Of a DNA stretch of 64,000 nt, positions 1 to 64,000 are shown piece after piece. The stretch is taken from NCBI RefSeq assembly GCF_037042905.1, contig NC_087248.1:25544001-25608000 (forward strand). Direction: 5' to 3'. Both the position numbers and the translations under genes were made by a program. The stretch comes from Lytechinus pictus. Lineage: Eukaryota. Each line of letters begins with the position of its first letter. Position 1 is the first letter of the stretch. A model generated the notes under the pieces. That model had not been told where the DNA came from, ran no database searches, and was given only the letters and a program-made list of their open reading frames with translations.

Positions 1-172
1 TAGTGAAATGCTGTTATAATGAGGTCAGGCAGAACAATTTCCTCATATAAAAAAATCATTTTGAGGTCCCAACTCTTTGTTTCTGGACTCTGTTGTAGCA
101 AGCATAGGAACCTGATATGTCAAGGACAACATCCTTTTTTAAGGTTCTCGTTATAATGGTATACCACTGTAG
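1..172 (-). mobile_element. End of a Tc1/pogo-like MITE inside a SAM-gene intron
   Basis: Minus strand reads TA|CAGTGGTATACCATTATAACGAG, with a recurring GTTATAA motif. Confidence 0.4.
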
Positions 173-687
173 TATTAAAATCACTGATGACCCAAATGGA
201 CGGGGACCACTGGGAAGGACACTCAGGCTGACAAGAATACTACCAATAACGCAGTATGCCATGTTCTAGGCAGGAACAATCAAAGTATTAAGTGGCACAC
301 ACATAAATTATTCATTTTTCTCATCTGTACCCAGCTTCCACTCCCTAGTTATATTACTTGATGAAGTTGGTAATTAATGGTGGAATCTCATCAGGCCCTT
401 TTACCTTACACCATAAGCATGCACACTCCTGACCAAAACCTTTTTTCTAATTTTCCCTTCAAATCAGGGTATCAGAGTGTCAGCTTTAGTGGCTCATTCA
501 AATAGCTGAAGTAACCACAAAGATTTGGTAAGCAGTCATGCGTGCCTGTAGAATCATACACACTGACCTTTATGACTTATGTAAAACCTGTGTGAAAAAA
601 GAGGTTCGTGCAAGACTGAAAGAGACTCATAACTATCCTTCCATGTGAGCCTTAAGAAATCTTTCTTTTCTTTTTAATAAGACATAC

Positions 688-1798
688 CATTCCAATGTCC
701 AAGAGATGAGGGAATTTTATAAGAGTTTCAGCCAAATCCGGACATTCAGCACTATGCAGTAAACTCCATCGGTATTCTGCTGTTTCTCTCATCAGGTCTC
801 TAACCTTTGATGGATCACTTATATGATTCATTTGTTCTGCAATCTGCTCCATCTTCTTCTTATCTGCATCATCTACATCAAATGAATTGCAAAATGCAAT
901 AAAGGCTAATAGTTACCTTAGAAGTTTCAGGACAAGGTTTGCAATGTGGAATGTGGGGACCATGTGTAAAAGAGGGACAAAAGTGTGTGAAGAATTGAGA
1001 AAGAGAAGGGTTGATGAGTGTTGTGTACAGGACGTGAGATGGAGAAAGATTTGTGGGAGTGTAAATGTTCGGATTTTTTTTTTTCTTTAAATCTTCTTGC
1101 AACTTTTAAGACCATTTTCATGAAAAATCTGGCATATTATGCTATGTAAGCTTTAGCAAGGTCTAAAATAGCCTAACCAGTTAAGGGTTAATACATACCA
1201 TGTGTGACAGGCACAGCATTTTCACTAGAAGTTCCTTCATCACATTCTTCAGAGAACATCACTGATTCCTGCTCCTCCTTAACCTTACTTCTCCGAAGAT
1301 TTCTCAGTTTATTCTCCAATATACCTGATGCCGTACATATTTTTGATCCTTTGGTATACCACTGTTCCTGCATTATGGGGAGGGAAAAAAGTACAATTTG
1401 TTGTATTGGAAGTGACAAATAAAGTTTAAACACATCTTTCTACTTCTAACTCCAAAAATGACAATTTTTATCACAGAATGTATCTATTTGAAAATAAGAG
1501 AGAATATAATACCTACTGCAACCACCTCCAGTGGGCAGAGACATAGAAAAAAAAGAGAAATAAAATAATGGGTGGTAAAAAGTTATGCGCATTTTGGTAC
1601 CTTCCTGATTTAAGTACAGCTTGATTGATTTCTTAACCGAACTAAGAGGCCTTCCATATGTGCCTTTCTACAGGGGAGTAATTAACAGATGTCAGCTGAC
1701 AGGGGGCAAGAGCCATAACAATTTCCCTGTAACTAAGTCCAAAATGTGCAGGCATAAGCCCCCCCCCCCCCCCCACCGTGAGCAGCCTGCCATGAAGC

Positions 1799-1853
<55 letters not shown>

Positions 1854-4800
1854 ATATAATTCTTTCTCCCTTTTAAAAAAATCTTTGTTGCCCAGTCGTT
1901 TCTTTCCTAAATAGCCCCTCCCCCTTTCCATCTTCCCTCTTTACCAATGAAAAGTCCCCTTCATTCTGCTCCTTTTTTATTTTCCAAGCTCTCTTATTCA
2001 TTTTTTTATGGTTTTTGTTTTCTTTCCTTGTCCTTTGTTATTCAAGACAATATGCATCCATACACATTCAAGCATGACAAATTAAGAGCAATATTTTTTA
2101 CTTACATATCCTTTTCCCTCCGGGTCTTTTAGGCATGGAAAGGCAACTACAATTGAGTGAGCCATTGCTTCTTTAACATCTGAGCTGGGTCTGAAACGTT
2201 AATTAATGACACAATTACAACATAATATGTCAGGTGTATTCAGGATTTTTATGACTTTTCAAATATCATTTCTCACAAGGGGGTGGGGGCAACCATGTTG
2301 TATAACCAATATACACACACTATCCCTGTAAACTAATATGTGCAAAAATGTATGTGATGTACATAAGACCATGGACCTAGTAGGTCCATGATAAGACCAA
2401 ATAACTCTGGGGCGAGTATGAACTGATCAAAAGGTACATGAGAGCTGGTCTTTTCACCAACTCATACCAAACAGGCATTAGCCTTTCTTGTAGGGAGTGG
2501 ATAGGTATGGATTATATCACCAATCCAGGACCCATAGGTCTTTGTTTCAAATTCGTTACCATGGCAACATTACATGCGATGGGCTGTGATTGAAGGCCTC
2601 CCCACTCTTCTATCAATTGATCTTCAAAAGCAACCTTTTTTACATGCCATTGTGTACAAAGGCATGTAAAAATGGTTGCCTTTGAAGATCAATTGATAGG
2701 GCGTTAAAAATGGCAAGAAAACAACAAAATGTATAAAATCTGTACCCTAAAATGAAAAAAAAAAAAATATTTCATACCTTATTTAGAGGGGGGGGGGGAG
2801 GGAATATATATATATTTATAACTTGTTCTGGTTATTGCCATATTGCATGGTCATAATGTGTTTAGAGTTTTTTTTTTTTTTTTTTTTTTATCTGAAATAT
2901 TGGGGTAAAAGGGATGCTGCTCTAGTCTAAAGCAGTTTCCTCAGGATTGGCAGTTATCAAAAATGCAATGATCTAAAAAGAAATATAGCACAAACTAGAG
3001 ATTGAAATATTTGTTGGCTATAAGAACTTCTTATTTTACTGTTTTTATTTTTATAAGTCTCTCCAATTTTCAACCATTCCGAACCATCAGTATTCATGCA
3101 CTACACATGTCAAATGTTTCTACATTCCAAAATGTAGTAAATTTCGACTCTTCAAACAACCATTAAAATATTATCCAATTTTAGGACTTACCTCTCACAA
3201 TAATTTTGTATGAGATGTTGAGCACACATATCAGCAATAACCCGTTGGGCTTCATTAGTGAGTATACGATCTTTGGTTATAGATGCACATGCTTTTTTGC
3301 CCTTAGCAGTCGTTTCCAGTATAGCTTGAACATCCTGAACAAAAAAAGTACAAGTGATGTTATGTTGTATTACTAAAACATGTATACAGTTGTTTTAAAA
3401 TTGTAAAATATATTACATAATAATAATAATAATAACAAAAGTAATAATAACAATAATATTAATACTGGTAAGAATAATAACAGCAAAATAGAATCCTATT
3501 ATCATTTTGTTTCACTCTATGCCTTCTGTACCTCTTCTTTTTTGCCAGATGCATCTATATATTATTGTAATAACTTTCTTTACTTGTGTATTTCATATGA
3601 TATATTGTTTATGAACTTTGAATTCTTCAAACATGTATATCTGCCTTGATTGATTTCAAAGAATATGCATGTTTATAATACCTGCACACTCTTAGTAACC
3701 AAAGATTTCTTATAACATCATTGCCCTTAGCATTAAACATGCTGAGATCATGGAGATCACAGGATGCAAAATCATGACTGCTGTCTGCTCTGGAACATCC
3801 TTAATGCAAACAAATTGGAACATAGTTGCTTGCTTTCAAAATGGAGCTTCAGGGGCTTGGTTTCATGATCAGAGACAAATATCTAACACCAGAGAGGTCA
3901 TGTAACTCTATAAACACAAACAAACAGATGCAATCCAATTTTTTTTTCAAGCTGGAAATAAACGCCTGCTGGCTGAAATGCGGATCCCTTAAATTACATG
4001 GCTATATGAATGGTAATCAAAAGTAAATACTCACAAATTTGCAAGATTTCTGTTTCTTCAATGGAGGTAGTTTTGCAGGCACTGCCTCTGTTGATGTTGA
4101 TGGTTTGATGACATAAGGTTCTACCACTTTTTCGGCCTGGGAAAGTATGGACTGATCTTCATCACTTTCCAAACTGCTGAAAAGGCTAGTTGAATCGTCT
4201 ACAGATACTGCAGAAGCTACTGAGTTCATCAAATCAAAGGAACTATCACCAGCTTCAGCATCATTGGATCTATTAAAATGCTGAGAGGACATGAAATCAG
4301 GAAATGTAACAGGAGCAACAGTCACGACTTCCATTGCGCTAGCTTCCACCTGCATTAAACAAACAAAAACATGTAAAAGTGTCCTCATTAAATTGTGTCT
4401 ACATCATATCTTCTTATACTAAAATGAAGTTGGATTTACATTATGTCTGAAATTTTTCTTTGAAATATGCATGAGGTTTTTTTTAATTCCAAAGGATACA
4501 GGGTTTACTTTTTTGGACTTACTGCACAGGCTAGATATGCTACAATGAACAGGTTTAAAAAAAAAAAAAAAAAAGGATAATGGATTTCTCACACTGTATT
4601 TCAGAAATCCATCAGACCATGTTGTAACGAGTGACAATGTACCAGCTGTGGTCTGAGCGCTCATAGTTTGTGCATGTATGAAAAGGTCTATGCTCCGTAA
4701 GATCATCTGGTCTCTTAACTTGAAATTCCTTTGTCCTTTTTTCTTTCACTGCATAAGCTTGGTAGTGATCATCAAAATAGAGTGTGTCCCATGGTTGCAA

Positions 4801-7800
4801 AATCAAATACAACTGGGATTCATGGTTTACTATTTGCACTACCTTAGCAAATACAGGCAAGTCATCTTTCCAGTCAATTAAGATCATCACATTGCACCTG
4901 TACATGTAGCCATTGACTATGATGGTTTTGCACACAATTACTTCAGTATCAAGAGGGCATCCAACCAAATTACTTATGATATCAGCATGATCCAATAGTG
5001 AAGCTGGGGTAACTGTTTGACTCTGAATTTCAATAGAAGTACTCTCCATAGGTTGTTTCCCCAAGTTCTTGTATGCCTGCTCCATCTGATGTTTGGATGC
5101 CAAGGTTTTGGCTATGTTCTTATAGTTATAACATGTCCTCGCCCATTGTTTCAATGGATTGTGTTTAGCCTCTAGTCTCATGCATGTGTACTGGTGGAGT
5201 GGGCCCAAGAGACGTATGGCTCTTGGATAGTGCAACAAGTTGTGTGCTTTTGGTATGAGGTGGCGTTCAGGAAACAGCTCTAAAAACAAAGTATGATGCT
5301 CCTTTATTTTTGACTTCAAGTAGTAAGTTCCATCAATACTGATAACGGGTGAACACACTACTTTATATATTTCTAACAGCATGATGAACAATTCCCAATA
5401 CATGTTATTTTTTGGAACTTTGTCTCCGATCATGAGTGGCAGAAAAAGAGCAAGACATTGCATTTGGGATGCTTTTTGCCCACTGCTTCCAAATGGATTA
5501 TTTAGCTGACTCTGAGTTAAGGGACAAGGCCTGTTCTTTTGGTCATTGAAACCATAGCTAAATGACCCTATTCTGCTGTTGATAAGATCCAAGCTGAAAA
5601 TTCTTTGATCAGAAATGAATTCTTTTAGCACAAGTTTCATTTCAATGGGAAGTAGTCCTTCCAAAAAATCATGCATTATATCCACAGTTGCATTGTGTGA
5701 TACATGAAAGTAGCTCAGGTTATTAAATACTGATGATCTTGCCAAACCAGTTAATGGCAAGGCATTTTGCCTCAAGTCATGCTCAATGTTTTCACACGTG
5801 CGGAGAGAATCCTGATCTTCTACAACTTGAGTGTAAGTAATTTGTTTGATAGTCTTACAAAAACGGCAAAAGTAATTTGCTGAAAAACTTCCTGCATATC
5901 CCAGGACTGTGTTCATCGCCAAATTGTCCCCAATTATCTGGAATAGTTTTGGCTTTACCATTCCTTTGTATCCTTCACATGTGACATTTATGCCACTCAC
6001 AGACACAATTTCCAGGTCACGAACAATGGGAGAAAAAATGGAGTCCAGTCCGTACTTTGAAACTAGTGTTGATTTGGCTAGCGCTACCAAAAGAATATTA
6101 TCTAACTTTGCTTGGTATTTTGGATGCAAACAAAGCAATTTTAAATACACGCCTAATAACTTGTGTTGTCCTTTTTTAGATCCTAATGGATTTGCAGTTT
6201 CAAATTCATCAGTGTAGAGTAACAGTTGAATTGTAATTTCCCCATCATTTGCCTGTCTAGATTGCTTATAATACAATCCATCTTGGTAGGTTTCCAGAAT
6301 AATTTTGTCACTGACTTTCTGTTTATATTGAAGTATACTGAAAATACATCCAGGTCTTTCAAGAAAAGTTTTCAAATTTTCCTCTATAGGAATATACTGA
6401 AATGTTTCAGCTACTCTGTCTTGGTGTGTCCTTCCAGACTCCCTGTCAATTGCTTGCTTATGAATGTAACCTAATGTAATATCCACTGGTTCTACAAGAG
6501 CTCCCTTCTCCTTTGCATGTTGTTTTTGTTGGTATTCAGTTGTGAGGTTTAAAAATGGCTCTTTGACTGATTGCAAAGTTGATTGAATGTTTTCAATGCT
6601 TTCTTTGGAAGGACATACACTGTCATTGGCATCTTTTATAATAGGGGCTACAACTTCTTCAACTGCACATACAATGTTATGAATAAGTTCGCTGGTCCCT
6701 TCAATAAATCTTTGCACAGTACAAGTTGGTATGGAGGAACTTTTAAAATCAGCTATGAAACTTGCTGCTGCATCTTTAACTGCTGCTCCTATTTCTGTTG
6801 AGGATCTTGGGAGAACTTCACTTATGGTGTCTTCTTGGTTATTCTCAGGAAATGTACCAATCACTGCAGCTTCCTGCTGAGCTAACTGTTGAGGAGAATT
6901 TGACCCTTGAAGTGCAGCAACTTCATTTAATGAATTATGATCGGAGTCCAAGTGCCTTTTATAGGCATAGCCAGAGTAATAAATATTTGTACAATTTCCC
7001 TGTCCACATATGATCTTTCCTTTTGTTTTTGTAGTTATGTTGTGGACAGTTCTCAAGTGTTTCCACAGTTTCTCATTATCTGCTAGTTTTAGAAGACATT
7101 TAAAACAGCTAAACATATTCTTGGCATGTGCAGCAACTTCTCATCTTCTATAACTAACCTGACTTTTATGATGCAGGAAATGTTTCACAAATTTCAGTCT
7201 TTGTCCCAGCTTTGGGATAATCATTTCCAGCATGGCACGGTCATTGATATCAATCAGCATAATCGATTCCTCATCAAATTCTTGATCTGTGAATAAAGAA
7301 GACAAAGAGAAAAAGAAAGAAAACATTTATTTCAAATATGAATAATTCTATTTAAACTTGAGATGGATTTTGGGGTTTTACATTTTTTTTAAATAAACAT
7401 GGGTATGGCTTAGAAATGATAGACATTGCGATTCTCGACAGAAAAAAAGTAACGGAATGTCACTGCAATGCCTCTTCTTGTTGTGGACATATTGTGTGAC
7501 ACATCAAGGAGGGCTGATTCATCCTCCCTCCAGCTTTTTTAAGGGTTAAGTTGACAAGGTAAACTATTTTAGTTTTTTTTGGTCAATTTTAGGGGCTGGG
7601 CATTGATATTTCCATTGAAGTCTTGACATCATCCCTCTCTCTCTATCTCTTAGCCTACTCTTAACATTTGCTTTGACCATTTTTTCCGGCAAAATTTACA
7701 CTGTCAGTGCTGCAATTACTTCTTCGAGTGGGGGGGGGGGGGGCATTGGCAGGGCAAGGTTCAAGTTTAGGGGTAGGGCATGGCCAGTGTGGTGAAAGGT

Positions 7801-9272
7801 AAAAAAAAAAAAGTTGTTGGGGATGGGGGAAAAGCTTTTGACTGGGGGGGGGGGGGGGAGGGGTGGGAGGATAGTGCCCCCCAAAGCAAATATTGCAATC
7901 ATTTTTGCATCTCTTTTTTTTGTTTTTACCTTGGTGTTTCATGATTTACACATCCTTGACACTGCCAAACTGTGTTTTCAATTTGATATTGATGTTTTTC
8001 AAAAAAATAGCACCAGAATTTTCCCATAGATTTTGTACAGGTTGCACTGCTTCCTGTAGCACCACTTACAGCAACACCGCTGGTGTTCAGACTTTAATTA
8101 CAAATAACTCAAATATTTTACAATCAACAAAAATGAAAATTTCCAGATTATGAAATACCTCCTGGAGATAATGAGAAAAAATACACAACTTTACCAAAAT
8201 ATGTAACAGCACCACCTTCTTTGGTGGGGTGACCCCATGACACATCACAAAAAATACCAAGTTTTTCAACATTAAAATTTAATGCCAAAATAATTAAATA
8301 AAATGTACTTCAGCTGCCCACGCTCCTGCAATGGGGTGGGATTTTGACTCAATTTTGAAAAACATGCACGCAAGTTGCATAAGGGGGCCTAACAAAGTGA
8401 TAAGTTGCCCCCCCCCCCCTCGCTGTCAACTTTGAGTATAGCAAGGTCAGCCCTTCCCAATCCTGATTCCAAAATTGTAATCCATCAAAATGATGCAGAA
8501 ATAAACTGGGGAGAAAATGGCCTGGCATATAGAAGTTGACTTTAAAAGCGGCCAAGCTAGGCTAAACAAAGTAGTAGGTCCAGATCTACCTTAGACTCCT
8601 AATTCTAAACTTTATTAGACTAAGTCCCACTCAGGCAGTCAGGGGACCTACCAGCACATGCAAATCTTGTACACACAAATCCACTGGGTTTTCAACAATT
8701 CCGTGGGGACATAACTGGATTTGAAATGAGCTAAATCCCCAGGTCTAACGTAGCACACATCACTCATACAATGCACAAATTATGGCACACATGTTGTGCC
8801 AGGTAATAACCTTGCATTAATAAACAGAAGTCACAACTCCCAACCCTTGGCCTATCATCTCTTCCTTTTTTCAATGAGGCTGGACCTAGACCTGCATCAA
8901 ACGTATACGTGTCAATTTCAGTTAGCGCCTAAAATCTGAGCAATATCTTGTCTGCTATAGCCCTTTTAACTGGTTGCGAAAATACAAATTATTTAGTGCA
9001 GCAGACTTCAAACGCCGATAATCGGAGGGCTCCGCACGGACGCCAGGGGCCGCCGTTGGCCTTCGCGACGGGGGCTTCCGAACTGAAACGCGACATCAAT
9101 CACCTTCCAATTTAGTATTTACAATCATCTTTGAGATGTTCTTTGGATCTATATGATGAATTAATAAAATTAATATAATCTAAATAATATAAATAGTAAT
9201 GTGTTTACCTTTAAATGAAGTGATTACATCTTGGGGCATCCCCCAAGACATCAGCAGCGACTCCATGTCCAT
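688..9272 (-). CDS. Spliced SAM-domain (SAMD3-like) accessory gene of the EnSpm element, 3' incomplete; exons 9272-9209, 7286-7159, 4349-4035, 3334-3192, 2190-2106, 1367-1199, 872-688
   Basis: All junctions are GT-AG with compatible phases (1,0,0,2,0,1,0), giving 1089 nt of open frame. Exons 1+2 give MDMESLLMSWGMPQDVITSFKDQEFDEESIMLIDINDRAMLEMIIPKLGQRLKFVKHF, a SAM consensus. Later motifs include AFPCLKDPEGKGYEQWY..SGILENKLRNLRR and LMRETAEYR..FPHLLD. The start context is GCCATCATGG. Confidence 0.8.
925..1075 (+). pseudogene. RTE-clade LINE APE endonuclease N-terminal fragment
   Basis: RFAMWNVGTMCKRGTKVCEELRKRRVDECCVQDVRWR matches the APE start pattern xTWNVgTm...rr.vDilcvQEtRW. Confidence 0.7.
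4612..7116 (-). CDS. CACTA/EnSpm (CMC superfamily) DDE transposase with two N-terminal C2H2 zinc fingers, 834 aa, intact single ORF
   Basis: C2H2 motifs CFKC..HLRTVH and CGQGNC..HLDSDH. Candidate catalytic residues lie in LLYTDEFETANPLG, GDNLA and MRLEAKH. CMC signatures C(2)C (CRFC), [M/L]H (DIMHD) and H(3)H (HNLLH) are present. The ORF lies inside a CACT-terminated element. Confidence 0.9.
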   Translation of the reverse strand: MFSCFKCLLKLADNEKLWKHLRTVHNITTKTKGKIICGQGNCTNIYYSGYAYKRHLDSDHNSLNEVAALQGSNSPQQLAQQEAAVIGTFPENNQEDTISEVLPRSSTEIGAAVKDAAASFIADFKSSSIPTCTVQRFIEGTSELIHNIVCAVEEVVAPIIKDANDSVCPSKESIENIQSTLQSVKEPFLNLTTEYQQKQHAKEKGALVEPVDITLGYIHKQAIDRESGRTHQDRVAETFQYIPIEENLKTFLERPGCIFSILQYKQKVSDKIILETYQDGLYYKQSRQANDGEITIQLLLYTDEFETANPLGSKKGQHKLLGVYLKLLCLHPKYQAKLDNILLVALAKSTLVSKYGLDSIFSPIVRDLEIVSVSGINVTCEGYKGMVKPKLFQIIGDNLAMNTVLGYAGSFSANYFCRFCKTIKQITYTQVVEDQDSLRTCENIEHDLRQNALPLTGLARSSVFNNLSYFHVSHNATVDIMHDFLEGLLPIEMKLVLKEFISDQRIFSLDLINSRIGSFSYGFNDQKNRPCPLTQSQLNNPFGSSGQKASQMQCLALFLPLMIGDKVPKNNMYWELFIMLLEIYKVVCSPVISIDGTYYLKSKIKEHHTLFLELFPERHLIPKAHNLLHYPRAIRLLGPLHQYTCMRLEAKHNPLKQWARTCYNYKNIAKTLASKHQMEQAYKNLGKQPMESTSIEIQSQTVTPASLLDHADIISNLVGCPLDTEVIVCKTIIVNGYMYRCNVMILIDWKDDLPVFAKVVQIVNHESQLYLILQPWDTLYFDDHYQAYAVKEKRTKEFQVKRPDDLTEHRPFHTCTNYERSDHSWYIVTRYNMV

Positions 9273-10254
9273 GATGGCTTCTTTCACACATCACCAGTTC
9301 ACCACGTGCGTGTATAGGTGTAAACCTCAAACTTGTAAAGTGCGTGTGTTGATGATTATCCAAAATGGGGTAACATCTCAATTTTTTACCAAGAGCCGAC
9401 AAATGGGGTAACATTTCATTCTTTTAAACCAAGATCCGGGTTTCATTTTACCCCTGTGCAGGTGTAAACTGTTACTCGCAACCTGTGTACCCTTGTTTCA
9501 TGCTTCTACACATATATGTGTACATTTTTACACATATTTTTACCACAACTGTTTAACCACAAGTTTCTTTACCACCCATTTCTAAGAGTGTATCGAATGA
9601 TGCCAAGCCATAACTATCGGAATAAATGGCAATAATAAATTGGAAAGGTCCAAACGGGTGATATCAAATACAAATGAGTCTCTCGCTCATTGCATGAGAT
9701 TTGGTAGCCCTGAACAATTTATATAATACAACGTTCAAAGAACGACAATGATACAGTCATCCCCCCAAATACGAAAACAAAATGATGAATGCAATATCTG
9801 TATAACGAAGGAATTGCCCATAACTGTAATATTTTATGTAGAGTTTGAATGACGTCATATTTTCCCTCATTCTGTTAAAAAGGCAAAATAATGATATTCT
9901 CCACTTTTTTTTTACTGGATCCAATGCACCTTCGAAATCTGCATATAGGCTACACATACACACCAAATATTAATACATAAGCCAATGCAATACCAATTAC
10001 CTGTAAGTAACAAATTGAACACTCCACTGGTATGACTACCGCTACATAAAACTCAAGGCATGGGACTTCAATGAATGATCATGCAATTGTGCATTATCTA
10101 GCTTAAACATTTTATTTAACATTTTTTTTATGCAATATGAAATTGAAATAAAACAGTTCTGATCACTTACTGTACTTGAAACAAAGGATCAGTTCCTAAC
10201 TTATGCCAAAGAAGGTAGTTTAGGTCCAGAATTGTAGAGAATTGCACCACCATA

Positions 10255-10420
10255 CACTGTAAAAAATGAAGTGCTAATTTAGCACTTCCAGTGCTTGTAT
10301 AGTGACTGCACTACCAGTGCTGATTTTCTAGTTCAAATTTAAACTAGAAAATCAGCTCGCAAAGTGCAGTTACTATACAAGCACTGTAAGTGCTAAATCA
10401 GCACTTAATTTTTTACAGTG
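10255..10420. mobile_element. Palindromic CACTG MITE (non-autonomous EnSpm-type), TA TSD
   Basis: TA|CACTGTAAAAAA...TTTTTTACAGTG|TA; the element is a near-full-length hairpin. Confidence 0.85.
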
Positions 10421-10849
10421 TAATTTTAAGCTGTAGGACGCATGTCCATTTCCATTTGTAGAACCGAATTTCCCGCCAATTCTGTAACTGACAGAATACC
10501 TGATAGCTACCTGAAACCAACTGCTTAACCATCGGGAAGACATTCACTAGCTGATGTCTTCCTGATTGTTGAGTGAGACGCTGTTTAAAAAAAATGATTT
10601 TGCTGAGTGTTTCTAATAGTTATTATGTGCCAATTGGCAAGCCGATGTCTTGCTGATAACTGGACAAGAAACTATCAAGAAGACATCCGGTAGGTGATGA
10701 TTGCTGATAGCTACCAAATAACTGTCTAAATGCTATCCGATAACCATCGGATGACTATCCGGTGGCTAACGGATGGCATTCTTTTTTGATATGGGGTATA
10801 GGCCCTACCTCTGCCTTTACTACCTATGCCATTATTTCCTCTGCCATTT

Positions 10850-11000
10850 TTTTCCCCAAGCCAAAGGTTCTCATCACCGCTGTTCAACATTCGTTTTACT
10901 TCAATGCCAGAGTCACCGATTGAATGCTCTCGACGAGAGCGTCAAGGAATGTACCACAATTACTCGTTTCAGGTCGCTTTGCCGCGTATGCAAAATGTTA
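10850..11000 (+). pseudogene. Degenerate LINE (CR1/L2-like) ORF2 C-terminus
   Basis: ..LNALDESVKECTTITRFRSLCR resembles the WNxLpxxik...FK C-terminal motif. Confidence 0.4.
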
Positions 11001-12461
11001 TTTTTCGTACATGTACATGCAAAGCTCTTTTTTGTAACTCTCTTCCATTACCATTCTTCTCATGTCTGTTTAACCTCTCTGCCCTTCCCAAGGTCTCTCT
11101 TCCTCGTTTCGTTTTTTTTTTTTTTTTTTTCTTCTGTGTATATTTTATTCATTCCTCTCTATTCTTTTCCCAATGTTGCAGCGCAGGTGTGTGTGTGGGT
11201 GTGTTGGTGTGGTTGTGGGTACATGGGGATATCTGTGTTAACGGTTAGACTTTTGCTAGATACTTATAGGTCTTGTGTGTTTGTTTCTTTTTTTTTTCGT
11301 AAGCACATATTCGATGCCTGCACCAATGTGCCAGCTCCATGGCTATGCTGTTTATTGGAAAAAATATACTTCTTCCCTCTTGTTGTCTTCAACGTTTCCC
11401 CTATAACACAACGGTGCGGACTGTGAGTGCTGACCTGTGCTCTCAAGTTGGATTACTTTGCCTTCTTTTACATAATTTCAAATATTGATTACATCTATTT
11501 TCAATTATCAACTCGAGTTTGGAACTTCGTTATATAAAAAGAGCCCTCACTTCAATATTTTTTTACTCCCTAATCATTTTTTTTTGCTTTACTATTTATT
11601 ATTATTACTTCTTATGTATTGCTGCATCAATATTGCCACATATTTATCTCAGCTATCAATCTGATAAATTAAACATTCACTTACCTTTCACATTTTCACT
11701 CTATTCTTTCATAATTCATCATAATTAGTCAATTTCTTAGGGACAATTCAATAAAAAAACTCACCCATCAAATATCGGTCACTAGGCATTTAAATTTTGA
11801 TTACCAGCCAGGGAGTTAGAGAGAGAGGGAGATAAAGAGAGAGAGGGATAAAGAGAGAGGGATGGGGGAGAGGGGGAGATGGAGCTTGGAGGTACATGAT
11901 TTGTAATGTGTAAAAGAACACGGAGAAGAATGTCCTTTTAACCAAGTCTTACCCTATTTCGCCCCATTGCGTGCAAAAGGTACCAATATATTATCCCGAC
12001 TCCCATTATGCCCATGAACACACACTGCTAAAATGATTTACTTACAAATGCAGTTCCTGCTCGCTCATTCATTAAAATTCAATTAAGTATTTCTTGAAAT
12101 TTGCTCAAGAAACAGATTTTGATCTCAAATTTGATTGATCATTGATCTATAATAAAATACTTAACTTTGCAAATTCCAAAGGACTCTACTCTAAAAAAAA
12201 TTGGAAGGTTAATTATTGCTAACCCCAGTCAAGCCTACTCTATCAGGAGGGGAGAAGGGGGGAGGGTACTTATTGTTCTGTTGGCTTTTTTTGTAATTCA
12301 TGTTTTATTGATCCATTTCATCTATATTAAGCATAACAAAACATCCATGATATAACGGATTACATTATAAAATTAAAATGAAGATGGCGTAGAAAATAAC
12401 ATGACATTTATATCATCAACCTTCTTCACCCATGTAAGTCCTTATCTCACCCCTAGTCCTC

Positions 12462-12615
12462 NNNNNNNNNNNNNNNNNNNNNNNNNNNNNNNNNNNNNNN
12501 NNNNNNNNNNNNNNNNNNNNNNNNNNNNNNNNNNNNNNNNNNNNNNNNNNNNNNNNNNNNNNNNNNNNNNNNNNNNNNNNNNNNNNNNNNNNNNNNNNNN
12601 NNNNNNNNNNNNNNN
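12462..12615. other. Assembly gap (154 N)
   Basis: Run of N. Confidence 1.
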
Positions 12616-15086
12616 CATTTCGCAGCCATTTGAAGAGTTTGATGATGCCATTGGGGTAAGTAAATTCAGATAGAATACAAAAGGGGAGGAAAAATGAACA
12701 AGTGCCATTGCCATTAAGTGCATTTGATTAGGTTGCAAACTTAAACAACCTTCCTAAAACGAAACGGTTTGCCCTGCTAAGTAGTTGGTGTATGTGGATA
12801 TCTGTATCAAAAGATGTATGGATATGAATATATGCATGCTTACCTCTTAATAACACGTTTGTCCAATATCAAAGATGAAAAAGATCTCAATTTCCTGGTG
12901 TATTCCGTCACCATCCATGCTGACTGATCTGTACCTTATCTGCGACATTCAAGCACATTTAAGATTTAAGGTGTATACGACGTCAATTGGTATCCTTCCT
13001 CTTAAACGTATCCTAACAGTTAGGACACTTTTAGAGTCCCGCCTTTCGGTAAACTTTGTTTATGCACTGCCAGTTGCTAAACCCGATTGCAAACATTTTT
13101 AACGCCCGAAAGAAAGAAAGGAAAAAAGTGTTGATTTCTAAAGGTTCACCATAATATGACATTGAAATATGTGCCTAATCAACCGGGACATGTTATTGTG
13201 TGTACTAGAGAGTATATTTGGGGGCAAATGTACTGTAAAGATTTTAGGGAACTAGACGTTGCAAAACAGGGAGTGGGTGTTTTCAAATTATCATATTCTA
13301 CTATTTATTATTTCGTTTGGTGTGGATGAATGGAAAGAAAGAAAAACAGATGGAAGAGCAGAAAGAGAGAGAAAGAGAGATGTGACAATCATATGACTGT
13401 ACAGTATGTAGTCATGTCTAACAAACGTGTACAATAATCTCTCTTGATTTGATAACAGCAATTGGCTTGTGTGTACGTTATGATGCATGTGATTTGGCGA
13501 TTATTTATGTGTGTACGTTGCGAAGGTATGAGCTTTCTGAATGGGATATAAGGTCTTTTGGAAATAATTACTAAATTATATTCTAACAAGTTCAAGTTAA
13601 AATTCGGTGATTGTTTCTATAATACAGTTTAGCTTGATGACGCAATTGCACAAGGTAGCATATACCATGAAGGATGGGGATGATATCCTGATGTGTCTTT
13701 CCTTCTCCCATACAGGACAGCAAATGCCAAGAGAAGTCATTTCTAACTCGTTTGGCATGTGCTGTTGAAACCTTTCAAAAGCACTAATAGTATATAGTGG
13801 GTAATAATGTACAAACGATGAGTGAAGGAAATCCCCTTTTTCTAAGTTATCAAATAAATATCGTGGGTTGGATTGTATAATTCATGTGTTTCAATGTAAC
13901 TAGATCGTCCAACAACCCAAATGCATGAAGAAATAAAGGAGAAGGAGAGAGAGAGAGGGAGAGAGAGAGATAACAATGTGACTGTTTTTTTAAAGTAATG
14001 TTTAATATTATATCTGATTTGATGGCTAGGTATCGTGTACGACATGGTCTTGTGTTTGTGGAGATGTGTGCGTGCGTGTGGGCGTTGTATATATGGTGCA
14101 ACGGTTTCAGCGCTCAAGTGGCCATAATGTTTCTCTCTCTCTCTTTCTCCCTATTACAGCGGAAGATTGGACAATAGTTTTGTATAAAGACGTAAACACA
14201 CGCGCAATACCCTCATGGCGGCTGCATGCAATATCACCCTATACTGTTATTAAGAATTTTCAAGTATAAAACATGGTGATTAAACGTACGGTCCATGTAT
14301 ATGAAAATATCATCCCAGTTTGTCTTTCTTCCATACAGGACAGCGACAGACAAGAGAAGTTATTTCAAACTTTTTTTGACACCAGCAATAATACCTTTCT
14401 AAGCATTATAATGGGTAGTAGCGGAATGAAGGAAACCGGAAAATCCTTTTTAAAAAGTAACTCTAACTATAATTGATAGATAATAAAAGTTGTTTATTTC
14501 AAAGATTATTGCAGGCAAAGGCCGAATTGTGATAAATTTCACAAAAATGCAAGATCATTTCAACTATCCAATAAAGCTTTTACAGTCGTAAACCTTTGGT
14601 GCTGGAGGGAGGAGGAGTTTTAAAATTTCGAAATTTACTTATTATTATTATTATTTTTTCTAGTTTTTACCCATAGTTGTTCATCCGATGTAATATGAAA
14701 ATACCAGGGATGCTCTCATAATCAGGTTGGCAGCTTTTTAAACACACACACACACACGCCCACACATACACACCGTAATAGTATAAATAGTAAGACAAAT
14801 CATTCAATTATGAAGAAGAGTTTTAAATTTAATTGTCATTTTGTAATGAAAGTAAATTTACTCATAATTATATACCCCTTTTCAGAGTAATATTTAACAA
14901 AAATACTCTTAATATTAGGATTGTGATACTAAACAGTCAAACCAAATTCGTGTACATGTAAACCAAGTAAGATACCGACCATATAAGGGGGTAATTCTAT
15001 ATTCATAATCTTCAGACAAGCAAATGCAAATAGGACATTTCACTAATGATGATACATTGACTAATACATCCCACACTATCATAAAT

Positions 15087-15142
<56 letters not shown>

Positions 15143-15294
15143 GAGATGAGGCGATGCCAATAATATAGTGATAAGTTTACTTCTACCAATCGCTGTTGCC
15201 TCGCCTCATCTCATTATGTTTAATATTCACAACTCAACAGCGATTGGTAGAAGTAAACTTATCATCACACTATATATATATATATATATTCATT

Positions 15295-15458
15295 CAATGT
15301 AAAAATGAAGTGTTATTTTAGCACCTACAGTGCTTGCATAGTGACTGCACTACTAGTGCTGACTTTCTAGTTCAAATCTAAACTAGAAAATCAGCACTCG
15401 TAGTGCAGTCACTATACAAGCATTGTAAGTGCTAAATTATCACTCATTTTTTACAGTG
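15295..15458. mobile_element. Second copy of the CACTG palindromic MITE (left end degraded)
   Basis: Clearly similar to 10255-10420 and ends TTTTTTACAGTG|TA. Confidence 0.8.
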
Positions 15459-15610
15459 TAGGTGTCACGCACGTAACACCCCCCCCCCATAGACTTGTGT
15501 GTTAAAATGGCATATTCATAAAAAAATAAATGTGAAATTAGAGAGTGGAATGTTTACTACCAATGGATAGGATATATATCTGACATTCCAAATCTGACAA
15601 GGAAAGAGTA

Positions 15611-16471
15611 GGGGAAGGCGGGGTACGTTGTGACACTTTTTGCATTTTGCATGTTAGAATTGATATGACTAGTAATATTGTAGAAATAAGTACCTTGCCT
15701 TTAAATTTGATTCTTGGGAAATATTTTTCACCTATATATAGCTTTCTACCCCCACACTGAAAATCGTTGTGACCTTTGAAAAAACTGATGTCAAATGGCT
15801 CAACTTGCCCCATCTGTGGGGTAAGTTGTGCCCCTGTCTGGGGTAAGTTGAGCCACAAAAACTATGTACAAAATGTATGCGGGAGAACCAGGATGTCAAT
15901 TTTTCATTTAAAGTCTTTTCACTTGCTAATTCTCTATAAATACTAACATCTTCTACAAGTAAAAGAACTGTCATGTGAATTTGCTCCTTTCTGCCTGCAT
16001 ATCAATGGTTTTTTATGTTTTTAATTTGTTTATTATTATATATTACCATAAGAGTTACCATGGCTCAACTTGCCCCATGTTGGTTGGCTTAAATTAGCCC
16101 CGTCCGAACTTTTTGCGATATTTTCACATCCACACATTTGTTATGCATCCATCAAGTAAAAGACTATGGCAAGAGTGAGAATCCATACCTTGACTAACAA
16201 TATTGTTCTTATTTCTATAATATATTCAAAGACGTGTGAGGGTAAAAAGCACGTATCTATTTCACATCCTTTTTTACTTTTTTGGCTGAAATTTTTATTT
16301 TTCCCTCTAAAAAAGTACTTTTTGATTCAAAGTTGAGAACAATGTGGTGGGGTTGAGGGTTATGCAATGGGTCATCAATAAATGACACCACCACAATGTC
16401 TAACTCATTCATTATTAGCCTGGGGGTGGTGGCTCAACTTGCCCCTATGCTCAACTTACCCCGCCTTCCCC
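15611..16471. mobile_element. TA-flanked TIR MITE (Tc1/pogo-like)
   Basis: TA|GGGGAAGGCGGGGTA...TACCCCGCCTTCCCC|TA, with an internally repeated GCTCAACTTGCCCC. Confidence 0.8.
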
Positions 16472-17983
16472 TACCGTGCCAGCTCATTTTAAAAATGAAA
16501 TCGCCATTAATGAAGATAACTATGAATGGATCGATTTCATCAACTGAAACAGTAAAATAGCCCTAATTATTCCGCCAGTCAAAAAATAGTTCCAAGTCAC
16601 TTATTTATCTTCCCAATTTGGTCGAAGGAAGTTAAGTAATTACCATTTCTAGAATCAGTGTTAGATTTTGAATCATATTCATACATTTTTGTCAGTCAGC
16701 AATATCAAATTGAAAAAATTTGAATGGGTTGGGTCGAACGAATATCTTTAGCCCTCCTGATGTAATTAGGCTCGTGGCACCTGTACTTCCGACATGAACT
16801 TTTTTTTCATTCGGTGCAGGCCATATTTTGTTATAGTATCCTGGATAAAGGGTTAGTGTTCGTTCAAGCATTAAAAAAAGACTTGTACATATTTTTGGTG
16901 TCATCTGACGTAGACGAAACAGCTTTTTATTCATATCACTTAATCAAGATCGTCATCACACATTTAAGAAACGTAATTCATACGGCTTCTCGAATTAAAG
17001 GTGTTTTTCTTCTTACAAGGAATGTATATCCGAGCCTCGAACTCATTATATAGAAATATTAACTCAATAAAGAAACATATTTTTCGACATATATTGATTT
17101 TTCTCAATTTTTATTCTATATTACGAAAAAGAAGAAGATACAAATAATATATATAGCACATCATAAATAAAATAATTCATGATACATAGCAGAAATTAAC
17201 AATTCAAACGAAGAGTTCTGGCAAAAAGCCGTCTGTGGCACTCTCAGTGACATAGGGCGATGTATTTCAAAGTATTTACAACAAAATGCGTCCAAAAGGT
17301 TAATATTTCTGAGCTGCAACGCAAATCCATATAATAATAATCTTATCTTATATACAAACTTTATGAAACTAAAATGTAAGGTTATCAGGTTATAGTGATT
17401 TTTTTTCTTGCCGTCAACATACCAATGTACATACTACGACATTTCACTTGCCCATGAGGGCGTACTCCAAACAAAATAACAAATGACTTCGGTAATGTAA
17501 AATTATTCACAAAAAGCAATAAAAAATACAAGATATCAGCTTTTTACCAATTACATCCAATACTGTGCGTTTGATACTAAGACAACAACCAGCAATATTG
17601 TGAGTTTGCAAGGATTGTTGAACGTCATCCGTTTTTTTTTTTACTTCAACTAGCGATTTTTGACTGATAACCTATCTTTTCCAGCACGCCCGTTTAAGGT
17701 ATGTTACGTTTGTCACGCATATTTACATTCATTTTAAATATTGTCCTGCATTAACAAGAAATTGTTATCTTGATCTCTCTTGTGCTATTTCTTGTCAATT
17801 CCTTGCAATTCGTAGGCGATAAGGTTTTTCCTTGTATCGGATTCTGTGTGTTTATTTTCATAATTTATAACATTTACAAGGATATTTCAAAAAGAGAGTG
17901 CCGCACTCTCCATGCTCTGCTCTGTAGCAGCATCCTCCATTCATAACCAGTTTGTACGATTGCTCTTCATTGTTTTGTCATTA

Positions 17984-18235
17984 CACTGCAAAAACTCCGG
18001 TGTTGATTTTACACCAGCCCGGAATCTATATATATATATATATATCCGCACCAGAGAAGTATTGAAACATTACCACTTTAAAATCAAACCGATGCTGTTT
18101 TAATACTAAACGGTGTTGTATAAACACCTATCTGGTGTTAGACCAAAACTATACTGGTATTGTTTAACACTTCTTTGGTGTGGACATATATAGATTCCGG
18201 GCTGGTGTTAAATCAACACCAGATTTTTTGCAGTG
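17984..18235. mobile_element. CACTG MITE of a different family, TA TSD
   Basis: TA|CACTGCAAAAACTCCGGTGTTGATTT...AAATCAACACCAGATTTTTTGCAGTG|TA. Confidence 0.85.
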
Positions 18236-19217
18236 TATGTTGCATTGATTATTATGTCAAGATGTACAAACAAAGGGTTTATAATGAAATCACGGGAAAT
18301 GGGAATGAACGATATGAAATAAAGGAAATTATGAGATCAAATAAAGTCATCGGATTGTGTTTTATTTACCTTAAGGTCAGCCCTTCAATCTCTACATATA
18401 AAATGCTACAAAAACAAGGCATCGAACCAATGATGTAATCAGCAATATAACGTTATAATTTGTTACCCTAATGAAAACATATTAGGTAGTTTACATTTCT
18501 CTGCTTAGATTACGTGGTGTACACATCATTAAGCTACCCTATTTACAAACGATATACACGTACATACCACGTTCAACCTCATATGTTGTACATGTATATG
18601 TTTAAAAACTGATTGCTTATTTCTAACCAAGATCATAACAATGCAAAAGTACAATGAAAAGTGCATGTTCAGACAAGAAGTTAGCTTATCGTGTCAGGCA
18701 TTAAAAAAATGTGACCGAAAATCCATTCATTTCTTTAAAGAAAGATTATACAGTATTTGATCAGTAGAAATTAACTATCGAAAAAAAAACCAGTTATCGC
18801 AATGACAATCGGTCAAATACAGACCACAATGTGGGAAGGGATGTGTTACAATCGCCCTGTCCATGTTGGTTCTCTATCTTCGACTATTCTAAAATCGGTT
18901 GGTCAGAAACAAGTTAAAAGGCACGTCCACCCCAGCGAATACTTAATTTGGATAACATAGGTAGATTCGAAAAAGTGCAACGCTGGAAATTTTGTCAAAG
19001 TCGGATGAAAAATAGGAAAGTTATAATGGTTTATCAAGTCTCACTTTTTCAACAAAACAGTTATATTCCCAGCAGGATAATAACATTAACTCATTATTTC
19101 ATTTGAATTGTTTATTCATTTCTTTCTAGTCTTTTTCTTTACCCTGAAAGAAAATACATGTATAACTGATGGAAAATACAGTATGTATAGATTTGACCAT
19201 AATTACATTATTTATTG

Positions 19218-19775
19218 GGTTACACTTCGTAATTCCGAAGGTTCTTTATTCCGAAGGTTCGTAATTCCGAAACACGTAAATTGCCGAGACCTCGATGTTT
19301 GTTAATCCGAAAACGTAAAAGGGTTCGTTAATCCGAACATTTGTGGCGTTACTCCGAAGGTTCGTTATTCCGAAGGTTCGATAATCCGAAAACGAAATAA
19401 GGTTCGATGTTCCGAAGGTTCGGTAATCCGAAAACGAAATAAGGTTCGTTAATCCGAAAACGAAATAAGGTTCGTTGTTCCGAAGGTTCGTTAGTCCGAA
19501 AACGAAATAAGGTTAGCTAAGCATTTAGTTTTCGGACTAACGAACCTTCGGAATTACGAACCTTATTTCTTTTTCGGATTAACGAACCATCGGAATTACG
19601 AACCTCACTTCGTTTTCGGACTAACGAACCTTCGGAATTACGAACCTCATTTCCTTTTCGGACTAACGAACCTTCGGAATTACGAACCTTCGGAAATACG
19701 AACCTTCGGAAATACGAACCTTCGGAATATCCGAACCTTCGGAATAACGAAGCTTCGGAATTACGAATGTATGCG
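19218..19775. mobile_element. Foldback-type element of inverted tandem ~14-bp repeats
   Basis: (TTCCGAAGGTTCGT..)n on the left and (ACGAACCTTCGGAA..)n on the right; termini TACACTTCGTAATTCCGAAG / CTTCGGAATTACGAATGTA. Confidence 0.8.
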
Positions 19776-22264
19776 ATTTATTTAAGGCATTTCTATGCAG
19801 CATGTTGCATCAACAGTAAGGGGTTTTGTTTCTTGGTTAGAACTCGAGTATTCAACTAAACTAAACCTCGAAACTGGGCCTAGGAATAGTAAATTTACAA
19901 TAGTGAAACAATCTGATATTATTTCTCAAATGCATGACCTTCAATTATTATGTAACTTGCCGATGATCAATATGATAATAATTGAGTAACCAGAATCTTA
20001 GAAAACGTTATGAGAAACTGTATACATGTACAAATTTTGTGAAATTACAATGCAATGTTTCATAGATTACATAATGTCCCTTTCTTGCGGTGAACATACA
20101 TAATTATATAAACGCATACATCACATTGTACATGAGCTCATATGGACCTACTTTAGGCATATTAATCAAATATAATTATAAAAAAACACAAAATGCATGA
20201 ATGGTAACATTTACAACAGTGCAACAGTCTGATCTTATCCTATATACAAACTTTATGAAAGTACAATATAAGGTTATAGTGATAACGTAATCTATTGTTT
20301 GTCTTGCCATAAACATACACATGTATTTAAAACATCATATCACGTGCCATTGTAGGCGTACCCCTAACATAACAACAATAACTACAGCAATGTAAAAAAA
20401 AATACACATATATTTACGTTCATGCAATATAGTGCTCATGAGTATATACATGTACCACTTTTTTACCATTTACACCCGATACTGTAAGATTCGATACTTA
20501 TACAGCAACCAGCAACATTGTGAGGTTTGTAAAGATTGTTAAACATGTTGAACATCATTTTTTTTTACTTCAACTTTAATAGCGACCCATTTGTGACTGA
20601 TAATCCATGGTTTCCTGCACGGCTGTTTAAGGTATGCCATGTACTTCACATTCATGGGACTGCCCTGTACTGACAGAAATGGTTATCTTGATTTCTTTTG
20701 TGTCATTACTTTTTACTTTCATACCATTTGTAGGCCCATTTGTAGGCAACAAAGCTTTTCTTTTTCCTGATTGTGTTTTTTAATTATTTAAACTCTTCAT
20801 GCAACATATATAAAGAGATATTCGGTGAATATACAGCTTAAATATAACGGGTCGATAATCATGTATGTAAATGATCCTAATATATATAAGCTTACAATCA
20901 GAATGAAACCAATCTGAACACAATATGATAATGCAAATTAACTGAGGGGGATAATTTCATACAGAACACGATAGAAGCGAACAATAGGCAAGTGAAACTT
21001 AATTAAAAGAGGGGGGTTTTAGGAGGGACTTAAACAGTTTTAATAGATGAAGCCTCACGTACATTAATGGGGAGATTATTCATGAGCTTCGGGGCAATAA
21101 GTGAAAAGAATGCTCAAGTTGTCGTTTTGTGTGTATTTTGTTTTGGTATATATTATATATAAGAACATTTTTTACGAGGAGGCTGCACCCAACAAGCTAT
21201 TCTTTTTAGCAGCCTCCTCCATTTCAAACCTGCTAGTAGTATTATCGTAACTAAAATTTTTGTACGAAACATATGCTGTTTCATTGCTTGTATATTATGT
21301 AATATTGTACGAAGAAAAATAAAATATGTTGGAAATAAAAAATGAATGAAATGAAACAAAAACTTTGAAATGTCAAATGTTTTCTTTCATATCACAGTTT
21401 ACACGAATTTTCAGCGTCTTATTGTTTTTTTTTCTTTCTCATTGATATGCCCTTTTTCGTTGGGGCGGACGTTAGCTCATACTCTCTGCACAGGACCGTT
21501 CACCGTGGAGCATCTTGTCCAGTGCATGACCTATCCCATTATCAAACTATGGCTATAAGAAAAAAAAATTGACGGATTGCTTAAATAAACGGGTAAACAT
21601 CATTTGCTCCTGCATGCGACATTTGCTTCGGTCTTAATATCTCAGAGGGCATAGGTTAGAGAAGGATTGTATAATAGTTTTTGGTTCAAACTAATGCAAA
21701 GATAGCGATTTGGGGCTTATAGAATTTTGCAGATTATATTTCATGTATGGCGTAACCTGCAGATTTTGCATCGGAGCTTGTCGCCGGAGCAAATCTTTTA
21801 GAACTACATGTACTGGCTCCAAACATACGTTGTCCTAAATTTCCCAAGACAGAGTCTACGGAGACCAAAGAATGATATCATTTGTGTTAATCTATTCTCA
21901 TTTTTTAATGCCCATGCATGTCGGTCATTACGTCATGGTAGGTCATGACGTCATGGTATGTCATTACGTCATGGTATAGGTCATGACAATGGCAAACTAA
22001 CTGATCAAGAGCGGGAGCATCTCTACCTCTAAAACTATTCCATATATTGTACGGTAACCGAAACGAAAGAACCATGTGTTTCATGTGTGCTGCCAATGTT
22101 AGGATCGTCTGATTCTTCATGATCTTGATGCCGCAACTTCATATTGGAAAGTTCTTACTGTATAGTGGTGTATGAGAGGAGAGAGAGATACATACATATT
22201 AATAAGATTGTTGCGAAATGGAGGAAAAAAATAATAAGAACATGAGGAAATGGCGAAAGAGAAG

Positions 22265-23152
22265 CCCGGGGGGGGGGGGGGGCATTCAAAGATATTGCTG
22301 TACACACCTGTGACCAAAAAAGGGGGTTTAAAGGGGTGTTTTTTCAGTTTTGGACGCTGGCCGCGCGTGCACTCATTAACGGTATTAAAAACACCTATTT
22401 AAAAAAATACGGGTCATTTTGAAACACTGGTCAATGGTCAATAGCGGGGTCAAACGTATCAGGGTATGTTGTTTTTTTCCCAAAGCTTTCTTTTCTAAGA
22501 CAAGCCAAACGTGCTTAGGATATGTTTTTTCCTCAAGCTTTTCCCCCGGGGCTTTTTCCTCCTAATTTTGAAAAGTGTTCAGGTTCTTCCTTGTTGTGGA
22601 ATTTTAACTGCACTTGGGGAGGGGGAGGGGGGCACTAGCGTACCTAACGAGTCCTGACGAGTCACAACTGATCCAGGGGACGTGTTCCCCCTTTTGAGAA
22701 GCAAAACTAATAATGTAAAATTTGCAAATTGAAGACCTTTTTTTTGCTTGTCAATTTTTTTTGTGGTACGAAATCACCTTTATTTGCGGTTGAAGACTTT
22801 TTTTCCCCTTTTTTTTTTGCTTGTCAAATTTTTTGTGGACGAAATATCCTCCAATAAATTTGCCCCCCTTTCAGAGAATCCTGGGTACGCCGCTAGGGGG
22901 GGGGGTATGTAATACCCATAAATATATTTGTGTCTATACTTAAATATATTGTTAGCAAGAAGACAAAACTTGTTTAGGGGTCATATTCTGGCGACAACTT
23001 GTTTAGGGGCCAAAATGTGTTAATTAAGCTCGCGAAAAACTTGTTTAGGGGGTTATTTTGCACACAGAGAAAATCTTGTTTAGGGGGTGTTTGGAAATAA
23101 CTTGGCTACGCGTGTGTACAGTAATACATTTGACTGCCCCCCCCCCTCCCCG
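22265..23152. mobile_element. CCCGGG-terminated MITE with a nested smaller MITE (~22634-22896)
   Basis: Imperfect TIRs CCCG(G)nCATTCAAA..GTACACAC / GTGTGTAC..TTTGACTG(C)nG. The nested element reads CTAGCGTACC...GGTACGCCGCTAG. Confidence 0.55.
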
Positions 23153-23891
23153 AAAAAAAGTTGATAAGTAATAGAAAGACATTCACATGTATAGAGTTTG
23201 GAGAGAGAAGGGGACAAGTCAAGAGAGGGAGAGAGGGGGACGGAGAGCGCACGCCCACACAATTTGGGTGGAGACTGTAGGACGGATGGTTTTCGAACTA
23301 GCAATAATATGTAGTATAGGGAGTGTTGTAAATCCGCGTGTACCATGATGAAAGGCACTCATTAATTTCGACTTTTAATAAGATTCCAACGCGATTAGAT
23401 GAATATATTTCTTTACGCATATCTTACTTTAATTAATTGTAAAAATGATGTTCAATTTTCAGGTATGCATTGTAAGCTAACGAAGTAAACTTTATATAAT
23501 TAGAAACTCTTATCATTGTAGTAACGTGGCCATGCTCTCTCTTGAATAGTCATTTAAATTCAACTTTGGCAACAATCTTCATTTTTCTCATCTCGTTTTT
23601 TTTATTTGTGATCACACACATCCCTGAAAGCATTTTTGAATGTGATTTGCTTGTCTTTCGGCCAGACTAATCGACAAAAGTATTTAGCTATTTATACCGC
23701 TACAAGCATTTGAGAACATACTTTCTGTCAAAATATTTAATATGAATTATGATGAGATCAGAATGATAAGGACGGGTCGATGATTGGTTTTATATTTCAT
23801 AATATTTATTGGAAAGTAAAATGGGCTCTAGCTAGCTTTCCTTGGAAAGTGTACAAATGCAAAATATTTTTTTATATTATTCATTTGAACA

Positions 23892-26800
23892 TCAAAGACG
23901 AACAAGCAAAACGCCATCACCATATGGGGATCTGCATAATAAAAAAAAAAAGAAAAGGAAATGTTTGATAAAATGAGGTCTTATGACTTACCGATCCCGT
24001 TTGCCACGTTCTATCTCCACCTTTATCCTATGTTCATCATCGGAATCAATACTAGAAGGATCTAAGCTCTCATTAGTCCCACATCTTGTGAATCTAATAA
24101 GATATATTAACATCAAGAAAATATACATTCGTCGGAATAGATTGCCTTGCGTGTTATGGGGGAGGTTTATATTGTGTGGTTGGGCTCTATGGAAAGCAAA
24201 GTAAGAACACCGGTAAAGGCGGGGACAAAACTATGGTTTGATAATGGACCTACAAGACATGAATACCCATTTGATAGATTAACGGTATGAGAGGTTAAAA
24301 TGAAAGCATATAGAACATATGATTTGCATAAAATTAAAAAGAAAATGAAATGCAAAGACAAGGTGTCGTCAATTTTAGCAAAAGAGCATCTACCCATCCA
24401 TTTCCAGCATGGCCCAGCAAAACAAACTGACCCCAAAATAAATGCAAGACAATAAATCATGCCGGTAAATTCTCGTTCGAATATTTTATGAAAGTATGTT
24501 TAACTACGTCAATACGTGCGGTCAAACATTGTACACATCAAATGGGAATTAACTCTAATCTTAATAATTGCTATATTTTTAACATGTTTAATGTCATGCT
24601 TAAACACAGTATAAGATCATACTAGACAACGCATTTGAGCTTTTTTCTATGAATAGTATTTATTTTACGGTTATACACAAAATATAGCGTTGTCCACCGA
24701 GTTGAATAAGCGTTTCTTGCTACATAGCAGTATGTGTATTCTCCATAATATAGAACCGAACATTGATTTTTTTTTTAAAGGGTGTACCTGAATCAAATCA
24801 TTGATAGATCAGAAGATGATAGAAATAAAAGAAAGATATCTCACCCCAGGATCCTCAGATTTTTTAGATCGTGTGTTGATCTGAAAGCTTGAATGATGCG
24901 TTTGGCCTGATCGTTACCGATGTTGAGATCTGTGAATGTGACCTTGACAAGCTGAGATGAGACCTTGAGGAGAGCATTGGGTAGTGAGGTGGGATCATCG
25001 TGGAGAGAATCCGGGTGAAACAGACAACGTGTTTGAATGGTGAGCTCTGTCACTGCTGGTAGATGGATCATCTGGATGACGTCACATCTGATCGTGTCCC
25101 ATACCTGTATGGTGATCCTCTTCACATTGTCAAACATCGAACCACACTCCTGCCATCTTTCTAGTGCATAATCAGTAACGGTCAGATCAGTCACAGTTGA
25201 GCTCGTGTTGCATTCATCCTACAATAGATGAAATGAACCTAAGAGATGTCAAGAGATCATGCTAGTGGAAACATGATGTATAATCATGATGTTTACCATA
25301 TGCCATCGGCTGACAATTAACAAAATAGAATAGGAGAGAGAGAAACAATATAACAAGCTAAAAACGAAAAAAAATCACATCACAAGAAAAATGCAATTCA
25401 TCAATAATCCATTTTCTTTACTATGATTGTATTTTTATCATGTTAATCATAATTTTTAGGAAACACCAAGGTTGATTCTGTATTCACTTTCCTGTACCCC
25501 ACCATACTATTTTTTATGATAAATTTACATAAACCAACATGTTCTTGCAAACACATATTTCATTTCATGAATACAAACAGAAGATCGGTAATTGCACAAC
25601 AAAATGAAATGAAACAAAAATTAGAGTAGAATCTGTAATTTAATCGAAACTGGATGTAAAGTTAGAAAGTTATGCACTAAACATTTTTATGCATACAATA
25701 CAATATGGACATACTATACAATATAAAAATACAATATGGACAGACTATCTCGTTTGCCTATTGCTATGCCGTAGCAATATGCAAACGAGATAGTCTGTCC
25801 ATATTGTATTTTTGATCGCATTTGGCAATATTTTATTTTCACAGTACAGTGACCCTTCATTAAATCAAAATAGTTCACAACAATGGAAATTTACCTTGAT
25901 CAAGAAAAAATCAAACATTATTCAACATTGTAATGAGAGAGAGAAAAAAAAAATCAAAATACAATAATGTAAGGGATGGCTTCATCAGATTCCTCATTTA
26001 CATGCCAATCACGATGTGTAGGTCTTACATAAACAATTTGTGAAATTGAACAAAGTCGTATTTGGCGTCCGATTTGGGTGGGGGGGGGGGCGATTCAGGA
26101 AAGAAGCTCGTGTTTTTTTTCTTAATTCAATGTAATTCTTCGAAGAGCAGTAAAATGAAGTGGCTTCCTTTGGTAAATAAATATATATAATCATCATCAT
26201 AGTTATTATTATTATTTATGTGCAATACGGGCTAGACATGAATGGCTGAAAAAGATAATTCATTTCTATTCCACTCCCTAGTACATATATCAGTGCAATC
26301 AAATTTAGTGGAACGAACCAAATATTCTAAGGGAGCGGACATGGCATGAGAGGCAACATTTCAACCCCCCCCCCCCCAAAAAAAAAAAAAAATAAAATAA
26401 ATAAAAATAAAATAAATGTGAGAAAGAAGACAGTGAACAAATTTATTTGCCTTTTAATTAAAAAAACATGATTTGGCTGTATTCTTTTAATCTGTAGGCC
26501 TACTCTGATGTTCACTTTCTACTATACCGGACTTCAAAACTCCATGTATAGCCTTGCTCTGTTTGAGCCGCACATGCCACTGTGTCAACTGTTGTTTGCC
26601 TATAAAAGGTGAAATCACGATATTCGTAAACGACCAACTAAACAGTCACTCAAAATCAGAATTTAAACAATGAATTGAAAAAACCGTCAAATCCGAATAT
26701 TTAGGTATACGAAAAATGATTTACAATAGGACCCTTACGTTACCACACCCTTTAAAATTGGTGTTGTTAGCGCTGAAATGAAAAAAAAAATCTATGATTT

Positions 26801-29800
26801 GATTTGAAGTAGAAGTCATCATAATGCTGATTCATCTTACAATATGTACAAAGGAACTGAGCGAGGTGACGTAATGCAGACGGACGTTCACTGGGATCAG
26901 CTTAGAAATCAAGAGTGTCTATTTGCTATAATAGTAATATCAAATGAAAGTTAAAATCACTTGTCGTAACTATGAGCATTGTAATTACATATCGTTGATC
27001 TTATTCACAAAATAATACACAGATCGGATATTTTAGTATTCATGGTATAAGAATTATTATTATTTAGATAATTGTTAAGGGTATATATTTAACATTGCAT
27101 TTTTAGGTTACCGAAAAAAAAATTATGTTTTTTTCCGCTTCATTTTCAGGAACATGATACTCGTAACAATATTAAATATATGTACACTGAAAATAATCAT
27201 TATACAATATTCAAAATACAATATCAGAATGAATAGAAATAAACAAAGAGGAAAGAACAACTCCAGTCATGGGTGGAAATCTTTCCCCAAAAGTAGGGGG
27301 ACCAGGGGCCTATCCAGGACTTTTCAAAGGGGGGGGGGACATTTCCTGCGGAAAATTTAACCAAAAAAATGTCAGGTTACTTCGTACAAAATAAATTTGA
27401 CAAGCAAAAAAAGTTATCACTTTCAGTTGGGGGGGGGGGCACACTTTGGAAAAGAAACGGTTAATGATCGATACAAATGTACTATTCATCTTTAAGTGCA
27501 GTGAGTGTTTTTTATTTGCTCTTTTTTCATGATTTTGCATTCTCAAAATGCAAAATTTCTCGCGTGCCGTGGAGCTCCGCTCCCGCGCTCAATCTAATCT
27601 AACAAGATTTTGGTCATGACAAATCCGTTAGCTTATTAAAAATGTTATAACCCTGCATCATAAGAGTATGGTTATAATACTTACACTTATGCATTTTATG
27701 AGCATAAACCAATCAAAACATTCTTTGAATACACTGACGTGACGGGAGGGGGGGGGGGGGGAGTCATACTATCTTGGCGTCTTTGTGGAAGCGGGGATAA
27801 TTTGTACAAAGATACAGGTATAGTCTCTACTTCAGGTTAAGGGTACGATGAGTTGACCAAATCAATGTCATTAAAGAAACACAGCTAGGCAAGTTAGGAC
27901 AACAATACTTAACACAAACTTTACAATTACACCCGTTTGTAGGAGAGACTACATCACATTAATTCCATAACAATTATAATAAATATTTCAAATATGAAAT
28001 TTGTTCCAAATTTTGAATGTTGCATCACCTCCCAATGCAATCTTTAAGATAATTTGAAATCTTTCCTTTCTGCAATATTCTTCTTTCAATTTTCACCATT
28101 GTTATATTTCTTCGTTCTTAGAAGTTTATATGTTTGGCTGTAATGACCAATAATCATTGCATTTATTATTACCCTTAATCTCATAATAATGATTCTCCTT
28201 TTCATTCTCATGTCACCTTTGACCAGTGAGCAAATGATATTTTTTTTCATTTAACAAAATATTGACTGTTTAATACTTATTTACTCTTTATATGTTTTTC
28301 CCTTTCTTCTGTAGTTTAATTTATTGATGTTTTACCCTTTTCACCCTCCGTAATGCTTACATCATTTTAAACGACTGAAGCAACATTAGAAGGCTTGCCC
28401 ACTACGTTCACTCGCTGAATTTCTCCCATAATTACACACCCCTTGAAATACGGTTTTTTATCATCGTTCTATTCTCCAACTATTGAAAATTTGCTCGCTC
28501 GCATTTTGATATTCATATATTTATATCCTAACGCCTTCTCTACAATATAGAGATTGAACAAAGTCATGATAGGCCTGTAACTGAAAGATGGTAGTATGTA
28601 ATGCATACAAAGTATATACAAACGTATACATTGCCCGTGATGTGATAAATTACACACCACTTGAAAAAGGTTTTTAGGAATCATTTTACAACTACTGAAA
28701 ATTTGATCGCTCGCTTCGCTCGCTCGCGTATTGATATTAATTGTAAATCATTACTTTATAGCCATGAAGACATCTTTATATGAAAGATGGTAGTATTGTG
28801 TACATATGTATCCTTATACATAGCCCTTGGTGTGAGATATCACTAAAATTTACATTTTTTTATCAATATATTGCTATATTAAATGCGGAGTCCCTCAAGG
28901 AAGCATTTTAGGCCACATTCTTTTTATGTCATACATCAATGATATGTGTACTTGTATTAACGAATCTAAATTAATTTTATATGCTGATGATGGTGTCTTG
29001 CTATATTCGGATACAAATCCCAAGATAATTGATAAAAAACTTAGTGCAGATTTGGCAAATTACATTGAATGGATGTCTGACAACAAGCTTAGTTTACACG
29101 TTGGGAAAACAGAAAGCATTTTATTTTTTTCGAAACGAAAGTTAAGATATACACACGATTTCAAGGTTTGATATAATAATCAGGTAATTGACAGAAAAGA
29201 TTCAGTGAAATATTTAGGAATTAGTATGACAAGTAACCTATCATGGACGGGTTTGGTAGACTCAATCGTCAAAAAGGCAAATTCGCGCTTGAAATTTTTG
29301 TATAGATATCAAACCTGTTTGAATATGAAGTCTAGACGTATTTTATGCTTTGCTTTAATACAATGTCTATTCGACTATGCTAATGCGGCTTGGTACGGGA
29401 GTCTGGGTGTTACGGATAAGAAAAAGCTAAGAATAATTCAAAATAAAATTGTGAGATACATAAATGTTTTAGGACCAAGAGCACATGTCGGATGTAATGA
29501 ACTTGAAAAGGCAGGATTTCTTCATGTAGATCACAGATCACAACAATTAAAATATTATATTCGGATACATTAGATCATTATATAGCAAATCATTTCACCT
29601 GTGTATCAAATATCCATAGGTACGGTACTCGAAATAGTAATTTTAATTTTGTGTTACCAAAACGTGAAGGACATATAGGGAACACTTTTTATTTCAATGG
29701 CATCCAATCTTGGAATGCTCTTCCTAATAAAGTAAAAGCAGTTAAGATATTTTCTCAATTTAAGAGTGCATTAAAGAAGCACCTAAAACTGGAAGCTACT

Positions 29801-32800
29801 CGAGAGCAATATTAACATTAAAATCAAACATTTTGTACAGTTGGTTTCTAGTATTGTGGATAATGTATACATTAGGGTATGTTAAAATATAATCTTGTTT
29901 CACATATTAGGAGGATTGTTGTTTGCTTCAGATGTTTGCATATTATTTGGCCGATGGATATGTATGTATGTATGTATGTATGTATTTTTTTTAAAACCAT
30001 ATTCCAGTACTTGTTGTAGTTTATACTTTTTGTTACAATATGTTAATGTTTTACATTAACTATAGGACCCCATTGGTAATAAGCCTTTCGGCTTTCATGG
30101 GCTATCCTGTCAAGGTATTCTTCAATTTCATTGTAATCTTGACGAATAAAATCAATCAATCAATCAATAAATCATCATCCCCCATTACTTGGACCTCATT
30201 TACGCCAGTGAAGAATCAAACTTAATACAATTTGATAAATAAAACAGAAAAAATATATAATTGTAATTATTTTTCCTGGGATATAATTCGGTTGTTGAAG
30301 ATTCAAATATCAAGCACAATTTAGAAGCTACGTTAATTGATTGAGCGAATTGGGCTACATACAAGTAGTTCATGGGGGCATTATTGATAAATTCATTTTT
30401 CGCATATTCTAAAAAATAAAAATGAAAAGAGAAAAAATTATGGAATGATTCCTGAATTTTCTTTGGTCAGGACCATTTTACTATTGACTATTTAATGACA
30501 ATTAATTTTAATAACTATTCGAGAAAAGATTCATTGCAAAGTGAAATTGGCAATTTTAGTTTATATAAGGCATCATAGCATCAAGAGACAATTTGAAGAG
30601 CATTATGGTTTCATTAAGTAATGTCCCTTTACATATAAAACCTCCTAATAACTATTACCTTTGCAGTTGATGCCATCGACAATGATGTTGAGTAGAAGAC
30701 ATCATGATACTGACCGGAGAGTGTGAGCTTCTCCAGAAGATTCGACTTACAGATGAACTGAGCGAAATCACGTGATGCAGACGGACGTTCACTGAGATTC
30801 TCACTGTGATGAAGAGTCTCAATCTGATGTAACAGTAACGTGGAAATATATTCAAAATTAATTTACATTCTTTGCAATCCAGTGTGTATTGAAATCATAT
30901 TTACCATATCAATAATTAATTTCAACAACACAATAAGACACTAATGTTGTATGGCAGTATTCATGATAAAAGATCAATGAAATAAAAAATCAACAACAAC
31001 TGAAATGTGTTTTACATTTCCTTTTGCGTGTCTCAGCATAGCATCGTTCCACAGGTATGTAGCAGAAAGCACACAGTCCCAAGAGTTAAAAGAGTAACTA
31101 ATATTCAAAATGTTAATTGCGAGGTTTTTAGCTTTCAAACAATGACGAATTACAAGCGGTTATCGTACAAAATGTAACCAATATGACTTTATCTTAACGG
31201 TTTTCATAATACATGAAAAGGAAGTGAAATAGGAGAACGAATCAATGTTGGATTATAAGTAGTAATAATTTACATTATTTTAGTCTGGTCCTTGGATCAC
31301 AATGCTTGTTTCATCAGAATAATAAACCTAATAGCCTTCATATCTTGCACCACTTTATTACCACACTGCAACTATGTTTAAATTAATGATTGGTTTAACA
31401 TACAGAATACATATACTGTTGAGCGAGATATGTATTTTGTTTATCACAATATGTCAAATGCATGTTGTATCATTGTTAATCATGTTAATACATATTCATA
31501 AGATCATGTTCTGTAATCCATGTCCGATCTTCATCAAATTGCTCCATTTTCCTTCAAAACGCTGTGGCGGCTGGGGCGGATGTGGCAGATAATGAGTTAT
31601 TCATCTTTTTTTACACCACCGTTCCACCCCAAAGAGAACGAAAATGGATCAATAATAAAATAGCCCTCCATCGGGGATGAACAGTGTTGTAAAGAAAAAA
31701 AGATGAACTCCTCGTCAGCCGCCAATCCCGCTCAAGCCGCCACAGCGAGAAAAAGGTAAATTTGCCATTAAAACCAAGGGTGAACAATTCCCTCTATAAT
31801 TTCGAAATAAAAGGCCTGGGAATCATTTTACAACTACTGAAAATTTGATTGATCGCTTCGCTCACTCGCATATTGATATTAATTGTAAATCATTACTTCA
31901 TAGCCATGAAAACATCGTTACATGAAAGATGGTAGTATTATGTTCATATACATCCTTATACATAGCCCTTGGTGTAGGGTGTTTCTAAAATTTTGATTTT
32001 TGGATCAATATATTGCTCTCAACCCCTCCACTACTTTGACCTCATTTACGCCAGTGGAGAATCAAACTTTACAATTTGATAAATAAAATAGAGAAAAAAA
32101 TGTGTTTGTGATTGTAAATGTTTTTTCATGGGATATTATTCGGTTGTTGAAGATTCAAATATCAAGTACAAAGCATATTTAGGAGCTACGTTAAATGATT
32201 GAGCTAGTCGGGCTACTTACAAATAGTTCAAGGGGGTATTATTGATAAATTCATTTTTCGCAGATTCTAAAAATAAATATGAAAAGAGAAACAATGATTC
32301 CTGAATTTTCAATGGTCAGGACCTGTTGATTAATGACTATTTAATGACAATTGATTTTAATAACAATTCAAGAAAAGATCCATTGCAAAGTGGATTTACA
32401 AATTTAGTTTATATAAGGTATTATAGCCTCATGAGACAATTTGAAGATCATTATAATTTCATTAAGTACTTTTTCTTTACATATATATACAAATCTCCAA
32501 ATAAATATTACCTTTGCAATTGATGCCATTGATAACAATGTTGAGTAGAAGTCATCATGATAATTACCACGGAGTGTGAGGTTCTTCAGATTATTCATCT
32601 TACAGATGAACTGAGCGAGATCACGTGATACAGACGGACTTTTAGTGAGATACTCATCGAGAACAAGAGTCTCAATCTGATAAAATAGTAACATGAAAAT
32701 GAATTCAAAATTATTTTACATTTCTTACACTCCAGTGTGTATTGAAATCATATTTACCATATCAATAATTGATTTCAACAACACAATAAGACACTAATGT

Positions 32801-35800
32801 TGTATGGCAGTATTCATGATAAGAGATCAATGAAATAAAAATCAACAACAACTGAAATGTGTTTTACATTTCCTTTTGCGTGTCTCAGCATAGCATCGTT
32901 CCACCGGTATGTAGCAGAAAGCACACAGTCCCAAGAGTTAAAAGAGTAACTAATATTCAAAATGTTTATTGCGAGGTTTTTAGCTTTCAAACAATGACGA
33001 ATTACAAGCGGTTTATCGTACAAAATGTAACCAATATGACTTTATCTTAACGGTTTTCATAACACATTAAAAGGAAATGAAATAGGAGAACGAATCAATG
33101 TTGGATTATAAGTAGTAATAATTTACATTATTTTAGTCTGGTCCTTGGATCACAATGCTTGTTTCATCCGAATAATAAACCTAATAGCCTTCATATCTTG
33201 CACCACTTTATTACCACACTGCAACTATGTTTAAATTAATGATTGGTTTAACATACATAATACATATACTGTTGAGCGACATATGTATTTTGTTTATCAC
33301 AATATGTCAAATGCATGTTGTATCATTGTTAATCATGTTGATACATATTAATAAGATCATCCTCAGTAATCCATGTCCGTTCTTCATCAAATTGCTCCCT
33401 TTTCCTTCAAAACGCTGTGGCGGCTGGGGCGGATGTGGCGGATAACGAGGGATTCATCTTTTTTTACACCACCGTTCCACCCCAAAGAGAACGAAATGGA
33501 TCAATAATAAAATAGCCCTCCATCGGGAATGAACAGTGTTGTAAAGAAAAAAAGATAAACTCCTCGTCAGCCGCCAATCCCGCCCCAGCCGCCACAACGG
33601 GAAAAAAGTAAATTTGCCAGTACAACCAAGGGTGAACAATTCCCTCTATAATTTCGAAATAAAAGGCCTGGAATACTTATTATTTATCCTACTTTAACGC
33701 TGTATTTTGAAGTATGTAATATTTTTAGAGGATGTATAATAATGATATTGTGTTATTTTTACAATTCATTGTGTTTCATCCGATTTGTGGTGAAATAATC
33801 GAAATAAGGATAAACAATTATTTTGTCTAGCAGTCTTGTAAACTTTTTTTTGTAAAAACTGGGGACTTAAAATAAATTCTAAGTGCCTTTAAAAGAGTGG
33901 ACATTCTCAATGACTTGTGCTGTTCACTTCAAAATCAATGGATTGGTAACAGCATCAAAACGATTCAAAGCGCATGTATAAAACATGTTGAATTTAGAAA
34001 AATATGAGCAGCATATTCAGGGATAAGGAGGCGCGATAGCTCGTCGGTAGAGCAGGGGATTCGTATTCCGGTGACCCGGGTTCGATTGCCACTTTGAGCG
34101 CTAGTGCCCTTTGGTAAGGCATCAATTCTCAGTACCAGGTCCTTCGGAGAGGACCTTAAGCCGTCGGTCCCCTGGTTGCTTAGCAATTTTTTTTTTTAGC
34201 AATCAGGTAAAAAATCACCACCAATACCAATAAAGAACGATATATAAATTAATGTTAAGAGTTATACTACTAAACCTGCCATTTTTATTAGCATTTTCAA
34301 CTAAAAATTCGTCATAGAACGTAAATTGGTGTTCAATCTGTCATAATTATTAACCGATGGAATCTAGTAAAACTTGATTCCATCTACCCCGTATCGCATA
34401 TTGACATTTATATATTTATATCCCTTCACATTTACTACAATATAGCCATCGAACATGACAGGCATGTAACTGAAAGATGGTAATATATAATGTACACCAA
34501 GTATATACACACGTATACATTGCCCGTGATGTGATAAATTACACACCTCTTTAACACGATTTTGGGGAATCATTTTACAACTACTGAAAGTTTGATTGAT
34601 TGCTTCGCTCACTCGCATATTGATATTAATTGTAAATAATTACTTCATAGCCATGAAAACATCGTTATATGAAAGATGGTAGCACTATGTTCATATACAT
34701 CCTTATACATAGCCCTTGGTGTAGGGTGTTTCTAAAATTTTGATTTTTGGATCAATATATTGCTCTCAACCCCTCCACTACTTTGACCTCATTTACGCTA
34801 GTGGTCAATCAAACTTTACAATTTGATAAATAAAAGAGAGAAAAAAATGTGTTTGTGATTGATTTTTTTTTTCATGGGATATTATTCGGTTGTTGAAGAT
34901 TCAAATATAAAGTACAAAGCATATTTAGAATCTACATTAATGATTGAGCTAGTCGGGCTACATACAAATAGTTCAAGGGGTTATTATTGATAAATTCATT
35001 TTCCGCAGATTCTAAAAATAAACATGAAAAGAGAAACAATGATTCCTGATTATTCAATGGTCAGGACCTGTTGATTAATGACTATTTAATGACAATTGAT
35101 TTTAATAACAATTCAAGAAAAGATCCATTGCAAAGTGGAATTTACAAATTTAGTTTATATAAGGTATTATAGCCTCATGATACAATTTGAAGATCATTAT
35201 AATTTCATTAAGTACTTTTTCTTTACATATACAAATCTCCAAATAAATATTACCTTTGCAATTGATGCCATCGATGACAATGTTGAGTAGAAGTCATCAT
35301 GATAATCACCACGGAGTGTGAGGTTCTTCAGATTATTCATCTTACAGATGAACTGAGCGAGATCACGTGATGCAGACGGACTTTCAGTGAGATCCTCATC
35401 GAGAACAAGAGTCTCAATCTGATAAAATAGTAAAACATCAAAATGAATTCAAAATCATTTTACAACTACTGAAAGTTTGATTGATCGCTTCGCTCACTCG
35501 CATATTGATATTAATTGTAAATAATTACTTCATAGCCATGAAAACATCGTTATATGAAAGATGGTAGCATTATGTTCATATACATCCTTATACATAGCCC
35601 TTGGTGTAGGGTGTTTCTAAAATTTTGATTTTTGGATCAATATATTGCTCTCAACCCCTCCACTACTTTGACCTCATTTACGCTAGTGGTCAATCAAACT
35701 TTACAATTTGATAAATAAAAGAGAGAAAAAAATGTGTTTGTGATTGATTTTTTTTTTCATGGGATATTATTCGGTTGTTGAAGATTCAAATATAAAGTAC

Positions 35801-37429
35801 AAAGCATATTTAGAATCTACATTAATGATTGAGCTAGTCGGGCTACATACAAATAGTTCAAGGGGTTATTATTGATAAATTCATTTTCCGCAGATTCTAA
35901 AAATAAACATGAAAAGAGAAACAATGATTCCTGATTATTCAATGGTCAGGACCTGTTGATTAATGACTATTTAATGACAATTGATTTTAATAACAATTCA
36001 AGAAAAGATCCATTGCAAAGTGGAATTTACAAATTTAGTTTATATAAGGTATTATAGCCTCATGATACAATTTGAAGATCATTATAATTTCATTAAGTAC
36101 TTTTTCTTTACATATACAAATCTCCAAATAAATATTACCTTTGCAATTGATGCCATCGATGACAATGTTGAGTAGAAGTCATCATGATAATCACCACGGA
36201 GTGTGAGGTTCTTCAGATTATTCATCTTACAGATGAACTGAGCGAGATCACGTGATGCAGACGGACTTTCAGTGAGATCCTCATCGAGAACAAGAGTCTC
36301 AATCTGATAAAATAGTAAAACATCAAAATGAATTCAAAATTATTTTACATTTCTTACACTCCAGTGTGTATTGAAATCATATTTACCATATCAATAATTG
36401 ATTTCAACAACACAATAAGACACTAATGTTGTATGGCAGTATTCATGATAAAAGATCAATGAAATAAAAATCAACAATAACTAAAATGTGTTTTACATTT
36501 CCTTTTGCGTGTCTCAGCATAGCATCGTTCCACCGGTATGTAGCAGAAAGCACATAGTCCCAAGAGTTAAAAGAGTAACTAATATTCAAATGTTTATTGC
36601 GAGGTTTTTAGCTTTCAAACAATAACGAATTACAAGCAGTTTATCGTACAAAATGTAACCAATATGACTTTATCTTAACGGTTTTCATAATACATTAAAA
36701 GTAAGTGAAATAGGAGAACGAATCAATGTTGGATTATAAGTAGTAATAATTTACATTATTTAAGTCTGGTCCTTGGATCACATTGCTTGTTTCATCTGAA
36801 TAATAAACCTAATAGGCCTAGCCTTCATTTCTTGCACCACCTTATTACTACAACTATATTGAAATTAATGATTGGTATAACATACATAATACATTTATTG
36901 TTGAGCGAGATATGTATTTTGTTTATCACAATATGTAAAAATGTTGTATCATTGTTAATCATGTTAATACATATAAGGTCATGCTCAGTAATCCATGTCC
37001 GTTCTTCATCTTATTGCTCCCTTTTCCTTCAAAACGCTGTGGCGGCTGGGGCGGGCGGCGTGGCGGATGACGCGGGATAAATCTCTGTTCCACTCCGATA
37101 GAGGGCTCTTTTATTATTGCTACATTTTGGTTCTCTCCCTTTTCCTTCAAAACGATGTGGCGGCTTGGGTGGGTGTGGCGGATTACGAGGGATTCATCTT
37201 TTTTTTTCCTCTTCGTTTTTCTTCTTTCTGTCCCCTTCTTTTTTTTTTCCTCCACCAATAGGGGGGGGGGGGGGAGGCCTCGGCTCCCTGGATCCACCTA
37301 TGCAAATAGGAAAGAACTCCAGCCATAGGTGGAAATCTCTCACCAAAGGTAGGGGGACCAGGGGCGGATCCAGGACTTTCCAAGGGGGGGAGGGCACATT
37401 TCCCCCGGGAATTTTAACACCCCCCCCCC

Positions 37430-37460
<31 letters not shown>

Positions 37461-40400
37461 TCATCACCCAAAATGTAAGGTCATTTCGTCCAAAATAAAT
37501 TTGACAACCAAAAAAAAAAAAAAAAACGGTTATCACTTTCAAGTTCAAGCGGTGAATTATCGGATGGTCTTATACCACTAAGTCTTCTTATCAGTTCGTC
37601 CAAATTCACATAGTCTATACTCATTTCGTCTACAGCAAGTTCGGCAAATATCCAATTCGTCTAATTCCCACTTGGTCTAATATCCAATTCGTCTAATAGC
37701 CAAATGGTCTAATGACTACCTGGTCTAATATTCATTTGGTCTAATGACCACTTGGTCTTGTAGCCAAATGGTCTAATGACTACTTGGTCTAACTTTCTTT
37801 TATTTTTTCCTTCATTTTCCCCTTGAATTTTTTTCTTTCTTCTCAATTATTGTCTTTTATTTCGTCTTTTCTTTCTCTCCTTTATCCTTTTGTTCACCCT
37901 CCCTTCCAATTCTTTATAATTTTTCACTGGTGTAACACTGTGTAGCCTTCTTTGTCAATTGTCCCGTATTTCATTTTGTGAAATTTGGTCACCCTGGATA
38001 GGGATAAATCAGGGGATAACCTCAAATCAGGGGAAAATGCCTTAAATGAGGGCAAAATCAGGGAATTGTGATCGGCTCAAAAGTTGAAAGCACAATAGTC
38101 AGTCAGGCATTTTTAGTGTAGCTTCCTTTACTACAGTACAAGTAGGCCTACGGGTACATAATTAGAAATAATAATAGGCCTACATGTATATATGTAAACA
38201 AAATAATAATACAAGTAATTCACTGCAACAACTTAGGAAATATGAAATACTGGGAATGGGTTTGAATAATAATCATGGAATTTTTAAACTTCATCAGAGA
38301 AAAATCAGGGATTTTTGTTTTCTTGAAAAAACTGAACCCTGACTGTGTTAAGCAAGCCATTAACTATCTACAGTAGATCGTATAGGCTTACATAGATTTG
38401 GATGAATACTAATTTTACTTTTTTCACCTCTATGATTGTTTATCAGCGTTATTTTACAGAAAATAGCAAAGTTCATTGTTTTTCATCAAACCTTCAAACG
38501 TCCCCTTAAATAGACAAAATTTTCCCAAAATTTGTTTAATCCCTAAATATGTTTTCTTCTTCCACAAAGGCCTTTCAAAATCCCAAGATTTTCAAAATTT
38601 GAGGATGGAAATATGCCGTACGTCACTTTAACTGTACTCAAATATCGAGGGGCGCGTGTGTGAAGATTTGAAGCCGCGGCTTGAAACTTAACACTTTTTT
38701 ACAGAAATTCGAAAACAAGTCACCAAACTTTACAAATTAGACCAAGTGGCATGTAGACGAAATAAATGTTAGATTATCTGGAAATTAGACCAAGTGGAAA
38801 TTATCCGAAATGTAAATTAGACCAACTGCACATTAGACCAACTACACACTAGACAAACTGAGTAATGGACCAAGTGAGGATTAGCCGAACTGGGCATTAG
38901 ACCAGTTGGCTATAAGACCAAGTGGTCATTAGACCAATTGGCTATTAGACCAAGTGGTCATTAGACTAATTGGCTATTAGACCAAGTGGTCATTATACCA
39001 AAGGAGAATTGGCTACAAATGTCTTTTAAATATGGTTCTAACTTTGAGCATAAACCAATCAAAACATTCTTTGAATAAACTGACGTGAAGGGAGGGGGGG
39101 GGGGGTTGTTACACCCACAAATGTTATAATCGCCCACAAATGTAATAACACTTTACCCACAAATGTAATAATGCCCACAAATGTAATAACACTTTACCCA
39201 CAAATGTAATAACGCCCACAAATGTAATAACACTTTCCCCACAAATGTAATAATTTCACCCACAAATGTAATAATGCACTTTACCCACAAATGTAATAAT
39301 TTTTGATCGCCCACAAATGTAACAATGACTTTACCCACAAATGTAATAAATTTTAAGGGATTTTTGGCGAATCCGTTCCTATAGTAATACGTTCATATAC
39401 TCATATAGCACAAAAATGCAAAGTCTTTTTTCCAGGCCCGGTTGTTTCAAAAATTATAATATAAGTCTAACAATGAGTTACTGACCAAATCATTGCCATT
39501 AAAGAAACACAACTAGGCAAGTTAGGACAAGAATACTTACCACACACCTTACAATTTCACCCGTTTGTAGGAGCCGAATCATGATTTGAATCATGATTCA
39601 GATCATGATTCTAGGGTAAAAAAGTGGCGGATAAACGCATCCTTAATTACATTTAATTCCATAGCAATCTAATAAATATTTCAAATACGAAATTTGTTCC
39701 AAATTTTGAATGTTGCATCTCCTCCCAATACAATCTTTAAAATAATTCAAAATCTTTCCTTTCTGCAATATTCTTCTTTTAATTTGCCCCATTGTGATAT
39801 TTCTTCGTTCTGGGAAGTTTATATTGTGGCTGTAATGACCAATAATCATTTCACACATTATCACCCTTAATTCCATAATAATGATTCCCCTTTTCATTCT
39901 AATGTCTCCTTTGACCAGTCAGCAAATGAGTTTTCATTGAACAAAATATTGACCGTTTCATACTTATTTACTCTTTATATGTTTCCCCCTTTCTTCTGTA
40001 GTTTAATTTATTGATAATTTACCTTTATCATCCTCTGTAATATTCACATCATTCTAAACCACTGAGGCAACTTTCCAAGGCTCACCTACTACGTTCACTC
40101 GCTGAATTTCTCCCATAATTACACACCACTTGAAAGGCGGTCTTTGGTCATCGTTTTGTGCATCAATTATTGAAAATCTGCTTGCATTTGATATTCATGT
40201 CTTTATATCCTAACACATTCACTACAATATAGCCATTGAACAAAGTCATGATAGGCATGTAACAGTACACCCCGGGGGGGGGGCACTTCCATTCACGAGT
40301 GGATACCATGCGCGACCATGGGGTCTCGAAAAGCACCCTAAACACGTAATTTCCATATTCTGAAAATGCACCCCTTAACAAATATTGGCGCGTGAAACCC

Positions 40401-43400
40401 CTACCCTTAACAAGTATTGGAAACAAAACGATACTCTTGGCAAATGTTCCCTGAAATGAACCCCTAAAGCAGTACAGGAATGTTTTATTGTTAGGGTCCT
40501 TCGGTTGTCGGCTTTACTTTATTTGGTTTAGTACGACCCCACCTTCTACACCTCGCGCAAATCGGACTCTAAACACGAAGTGTTGGGGCAAAAAGGACGT
40601 CCTTTATAAAACATTTTAATTTTGTTTTATCATCCCCGAAAATTCGACCCTAAACACGTAATTTTCCTAGCGAAATAGATACCCTTTTTTCATTATTTTT
40701 GTGTTTTTGACACCCTTATCACGTTACGTACGTAACGTGCCCTATCGTGAAAAAAGACATCCTTTTTACGTGTTTTTTTGGTCGCGCATGGTATCCACTC
40801 CTCAATGTAAGTGCCCCCCCCCCCCCCGGGCAGTACACAAAGTATATACACGCGTCTACATAGCCCGTGCTGTGATAAAGTACACACCACTTGGAAGAGG
40901 TTTTCGGAAATCATTTTACAACTATTGAAAATTGGCTCGCTTGCATTTTTATATTCATATCTTTATATCCTAACACATTCACTACAATATAGCCATTGAA
41001 CAAAATCACGATAGGCTTGTAACTGAATTACTCATAGATGGTATAATGTAATCTACACAAAGTATAAACGCACGCATACATTGCCGTGATGTGATAAATT
41101 ACGTACTAATTGAAAAAGGTTTTTGGGAATCATTTTACAACTACTGAAAATTTGATCGATCGCTTCGCTTGCTCGCATATTGATATCAGTTGTAAATCAT
41201 TACTTTATAGCCATGAAGACATCGTTATATGAAAGATGGTAGTATTATGTACATATGTATCGTTATACATAGCCCTTGGTGTGGAATGTCACTAAAATTT
41301 ATATATTTTTGTCAATATATTGCTATCATCCCCCACTACTTGGACCTCATTTACGCCAGTGGAGAATCAAACTTTACAATTTGATAAATAAAAGAGAGAA
41401 AAAAATGTGTTTGTGATTGTAAATGTTTTTTTCATGGGATATTATTCGGTTGTTGAAGAATCAAATACCAAGTACAAAGCATATTTAGAAGCTACGTTAA
41501 ATAATTGAGCTAGTCGGGCTACATACAAATAGCTCAATGGGTTATTATTGATAAATTCATTTTTTGCAGATTCTAAAAATAAGAATGAAAAGAGAAACAA
41601 TGATTCCTGAATTTTCAATGGCCTGGACCTGTTTACTATTGACTATTAAATTACAATTGATTTTAATAACAATTCAAGAAAAGATTCATTGCAAAGTGGA
41701 ATTTACAAATTTAGTTTATATAAGGTATTATAGCCTCATGAGACAATTTTAAGATCATTATAATTTCATTAAGTACTTTTTCTTTACATATAAAAAATCT
41801 CCAAATAAATATTACCTTTGCAATTGATGCCATCGATGCCAGTGTTGAGTAGAAGTCATCATGATAGCTACCATCGAGTGTGAGGTTCTTCAGATGATTC
41901 ATCTTACAGATGAACTGAGCGAGATCACGTGATGCAGACGGGCGTTCACTGAGATTCCCATCGTGCCGAAGTGTCTCAGTCTGATATAATAGTTACGTCA
42001 AAATGAATTAAAAATTATTTTACATTCCTTACATTCCAGTGAGTATTGAAATCATATATACCATATCAATACTTAATTTCAACAACATAATAAGACGCTA
42101 ATGTTGTATGACAGTATTCATGATAAAAGATCAATGTAATAAAACAAAAATCAACAACAACTGAAATGTGTTTTACATTTCCTTTTGAGTGTCTCCTATA
42201 ACACTTTACCCCTCATTTTGGAAATTGTCATCCCAATTATTAACTGAAAACAGATATAGTAATACAAGTTTAATACAATTTTTTTTTTACATAAGGTTCA
42301 TTTCGCAACATAGCATCGTTCCACCGGTTTGTAGCAGAAAGCACACAGTCCTAAAAGTTAAAAGAGTAACTAATATTCAAAATGTTTATTGCGAGGTTTT
42401 TAGCTTTCAAATAATAACGAATTAGAAGCGGTTTATCGAACAACATGTATCCAATATGACTTTATCTTAACGGTTTTCATAATACATTAAAAGGAATTGG
42501 ATAGGAGAACGAATCATTGTTTGATTATAAGTAGTAATAATTTACATTATTTTAGTCTGGTCCTTGGATCACAATGCTTGTTTCGTTCGAATTATAAACC
42601 TAATAGCCTTCATTTATTGCACCACCTTATTACTACACTGGAACTATATTGAAATTAATGATTGGTATAATATACAGAATACATATATTGTTGAGCGAGA
42701 TATGTATTTTGTTTATCACAATATAGTATAGTATAGTATAGTAATGGTTTATTGACAATATATACATGCTTGGCAGCCGGTGGCTGAAATATACATGTTT
42801 ACAAAATGAGAACATACAAAGATATTTTACAAAGAGTACATAATTAAAAAGAAAAACAATCATTCAATACATAGTAGATTAAATTACACAAAGATTTTCA
42901 TTATTATGGATCTAATTAAGTAGTTCTAAGTATAAGTGGAAAGATAAATCGCTTTCAATCAAATATTGCATGAAAAGACAAAAGAATGCTAAATGAAATC
43001 AAATGGTAAAACAAAAGAAAATCATATTCAGGAGGTCAGCAAAAATCTAAATATAGATCAAGCATGTCAAATGTATGTTGTATCATTGTTAATCATGTTA
43101 ATACATATTAGGTCATTAATCCATGCCTGTTCTATATCTAATTGCTCCCTTTTTCTTCAAAACGCTGTGGCGGCTGGGACGGGTGTGACGGATGACACGG
43201 GATAAATCTCTGTTCCACTCCGATATTTATTATTGCTACATTTTGGTTCTCTCCCTTTTCCTTCAAAACGATGTGGCGGCTTGGGTAGGTGTGGCGGATT
43301 ACGAGGGATTCATCTTTTTTACACCACCGTTCCACCCCAAAGAGAACGAAAATGGATAAATAATAAAATAGCCCTCCATCGGGGATGAACAGTGTTGTAA

Positions 43401-46400
43401 AGAAAAAAAGATGAACCCCTCGTCAGCCGCCACACCCGCCCCAGCCGTCACAACGGTAAAAAAGTAAATTTGCCAGTACAACCAAGGGTGAATAATTCCC
43501 TCTTTAATTTCGAAATAAAAGGCCTGGAATATCTATTTTTTAATCCTACTTTAACACTGTATTTTGAGGTATGTTATTTTGTAGAGAATGTATAATTATG
43601 AAATTGTGTTATTTGTACAATTCATTGTGTTTCATCCGATTTGTAGTGAAATAATCGAAATGAGGATAAACAATTATTTTGTATTGCAGTCTTGTAACTT
43701 TTTTTTGTAAAAACCGGGGACTTAAAATAAATTCTAAGTGTCTTTAAAAGAGTGGACATTCGCACTGACTTGTGCTGTTAACTTCAAAATCAATGGATTG
43801 GTAACAGCATCAAAACGATTCAAAGCGCATGTATAAAACATGTTGAATTAAGACAAAGATGAGCAGCATATTCAGCATGTTCAGGGATAAAGAACGATAT
43901 ATAAATTTATGTTAAGAAATGTACTACTAAACCCGCCATTTTTGATTAGCTTTTTCAACTAAAAAATCGTCATAGAACGTAAATTGGTGTTCAATCTGTC
44001 ATAATTATTAGCCGATAGAATCTAATAAAACTTGATTCCATCTACTCCGTATCAAATATTATATTTTGGCAGGGTTCAGTTCAATTCCAAGCATTATCCT
44101 CAATTTATCTGAAGGAAATCTTGAAATGCAATCATTTAAGGCCTGGTGTAATCTATGTATAGGCATATCAATCTCGTGCTTTTGCCTATGCAGCCCAAAA
44201 ATTATGGAATGGTTTGCCGTATGTAATAAGATCCTGTCCATCAGTAGAAACGTTCAAACTTAAACTAAAAACCTATCTGGTTAAATAATTCCCATACATC
44301 TTTTTACCCCCTTTTCTAATTATGTTCTCAAGCATTTCACCACCTCTTAATTGCAGCGCAATAGAATATATGCATATAGTTTCTGCGCTATATAAATCAA
44401 TATATATATATATATGTATATATATATCCTCCCATGTTTTGGCTTGTTTATCACCAAATTAAAACAAGTATACCAAACAGAACAAGTGGAACGCCTCTGA
44501 CAGTCTCGCCTACATTACGGAATTCGATATAGCAGCAGTGCTTCCTTTGAAAAAAAAGCTAATGAATAACTATTCACAGAAAAAACACAAATATTATAAC
44601 GATGATTATGTCAATTGACCCAAATTGACCTTTGACCATGATCATATGACCTAAGGCATGTGCAAAATAATCATTCATACTTGATGACCCTTAGGTCGAT
44701 GTTTCATGAGCAAGTACCATAAACTTCCCAAGTTCAACACATACATGTACTCCCAACACGGCCAGAGTTCGTTGACTTCTAAGTGACCTTTAATCTTGGC
44801 CATGTTCCTGAAACACACACAGGGTATTCAGGGATAAATTGCTGCTCTTACGTCCAAGTTTCATGAACTAAATCCATAGACTTTTAAAGTTATGGTAATT
44901 CCACAAATATCCCAAACATTTGTTGAACCTAAATATCCTTTGACCTTGGTAATGTGACCTGAAACTAGCACATGATATTCAAGGATACTTGATTGCTCTT
45001 ATGTTCAAGTTTCATGAACTAGATCCATGAACTTTTAAGGTTATGATGACAATTTCTCAAATAACCCCAACATGGCCATGTATTTTCTAAGTTATGATTA
45101 CATTTCAAAAACTTAACCTTGGTTAAGATTTCAATGTTGACGACGCCGCCGTCGCCGCCGTCGGATAAGCGCCGCCTGTAGTCTCGCTGTCCTATGCAGG
45201 CGAGACAAAAATGTATTTCTTATAGGTACACTACTATTCATGCATGTAGATTTGTTAAAAATTTCAAGCTATTGGATTTTGAGAAATTCAACAAACCTGT
45301 ATTGCTTTCTTATGTTTCTTTTCTTTTCTGCTTTATTTTTTGTGCGTTGTTTTATGTATTTTTTATCAAAATGTAACGTACTCATACTCAGACTTAATTA
45401 TGAAATATGTTACTCTGACATTTCTGTATAATCATGAAATGGTTATACCAAACAAGTGGAATGTCTCTGGCGGTCTCCCCTGCATCACGCGATTAAATAT
45501 AGCAGCAGTGCAGACTTTGAAAACTACTATAACTCGCACAAGATGTTCAGTGATACTTGGTTACTCTTATTTCCACGTTTTATGAACTAGACCAATACAC
45601 TTACAGAGATATGATGGTAATTCAACAAATACCACCAACGTGGCCAAAGTTCATTGACCTTACATGACCTTTGACCTTGATCATGTGACCTGAAACCTGC
45701 ACAGGATGCTCAGTGATACTTGATAACTCTTATGTCCAGGTTTCACGAGTCAGATCCATAAACTTTCAAAGTTATGATGGTAATTCAACAAATACCCCCA
45801 TTATGGCCAAAGTTCATTGACCTTTGATCTTGGTCATGTGACCTAAAATGCGCACTGGATGTTCAGTGATACTTGATTACTCTAATGTCCAAGTTTTATG
45901 AACATACTTTCTAAGTTATGATGGTAATTCAACAAATACCCCCAATTTGGCGAAATTTCTTTGACCCTAAATGACCTTTGACCTTGATCATGTGACGTGA
46001 AACGCATGCAGGACTCTAAGTAATACTTGATTAATCTTATGTCTAAGTTTCATGAACTAGGTTCATATATTTATAAGTTATGATGACATTTCAAAAACTT
46101 AACCTTAGGTTAAGATTTTGATGTTGATTCCCCCAACATGGTCTAAGTTCATTGACCCTAAATGACCTTTGACCTTGGTAATGTGACATGAAACACAGGC
46201 AGGATGTTTAGTGATACTTGATTAATAATAAGGCCAAGTTTCATGAACTAGGTCTATATACTTTCTAAGTTATGCTGTCATTTCAGAAACTTAACATCAG
46301 GTTAAGATTTGGTGTTGACGCCGCCGCCGCCGCCGTCGCGGCCGTCGGAAAAGTGGCACCTATAATCTCACTCTGCTATGCAGGTGAGACAAAAATAGTG

Positions 46401-49400
46401 TAAAAATAATAATGTGATTTATTTTCAGTTTATTCTAATTTTAGAATAAAATAATTATTTACACAATAAAATTACCGTTTTTATACAAAACTATGTAAAT
46501 TATTGATACAACGCTGTTTAATATAAATGTATTTAGTACAGATTAAAGAAGTGTTTAAAATCATAAATAAACGAAGTTGTAACATATTAAATCATCAATC
46601 AAGCATGATTGTTTAACATGTAAAAAACTTATAAGCAGCAATGCATTAAATCTTAAAGAACATATTTATCTTCCACATTAACATGTTTATCTGTGTTTGT
46701 TTTTAACATTGCATCATTCCTTGTGGCTGCACTGATTGGGGGAAATTGCGGATGATGCTAGGAATGACAACGTTGAATAGAACTCTTCATGAAGTAAGGG
46801 ATTGGTGATTTTGAAAATTGACGTCTTTCCATCACTTGGTTTTTCTAACCTTGTAATTTTTTGGACTTCATAGAAATGCATTGTGCTGAAATAAATTGTA
46901 CAGCATTTTTTGCACGAGAGGGCTGTTTATGATAAATTTGTTATGCTAAGTGTCAATATTCTAAAATGTTAAGTTGATTGACTTTTACCAGCTCACCGGG
47001 GTCAAAGGTCAAAACTTATAACGCACACCAATTATCTCTAGAATATAAAGATGCCATACAAATCAATATTAAATCATTATTTTCCAACAAAACCATGTCT
47101 ATCGTGAAACAATGATGCAAAAAGAAAAATATTTTGATATTTGGCAAGTTTGAAGCCCGGGTTTGGAGTTGGTTGACTAAAGCCCCAGTCACATATAGAC
47201 ACGGATCATCACGGATCAACACGGCAATGCCGGCATGATCCGGGGAGGTCCGGGATCGTTTTGCCCCGGATTGAGCGTTGATGACTGTAAACACGGCATC
47301 TACACGGCATATTCACACGGATCTACACGGACCATGCCGGCAGAGCACGTCGTCAACACGGACCAACACGTCAGCAACACGGACCTACACGTCAGCAACA
47401 CGGACCAACACGTCAGCTACACGGACAGACACGTCAGCAACACGGACCAACACGTCAGCTACAAGGACCAACACGGACCAACACGTCAGCAACACGGACC
47501 AACACGTCAGCTACAAGGACCATCACGGACCAACACGTCAGCAACACGGACCAACACGTCAGCTACACGGACCAACACGTCAGCTCAAGGACCAACACTG
47601 CAGCTATATTGACCAGCATGGCAAATGAAAATCTGCTCATAATAATGAGCTGATATTTATTTATGTATTTATTTTTCTCATCCTTGTCGCAACATTATAT
47701 TATGCTGTTTTTAAAAAAAATATCAAAACTTAAAACTTCCTTAACCCTTTGCGTGCGACGGGCTTCCACAGAAGCCCAGCGAGTTGTTCACTTAGCTACG
47801 ACGGGCTTCTACAGAAGCCGAGATTTTTTTGGTCTAATTCGATGAAGTTTTTCAGCTTTTTCGTAATTGTTATGTACTAAAACCTCTGCCATTATTTCCT
47901 TTATAAACCTATTTCGATAACAGAATGAAAAAAATATACAGCTACGTGGGGAAAAATCCCGAAAATAGGAAATCATTTCAAGTTTACCCGATTTTTTCGT
48001 TGGATTCAGACGGGGACGAATAAATTTGGTGACGAGCACGTACGCGCGCGCAAAAGGCCTGATCACGTGACGTGTTCGGATCACGTGATTTGATCCATAT
48101 CGTACACCAACATCTTTTCTGCAAGATCGTCACGTAATGAGCTACGCGTTTATTCACCATTTCCGTCTTATTATTTGTTTCATCAAGGAGATTTCACTCT
48201 AGAATGATATCTCCTCGGTTTCATCGATCGATTGTATTTTCAGAAACACAGAATAGCTTGTACGAGAGTAATGTCTTAGTACTTTGAGCTGATCTCGGTA
48301 CACTTTTGAACTTTTTCACTATAATCATCTCTCTTCTTCTCATTATTTTTGTCTACTATTCTGTAAAAAAAAAAGAAAAAATAAAGCAGTTTAGCGCACC
48401 ATTCATCTTATGCTGTTTTCAAAAGAAAAACGTCCATGTTTTTCATGATATCCGCACTACCCGAACAAAAGAAGGTCAGGGCGGCCACTCAAACAAAATC
48501 CTTCCGAAAAGAGCAGGATACAGATGGTCAACGCCCCGAACAAAAGGAAGATTAGTGTTTATCGAGAGGATGACTTATTGAATGCTTTTCGTACTTAGCA
48601 ATACAAAAAGCTTTTATGAATACTTTTTTTTATTTCGACCAACATACCGGAACTAAAAACAACAAACTTTGTCTCATTTACCAACAACTCGTAGGTGCTT
48701 ATGACATCCGTCAGTGATTCAAAGCGCTTCCCCTTGGTGATGATGCATATAAGGATGACAGAAGAACCATTTAGGGAAATTGTATAAAAAAATGTTCAGA
48801 TGTCACGGAGAACGAGAGAGAATGAGAGACAGAGAATAAAAGGGTTAATAGACAAGTGCGCTTTGCTAAAATCCATGAATATCCACTTAAACGAATAACA
48901 ACATGACTTTATTTTTGGTTATAGATTACTAAAAAAAAATCCCACAACGTTTGTTTGTCGCAACTCGGTCTTCAGACCCTTGTCAAACTGATGACTTTTT
49001 TTTTTTATTATTCTAGTTTGACATACCCCTTCCCCCTCCAGATAGAAATGTTCTGACCTGCACTCTAATATTGCTTGTTTGTCTCCTCTCTCCGATTTTC
49101 TGGGGGGTTTTTCGCCAATTTCTTAATTTTTTTTTAACCGGCGAAAAGCGTGGTAGAAAAGATTTATTTAGAAAAAATCCGACCCACCCGTTTTTGTTCC
49201 CGTTACTGCAAACAAACATTTAAGTCGCTTACCCTGGTTAGCAGCAAAACCAAAATATCTTATTTCTTACATAAAAAAACAGGGGCCGCTGAGCGTTTTT
49301 GATAATGGAGGGGTTGAGCCGATAGTTGGAGGGAGTGCACCGGCTAAAAGAAAAATTACAAATTTATATAGACTTCGGATTTTTTGTATATGTTTGCTGA

Positions 49401-50727
49401 AGGGGAGAGGACTGAAACTTCCTACCAACTCCGCCGCTTCTGTACTATTAGATTGAACGATTAAAACGATAGAGGCAAAAGTGAATTATATAATAATAAT
49501 AATAATAATAATATGCAACATTTATATAGCAATTATAATACAAATGTTTCTAAGCGCTGCATACTATTACTATTATGATTTGTTTTAATGATTTATTTAT
49601 TACCATGATTATTTCATGTGTTTTTGGTTGTGAAATCAAGGAGACACATAAAAAATAGAACAAAACGAAAGAACAAATAAAAAACACTTTTAATTGTAGA
49701 TGTTATAATTTATTCAAGAAAAAATCATTTCTCTTACTTTTAGTAGTTGCTAGCATGGCTCTTTTTGAGGGAAAAGTAAAATAAAGAAAGAAACGTAGAA
49801 AGTGACAAGGAGAGAGTCGGGAGGTATGATTTCAGACTTACAATTTTAGTCACTCGTACTCGTGTAACTTTGAAATAATTTCAGGATATTACAAATCGAA
49901 TACTGGTGCGCAAACTTCAGGAAGAAAATTATTTTACTATTACAATAGCTGCGTGGCAAATTGAATTAATTGAGACATATAATTTACGAAAAAAAATCTT
50001 TAAAAAAATGACTTTTAGTGAAAGATGGAGGCCTCTGTCTTGCCATATCCTTAAGCCCCAAGTTCACAAAAAATAGATTAGTCGTGCATTTTCTTTTGCG
50101 ATAGATATCTACCCACGTTATTGGAAATGGAAGATGATATAAAATTTATTGTGAAATGAGAGTTACAATACTGTAGTAGTTTTAAAAGATTTTTCGGGAC
50201 TTTTTTTGAGAACCTGGGAGAAAACCCCCCTAAATTTTCGACATGATGGCCACGATGCAATAGGATGAGAGGCTCACAAATGCAACAATCTCTGATCAAT
50301 ACAAGTTGGCAAAATCGAGGCATACTCTCGGAACGATTTCCGATGAAGAGAGAGAAAGAGAGAGAGAGGGGGGGGGGGGGGGAGTTAGAAGTAATGTAAA
50401 ATGACAGGAACTGAGAAGAAATAAATCAGAGAGAATGGATAGAGGGGGATGGGGCGGGTATATACCTCGTAATCCAAATCGGGGAGAAGGAAGACGATAC
50501 ATATATCATTGAAATGAGAAGAACTAAGAGGGGAGGGGATATAGAAATACATTAGATATAGGAAAGGGAATGAAAGCGGTAGATAATACATTCAGTTACA
50601 GGTTAGAAACCAGGGAAAGGGAAAACGAAAAAACAATCCCTTGGTACCGTTTTAAAATACATGTATTTAAATACATGTAGACTACTACACTTTATATTGA
50701 CAAATGCGCAATAACCCCCCCCCCCCC

Positions 50728-50764
<37 letters not shown>

Positions 50765-53700
50765 CTGCCAGTCACATATAATGATTTCAGTAGCTTTCCA
50801 GTGCCCCTGGTGCACTTTGAATCCCACCCCCCCCCCTGCGTTCTTTCATTCTCTCATCTTATTGCTATTATTTTTGTCTTCTTTATATTTCAAAGGAAAT
50901 AAATAGAGAATAAAGCAATTTAGAACACCGTTTATCCTCTACTCTTTCGAAAATGAAAACGTCCTTGTAGTTCTTGATCTCGGCACTCCCAAACAAAAGA
51001 AAGTCATGGCGGACGCTAAAACAAATCCCTTATAAAAAGAGCAGGGAACAAATAGCCAACGCCCTGAATAAAATGAAGATTAGTGATTTCGTCAGGATGA
51101 CCTACTGCTTTTCGTATTTAGCAGTACAAAAAGCTCTTAGGAATACTGCTTTTCATATTACGACAGTAACATTTAAACAATGTAAATGTCTACTTGTTTA
51201 TTGACAAACCATGCAGGCGCTTAAGAAATGGCAAGAACGTTTTCTTCTTGAGCATGACAGCACTTTATAAAAAAAGAAATACTTCCCCTTTTTGTATACG
51301 TTTCCTGAAGGGGAGGGGTGTGGACTCCCGCCTCCTACCAACTCCAACACCCCTGTACTGTTTTAATTGAACGATTAAAAAGAAAGAGACAAAAAATGAT
51401 ACAAATTTTTCATGATTTATTTATTAATTTTGTTTTCGATTATGAAAAAACCAGAGCGATTAAAAAATGAATAAAATGGAGGAACATAATAAAACACTTT
51501 TAATTTAGATGTTACAATTTCATTAGATGAAAATAATTTACTTTCTCTCATTGTGACGAACAGTAGTCGGTAGCATGGTTATTTTGGAGGGAAAAAGAAG
51601 ATAAGAAAAATGAAACGTAGAACGAGACGAGGAGAGCGTTGGGAGGTATGATTTCAGATCCTCTATATAATTTGAAACTTATTTACACCCTTCACTCTTT
51701 GAAATTGCAACGGAAAACATATTGAATACTGGTATGTAATCTTCAGGAACAAAATTGTTTTTTTTTAATACAAACCCTAATTTATGAAAAGATACCAAAG
51801 ACGATATTTAGTGAAACGTTGAGGCCACCGTCTTGAAGCCCCAAAAAAATCACAAAATAGTTTCGGACTTTCGTTGCGCGGCATCATCATCGCACTTGCA
51901 AGGGAAAATTCGCGCTTTTTTGTTCATTCTGGAAAATAAAGGTATATGGTATGCTGTGATTTCACCCAAAACGGATTATCGTTGTAATTATACACTTTGC
52001 AAATGATCTCTCTACAAGGAGGTAAAGAGACAATTCATGAGTAGCGGGACAATAGGCAATGAAAAAAAGCACTAGAGCAGACAACAAAGCGGTATCGATC
52101 GAACCCGACCTGTCCACGCGTGCTGATTGCCCTTACGCATTTTTGTACACAGTGCCTATTGACTTGGGGGAAAAGCGAAGCTTTTACAAAATAACACGAC
52201 TTTTTCCTCATAAATTTCTTAACTATTCTGTTGATTTGAGAAGCAAAACCTGTATTTCTAGAAAGAAAAATGTCTGATCTTTCATCTTTACATTTACTAA
52301 AAATCCTGAAAACGCAGTTTTTTTTTACAACACAGTTTACTTTTTTAACAGTAGTTGTTAAGTACTTTAAATCTTGAACGACAAATTTAATTTCGATTTG
52401 ATTTGATATCACTTTATTTAAATCACAATAAAGGAAAGAAATGTACAAAGTCAATAGAAAACATAATAAAAATTAAGATAGGCCCAGGTCATGACGCATA
52501 ACTGTCGATGCAGGGCAGCAGTATAAAACTTAGTGTAAAATTTTGATGTAACAGGTACATAACATTTATTTTAAGAAAATGAAATGTGAAATAATAATAA
52601 GACAAAGTTGGGGTAAATATAAAAAAAGAGAGAAAAAGAATTATTCATACATGCACTAAGTTTACAAATATTAGGTTGGGGCCAAGCTCCAAAGCGTAAG
52701 AAAATATCCTGAATCGTTCAATCATCCATTTAATCATAAATAAATTAAGCATGTTTGTGTCAACTGTTTAACAACTCCTGAAAATTTCATAAAGTAAATA
52801 GCGTTGTAAAGATTTGATGGGGAAAAAAGAACACGGACTGCCAAGGATACTCCAGGCAGCCACACGGACCTACACGGCAGCTACACGGACCTACACGGCA
52901 GCCACACGGACCTACACGGCAGCTACACGGACCATCCCGGATGGCTTTGCCAACCCGGCAGTCCACGGATGACGCCGGATGTTTTTGACAGTCAAAAACA
53001 TCCGACGTCATCCGTGGACTGCCGGGTTGGCATAGCCATCCGGGATGGTCCGTGTGGCTGCCGTGTAGGTCCGTGTAGCTGCCGTGTAGGTCCGTGTGGC
53101 TGCCTGGAGTATCCTTGGCAGTCCGTGTTCTTTTTTCCCATCAAATCTTTACAACGCTATTTACTTTATGAACTTTTCAGTAGTTGTTAAACAGTTGACA
53201 CAAACTTGCTTAATTTATTTTTGATTAAATGGATGATTAAATAATTCAGGATACTTTCTTACGCTTTGGAGATTGGCCCCAACCTAATATTTGTAAACTT
53301 AGTGCATGTATGAATAATTATTTTTCTCCTTTTTTTCTAATATTTACCCCAACTTTGTCTGTTATTATTACTTCACATTTAATTTTTTTATATGTTATAT
53401 GTATATGTTATGTACCTGTTACATCGAAATTGTACATTAAGTTTTATACTACTGCCCTGCATCGACAGTTATGCGTCATGACCTGGGCCTATCTTAATTT
53501 TTATTATGTTTTCTATTGACTTTGTAAATTTCTTTCCTTTGTTCTGATTTCAATAAAGTGATATCAAATCAAATCAACATTAAATTTGTCGTTCAAGATT
53601 TAAAGTAGGCCTACTTAAGAACTAGTGTTAAAACAGTAAACTGTGTTGTATTAAAATAACAGCGTTTTTACTGATTAAAGAAGTTTTGAGTTTTGATATC

Positions 53701-56700
53701 TTTTTTAAAAACAACATAATATAATGTTGCGACAAGGATGAGAAAAAAAATATCAGCTCATTATTATGAGCAGATTTTCATTTGCTGTGCTGGTCAATAT
53801 AGCTGCCGTGTTGGTCCTTGAGCTGACGTGTTGGTCCGTGTAGCTGACGTGTTGGTCCGTGTTGCTGACGTGTAGGTCCGTGTTGCTGACGTGTTGGTCC
53901 GTGTTGGTCCTTGTAGCTGACGTGTTGGTCCGTGTTGCTGACGTGTTGGTCCGTGTAGCTGACGTGTTGGTCCGTGTTGCTGACGTGTAGGTCCGTGTTG
54001 CTGACGTGTTGGTCCGTGTTGACGACGTGCTCTGCCGGCATGGTCCGTGTAGATCCGTGTGAAGATGCCGTGTAGATGCCGTGTTTACAGTCATGAACGC
54101 TCAATCCGGGGCAAAACGATCCCGGACCTCCCCGGATCATGCCGGCATTGCCGTGTTGATCCGTGAGGATCCGTGTCTATATGTGACTGGGGCTTTTAGA
54201 GCAATACGTGTGATATCTAGACGCCCAATCCGTAATAATAGTAAGATAATGAAGAAGCCAAACTACGTCATCAAACAAGGGCTTGAATAATCACTATACG
54301 CTCTATTCTCCCTTCTTCACAATGGAGGCAAGCTGGACGACATTCTTTTTTTTTTACATCAATAGCCACGTCTTAACATTACGATATAAACAGAATGATA
54401 AACTGGACTAATATTTTATCATTTTGTATAGTGTATGCATGATGATGGCTGATCAACCATGTATTAACTGAAAATGTATATGTTTCAAATTGCACAATTA
54501 ACAGATGTCAATATGGAAGGCAAAATTATATCATGAATATCAGGATAACATGATAATTCCTTGTGGTTGTACTGATTAGGGGAAATTGTTATTTACTTTT
54601 CGTTTAAAAAACAAAATGAGAAGGTGAAAAGGATACCTTTGCGGATGATGCTAAGGATGATAACGTTGAATAGAACTCTTCATGAAGTGAGGGACTGGTG
54701 AATGCTAATTTATCAACGAGATGAAGTTCCCTGAGATTAGGCATCTTACAAATGAACTGAGCGAGATCACGTGATGCAGACGGACGTTGACTGAGATCAA
54801 TGTACTCGATCTCAATACACTCTATCTGGAATAATAGTGACATAATGAAGAAACTAAAATACGTCATCGAACAAGGGATTGAATGAGCCATTTTAACTAT
54901 ACATATACCCGGATTTTAATAAGTATACTGGGAAATATTTGTTTGAGGTTGGAGTGCCATTACTATATTTACCAACTAGCAATTTTGCCATTAAAACCAA
55001 TGGTGGATAATCCCCTTTATTATTTCGAAAAAAGAGGCCTGGTATATTTATTGTATTATTTTTTGTATATCCTACTCTTGATAAATTCGATAGATCTTGG
55101 TAATGTTGTGCTTGTACTCGTAATTCACGTTTGAACTTAAGGTCATTGTACTACTACGATTAATCATGAAAAATTATCACGGTGGCAGCTGTCTTTTGCA
55201 AATTAGACGTCTTTTCATCACTTGGTTTTTCTAAATTTTTAATTTTTTAGACGTCATGAAAATGCATTATGCTGAATTAAATTGTTCTGCAATTTTTTTA
55301 CACGAGATGGTTGTTTATGACAAATTTGTTAATGTTAAGTTGATTGACCTTTACCAGCTCTCCGGGGTCAAAGGTCAAAACTTATAATGCACACCAATTA
55401 TCTTTAGAATATAAAGATGCCATACAAATCAATATTAAATAACTATTTTTGCAACAAAACCATGTCTATCGTAAAACAATGATGCAAAAAGAACAATATT
55501 TTGATATTTGGCAAGTTTGGAGTTAGTTGACTAAAAACGTCTGATATCAAGACGCTTAATCTGGAATAATAGTAAGATGATGAAGCCAAACTACGTCATC
55601 AAACAAGGGTTTGAATAACCACTACACTCTTTTCTACCTTCAGCGGAATGGAGGCGAGCTGAACGCCTTCCTTTTTTTTTTACATCAATAACCATGTCTA
55701 AACATCACGTAATAAACAAAATGAAAAACTGGACTAATATTTGCCATTTTGTATAGCCTATGGATGTTAATGGCTGTATATTCAAACTTGTATTAAAGGA
55801 GAATGAAACTCTTGGAGCAAGTTAGCTTTTGTGAAAGCAGAAAAATCAAAGAATAAGATCAACAAAAGTTTGAGTTAAATAGGACCAGCAATAGAAGAGT
55901 TATGAGCATTTGAATGTCGAGATCACTAATGCTATGGAGATCCTCCCATTGGCAATGCGACCAAGATCTATTATGTCACAGATGAACAACTCTCCCCTTT
56001 TGGACACTGAAAATATACCCCAAAACATCTCTTTTTGCTCATTTTAATCATATGACAAACGATTCATCAATGATATAATGTTGTGAAACCAAGTACTTGT
56101 CCTCTCATAAAGAGAACACCTCACCTTGTGATAGACTCCATAAAAGTGAGAATATAAGTGAAATAAGTACTAAAGTAATGAGGGAGTTGTACGTGTGTGA
56201 CATCACATATCTTAGTCGCATTGCCAATAGGAGGATCTACATGGCATTAGTGATCTCAATATTCAAATGCTCATAACTTTCTTATTATTCATTCAATCTT
56301 CCTAAAACTTTCAACAATATGTTTCTTTGATTTTTCTCTCTGATATGGATTCAGCTGGTTTCAAGGGTTTCATTCTCCTTTAATATAAAGGACAAGTCCA
56401 CCCCAACAAAAAGTTGATCTGAATAAAAAGAGAAAAATCCAACACGCACAACACTGAAAATTGAAAGTTATGACATTTTAGAGTTTCGCTTAATTTCCAC
56501 AAAACAGTTATATGCACATCCTGGTCCGTATGAAAATGAGGAGACTGATGATGTCATCCACTCACTATTTATTTTGCATTTTATTATAAGAAATATGAAA
56601 TATTTTAATTTTCTCCTCATTGCCAAGTGAAACAACAATTATTTCCTCCCTGTACATGTGGAATTAGCAGTATTTAATACTATATGCTTCAGTCAAGTTG

Positions 56701-59700
56701 GTCCTTACTGTCAAATCTGCAAAAAAATGAAATTTTGTATAATTCAAACAATATAAAACAAAAGAAATAGTGAGTGAGGGACAGCATCGTCTATTTAATT
56801 TGTACATGTATGTCACTGAGTTGTGCATATCACTGTTTCGTGAAAAATAGTAAAACTTTAAAATTTCATAACTTTTTTATTTTACATCCGATTTTGATGA
56901 AAATTTCAGTGTTATGCTAGTTTGATTTTTTTTATATTTATTCAGATCAACATTTTTTTCTGAGGTGGAATTGACCTTTAAGTAATGTATATGCTTCAAA
57001 TTGCGCAATAAGCAGATGTCAAGATGGAAAGCAAAATTAAATCATGAATATCAAAATAATATGATCATTCCTTTTGGTTGTACTGATTGTGGAAATTTTA
57101 ATTTAATTAATTTATTTATTTATTTAATAAATAAATGAAATGAAAATAAAAAGAAATATGTTTGGTCACATGATGCCCTTTAAACCAATTAGCATACAGT
57201 ATTTAATTTATGTAGGATGTAATGCACACTTTTCTATCTTTAGTGGAATGGAGAAAACTTGAAAACTTGTTTGTATGTGGACATAGCCAATGCTATAACC
57301 ATATGCATAGAGCTATATAGCTCCATGCTATAACCATTTCAACTTGTCAATTAAGTAAATGTTTCAAAAACACAATGAACAGATGTCACTATAGAAGATA
57401 CAATTAAACCGATACAAGTTCGGAAGATGCTGATCATCGCTGTAGGAGTTGATCTGTGGATAAAACAAACTATTATTGCGACGTTTCAACTACACCTGTT
57501 AGTCTTAATCAGGCAATGGGGACAGTCGCCGTTTGGTTGTTATACAGTGTACTGTTCTACTATATATTATTAGTGGGATGGTAATACATCCCCCCCCCCC
57601 CGGAAATGGGATATAGTATCATCCTCCAGGATCGACGCATTTATTTATTTGTTTAAAAAGAAGGAAGCCCATTCAACAATATGTTGGTCTGCCATGGGGC
57701 CCTGTGACAATGTACATAGCATAACATAACATTTATAACAATTCATTTACATAGTAGCATCATAAGATAGGCATACATAAATTAGTAAGTACATGTGAAG
57801 AAATCTCACAACTAAAGTTGCAAGTTAAAAGCCGTCATTTAACAATACAAGCACAATGATTTAAAATAAAAACAGATGACGTTAAATTATTAAGACGTGG
57901 ATTGTTACAATTACAATTAGCCAAAATCTGTAAAATCAAGAAAGTAAGCTGAAGTTGTGAGTCGAACAAAATAACAAAATAGATGGTCGAATGTTAATTA
58001 TGAATGTAATTTCAGTACAACTCATGGGTCAAAAGTAGCTAATGCTGAATGCTTCATCAAATGATATTTAAATGATCCAAGGCTAATTTGATATCTTATT
58101 TCAGTTGGTAGGTTGGTACGTATATAGGGAAGGGCCGTCATAGCATAAATGCGCTTTACGGTATTATGTGCGACATTTAAGGAGTACTAGGCATAATTAT
58201 GCATGTAATTATGAAACAATAAAGAAATATGTTTGAAAGTTTTCATTGTTCTTCCTTAAAACCATAGCAAAATAAAGTTAACTGTCAAAGCATATTGACA
58301 CAAAACAAGCAAACGTTGTATATGTCTTGCCGATCTTAGACCCTACACTCAATATACATATTAAGAAGAGATGTACTGTCTATCAACCTATTAATTATTA
58401 ACGGATTTTTAAAAAAATATTCTGTTAGCCAACTGCGACTCCCCGTCCCTCTTTCCCCTCCGTGTGTGTATCTCTCTCCTTCTCTATCACTCTCTTTCTT
58501 TTCTCACGTATTAAATTAGGACAATTTAAAGAGTAAGCTTTGCGGCCATGCCCGCCCCAAGACTTCAATCACCAAGATAATGAGAAAAAAAGACAAACAA
58601 GGTATTGCCATTTTCTACATTGTTTTCTCACCAATTCCAAAGTTAGCTAAGAGGGTCAATTTTTTTTTTGCTTGCTCTCTTCGATTCCTTAAGACTTTTT
58701 GTTCAATACACAATGTTTTACCCCCACAATATAGGGGGTTCATCATGCCATCGGCACGAGGCTTTTGAATTTGACAAAAGTCAGCTAATATGTGATCAAG
58801 TTGATCATTGTTTATGATATCATTCAGAATAAAACATTCTTGCTGCAGATAAAAAGGGAAAAGTAAACTACTGTAAACTGCATTTGTAGTAATTATCTGC
58901 AGTATTATCCTAACAGTAAAACAACAGTGAATACATTATATTGGATGGCTCAGTTTTTTTTTATTCTAGCCTATGGGATATACGGAGGATAACAGTCCTT
59001 TGCCCAATACGCTCTCGTATTGATGCAGACCACTGATGTAGACAAAAATGTGCATTTATAATGCATCGCTAAAACATTCTATAACAATCCATATCATCAG
59101 TATTTATTAATATTGATTACAATGATTGTTGTCAAAATCATGATCAGTTATCATTATTATTACAACTAGTACTATCATCTTTAATAAGTGTCATCATAAA
59201 ATAAAGTGGATGGCACTACCACTACTTGTATTTTGGCCATTATTGTCATTGAACATGTACAAGAATCTATAACAATTTATATATTTAAGTTTATTACAGA
59301 AAGGGCCATTAAAAGTATAACAACAAAAAGTCTTGAAATTCCAAGCTTCATATTCCTTAAAGGAAAATGAAACCTTTGGAACAAGATAGCTTGTGTGAAA
59401 ACAGAAAAACCAAAGAAACAGATCAACGAAAGTTTGAGAAAAATTGGACAAATAATAAGAAAGTTATGAGCATTTAAATATTGCAATCACTAATGCTATG
59501 GAGATCCTCAAATTGGCAATGCGATAGAGATGTGTGCTGTCACTGGTGAACAACTCTCCCTATTACTTAACTATATATTTCACTCAAATTGCCTTGTTTA
59601 TAACATCTATCAGTAGATCATGTGTTCTTTCTATAGGAGGGCATGTAATACAGATTTTTAAAGAATACATCATGGATAAAGATTTGGTATCACCACAAGA

Positions 59701-61813
59701 AAAAGCAGAAAGGGACATTTTGAGGGTATTTTATAGTCAATCAAAGGGAACGTTGTTCACATGTGACATCACACATCCTTGTTGCATTGCCTATTGGAGG
59801 ATCTCCGTAGCATTAGTGATTGCAATATTCAAATGCTCATAACTTTCTCATTATTTGTCCAATTTTGCTCAAACTTTCTTTGTTCTTATTCTTTGATATT
59901 TCTGTTTCGACACAAGCCTACTTATTCCAAAGGTCAAGGCCAAGGCTTGAAAGTCTTAGGCCAATCCTTTGAAAAAAGTATGCCTCAAGGCCAAGGCCGA
60001 TTATCAACCCAATACAACACTGGCTGAAATAAATTGATTTTTTTTTGTCAAATGATATTCCTGTTTATCATTAACCAGTGATGCTAATTATCAATATTCT
60101 AAAATGTTAATTCATTGACCTCTGCCAGCTCTTGATGGTCAATGGTTAAGACTTATGATACACGAAATCTGTCTAGAATATCAGGGTACCTTGAAAGTCA
60201 ATACCAAATAGACCTTTTTTGTACTAGAACCATTTCTATTATTATGAACAAATGATGCAAAACTTCAATTGTATGATATTTCAAGGTCGTGAACATTCAG
60301 GTCATTTACCTCTAAAGGTTAGCAGAGGTCAAATCTGAAAATTTACATCTCAATTTTGAAATGGATATTATGACGAGATATAGCAATAGTGAAAGGTTAA
60401 TGCTTAAATCATTTATTTTAAATTGCTAGGATCCGATCAGTGTTTGTACAACTACGATTAATCATAAAAGATTCTCACGATGGCAGCCATTTTAATTTTT
60501 TTTTTTTGCAAATTAGACGTCTTTCTACCACTTGGATTTTATAAACTGGTACTTTGGGGTCTTCATGGAAATGCATTGTGCTGAAATTAATTGTACTGCA
60601 ATATTCTAAAAGTTTGTTGACCTTTGCCAGCTCTCCAGGGTCAAAGGTCACAAATTATAAAACACACCAATTATCTCTAGAATGTAAAGATGCCATAACA
60701 GTCAATATTAAATAGCTATTTTTCAACAAAACCATGTTTATCGCGTTATACTGATACAAAGGCACCAATATTTTGATATTTGGATTTGGGTGACTGAGAT
60801 CAATACGTGTGGTATCAAGACGCTTAATCTGGAATAATAGTAGTAACAGATGATGAAAAAAACAAAATACGTTATCCACCACTACACTCTCTTCTACCTT
60901 CAGCGGAAGAGAGTCGAGCTGGAAGACATCCCCCCCCTTCTTATTTTTAAATCGATAGTATACAAATCATGAATGTTAATGAGTGCAATGGACAGAATAT
61001 TTCATGAGGTGAAAGATGAAATGATCCATTCAACAAGGCGTAGCCGAGTTGAATTGGTCAAAGTTCATTTCACCCTTCACCAAATGAAGTATTATGTCCG
61101 TTGCACGAATGATAATAAAGTTCATTATTTGGTTTATATGACACCTACAAATATATATTTTTTAATAATGAAATTTATGAATTTCGAGGCAAAATATGCT
61201 CGGTCTGTTGATTGTCGCGTACATACAACATGCGCGCGCGCAATGGACAAAATCGTATGGATCAAAAATTGCACGGTTGATGACGTCATTGTAAAATGGG
61301 CTGAATGATTGAAATCAAACTACCAATCAAACGACAAGGATCTATCAAAGTGTCATATAACCATCGTTTAAAATTATGTTACATACAGAATGAAAGACTG
61401 GTCATTTCGTATAATGTATGCATATTGCATAGCTGCATAATCAACCTTGTATTAAGTAGAAATGTATATACAAATTGCACATTAAACAGATGTGAATATG
61501 GACAGATAGAAGGTAAAAATAACTCATGATTATCAGAATGATATGATCATCCCTTGTGGCTGTACTAATTGGGGCAAATTGTTATTTAATTTCCGTTAAA
61601 AAAATGAGAAGGTGGAAAGGATACCTTTGCAGATGGTGCTAATGATGACAACATTGAATAGAACTCTTCATGAAGTGAGGGATGTGTGTCTCCATATCCA
61701 CCACCGAGACAAAGTTCCCTGAGATTAGGCATCTTACAAATGAATTGAGCGAGATCACGTGATGTAGACAGACGTTGACTGAGATCAATGTACTTTATCT
61801 CAAGACGCACAAT
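23892..61813 (-). CDS. NLR-type (NACHT-LRR-like) gene, 3' portion; exons 61813-61625, 54825-54637, 41980-41816, 36303-36139, 35418-35254, 32676-32512, 30823-30659, 25218-24845, 24093-23992, 23931-23892(stop)
   Basis: Repeated GT-AG, phase-0 exons encode LxxLxLxxxL..SASRDLAQFICKMxxLxxLxL...FYSTLSSxASxAK. The terminal exons splice in frame to a TGA at 23892-23894. No NACHT domain is in the window, so the NLR assignment is an inference from resemblance to echinoderm NLR LRRs. Confidence 0.75.
24845..25218 (-). CDS. C-terminal LRR exon (374 nt)
   Basis: DECNTSSTVTDLTVTD...LVKVTFTDLNIGNDQAKRIIQAFRSTHDLKNLRIL; AG/GT boundaries. Confidence 0.8.
26805..26925 (-). pseudogene. Decayed LRR pseudo-exon
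   Basis: Homologous to the 165-nt exons (ERPSALRHLAQF..HYDDFY) but with indels, a mutated acceptor and no donor. Confidence 0.7.
28877..30172 (+). mobile_element. 5'-truncated CR1/L2-group LINE (RT C-half, degenerate)
   Basis: CGVPQGSILG, YADD, KYLG and WNALP motifs; one frameshift and stops; AATAAA(ATCA)n tail. The empty site is visible in the paralogous unit at ~41320 (ttgctat^catccccc). Confidence 0.9.
30659..30823 (-). CDS. LRR exon, 165-nt class
   Basis: IETLHHSENLSERPSASRDFAQFICKSNLLEKLTLSGQYHDVFYSTSLSMASTAK. Confidence 0.85.
32512..32676 (-). CDS. LRR exon, 165-nt class
   Basis: IETLVLDEYLTKSPSVSRDLAQFICKMNNLKNLTLRGNYHDDFYSTLLSMASIAK. Confidence 0.85.
34027..34228 (+). mobile_element. 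tRNA-derived SINE
   Basis: A box TAGCTCGTCGG, B box GGTTCGATTGCC and a non-tRNA body. It is absent at the paralogous site ~43885 (cagggataaagaacg). Confidence 0.8.
35254..35418 (-). CDS. LRR exon, 165-nt class (identical to 36139-36303)
   Basis: Same sequence at an 885-bp offset. Confidence 0.85.
36139..36303 (-). CDS. LRR exon, 165-nt class
   Basis: IETLVLDEDLTESPSASRDLAQFICKMNNLKNLTLRGDYHDDFYSTLSSMASIAK. Confidence 0.85.
37560..39015. mobile_element. Non-autonomous DNA element with inverted subterminal TTGGTCTAAT/ATTAGACCAA tandem repeats
   Basis: The repeat arrays face each other, and the element is absent from the paralogous unit at ~27420-27690. Confidence 0.65.
39113..39350. repeat. 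Minisatellite (CCCACAAATGTAATAA core, ~19-25 bp units)
   Basis: About 11 tandem copies. Confidence 0.9.
40271..40830. mobile_element. MITE with 8-bp TSD (hAT-like)
   Basis: TSD CAGTACAC at 40263-40270 and 40831-40838; TIRs CCCG(G)nCACTT..GTGGATACCATGCGCGACC and its inverse. Confidence 0.9.
41816..41980 (-). CDS. LRR exon, 165-nt class
   Basis: TETLRHDGNLSERPSASRDLAQFICKMNHLKNLTLDGSYHDDFYSTLASMASIAK. Confidence 0.85.
42722..43063 (-). mobile_element. LINE 3'-UTR fragment with (CTATA)n tail
   Basis: An insertion relative to the paralogous units (ttatcacaatat^gtcaaatg), with AATAAA followed by a microsatellite tail on the minus strand. Confidence 0.6.
44075..44410 (+). mobile_element. L2-type LINE 3' fragment
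   Basis: RAFAYAAQKLWNGLPYVIRSCPSVETFKLKLKTYLVK*, followed by an AGCGC...GCGCTATATAAAT 3' end. Confidence 0.8.
44481..45211 (+). mobile_element. Helentron-associated (HINE-like) non-autonomous element with internal tandem repeats
   Basis: Starts AACAAGTGGAA; internal TGACCTTTGACC repeats; (GCC)n; 3' hairpin GTCTCGC..GCGAGAC followed by AAAAA. Confidence 0.65.
45451..46395 (+). mobile_element. Second HINE-like element of the same family
   Basis: Same termini, ~125-bp internal tandem units, (GCC)n and a TCTCAC..GTGAGAC hairpin. Confidence 0.65.
46747..46808 (-). pseudogene. 3' fragment of a disrupted 189-nt LRR exon (5' remnant at ~54197-54230)
   Basis: LHEEFYSTLSFLASSA with the donor lost; it is split from its 5' part by a repeat and the foldback. 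Confidence 0.7.
47180..54195. mobile_element. Foldback (palindromic) DNA element, possibly Harbinger-like, with a ~4.6 kb nested insertion
   Basis: TIRs AAGCCCCAGTCACATATAGACACGGATC and its inverse; 21-bp subterminal repeats ACACGGACCAACACGTCAGCA; centre of symmetry at 52990. Confidence 0.85.
47745..52300. mobile_element. Insertion at TTAA with a piggyBac-like CCC left end; non-coding, with a diverged internal duplication
   Basis: TTAA|CCCTTTGCGTGCG interrupts the left foldback arm. Region 48320-50070 resembles 50840-51860. No matching right TIR was found. Confidence 0.45.
54637..54825 (-). CDS. LRR exon, 189-nt class
   Basis: IECIEIEYIDLSQRPSASRDLAQFICKMPNLRELHLVDKLAFTSPSLHEEFYSTLSSLASSAK. 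Confidence 0.85.
55530..55560 (-). pseudogene. Truncated LRR exon 5' remnant
   Basis: TTCCAG|IKRLDI.., then a break into the same repeat seen at 46810-47165. Confidence 0.55.
55797..56379. mobile_element. Kolobok-like MITE, TTAA TSD
   Basis: TTAA|AGGAGAATGAAAC...GTTTCATTCTCCT|TTAA with long imperfect TIRs. Confidence 0.8.
56389..56977. mobile_element. Kolobok-like MITE, second family (partial relative at ~18915-19200)
   Basis: AGGACAAGTCCACC...GGTGGAATTGACCT|TTAA. Confidence 0.75.
57640..58200 (-). mobile_element. LINE 3' fragment
   Basis: Minus strand encodes NLPTEIRYQISLGSFKYHLMKH, then a UTR and a (TAAA)n tail. Confidence 0.55.
59361..59934. mobile_element. Kolobok-like MITE related to 55797-56379, right tip lost
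   Basis: TTAA|AGGAAAATGAAACC; shares TIR sequence with 55797-56379. Confidence 0.7.
60791..60828 (-). pseudogene. Truncated LRR exon 5' remnant
   Basis: TTCCAG|IKRLDTTRIDLS, then a break into the same repeat. Confidence 0.6.
61625..61813 (-). CDS. LRR exon, 189-nt class
   Basis: IVRLEIKYIDLSQRLSTSRDLAQFICKMPNLRELCLGGGYGDTHPSLHEEFYSMLSSLAPSAK; CAG/GT boundaries. Confidence 0.85.
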
Positions 61814-62904
61814 CTGGAATAAAAGTGACATAATGAAGAAACAAAAATACGTCATCAAACAAGGTCTTGAATGAGCCATTATACAAATATACCAGGCTTT
61901 GAATAAGAATAGTGGGAATAATTTTTCCGAGGTTTGCTATTTTTAGCAAAAAGCAATTTTGCAATTAGAACCAAGGGTGAATAATCCTCTCTATACTTTC
62001 GAAATAAATGTCTAGAATATTTTTTTTATATTCTACTGTTTATAAGTTAGAACGATAGATCTTGGTAATCTAGTTCTTGTACTCGTAATTCATCCATTTT
62101 AATCTGAACCTGAAGCCACGCAATCATCAGTGGATCATTGATTTAGCTAGTCTGAAAAAAGGTTTTGGAAAAAAAACATACCCTAAATACGGTTGACCCC
62201 GCGATTAGCTATTGACCAGTCTCTCAAAACCACCCTTTTCTTCAAAAATCGGTGTTTTGATACCCTTAACGAGTTGCACGCGCGACCCGCCAACAAAAAC
62301 TATACACCACACTTTCAAACTCGTATTTCTTTGTGTGTGTGTGTGTCACGCATGTGTACATCAATATAATTGACAGCCCCCCCCCCCCCGGAATTAGTGG
62401 GATAATACAGCCCCCCCCCCCCCCCACCAGGTAATAGGATATATCCTATTCCTCCAGGATCGACACATACAGTTATGTATATGATTATGTTCTTCCTTAA
62501 TACCATACTAAAATAAAGTTCACTGTCAAACCATATTGACACAAACAAGTAAGCATTCTTTGATAAGTACCCGAGCGTTTTGAAAGCAGATAAATTTAGT
62601 AAATGTTGCTCATATTGTAGCTTATTTAAAGAGTTACTAAAATGGGTTAGTTCTGCTTATTAATGGTTTGTAGCTTTCGGAAAGACTAGACTATACGTTT
62701 TGAGTATCATTGAAAACGAGGTTCCGTTATTATTTTAAGATTAATGTTTCTTATTTCAATTTCGTTTATGTTTCATGTATACATAAAGTATGTTGTCTAT
62801 GCATTACACCCTACCAATGAAACAAGTATATTGTTATTGTTATGTACTATGGACATGAGTTGAATATAAAACTTTTTTTTACTAATAAAGATGAAACACG
62901 TACA

Positions 62905-63083
62905 TGCGCTCGAGACGAGCATTCGAGGACTTTCTTCCTACCGGGTGCACATTCACCTGGGTTGAGTGCAGCACAGTGTGGATGAATTTCTTGCTGACGG
63001 AAAACACGCCATGGCTAGGATTCGAACCCATGACCCTTTTTTTGAAAGACGAGAGTCCGAACCACTAGACCACGACGTACCCA
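62905..63083 (-). mobile_element. tRNA-derived SINE (Nin/Deu-like core)
   Basis: A box TGGTCTAGTGG, B box GGTTCGAATCC, then CCACACTGTGCTGCACTCAACCCAGGTG. Confidence 0.75.
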
Positions 63084-64000
63084 CATGCTAAAACAATAAG
63101 CGGCATCGAAATCGGACTAATTGAAGCTCACCGGTCCTTTGTTCTTATGAGCCAAACCAAAGAAATATGCAAATGAGGTCATTAGCATGCATGTGCCCCA
63201 TCATCATTTGGCACAGGTAAAATTGAATCCGACACTACCCACATACTAAGCGACATCGGAATCGGAGCTTGCTTTCTTGGTCAGGTTTTTTTAAGGGGGG
63301 TGTTGAAATGACGGGAAACAGCCCTACATAACCTCCATACGTCCAACCGAACGCTAAATCACCATAAATAAACCGATACTACAGCGTGTATAAAAAAAAC
63401 GGGACAGATTTGAAAAGTCTATGAAATATTTGTTTCAAATGTTAATGTCTATATTTTGGTGTTAATAGGTGCTCTAAGGTCTTATCTTTCAAATGCTATT
63501 TAAAAAATGGTTTCGTTCATGCTTAAGCGAACACGGAATGTTTTTGTCTGTGGTTAAAAAGGAGGCTTGCGCCAGAATGGCATAAAATTATAAATATGAT
63601 GATCGGACTTCTTGCTAATTAGCACTTCCTCTTAACCTTTTCATTATCTTTGCCATAACCTTCCAATCATGCGGTCAAATTCATTTTCAGATTTATTTAT
63701 TTTGCTTGAGTTGTTATGTTGTTGTTTCGTTTTAATATGCTCTCTGTTACAAACAATTTTGTTTCAACCGGAGTATGGGAGAGCGTGGATTTTTTTTTTT
63801 CAAATCCTATCATTGTGTGCTACAAAGGTAATGGTGCCTTTTGAACAGTGCCACACAGATGATGGGCGGGGGCTTGGGATGTTCCCCCCTCCCCCTCAAT
63901 AAAAAAAAATGATGACCAAGAAAAAAGTGGACAGGAAATAAAAGGAAAGATAGAAAGTAAAATATGATATTATTTTCTAAATATTATGTCAAAATCTATC

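What the first reader, a model, noticed from the sequence alone, without database searches (positions are those of the whole stretch)
688..9590. Animal CACTA transposon with its transposase nested in the intron of a spliced SAM-domain gene (same strand, probably one transcription unit)
Seen: 7 in-phase exons encode a SAM-domain protein, and the intact 834-aa transposase fills most of the 2.8 kb intron 2. Its ATG is only ~42 nt after the donor, leaving no room for an intronic promoter. Known: maize En/Spm makes TnpA and TnpD by alternative splicing of one transcript, and SAM domains oligomerise or bind RNA. Inference: splicing versus retention of intron 2 switches between a SAM accessory or regulator protein and transposase mRNA. 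The SAM protein may be a TnpA analogue and a relative of host SAMD3-like genes. Gene finders would probably mis-annotate this locus.
Basis: partly seen in the sequence, partly recalled or inferred. Interest (0 to 1): 0.85.

Follow-up and report, generated by a model that had tools for sequence, protein, structure and literature searches.

The report
Sea-urchin transposon: transposase nested in gene
This is an intact 15.9-kb cut-and-paste DNA transposon of the sea urchin Lytechinus pictus whose transposase sits inside an intron of its own second gene, so one transcript yields either protein depending on splicing, and that second protein resembles human SAMD3, a gene of unknown function.

Summary
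All seven exons are in phase with GT..AG borders. The gene continues for three more exons left of the window, giving 10 exons and 564 aa, identical to RefSeq LOC129272648 isoform X2 of Lytechinus pictus. The intact 834-aa transposase ORF starts 42 nt after the exon-2 donor.

Empty-site paralogues define a 15,934-bp element with 12-bp TIRs (CACTCTTAGAAA) and a TA duplication. An internal-deletion copy on contig C15 has the same ends and a TA duplication.

The transposase carries the CMC/EnSpm signature: D303, D397, E649, CxxC and Hx3H.

RNA-derived contigs join exon 1 to exon 2 and then run unspliced into the transposase ORF. I infer that the transposase is RefSeq isoform X1 of the same gene.

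The same nesting occurs in a sea cucumber, a sea star and at least five divergent L. pictus families. A fish element has the two genes in tandem, 19 nt apart.

The second protein has a SAM domain, a disordered linker and a 400-aa domain with no solved relative. Its best Swiss-Prot fold matches are human and mouse SAMD3.

Its function and the route of transposase translation remain inferred. Other first-stage notes of this scan report the same architecture elsewhere in this genome.

The parts
9591..9592 (.). TA target-site duplication, right copy
   Evidence: Four empty-site paralogues of the host repeat read ...GGCTA|TCGAATG... across the insertion point. TA is present at both ends of the element. 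The left copy lies outside the window at L002:3655-3656.
9579..9590 (-). Right terminal inverted repeat, CACTCTTAGAAA (12 bp)
   Evidence: It is a perfect inverted match to L002:3657-3668 at the other end. The C15 deletion copy has both termini, flanked by TA on each side. The C5 and C7 copies retain the left terminus only.
9273..9578 (-). 5' subterminal region holding the promoter and 5' UTR, with TTACCCC and TGTGTAAAA motifs
   Evidence: An RNA contig reaches 9400, so transcription starts within about 190 bp of the TIR. Seven of the nine TTACCCC sites in the element lie within 400 bp of the ends, against 0.45 expected (P = 2.6e-8).
9209..9272 (-). Exon 1 (coding part): first half of the SAM domain, ATG in a strong context
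   Evidence: The exon 1 to exon 2 junction (9209 to 7286) is present in contigs of two runs.
7287..9208 (-). Intron 1
   Evidence: It has GT..AG borders. The RNA-derived contigs of X1 and X2 give it no coverage.
7159..7286 (-). Exon 2: second half of the SAM domain. The donor after 7159 is the switch point.
   Evidence: The X2 contig ends at 7157, two bases past the exon. Those two bases (GT) are shared by the intron and by exon 3.
7117..7158 (-). 42-nt spacer between the donor and the transposase ATG. It contains one in-frame TGA (7141-7143).
   Evidence: If the donor is not used, the SAM reading frame ends after 69 codons, eight codons before the transposase ATG in the same frame.
4612..7116 (-). 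Intronless 834-aa CMC/EnSpm-type DDE transposase ORF with an N-terminal C2H2 zinc finger
   Evidence: D303, D397 and E649, plus C417-x2-C420 and H625-x3-H629, are conserved across 36 homologues. Of those homologues, 12 match Pfam Transposase_21 and 5 match DUF4218. RNA contigs cover the ORF at a depth like that of the exons.
4587..4593 (-). Second donor: last exon base 4593, GTGAGA at 4587-4592, 19 nt after the transposase stop. It joins to acceptor 4349.
   Evidence: RefSeq isoform X3 (P0075) is the ORF from 4706 to 4593 joined to exons 3-10. The motif is conserved in the 93%-identical contig L007. A comparable first exon overlapping the end of the transposase occurs in family C9a_40.
4035..4349 (-). 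Exon 3: acidic disordered linker with a PPLKKQK motif, possibly a nuclear localisation signal
   Evidence: pLDDT is below 50 for residues 73-164. The exon 3 to exon 4 junction is present in contigs of X1 and X2.
3192..3334 (-). Exon 4: start of the SAMD3-like C-terminal domain
2106..2190 (-). Exon 5
1199..1367 (-). Exon 6
688..872 (-). Exon 7
1..687 (-). Start of intron 7. The element continues 6,343 bp beyond the window's left edge, with exons 8-10, a 3.3-kb 3' region and the left TIR.
   Evidence: Exons 8-10 are at L002 9731-9896, 8846-8964 and 7012-7332. The left TIR is at L002:3657.

Best explanation
Window 1-9590 is the right-hand 60% of one 15,934-bp autonomous DNA transposon of the CMC/EnSpm (CACTA-like) group in Lytechinus pictus (C4:25537657-25553590).

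Shown:
- The element is bounded by 12-bp TIRs and a TA duplication.
- It has internally deleted derivatives elsewhere in the genome.
- It carries one annotated gene on the minus strand, whose transcripts begin within about 190 bp of the right TIR.
- Exons 1-2 encode a SAM domain.
- The transposase ORF begins 42 nt after the exon-2 donor.
- RNA contigs join exon 1 to exon 2 and read on into that ORF.
- A RefSeq isoform uses the 7159-to-4349 splice to give a 564-aa protein, made of SAM, a disordered linker and a 400-aa SAMD3-like domain.
- Another isoform uses a second donor 19 nt after the transposase stop.

Inferred:
- Choice of the exon-2 donor decides which protein the transcript can make. 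When the donor is used, the transposase ORF is removed as an intron and the accessory protein is made. When it is skipped, the mRNA carries a 69-codon SAM reading frame followed by the transposase ORF.
- Transposase can then be translated only by reinitiation, leaky scanning or read-through of the in-frame TGA. This would keep it scarce relative to the accessory protein.
- If the second donor is then used, eight exon junctions lie downstream of the transposase stop. Such an mRNA would be a predicted target of nonsense-mediated decay.
- By analogy with other two-protein cut-and-paste elements, the accessory protein probably oligomerises through SAM and acts at the TTACCCC-rich subterminal regions or on the transposase.
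For: - Gene model. It is identical to RefSeq isoform X2.
- Ends of the element: four empty sites. The C15 copy has the same TIRs, TA on both sides and an internal deletion joining window 6292 to the 3' region.
- Transposase family: conserved D, D, E, CxxC and Hx3H, and Pfam hits in homologues. This matches the CMC signature quoted in PMC12730594. Zebrafish CMC-EnSpm elements have CACTC... TIRs and a 2-bp duplication (PMC13189230).
- Transcripts: X1 contig 6 spans 9288-9209 joined to 7286, then runs to 6916 without mismatch. X2 contig 13 ends at the branch point. Exon 3-4 junctions are present. Intron 1 is uncovered.
- No TIRs flank the transposase alone.
- Conservation of the nesting: Apostichopus; Asterias, in an 11.6-kb element with a CACTG TIR and TA duplication; and 9 of 10 sampled transposase families of this genome. 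A SAM exon lies directly upstream of the ATG in at least five of these families.
- Linkage also holds in a fish, in tandem order with a 19-nt spacer.
- Subterminal motif enrichment.
Against: - The 7159-to-4349 junction itself was not bridged by any laid contig. It rests on the RefSeq model and on a contig ending at the branch point.
- Runs X1 and X2 are only guessed to be RNA. Their spliced contigs argue that they are. Depth is about 5.
- The contigs carry a 6-nt deletion in exon 1, and one of them also a 3-nt insertion upstream of the ATG, relative to the reference, so they come from another allele or haplotype.
- The raw stranded RNA reads (X14, X15) were too few (13-18) to show starts, strand or ratios.
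- An additional internal start site for the transposase is not excluded.
- Nothing shows how the transposase is translated. The in-frame single stop is not conserved: it is present in 3 of 6 lineages examined.
- The accessory domain has no solved relative and no known activity.
- The complex prediction gave no verdict.
- Only one full-length copy exists in the assembly, so present-day mobility is not shown.
Confidence: 0.8

Rival explanations
1. A host SAM-domain gene was hit by an independent transposase-bearing insertion in its intron 2. The two are unrelated neighbours.
For: Nested transposon insertions in introns are common. The transposase ORF is intronless while the surrounding gene has nine introns.
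Against: - No inverted repeats or duplication flank the transposase alone.
- The TIRs and TA duplication enclose both genes.
- The deletion derivative keeps both outer ends.
- The same arrangement recurs in three echinoderm classes and in families only 35-52% identical.
- The two genes are also linked in a fish, and fused SAM-transposase gene models occur in insects.
Confidence: 0.03
2. There are two overlapping but separate transcription units. The transposase has its own promoter in intron 1 or exon 2, and the read-through contig is an unspliced by-product.
For: About 2 kb of intron 1 lies upstream and could hold a promoter. The transposase ATG has a usable context. The 69-codon upstream reading frame makes translation from the long transcript inefficient.
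Against: - The contig joining spliced exons 1-2 to the transposase ORF shows that at least some transposase RNA starts at the shared promoter.
- Intron 1 is not covered in X1 or X2.
- The tight spacing of the SAM exon and the ATG is conserved: 42 nt here, 37 nt in the 50% family, and a few codons in Asterias and Apostichopus.
Confidence: 0.1
3. The locus is a domesticated, immobile host gene that keeps a transposon-like layout. The isoforms serve the host.
For: There is only one full-length copy in the assembly. Both ORFs are intact and expressed. It is annotated as an ordinary gene.
Against: - The TIRs are a perfect 12-bp pair and the TA duplication is intact.
- The insertion is absent from paralogous repeat copies.
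- Deletion derivatives 91-97% identical lie at other sites, and the complete one (C15) has its own TA duplication.
- The genome holds at least 25 further intact transposase ORFs of related families.
Confidence: 0.07

Closest known systems
Maize En/Spm (CACTA), with TnpA and TnpD made from one transcript by alternative splicing
   Same: - Termini begin CACT.
- The DDE transposase is related to Transposase_21/DUF4218.
- The subterminal regions are rich in short repeated motifs.
- There is one promoter near one end.
- Two proteins arise from one pre-mRNA by alternative splicing, as recalled from established knowledge of En/Spm.
   Different: - The duplication is 2 bp (TA), not 3 bp.
- The transposase is a single intronless ORF lying wholly inside an intron of the accessory gene.
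- The accessory protein (SAM plus a SAMD3-like domain) gave no Pfam match to any TnpA family.
- The shared 5' exons encode a folded SAM domain.
Zebrafish CMC-EnSpm elements (EnSpm-N49B_DR and the large autonomous element cited in PMC13189230)
   Same: They are animal hosts, their TIRs begin CACTC, and the duplication is 2 bp. A Danio aesculapii transposase is 32% identical and has a homologous accessory gene on the same strand.
   Different: In the fish locus examined, the accessory gene lies wholly upstream of the transposase (tandem, 19-nt spacer) and is not wrapped around it. The fish duplication reported is CA, not TA.
Vertebrate SAMD3 (Q8N6K7, Q8C4H2)
   Same: It has the same full-length layout: an N-terminal SAM domain followed by a large C-terminal domain. 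It gives the best Swiss-Prot fold matches, E 2.7e-11 and 1.2e-10, against 2e-2 for the next hit. ESM Atlas clusters named SAMD3-like and SAMD3 match at TM 0.65 and 0.47.
   Different: SAMD3 is a single-copy host gene with no linked transposase (from knowledge, not tested here). Sequence identity is about 14%. No sequence-level test was possible with these tools.
PIF/Harbinger two-gene elements (transposase plus a Myb-like partner)
   Same: It is a cut-and-paste element that needs, or at least carries, a second non-catalytic protein. This is an analogy only.
   Different: The transposase superfamily is unrelated, the partner fold is unrelated, and the genes are separate, not nested.

Membership tests
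CMC (CACTA/EnSpm-Mirage-Chapaev) DNA transposons | Termini 5'-CA(C)...(G)TG-3' as inverted repeats | tested here: met
   The 12-bp TIR CACTCTTAGAAA is present at both ends. The C15 copy has both termini, and C5 and C7 retain the left one. Asterias has CACTGTAAAAA.
CMC (CACTA/EnSpm-Mirage-Chapaev) DNA transposons | Short target duplication of 2-5 bp (3 bp in classical EnSpm) | tested here: met
   TA (2 bp) is shown by four empty sites and by a second copy. It is within the 2-5 bp range given in PMC12730594 and equals the zebrafish CMC-EnSpm length. It is not the classical 3 bp.
CMC (CACTA/EnSpm-Mirage-Chapaev) DNA transposons | [quoted passage not shown] | tested here: met
   D303, D397, C417-x2-C420, H625-x3-H629 and E649 are invariant or nearly so across 36 homologues. 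The signature is as quoted.
CMC (CACTA/EnSpm-Mirage-Chapaev) DNA transposons | Match to Pfam Transposase_21 (tnp2) or DUF4218 | tested here: inconclusive
   This protein scores E 0.078 and 0.068, below the cut-offs. Of 36 homologues, 12 match Transposase_21 and 5 match DUF4218 at E <= 0.01, with best E 4e-6.
En/Spm-type single transcription unit giving two proteins | Transposase and accessory mRNAs share a promoter and 5' exons and differ by splicing | tested here: met
   A contig joins exon 1 to exon 2 and continues into the transposase ORF. RefSeq isoforms X2 and X3, and probably X1, belong to one gene. The skipping junction itself was not seen in the laid contigs.
En/Spm-type single transcription unit giving two proteins | Accessory protein homologous to TnpA | tested here: not met
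   Pfam gives no TnpA-type family for P0077 or its orthologues. The fold has no solved relative.
En/Spm-type single transcription unit giving two proteins | Accessory protein binds the subterminal repeats | not testable with these tools
   Only the motif enrichment at both ends is shown.
SAM domain | Five-helix SAM fold at the N-terminus | tested here: met
   Residues 1-70 have pLDDT above 90. Matches to solved SAM domains are Z 8.8 with rmsd 1.5 A over 64 residues (EphA5 SAM, 5zrz) and Z 8.2-8.8 for the next eight solved SAM domains. The orthologue P0093 passes the SAM_2 cut-off, while P0077 itself does not.
SAMD3 family | Full-length similarity: SAM plus the large C-terminal domain | tested here: met
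   Foldseek against Swiss-Prot models gives human and mouse SAMD3 as the top two hits over residues 5-548, with probability 1.00. Atlas clusters named SAMD3 and SAMD3-like also match. This is a fold-level test only. The TM-scores (0.32-0.65) are modest because of the flexible linker.
SAMD3 family | Significant sequence-level homology to SAMD3 orthologues | not tested
   No SAMD3 sequence was available to the tools. None of the 20 looked-up clusters among the phmmer hits is named SAMD3.

The most novel reading that the evidence does not exclude
Vertebrate SAMD3 is a domesticated copy of the accessory gene of an ancient, metazoan-wide clade of CMC/EnSpm transposons. In the echinoderm branch of that clade, the transposase ORF has been placed inside the accessory gene. 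A single splice-site choice after the SAM exons, plus a SAM upstream reading frame, then sets the ratio of transposase to partner protein as a built-in self-limiting switch.
Probability: 0.45. Interest if true: 0.75.

Novelty: new variant of a known kind. Interest (0 to 1): 0.62.

Why it matters
Animal CACTA-like elements are catalogued mostly as transposase ORFs and short non-autonomous copies. Here a complete, apparently intact, transcribed element shows how the two genes are organised and co-expressed, and the layout is conserved across echinoderm classes.

The finding has three uses.
- It gives a concrete, testable model of transposase dosage control by splice-site choice in an animal DNA transposon.
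- It explains hundreds of "uncharacterized" or "SAM domain-containing" proteins, and fused gene models, in fish, insect, springtail, spider and echinoderm annotations.
- It gives a first lead on the origin and possible activity of SAMD3, a conserved vertebrate gene of unknown function whose large domain has no solved structure.

Full-text searches found no paper linking SAMD3 or SAM domains to CACTA/EnSpm elements.

Tried and rejected
- Pfam on the accessory protein gave only a weak or absent SAM match and nothing for the C-terminal domain.
- A word-indexed search with the family alignment returned only two known relatives and was uninformative.
- Foldseek against the PDB and an exhaustive VIA-align run on the isolated C-terminal domain gave no convincing relative. 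The best was Z 6.2 over a 77-residue helical stretch.
- The complex prediction of transposase 240-834 with the C-terminal domain gave no verdict (score 0.24, mark 0.34). It counts neither for nor against binding.
- An exact look-up of the 564-aa product for cDNA contigs found nothing on record.
- Raw stranded RNA reads from X14 and X15 yielded only 13-18 reads, many only partly matching, so they were not used for strand, starts or ratios.
- Read-through of the in-frame TGA to give a SAM-transposase fusion was considered. The in-frame single stop recurs in the 50% family and in Asterias. It is absent in Apostichopus and in two other L. pictus families, so it is not a conserved feature.
- No separate TIRs were found around the transposase.
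- Rfam found no RNA family in the element.
- Looking up names for 20 clusters of homologues found none called SAMD3.
- No TIRs were found for the Apostichopus and Danio loci within the fetched flanks.
Full report
**1. What is in the sequence**

On the minus strand the window carries seven exons at 9209-9272, 7159-7286, 4035-4349, 3192-3334, 2106-2190, 1199-1367 and 688-872. Exon 1 begins at the ATG, every acceptor is AG and every donor is GT. Joined, they read as 363 open codons.

A single 834-codon ORF at 4612-7116, on the same strand, fills most of the 2.8-kb interval between exons 2 and 3. Its ATG is 42 nt after the donor.

The reading frame does not end at 688. Homologous gene models from other echinoderms pointed to three further exons in the 10 kb left of the window (L002). 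With them the product is 564 aa and ends in a stop. This model is letter-for-letter identical to RefSeq XP_063954790.1, LOC129272648 isoform X2 of Lytechinus pictus. That also names the genome, because the contig length equals that of C4.

**2. It is a transposon, and where it ends**

The sequence just outside 9590 belongs to a host repeat with several copies on the same chromosome. In four of these copies the repeat runs straight through the point where the window is interrupted, and it resumes 6,343 bp left of the window start.

At the two break points the element reads TA|CACTCTTAGAAA... and ...TTTCTAAGAGTG|TA. The empty sites have a single TA. The element is thus 15,934 bp (C4:25537657-25553590), with a perfect 12-bp TIR and a TA duplication.

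Other copies in the genome are as follows.
- A 6.3-kb copy on C15 has the same TIRs and TA on both sides. An internal deletion joins the middle of the transposase ORF (window 6292) to the 3' non-coding region. This is the usual form of a non-autonomous derivative.
- A partial copy lies on C5 and a left-end fragment on C7.
- These copies are 91-97% identical to the window copy, apart from a 144-bp terminal stretch of the C7 fragment that is identical.

No inverted repeats flank the transposase ORF alone. The heptamer TTACCCC occurs nine times in the element, and seven of those lie within 400 bp of an end (P = 2.6e-8).

**3. The transposase**

Relatives are found in sea cucumbers, sea stars, sea urchins, teleosts and insects.

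An alignment of 36 homologues keeps D303, D397 and E649. [quoted passage not shown] That is the signature quoted for the CMC/EnSpm-Mirage-Chapaev-Transib group in PMC12730594.

The window's protein is below the Pfam cut-offs for Transposase_21 and DUF4218. Twelve and five of the 36 homologues, respectively, match these families.

A 2-bp duplication with CACTC... termini is what a zebrafish study reports for CMC-EnSpm elements (PMC13189230).

The L. pictus genome holds at least 25 further uninterrupted transposase ORFs of related families, 27-52% identical.

**4. One transcription unit**

Logan contigs of two runs were laid on 3950-9700. The runs are labelled only as probable RNA, but their contigs are spliced and leave intron 1 uncovered.
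- Both runs contain the exon 1 to exon 2 junction (9209 to 7286).
- In run X1 the same contig continues without mismatch through the exon-2 donor and into the transposase ORF, to 6916. Transposase-bearing RNA can therefore start at the shared promoter.
- In run X2 the contig stops at 7157. This is exactly where the retained form (GTTAGT...) and the spliced form (GTGGAA...) diverge.
- The exon 3 to exon 4 junction is present in both runs.
- The transposase ORF is covered in pieces, at a depth like that of the exons.
- The 5' end of one contig reaches 9400, about 190 bp from the TIR.

The contigs carry a 6-nt deletion in exon 1, and the X2 contig also a 3-nt insertion upstream of the ATG, relative to the reference. 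In the exon 2 and transposase stretch they match the window copy exactly, whereas the C15 copy differs there at seven positions in the X1 contig's stretch and two in the X2 contig's. They therefore come from another allele of this type of element.

RefSeq lists the 564-aa product as isoform X2. It also lists a 538-aa isoform X3, whose first exon overlaps the end of the transposase ORF and uses a donor 19 nt after its stop (last base 4593) to reach exon 3. The 834-aa transposase is on record from the same contig, and I infer that it is isoform X1.

The 7159-to-4349 junction itself was not bridged by a laid contig, and the raw-read runs gave too few reads to help.

**5. Conservation**

*Nested order in echinoderms.*
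- In Apostichopus japonicus the SAM exons, the transposase ORF and the C-terminal exons lie in the same order on one strand. RefSeq models nest the transposase in a 603-aa gene.
- In Asterias amurensis an 11.6-kb element has near-identical 22-nt TIRs beginning CACTG and a TA duplication. It nests the transposase in a 530-aa gene.
- In L. pictus itself, ten divergent families were sampled. Nine have accessory-domain exons downstream of the transposase on the same strand. At least five have a SAM-type exon ending a few tens of nucleotides before the transposase ATG.

*Tandem order elsewhere.*
- In Danio aesculapii the homologous accessory gene lies wholly upstream, and its stop is 19 nt before the transposase ATG.
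- A beetle model fuses SAM, accessory domain and transposase in that order.
- AlphaFold cluster hits include fusions in both orders.

The two genes are therefore linked across Metazoa, and the nested order is the echinoderm form.

**6. The accessory protein**

phmmer finds 528 cluster representatives at E <= 1e-3. The 20 clusters looked up come from crinoid, brittle star, sea cucumber, many teleosts, springtails, a beetle and a spider. All are unnamed or called "SAM domain-containing", and many are multi-copy.

AlphaFold2 models give three parts.
- A confident SAM bundle at residues 1-70.
- A disordered acidic linker at residues 73-164.
- A compact 400-residue domain, with pLDDT 90.6 when folded alone.

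The SAM part matches solved SAM domains at Z 8-9. The large domain has no convincing solved relative.

Against Swiss-Prot models, the two best hits are human and mouse SAMD3 over nearly the full length (E 2.7e-11 and 1.2e-10). The next hit is at 2e-2. Atlas clusters named SAMD3-like and SAMD3 match at TM 0.65 and 0.47.

I take homology with SAMD3 as likely. The direction (domestication versus capture) was not tested. The wide linkage to transposases favours domestication.

**7. How it most likely works**

*Shown.* One promoter lies near the right end. Exons 1-2 are shared. The donor after exon 2 either removes the transposase ORF as an intron or leaves it in the RNA. A second donor lies just after the transposase stop.

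*Inferred.*
- Use of the first donor gives the accessory protein.
- Skipping it gives an mRNA in which ribosomes first translate a 69-codon SAM reading frame from a strong ATG. They can reach the transposase ATG, eight codons after an in-frame TGA, only inefficiently.
- With the second donor used, the transposase stop lies upstream of eight exon junctions. That is the classical trigger for nonsense-mediated decay.
- Both features would hold the transposase well below its partner.
- The partner's role is an analogy to other two-protein elements. It would involve oligomerisation through SAM and action at the motif-rich ends or on the transposase. It is not supported by any direct test here, and the complex prediction gave no verdict.

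**8. Comparison and novelty**

The element is a member of the animal CMC/EnSpm group by its termini, its duplication length and its catalytic signature.

It works like maize En/Spm in making two proteins from one pre-mRNA. It differs in three ways: the accessory protein is unrelated to TnpA, the transposase is an intronless ORF inside an intron, and the shared exons encode a SAM domain.

Full-text searches found no paper connecting SAMD3 or SAM domains with CACTA/EnSpm elements. Repbase entries could not be consulted.

The locus is already annotated in RefSeq as an uncharacterised gene with isoforms, so the sequence features are not new. Their reading as a complete transposon with a splice switch and a SAMD3-like partner is new as far as I could check.

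Two other first-stage notes of this scan describe the same architecture elsewhere in this genome. My own survey of ten families agrees with them.

Noticed in passing
window 9591-10270, and L002:3100-3656: The element inserted into a host repeat about 1.1 kb long. The repeat has at least five other copies, 78-98% identical over the aligned pieces, within 0.5 Mb on the same chromosome (C4:25.63, 25.87, 25.92, 26.01 and 26.02 Mb). Four of them served as empty sites.
   Followed up: partly
window 7114-7159: The SAM exon 2 and the transposase ORF are in the same frame, separated by a single TGA. The same in-frame single stop is seen in the 50%-identical L. pictus family (TAA) and in Asterias. It is absent in Apostichopus and in two other families.
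   Followed up: yes
S. purpuratus proteins P0036, P0078, P0079, and L. pictus P0081, P0089: A related family has at least six S. purpuratus loci. Each is annotated with three isoforms: an 895-aa fusion of the first ~430 transposase residues to accessory exons 3-10, a 538-aa SAM-accessory protein, and a 462-aa form. All share the same acceptor exon. The Diadema antillarum model P0028 has the same junction. This could be an internal donor in the transposase ORF or an amplified deletion derivative.
   Followed up: partly
L012 (Danio aesculapii) 5195-12430: The fish relative has the accessory gene and the transposase in tandem on one strand, with only 19 nt between the stop and the ATG. This suggests coupled expression there too.
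   Followed up: partly
window 2610-2699: A 90-bp near-perfect palindrome (91% self-complementary) lies inside intron 4 of the accessory gene.
   Followed up: no
L002:9107-9359 (intron 8, left of the window): A repeat of about 255 bp has dozens of copies at about 75% identity across all chromosomes. It is probably a SINE or MITE nested in the element.
   Followed up: no
window 8908-8997: Four raw RNA reads of run X14 show a joint that goes back 90 nt (8997 to 8908) with 13 extra letters. The neighbouring 116-bp GC-rich stretch at 8964-9079 also occurs in the C5 partial copy.
   Followed up: no
G000 C1:43.01-43.27 Mb and C31:0.21-0.39 Mb: Clusters of many related transposase ORFs, intact and broken, lie within a few hundred kb. 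These are possible transposon-rich islands.
   Followed up: no

Follow-up and report, generated by a model that had tools for sequence, protein, structure and literature searches.

The gene LOC129259254 of the sea urchin Lytechinus pictus is, with a probability that we put at about 0.85, a Death-NACHT-LRR gene whose frame-neutral LRR modules are gained and lost by duplication and deletion, resulting in germline diversification among clustered paralogues. The analysis was centred on a window of 64,000 nucleotides (C4:25544001-25608000 of L. pictus), and exon coordinates above 64000 continue the window numbering past its end. In the mechanism that we propose, exons 6 to 13 are frame-neutral modules, each encoding two ribonuclease-inhibitor-type LRRs. 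Because each module lies within a duplicated intron-plus-exon unit, unequal recombination, replication slippage and microhomology-mediated deletion could add or remove modules while leaving the reading frame intact. Transposon insertion would kill some of the modules, and the dead exons would then be copied along with their neighbors. The expected outcome is germline diversification of both LRR number and LRR surface across about 15 clustered paralogues.

LOC129259254 lies on the minus strand and has a coding span of 54.8 kb with 16 coding exons. Its product, XP_063954792.1 (P0245, 1506 aa), was found by cluster look-up and is labelled in RefSeq as 'uncharacterized protein LOC129259254 [Lytechinus pictus]'. 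An exon-by-exon check revealed that this protein is tiled exactly by the 16 exons with canonical splice sites, giving 1506 uninterrupted codons and 15 canonical introns. The coding exons are as follows.

76936-76594, 74654-74338 and 73835-73675, minus strand: coding exons 1, 2 and 3 (tiling of XP_063954792.1)
73313-73054, minus strand: coding exon 4, Death (tiling and Pfam)
72589-71001, minus strand: coding exon 5, NACHT and helical domains (tiling and Pfam)
65367-65215 (L003:1215-1367), minus strand: coding exon 6, the 153-nt first LRR exon, phase 0-0 (tiling)
61625-61813, minus strand: coding exon 7, 189-nt LRR cassette of 63 aa with two LRRs, phase 0-0 (AG/GT, open frame, tiling, nhmmer E 1.8e-43)
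54637-54825, minus strand: coding exon 8, 189-nt LRR cassette, phase 0-0 (splice sites, profile search, tiling)
41816-41980, minus strand: coding exon 9, 165-nt LRR cassette of 55 aa, phase 0-0 (splice sites, profile search, tiling)
36139-36303, minus strand: coding exon 10, 165-nt LRR cassette, phase 0-0, identical in sequence to exon 11 (splice sites, unit alignment, tiling)
35254-35418, minus strand: coding exon 11, 165-nt LRR cassette, phase 0-0, identical in sequence to exon 10 (splice sites, unit alignment, tiling)
32512-32676, minus strand: coding exon 12, 165-nt LRR cassette, phase 0-0 (splice sites, tiling)
30659-30823, minus strand: coding exon 13, 165-nt LRR cassette of phase 0-0, with which the array ends (splice sites, tiling)
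24845-25218, minus strand: coding exon 14, non-repeated C-terminal irregular LRR/cap region, entered in phase 0 and left in phase 2 (tblastn of P0001 and P0245, exact tiling)
23992-24093, minus strand: coding exon 15, 102 nt, phase 2-2 (tiling)
22139-22157, minus strand: coding exon 16, 19 nt, the stop codon and the six codons before it, of which the first is shared with exon 15 (tiling)

An earlier reading of the same DNA, made from the sequence only, had called the gene NLR-like and proposed looking for NACHT and Death exons beyond position 64000. Both were located there, 9-12 kb past the end of the window, and tile one RefSeq protein together with all the other exons. The NACHT domain was recognized by Pfam in a 503-codon minus-strand ORF upstream of the window (L003:6917-8428; E 7.7e-22) as well as in the whole of XP_063954792.1 (E 3.7e-21), and it carries both a Walker A motif (GVGKT) and a Walker B motif (LVLDGLDE). 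The Death domain scored 27.3 bits against a cut-off of 22.6 at residues 280-357. The window appears to hold the sensor region, made of LRRs, of a single annotated gene of the Death-NACHT-LRR (NLR) type, for which family membership suggests a role in sensing pathogens or danger. Within this gene the cassette array is internal rather than terminal, as exons 14-16 all lie below position 26800, at which the interval of the sequence-only reading began. Exon 13 had been considered as a terminal exon on the model of the Lytechinus variegatus protein P0003, which reads through right after a cassette; this was ruled out, as P0001 and P0245 both map onward to 25218-22139.

Coding exon 3 (73835-73675; L003:9675-9835, minus strand), which precedes the Death exon, encodes LLLRSGDVESNPGP, a 2A-like D(V/I)ExNPGP ribosome-skipping motif. 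It is situated about 255 residues into the RefSeq model, behind a low-complexity N-terminal region. A 2A-like motif has been reported at the N-termini of Strongylocentrotus purpuratus NLRs (PMC4981915).

The five 165-nt and two 189-nt intact exons of phase 0-0 that had been noticed earlier were all found, on the minus strand and at the sizes claimed, through a translated search of the window with two exon peptides. All seven are open, follow a pyrimidine tract and AG acceptor, run up to a GT donor, are of phase 0-0 and have lengths divisible by three. When the seven cassettes were combined into a nucleotide profile, every one of them was recovered with E values from 1e-43 to 6e-56, which excludes chance. 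Additionally, exon 6, which lies beyond the window and was absent from the earlier count, is an eighth symmetric LRR exon. Exons 6-13 measure 153, 189, 189, 165, 165, 165, 165 and 165 nt and are all of phase 0-0. The phases of exons 1-5 are 0>1, 1>0, 0>2, 2>1 and 1>0, and those of exons 14-16 are 0>2, 2>2 and 2>0, so that skipping would shift the frame for seven of the eight non-LRR exons, the exception being exon 15 (102 nt, 2>2). Any subset of the cassettes splices in frame, as the sequence-only reading had proposed, since exons 6-13 are uniformly of phase 0-0 and exon 14 is entered in phase 0.

Pfam found no LRR in the single cassette exons (best match LRR_4, E 0.21), nor did it recognize the C-terminal tail of XP_063954792.1 as LRR. 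The exons were identified by way of the upstream ORF and a profile search, and they are assigned to LRR by their predicted fold and by homologues that pass LRR_4 or LRR_14. An AF2 model of the C-terminal 622 residues (885-1506), built with 14 homologues, reached a pLDDT of 83.7 and a pTM of 0.82 and consists of strands alternating with helices. DSSP assignment of this model places two strand-helix units in each cassette, with a strand beginning one residue after every exon border, and the solenoid carries on through exon 14. The best PDB matches of the model in a Foldseek search were NLRP9 (E 5e-12), several NLRP-containing complexes, ribonuclease inhibitor (4e-10) and NLRC4. On the predicted structure, each cassette corresponds to two ribonuclease-inhibitor-type LRRs, as in vertebrate NLRs.

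The symmetric phases raise the question of whether the cassettes are also chosen at the transcript level. On this reading, combinatorial cassette splicing would be the main working mechanism at LOC129259254, and the gene would yield many receptor isoforms that differ in their LRR subsets, perhaps from one cell to the next. In its favor, all eight LRR exons are of phase 0-0 and no other exon is, which makes cassette skipping frame-safe, and RefSeq isoforms of several relatives differ by whole cassettes. The isoforms X1-X6 of L. variegatus LOC121414341 are identical apart from missing whole cassettes (one, two or three), with X2, X3 and X4 each skipping a different single cassette; isoforms X2-X5 of L. 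variegatus LOC121414349 hold differing cassette subsets; X1 of L. pictus LOC129259246 lacks three cassettes that are present in X2; and X2 of S. purpuratus LOC115928247 lacks one 56-aa cassette. However, these isoforms are Gnomon models, and spliced reads over near-identical tandem exons can be misplaced, so that some of the differences may arise from ambiguous read placement. Moreover, RefSeq gives LOC129259254 a single model and product that includes every cassette, and duplication alone would also preserve frame neutrality. A word search of proteins for transcript-derived fragments, conducted with the five-cassette stretch of P0245, returned gene-model proteins only. The cassette-skipping isoforms of paralogues and orthologues lend support to alternative cassette use but are not proof of it. 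Judged from these relatives, combinatorial splicing at LOC129259254 is plausible, and frame neutrality may be used for cassette skipping; as the main mechanism of this gene we consider it possible but doubtful.

A broader form of this idea is that regulated or stochastic choice among the frame-neutral cassettes is routine in the Death-NACHT-LRR genes of sea urchins, perhaps with intronic read-through termination after any cassette. We regard this as improbable. If true, each of the about 15 clustered genes would give rise to a receptor repertoire with different LRR surfaces, and a transcript-level layer of innate receptor diversity would be added on top of the germline expansion. Many RefSeq models of the family (P0003, P0017, P0031 and P0246) end 1-40 residues past a cassette, having read through its donor into the intron; they were compared with window positions 30658-30632 and 61624-61598, and they miss the 165-aa C-terminal region. 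These ends represent either intronic polyadenylation or truncated gene models.

The reading that we prefer, germline gain and loss of modules, draws direct evidence from duplicated and deleted segments. The proposal that the exons are carried in duplicated intron-plus-exon units was borne out by repeat finding and unit alignments, in which several hundred bases of flanking intron are co-duplicated with the exons; modules carried in such units can be gained or lost without frame breakage. The sequence-only reading had further invoked change in exon copy number. Such change is directly visible in a tandem duplication within the array, in a paralogue with one cassette in place of seven, and in the counts of the clustered genes, which run from 1 to 13 cassettes. 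The two segments concerned are listed below.

34602-36340, no strand assigned: 885-bp tandem duplication of an intron-plus-exon unit, two copies (repeat families and alignment)
47745-62491, no strand assigned: segment of 14,747 bp missing from LOC135153834, holding both 189-nt cassettes and two decayed copies

As assembled, 34602-35455 is identical to 35487-36340 but for one base, and exons 10 and 11 are the products of this 885-bp duplication. The paralogue LOC135153834 (P0246), at a distance of 237 kb on the same contig, is 99.5-100% identical to LOC129259254 over the 5' 16 kb. Identity is still about 99.7% from 47744 to about 42.7 kb, and falls to 91-94% below that and to 82% in the C-terminal exons; the 3' parts of the two genes carry different insertions. 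The junction of the 14,747-bp absence in LOC135153834 shows a 9-nt microhomology, CTTCCTTAA. LOC135153834 has one 165-nt cassette against five in LOC129259254, and one cassette against seven in total. The near-identical tract of the two paralogues stops just upstream of the 165-nt array. In these two paralogues, different sensor arrays follow a Death-NACHT 5' half that is almost unchanged.

Sea-urchin genomes are highly heterozygous, and assembly could have produced the near-identical paralogue as well as the perfect tandem duplication. In that case the copy-number change would be partly artefactual: the 885-bp repeat would stem from a mis-join and LOC135153834 would be an alternative haplotype left uncollapsed, so that the difference between seven cassettes and one would be allelic and not paralogous. 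The single mismatch across the 885-bp duplication fits this account, as does the identity of 99.5-100% over 16 kb between loci 237 kb apart on the same contig. Against it, the 3' parts of the loci are only 82-91% identical and carry different insertions, as would be expected of paralogues that have diverged outside a recent tract of conversion or duplication, and RefSeq annotates LOC129259254 and LOC135153834 as separate genes. Furthermore, the spread of 1-13 cassettes over about 15 genes is independent of this pair, and exon number would vary even if the difference were allelic. A partly artefactual origin is considered unlikely.

Cassette number varies across the family. With a limit of E 1.4e-19, the genome was found to contain at least 107 intact cassettes, of which 106 lie in the interval 23.79-26.11 Mb of C4. 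This interval also holds 14 NACHT exons of the LOC129259254 subfamily at a threshold of 75% identity or more. When cassettes were assigned to genes by position and strand, the about 15 clustered paralogues were found to hold 12, 13, 12, 6, 8, 5, 4, 1, 8, 13, 7, 4, 1, 8 and 4 cassettes, each of these counts being a lower bound. The annotated proteins of the family contain 0-12 cassettes each. Beyond L. pictus, S. purpuratus homologues at 66-70% identity have 7-8 units of 55-58 aa. A profile of the seven peptides matched 131 proteins among 1.84 billion representatives; the best of these are from L. variegatus, with 6-7 units each, and in several of the L. variegatus matches Death and NACHT domains are present. 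The marks of birth-and-death evolution are all observed: there are recent duplicates and dead copies, and close paralogues differ in copy number.

Variation among the cassettes is concentrated at a few positions. In a set of 61 distinct cassettes of 55 aa, taken from Lytechinus proteins, positions 5-9, 36 and 38 are the only ones with an entropy above 1.5 bits. These hypervariable positions fall at or just after the two beta strands, while the framework is nearly invariant. Among the cassettes of LOC129259254, dN/dS ranges from 0.74 to 2.4, values obtained from very few substitutions. Exon divergence equals or exceeds the divergence of the flanking introns, and three of the six pairs gave p < 0.05, a nominal value uncorrected for six tests. 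Such variation fits the diversification of a binding surface, without amounting to proof. Hypervariable positions beside the beta strands, together with a dN/dS of about 1 or more, may reflect diversification of ligand specificity; the variable residues may face the ligand, and diversification would then serve recognition.

About four decayed copies had been noticed in the array by the sequence-only reading, and four were found, one of the 165 type and three of the 189 type.

26808-26921, minus strand: decayed 165-type cassette with an in-frame stop and indels (translated and profile search)
60610-60830, minus strand: decayed 189-type cassette, acceptor and about 45 nt of exon kept, then an about 240-nt dispersed repeat
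55337-55590, minus strand: decayed 189-type cassette with the same about 240-nt repeat insertion
46746-47144, minus strand: decayed 189-type cassette, the about 240-nt repeat followed by the 3' about 50 nt of the exon, donor lost

The decayed 165-type cassette is present in the paralogue LOC135153834 too, and its decay is therefore older than the duplication that separated the two genes. The three decayed 189-type cassettes are all split by one and the same dispersed repeat of about 240 nt. This repeat is found on at least 10 other contigs at 77-81% identity. After its insertion into a 189-nt cassette it was multiplied inside the C4 NLR cluster, where at least 20 such copying events took place. 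It is very unlikely that LOC129259254 is an unexpressed or dying family member whose array merely records neutral decay: four dead cassettes do lie within the gene, its introns are swollen by transposon fragments and dN/dS is near 1, but the frame of 1506 codons is unbroken over 16 exons and 15 canonical introns, and the framework residues are invariant, with variation restricted to few positions.

The gene has clear counterparts in other animals. Hoss et al. 2019 (PMC6642158) described the LRR domains of human NLRs as strictly modular by exon, with 171-bp exons of two LRRs each, a border at a fixed point of the beta-sheet, frame-preserving LRR exons, frame-shifting exons elsewhere, and alternative splicing of NLRP3. 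As in human NLRP3 and its relatives (PMC6642158), the urchin exons hold two ribonuclease-inhibitor-type repeats each, keep the frame and have the same border relative to the beta strand. Also as in human NLRs, the exons outside the LRR region shift the frame (here seven of eight), and the predicted fold matches NLRP LRR domains best. Unlike the 171-nt human exons, the urchin LRR exons measure 153, 165 and 189 nt, with repeats of about 29+26 aa and 29+34 aa. The urchin effector domain is Death rather than pyrin, and exon number ranges from 1 to 13 among close paralogues. For LOC129259254, in contrast to human NLRP3, a single isoform is annotated.

Howe et al. 2016 (PMC4852459) reported that zebrafish NLRs have a single large NACHT exon and single-exon LRR units, numbering 0-6 or more than 20 per gene; partial gene conversion was described, and the LRRs were judged not particularly variable. 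The urchin family resembles these NLR-B30.2 genes (PMC4852459) in being a large, clustered, lineage-specific expansion in which one large NACHT exon is followed by a variable number of single-exon LRR units. The near-identical tract of the two urchin paralogues likewise recalls the partial gene conversion of zebrafish, as it covers part of the gene and ends just upstream of the 165-nt array. However, the urchin gene is without a B30.2 domain, has other N-terminal domains and shows clear hypervariable cassette positions, unlike the zebrafish genes. The Death-NACHT-LRR expansion of sea urchins itself has long been known from S. purpuratus (see the summary in Roulston et al. 2016, PMC4981915), whose NLRs share with LOC129259254 both this architecture and a 2A-like D(V/I)ExNPGP motif upstream of the Death domain. 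No description of cassette exon organization or copy-number dynamics in echinoderms was found in the literature searched. Lamprey VLR and insect Dscam, in which diversity comes from the assembly of LRR modules or from exon choice, share with the urchin NLR the idea of a recognition surface made from interchangeable modules. The likeness is conceptual only, and the data gave no sign of somatic rearrangement or mutually exclusive splicing.

Fast cassette turnover is the ordinary pattern for an expanded NLR family. Its principle is already known from vertebrate NLRs (Hoss 2019; Howe 2016), and the locus by itself shows no new mechanism. Its value is that of a clean and dated case in which an innate receptor family of an invertebrate reshapes its sensor domain, with breakpoints visible down to a microhomology of 9 nt. 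The frame-neutral two-LRR exon design of vertebrate NLRs is present in echinoderms as well, and its occurrence in both groups implies that it is either old in deuterostomes or has been selected repeatedly.

Several repeats in and around the array were recorded in addition. The about 240-nt dispersed repeat is SINE- or MITE-like and occupies window positions 46950-47200, 55337-55510 and 60610-60783. Intron 13 contains, on the plus strand at 28926-29815, short ORFs with a remnant of a YADD-type reverse transcriptase (Pfam RVT_1, E 5.9e-4, below the cut-off); this remnant is a fragment of a non-LTR retrotransposon that swells the intron between the last cassette (exon 13) and the dead copy. A 21-nt minisatellite with the unit CACGTCAGCAACACGGACCAA lies at 47323-47598, with its reverse complement at 53800-54050, and a short palindromic pair related to it lies at 52855-53104. 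Minisatellite and palindromic pair are both located inside array introns and are a source of long spurious ORFs. A run of 154 N at 12462-12615, either an assembly gap or a mask, lies inside a transposon region. The final 600 bases of the window, 63400-64000, are part of an abundant dispersed repeat, for which 57 genome matches were scored at 78-100% identity, often as inverted pairs.
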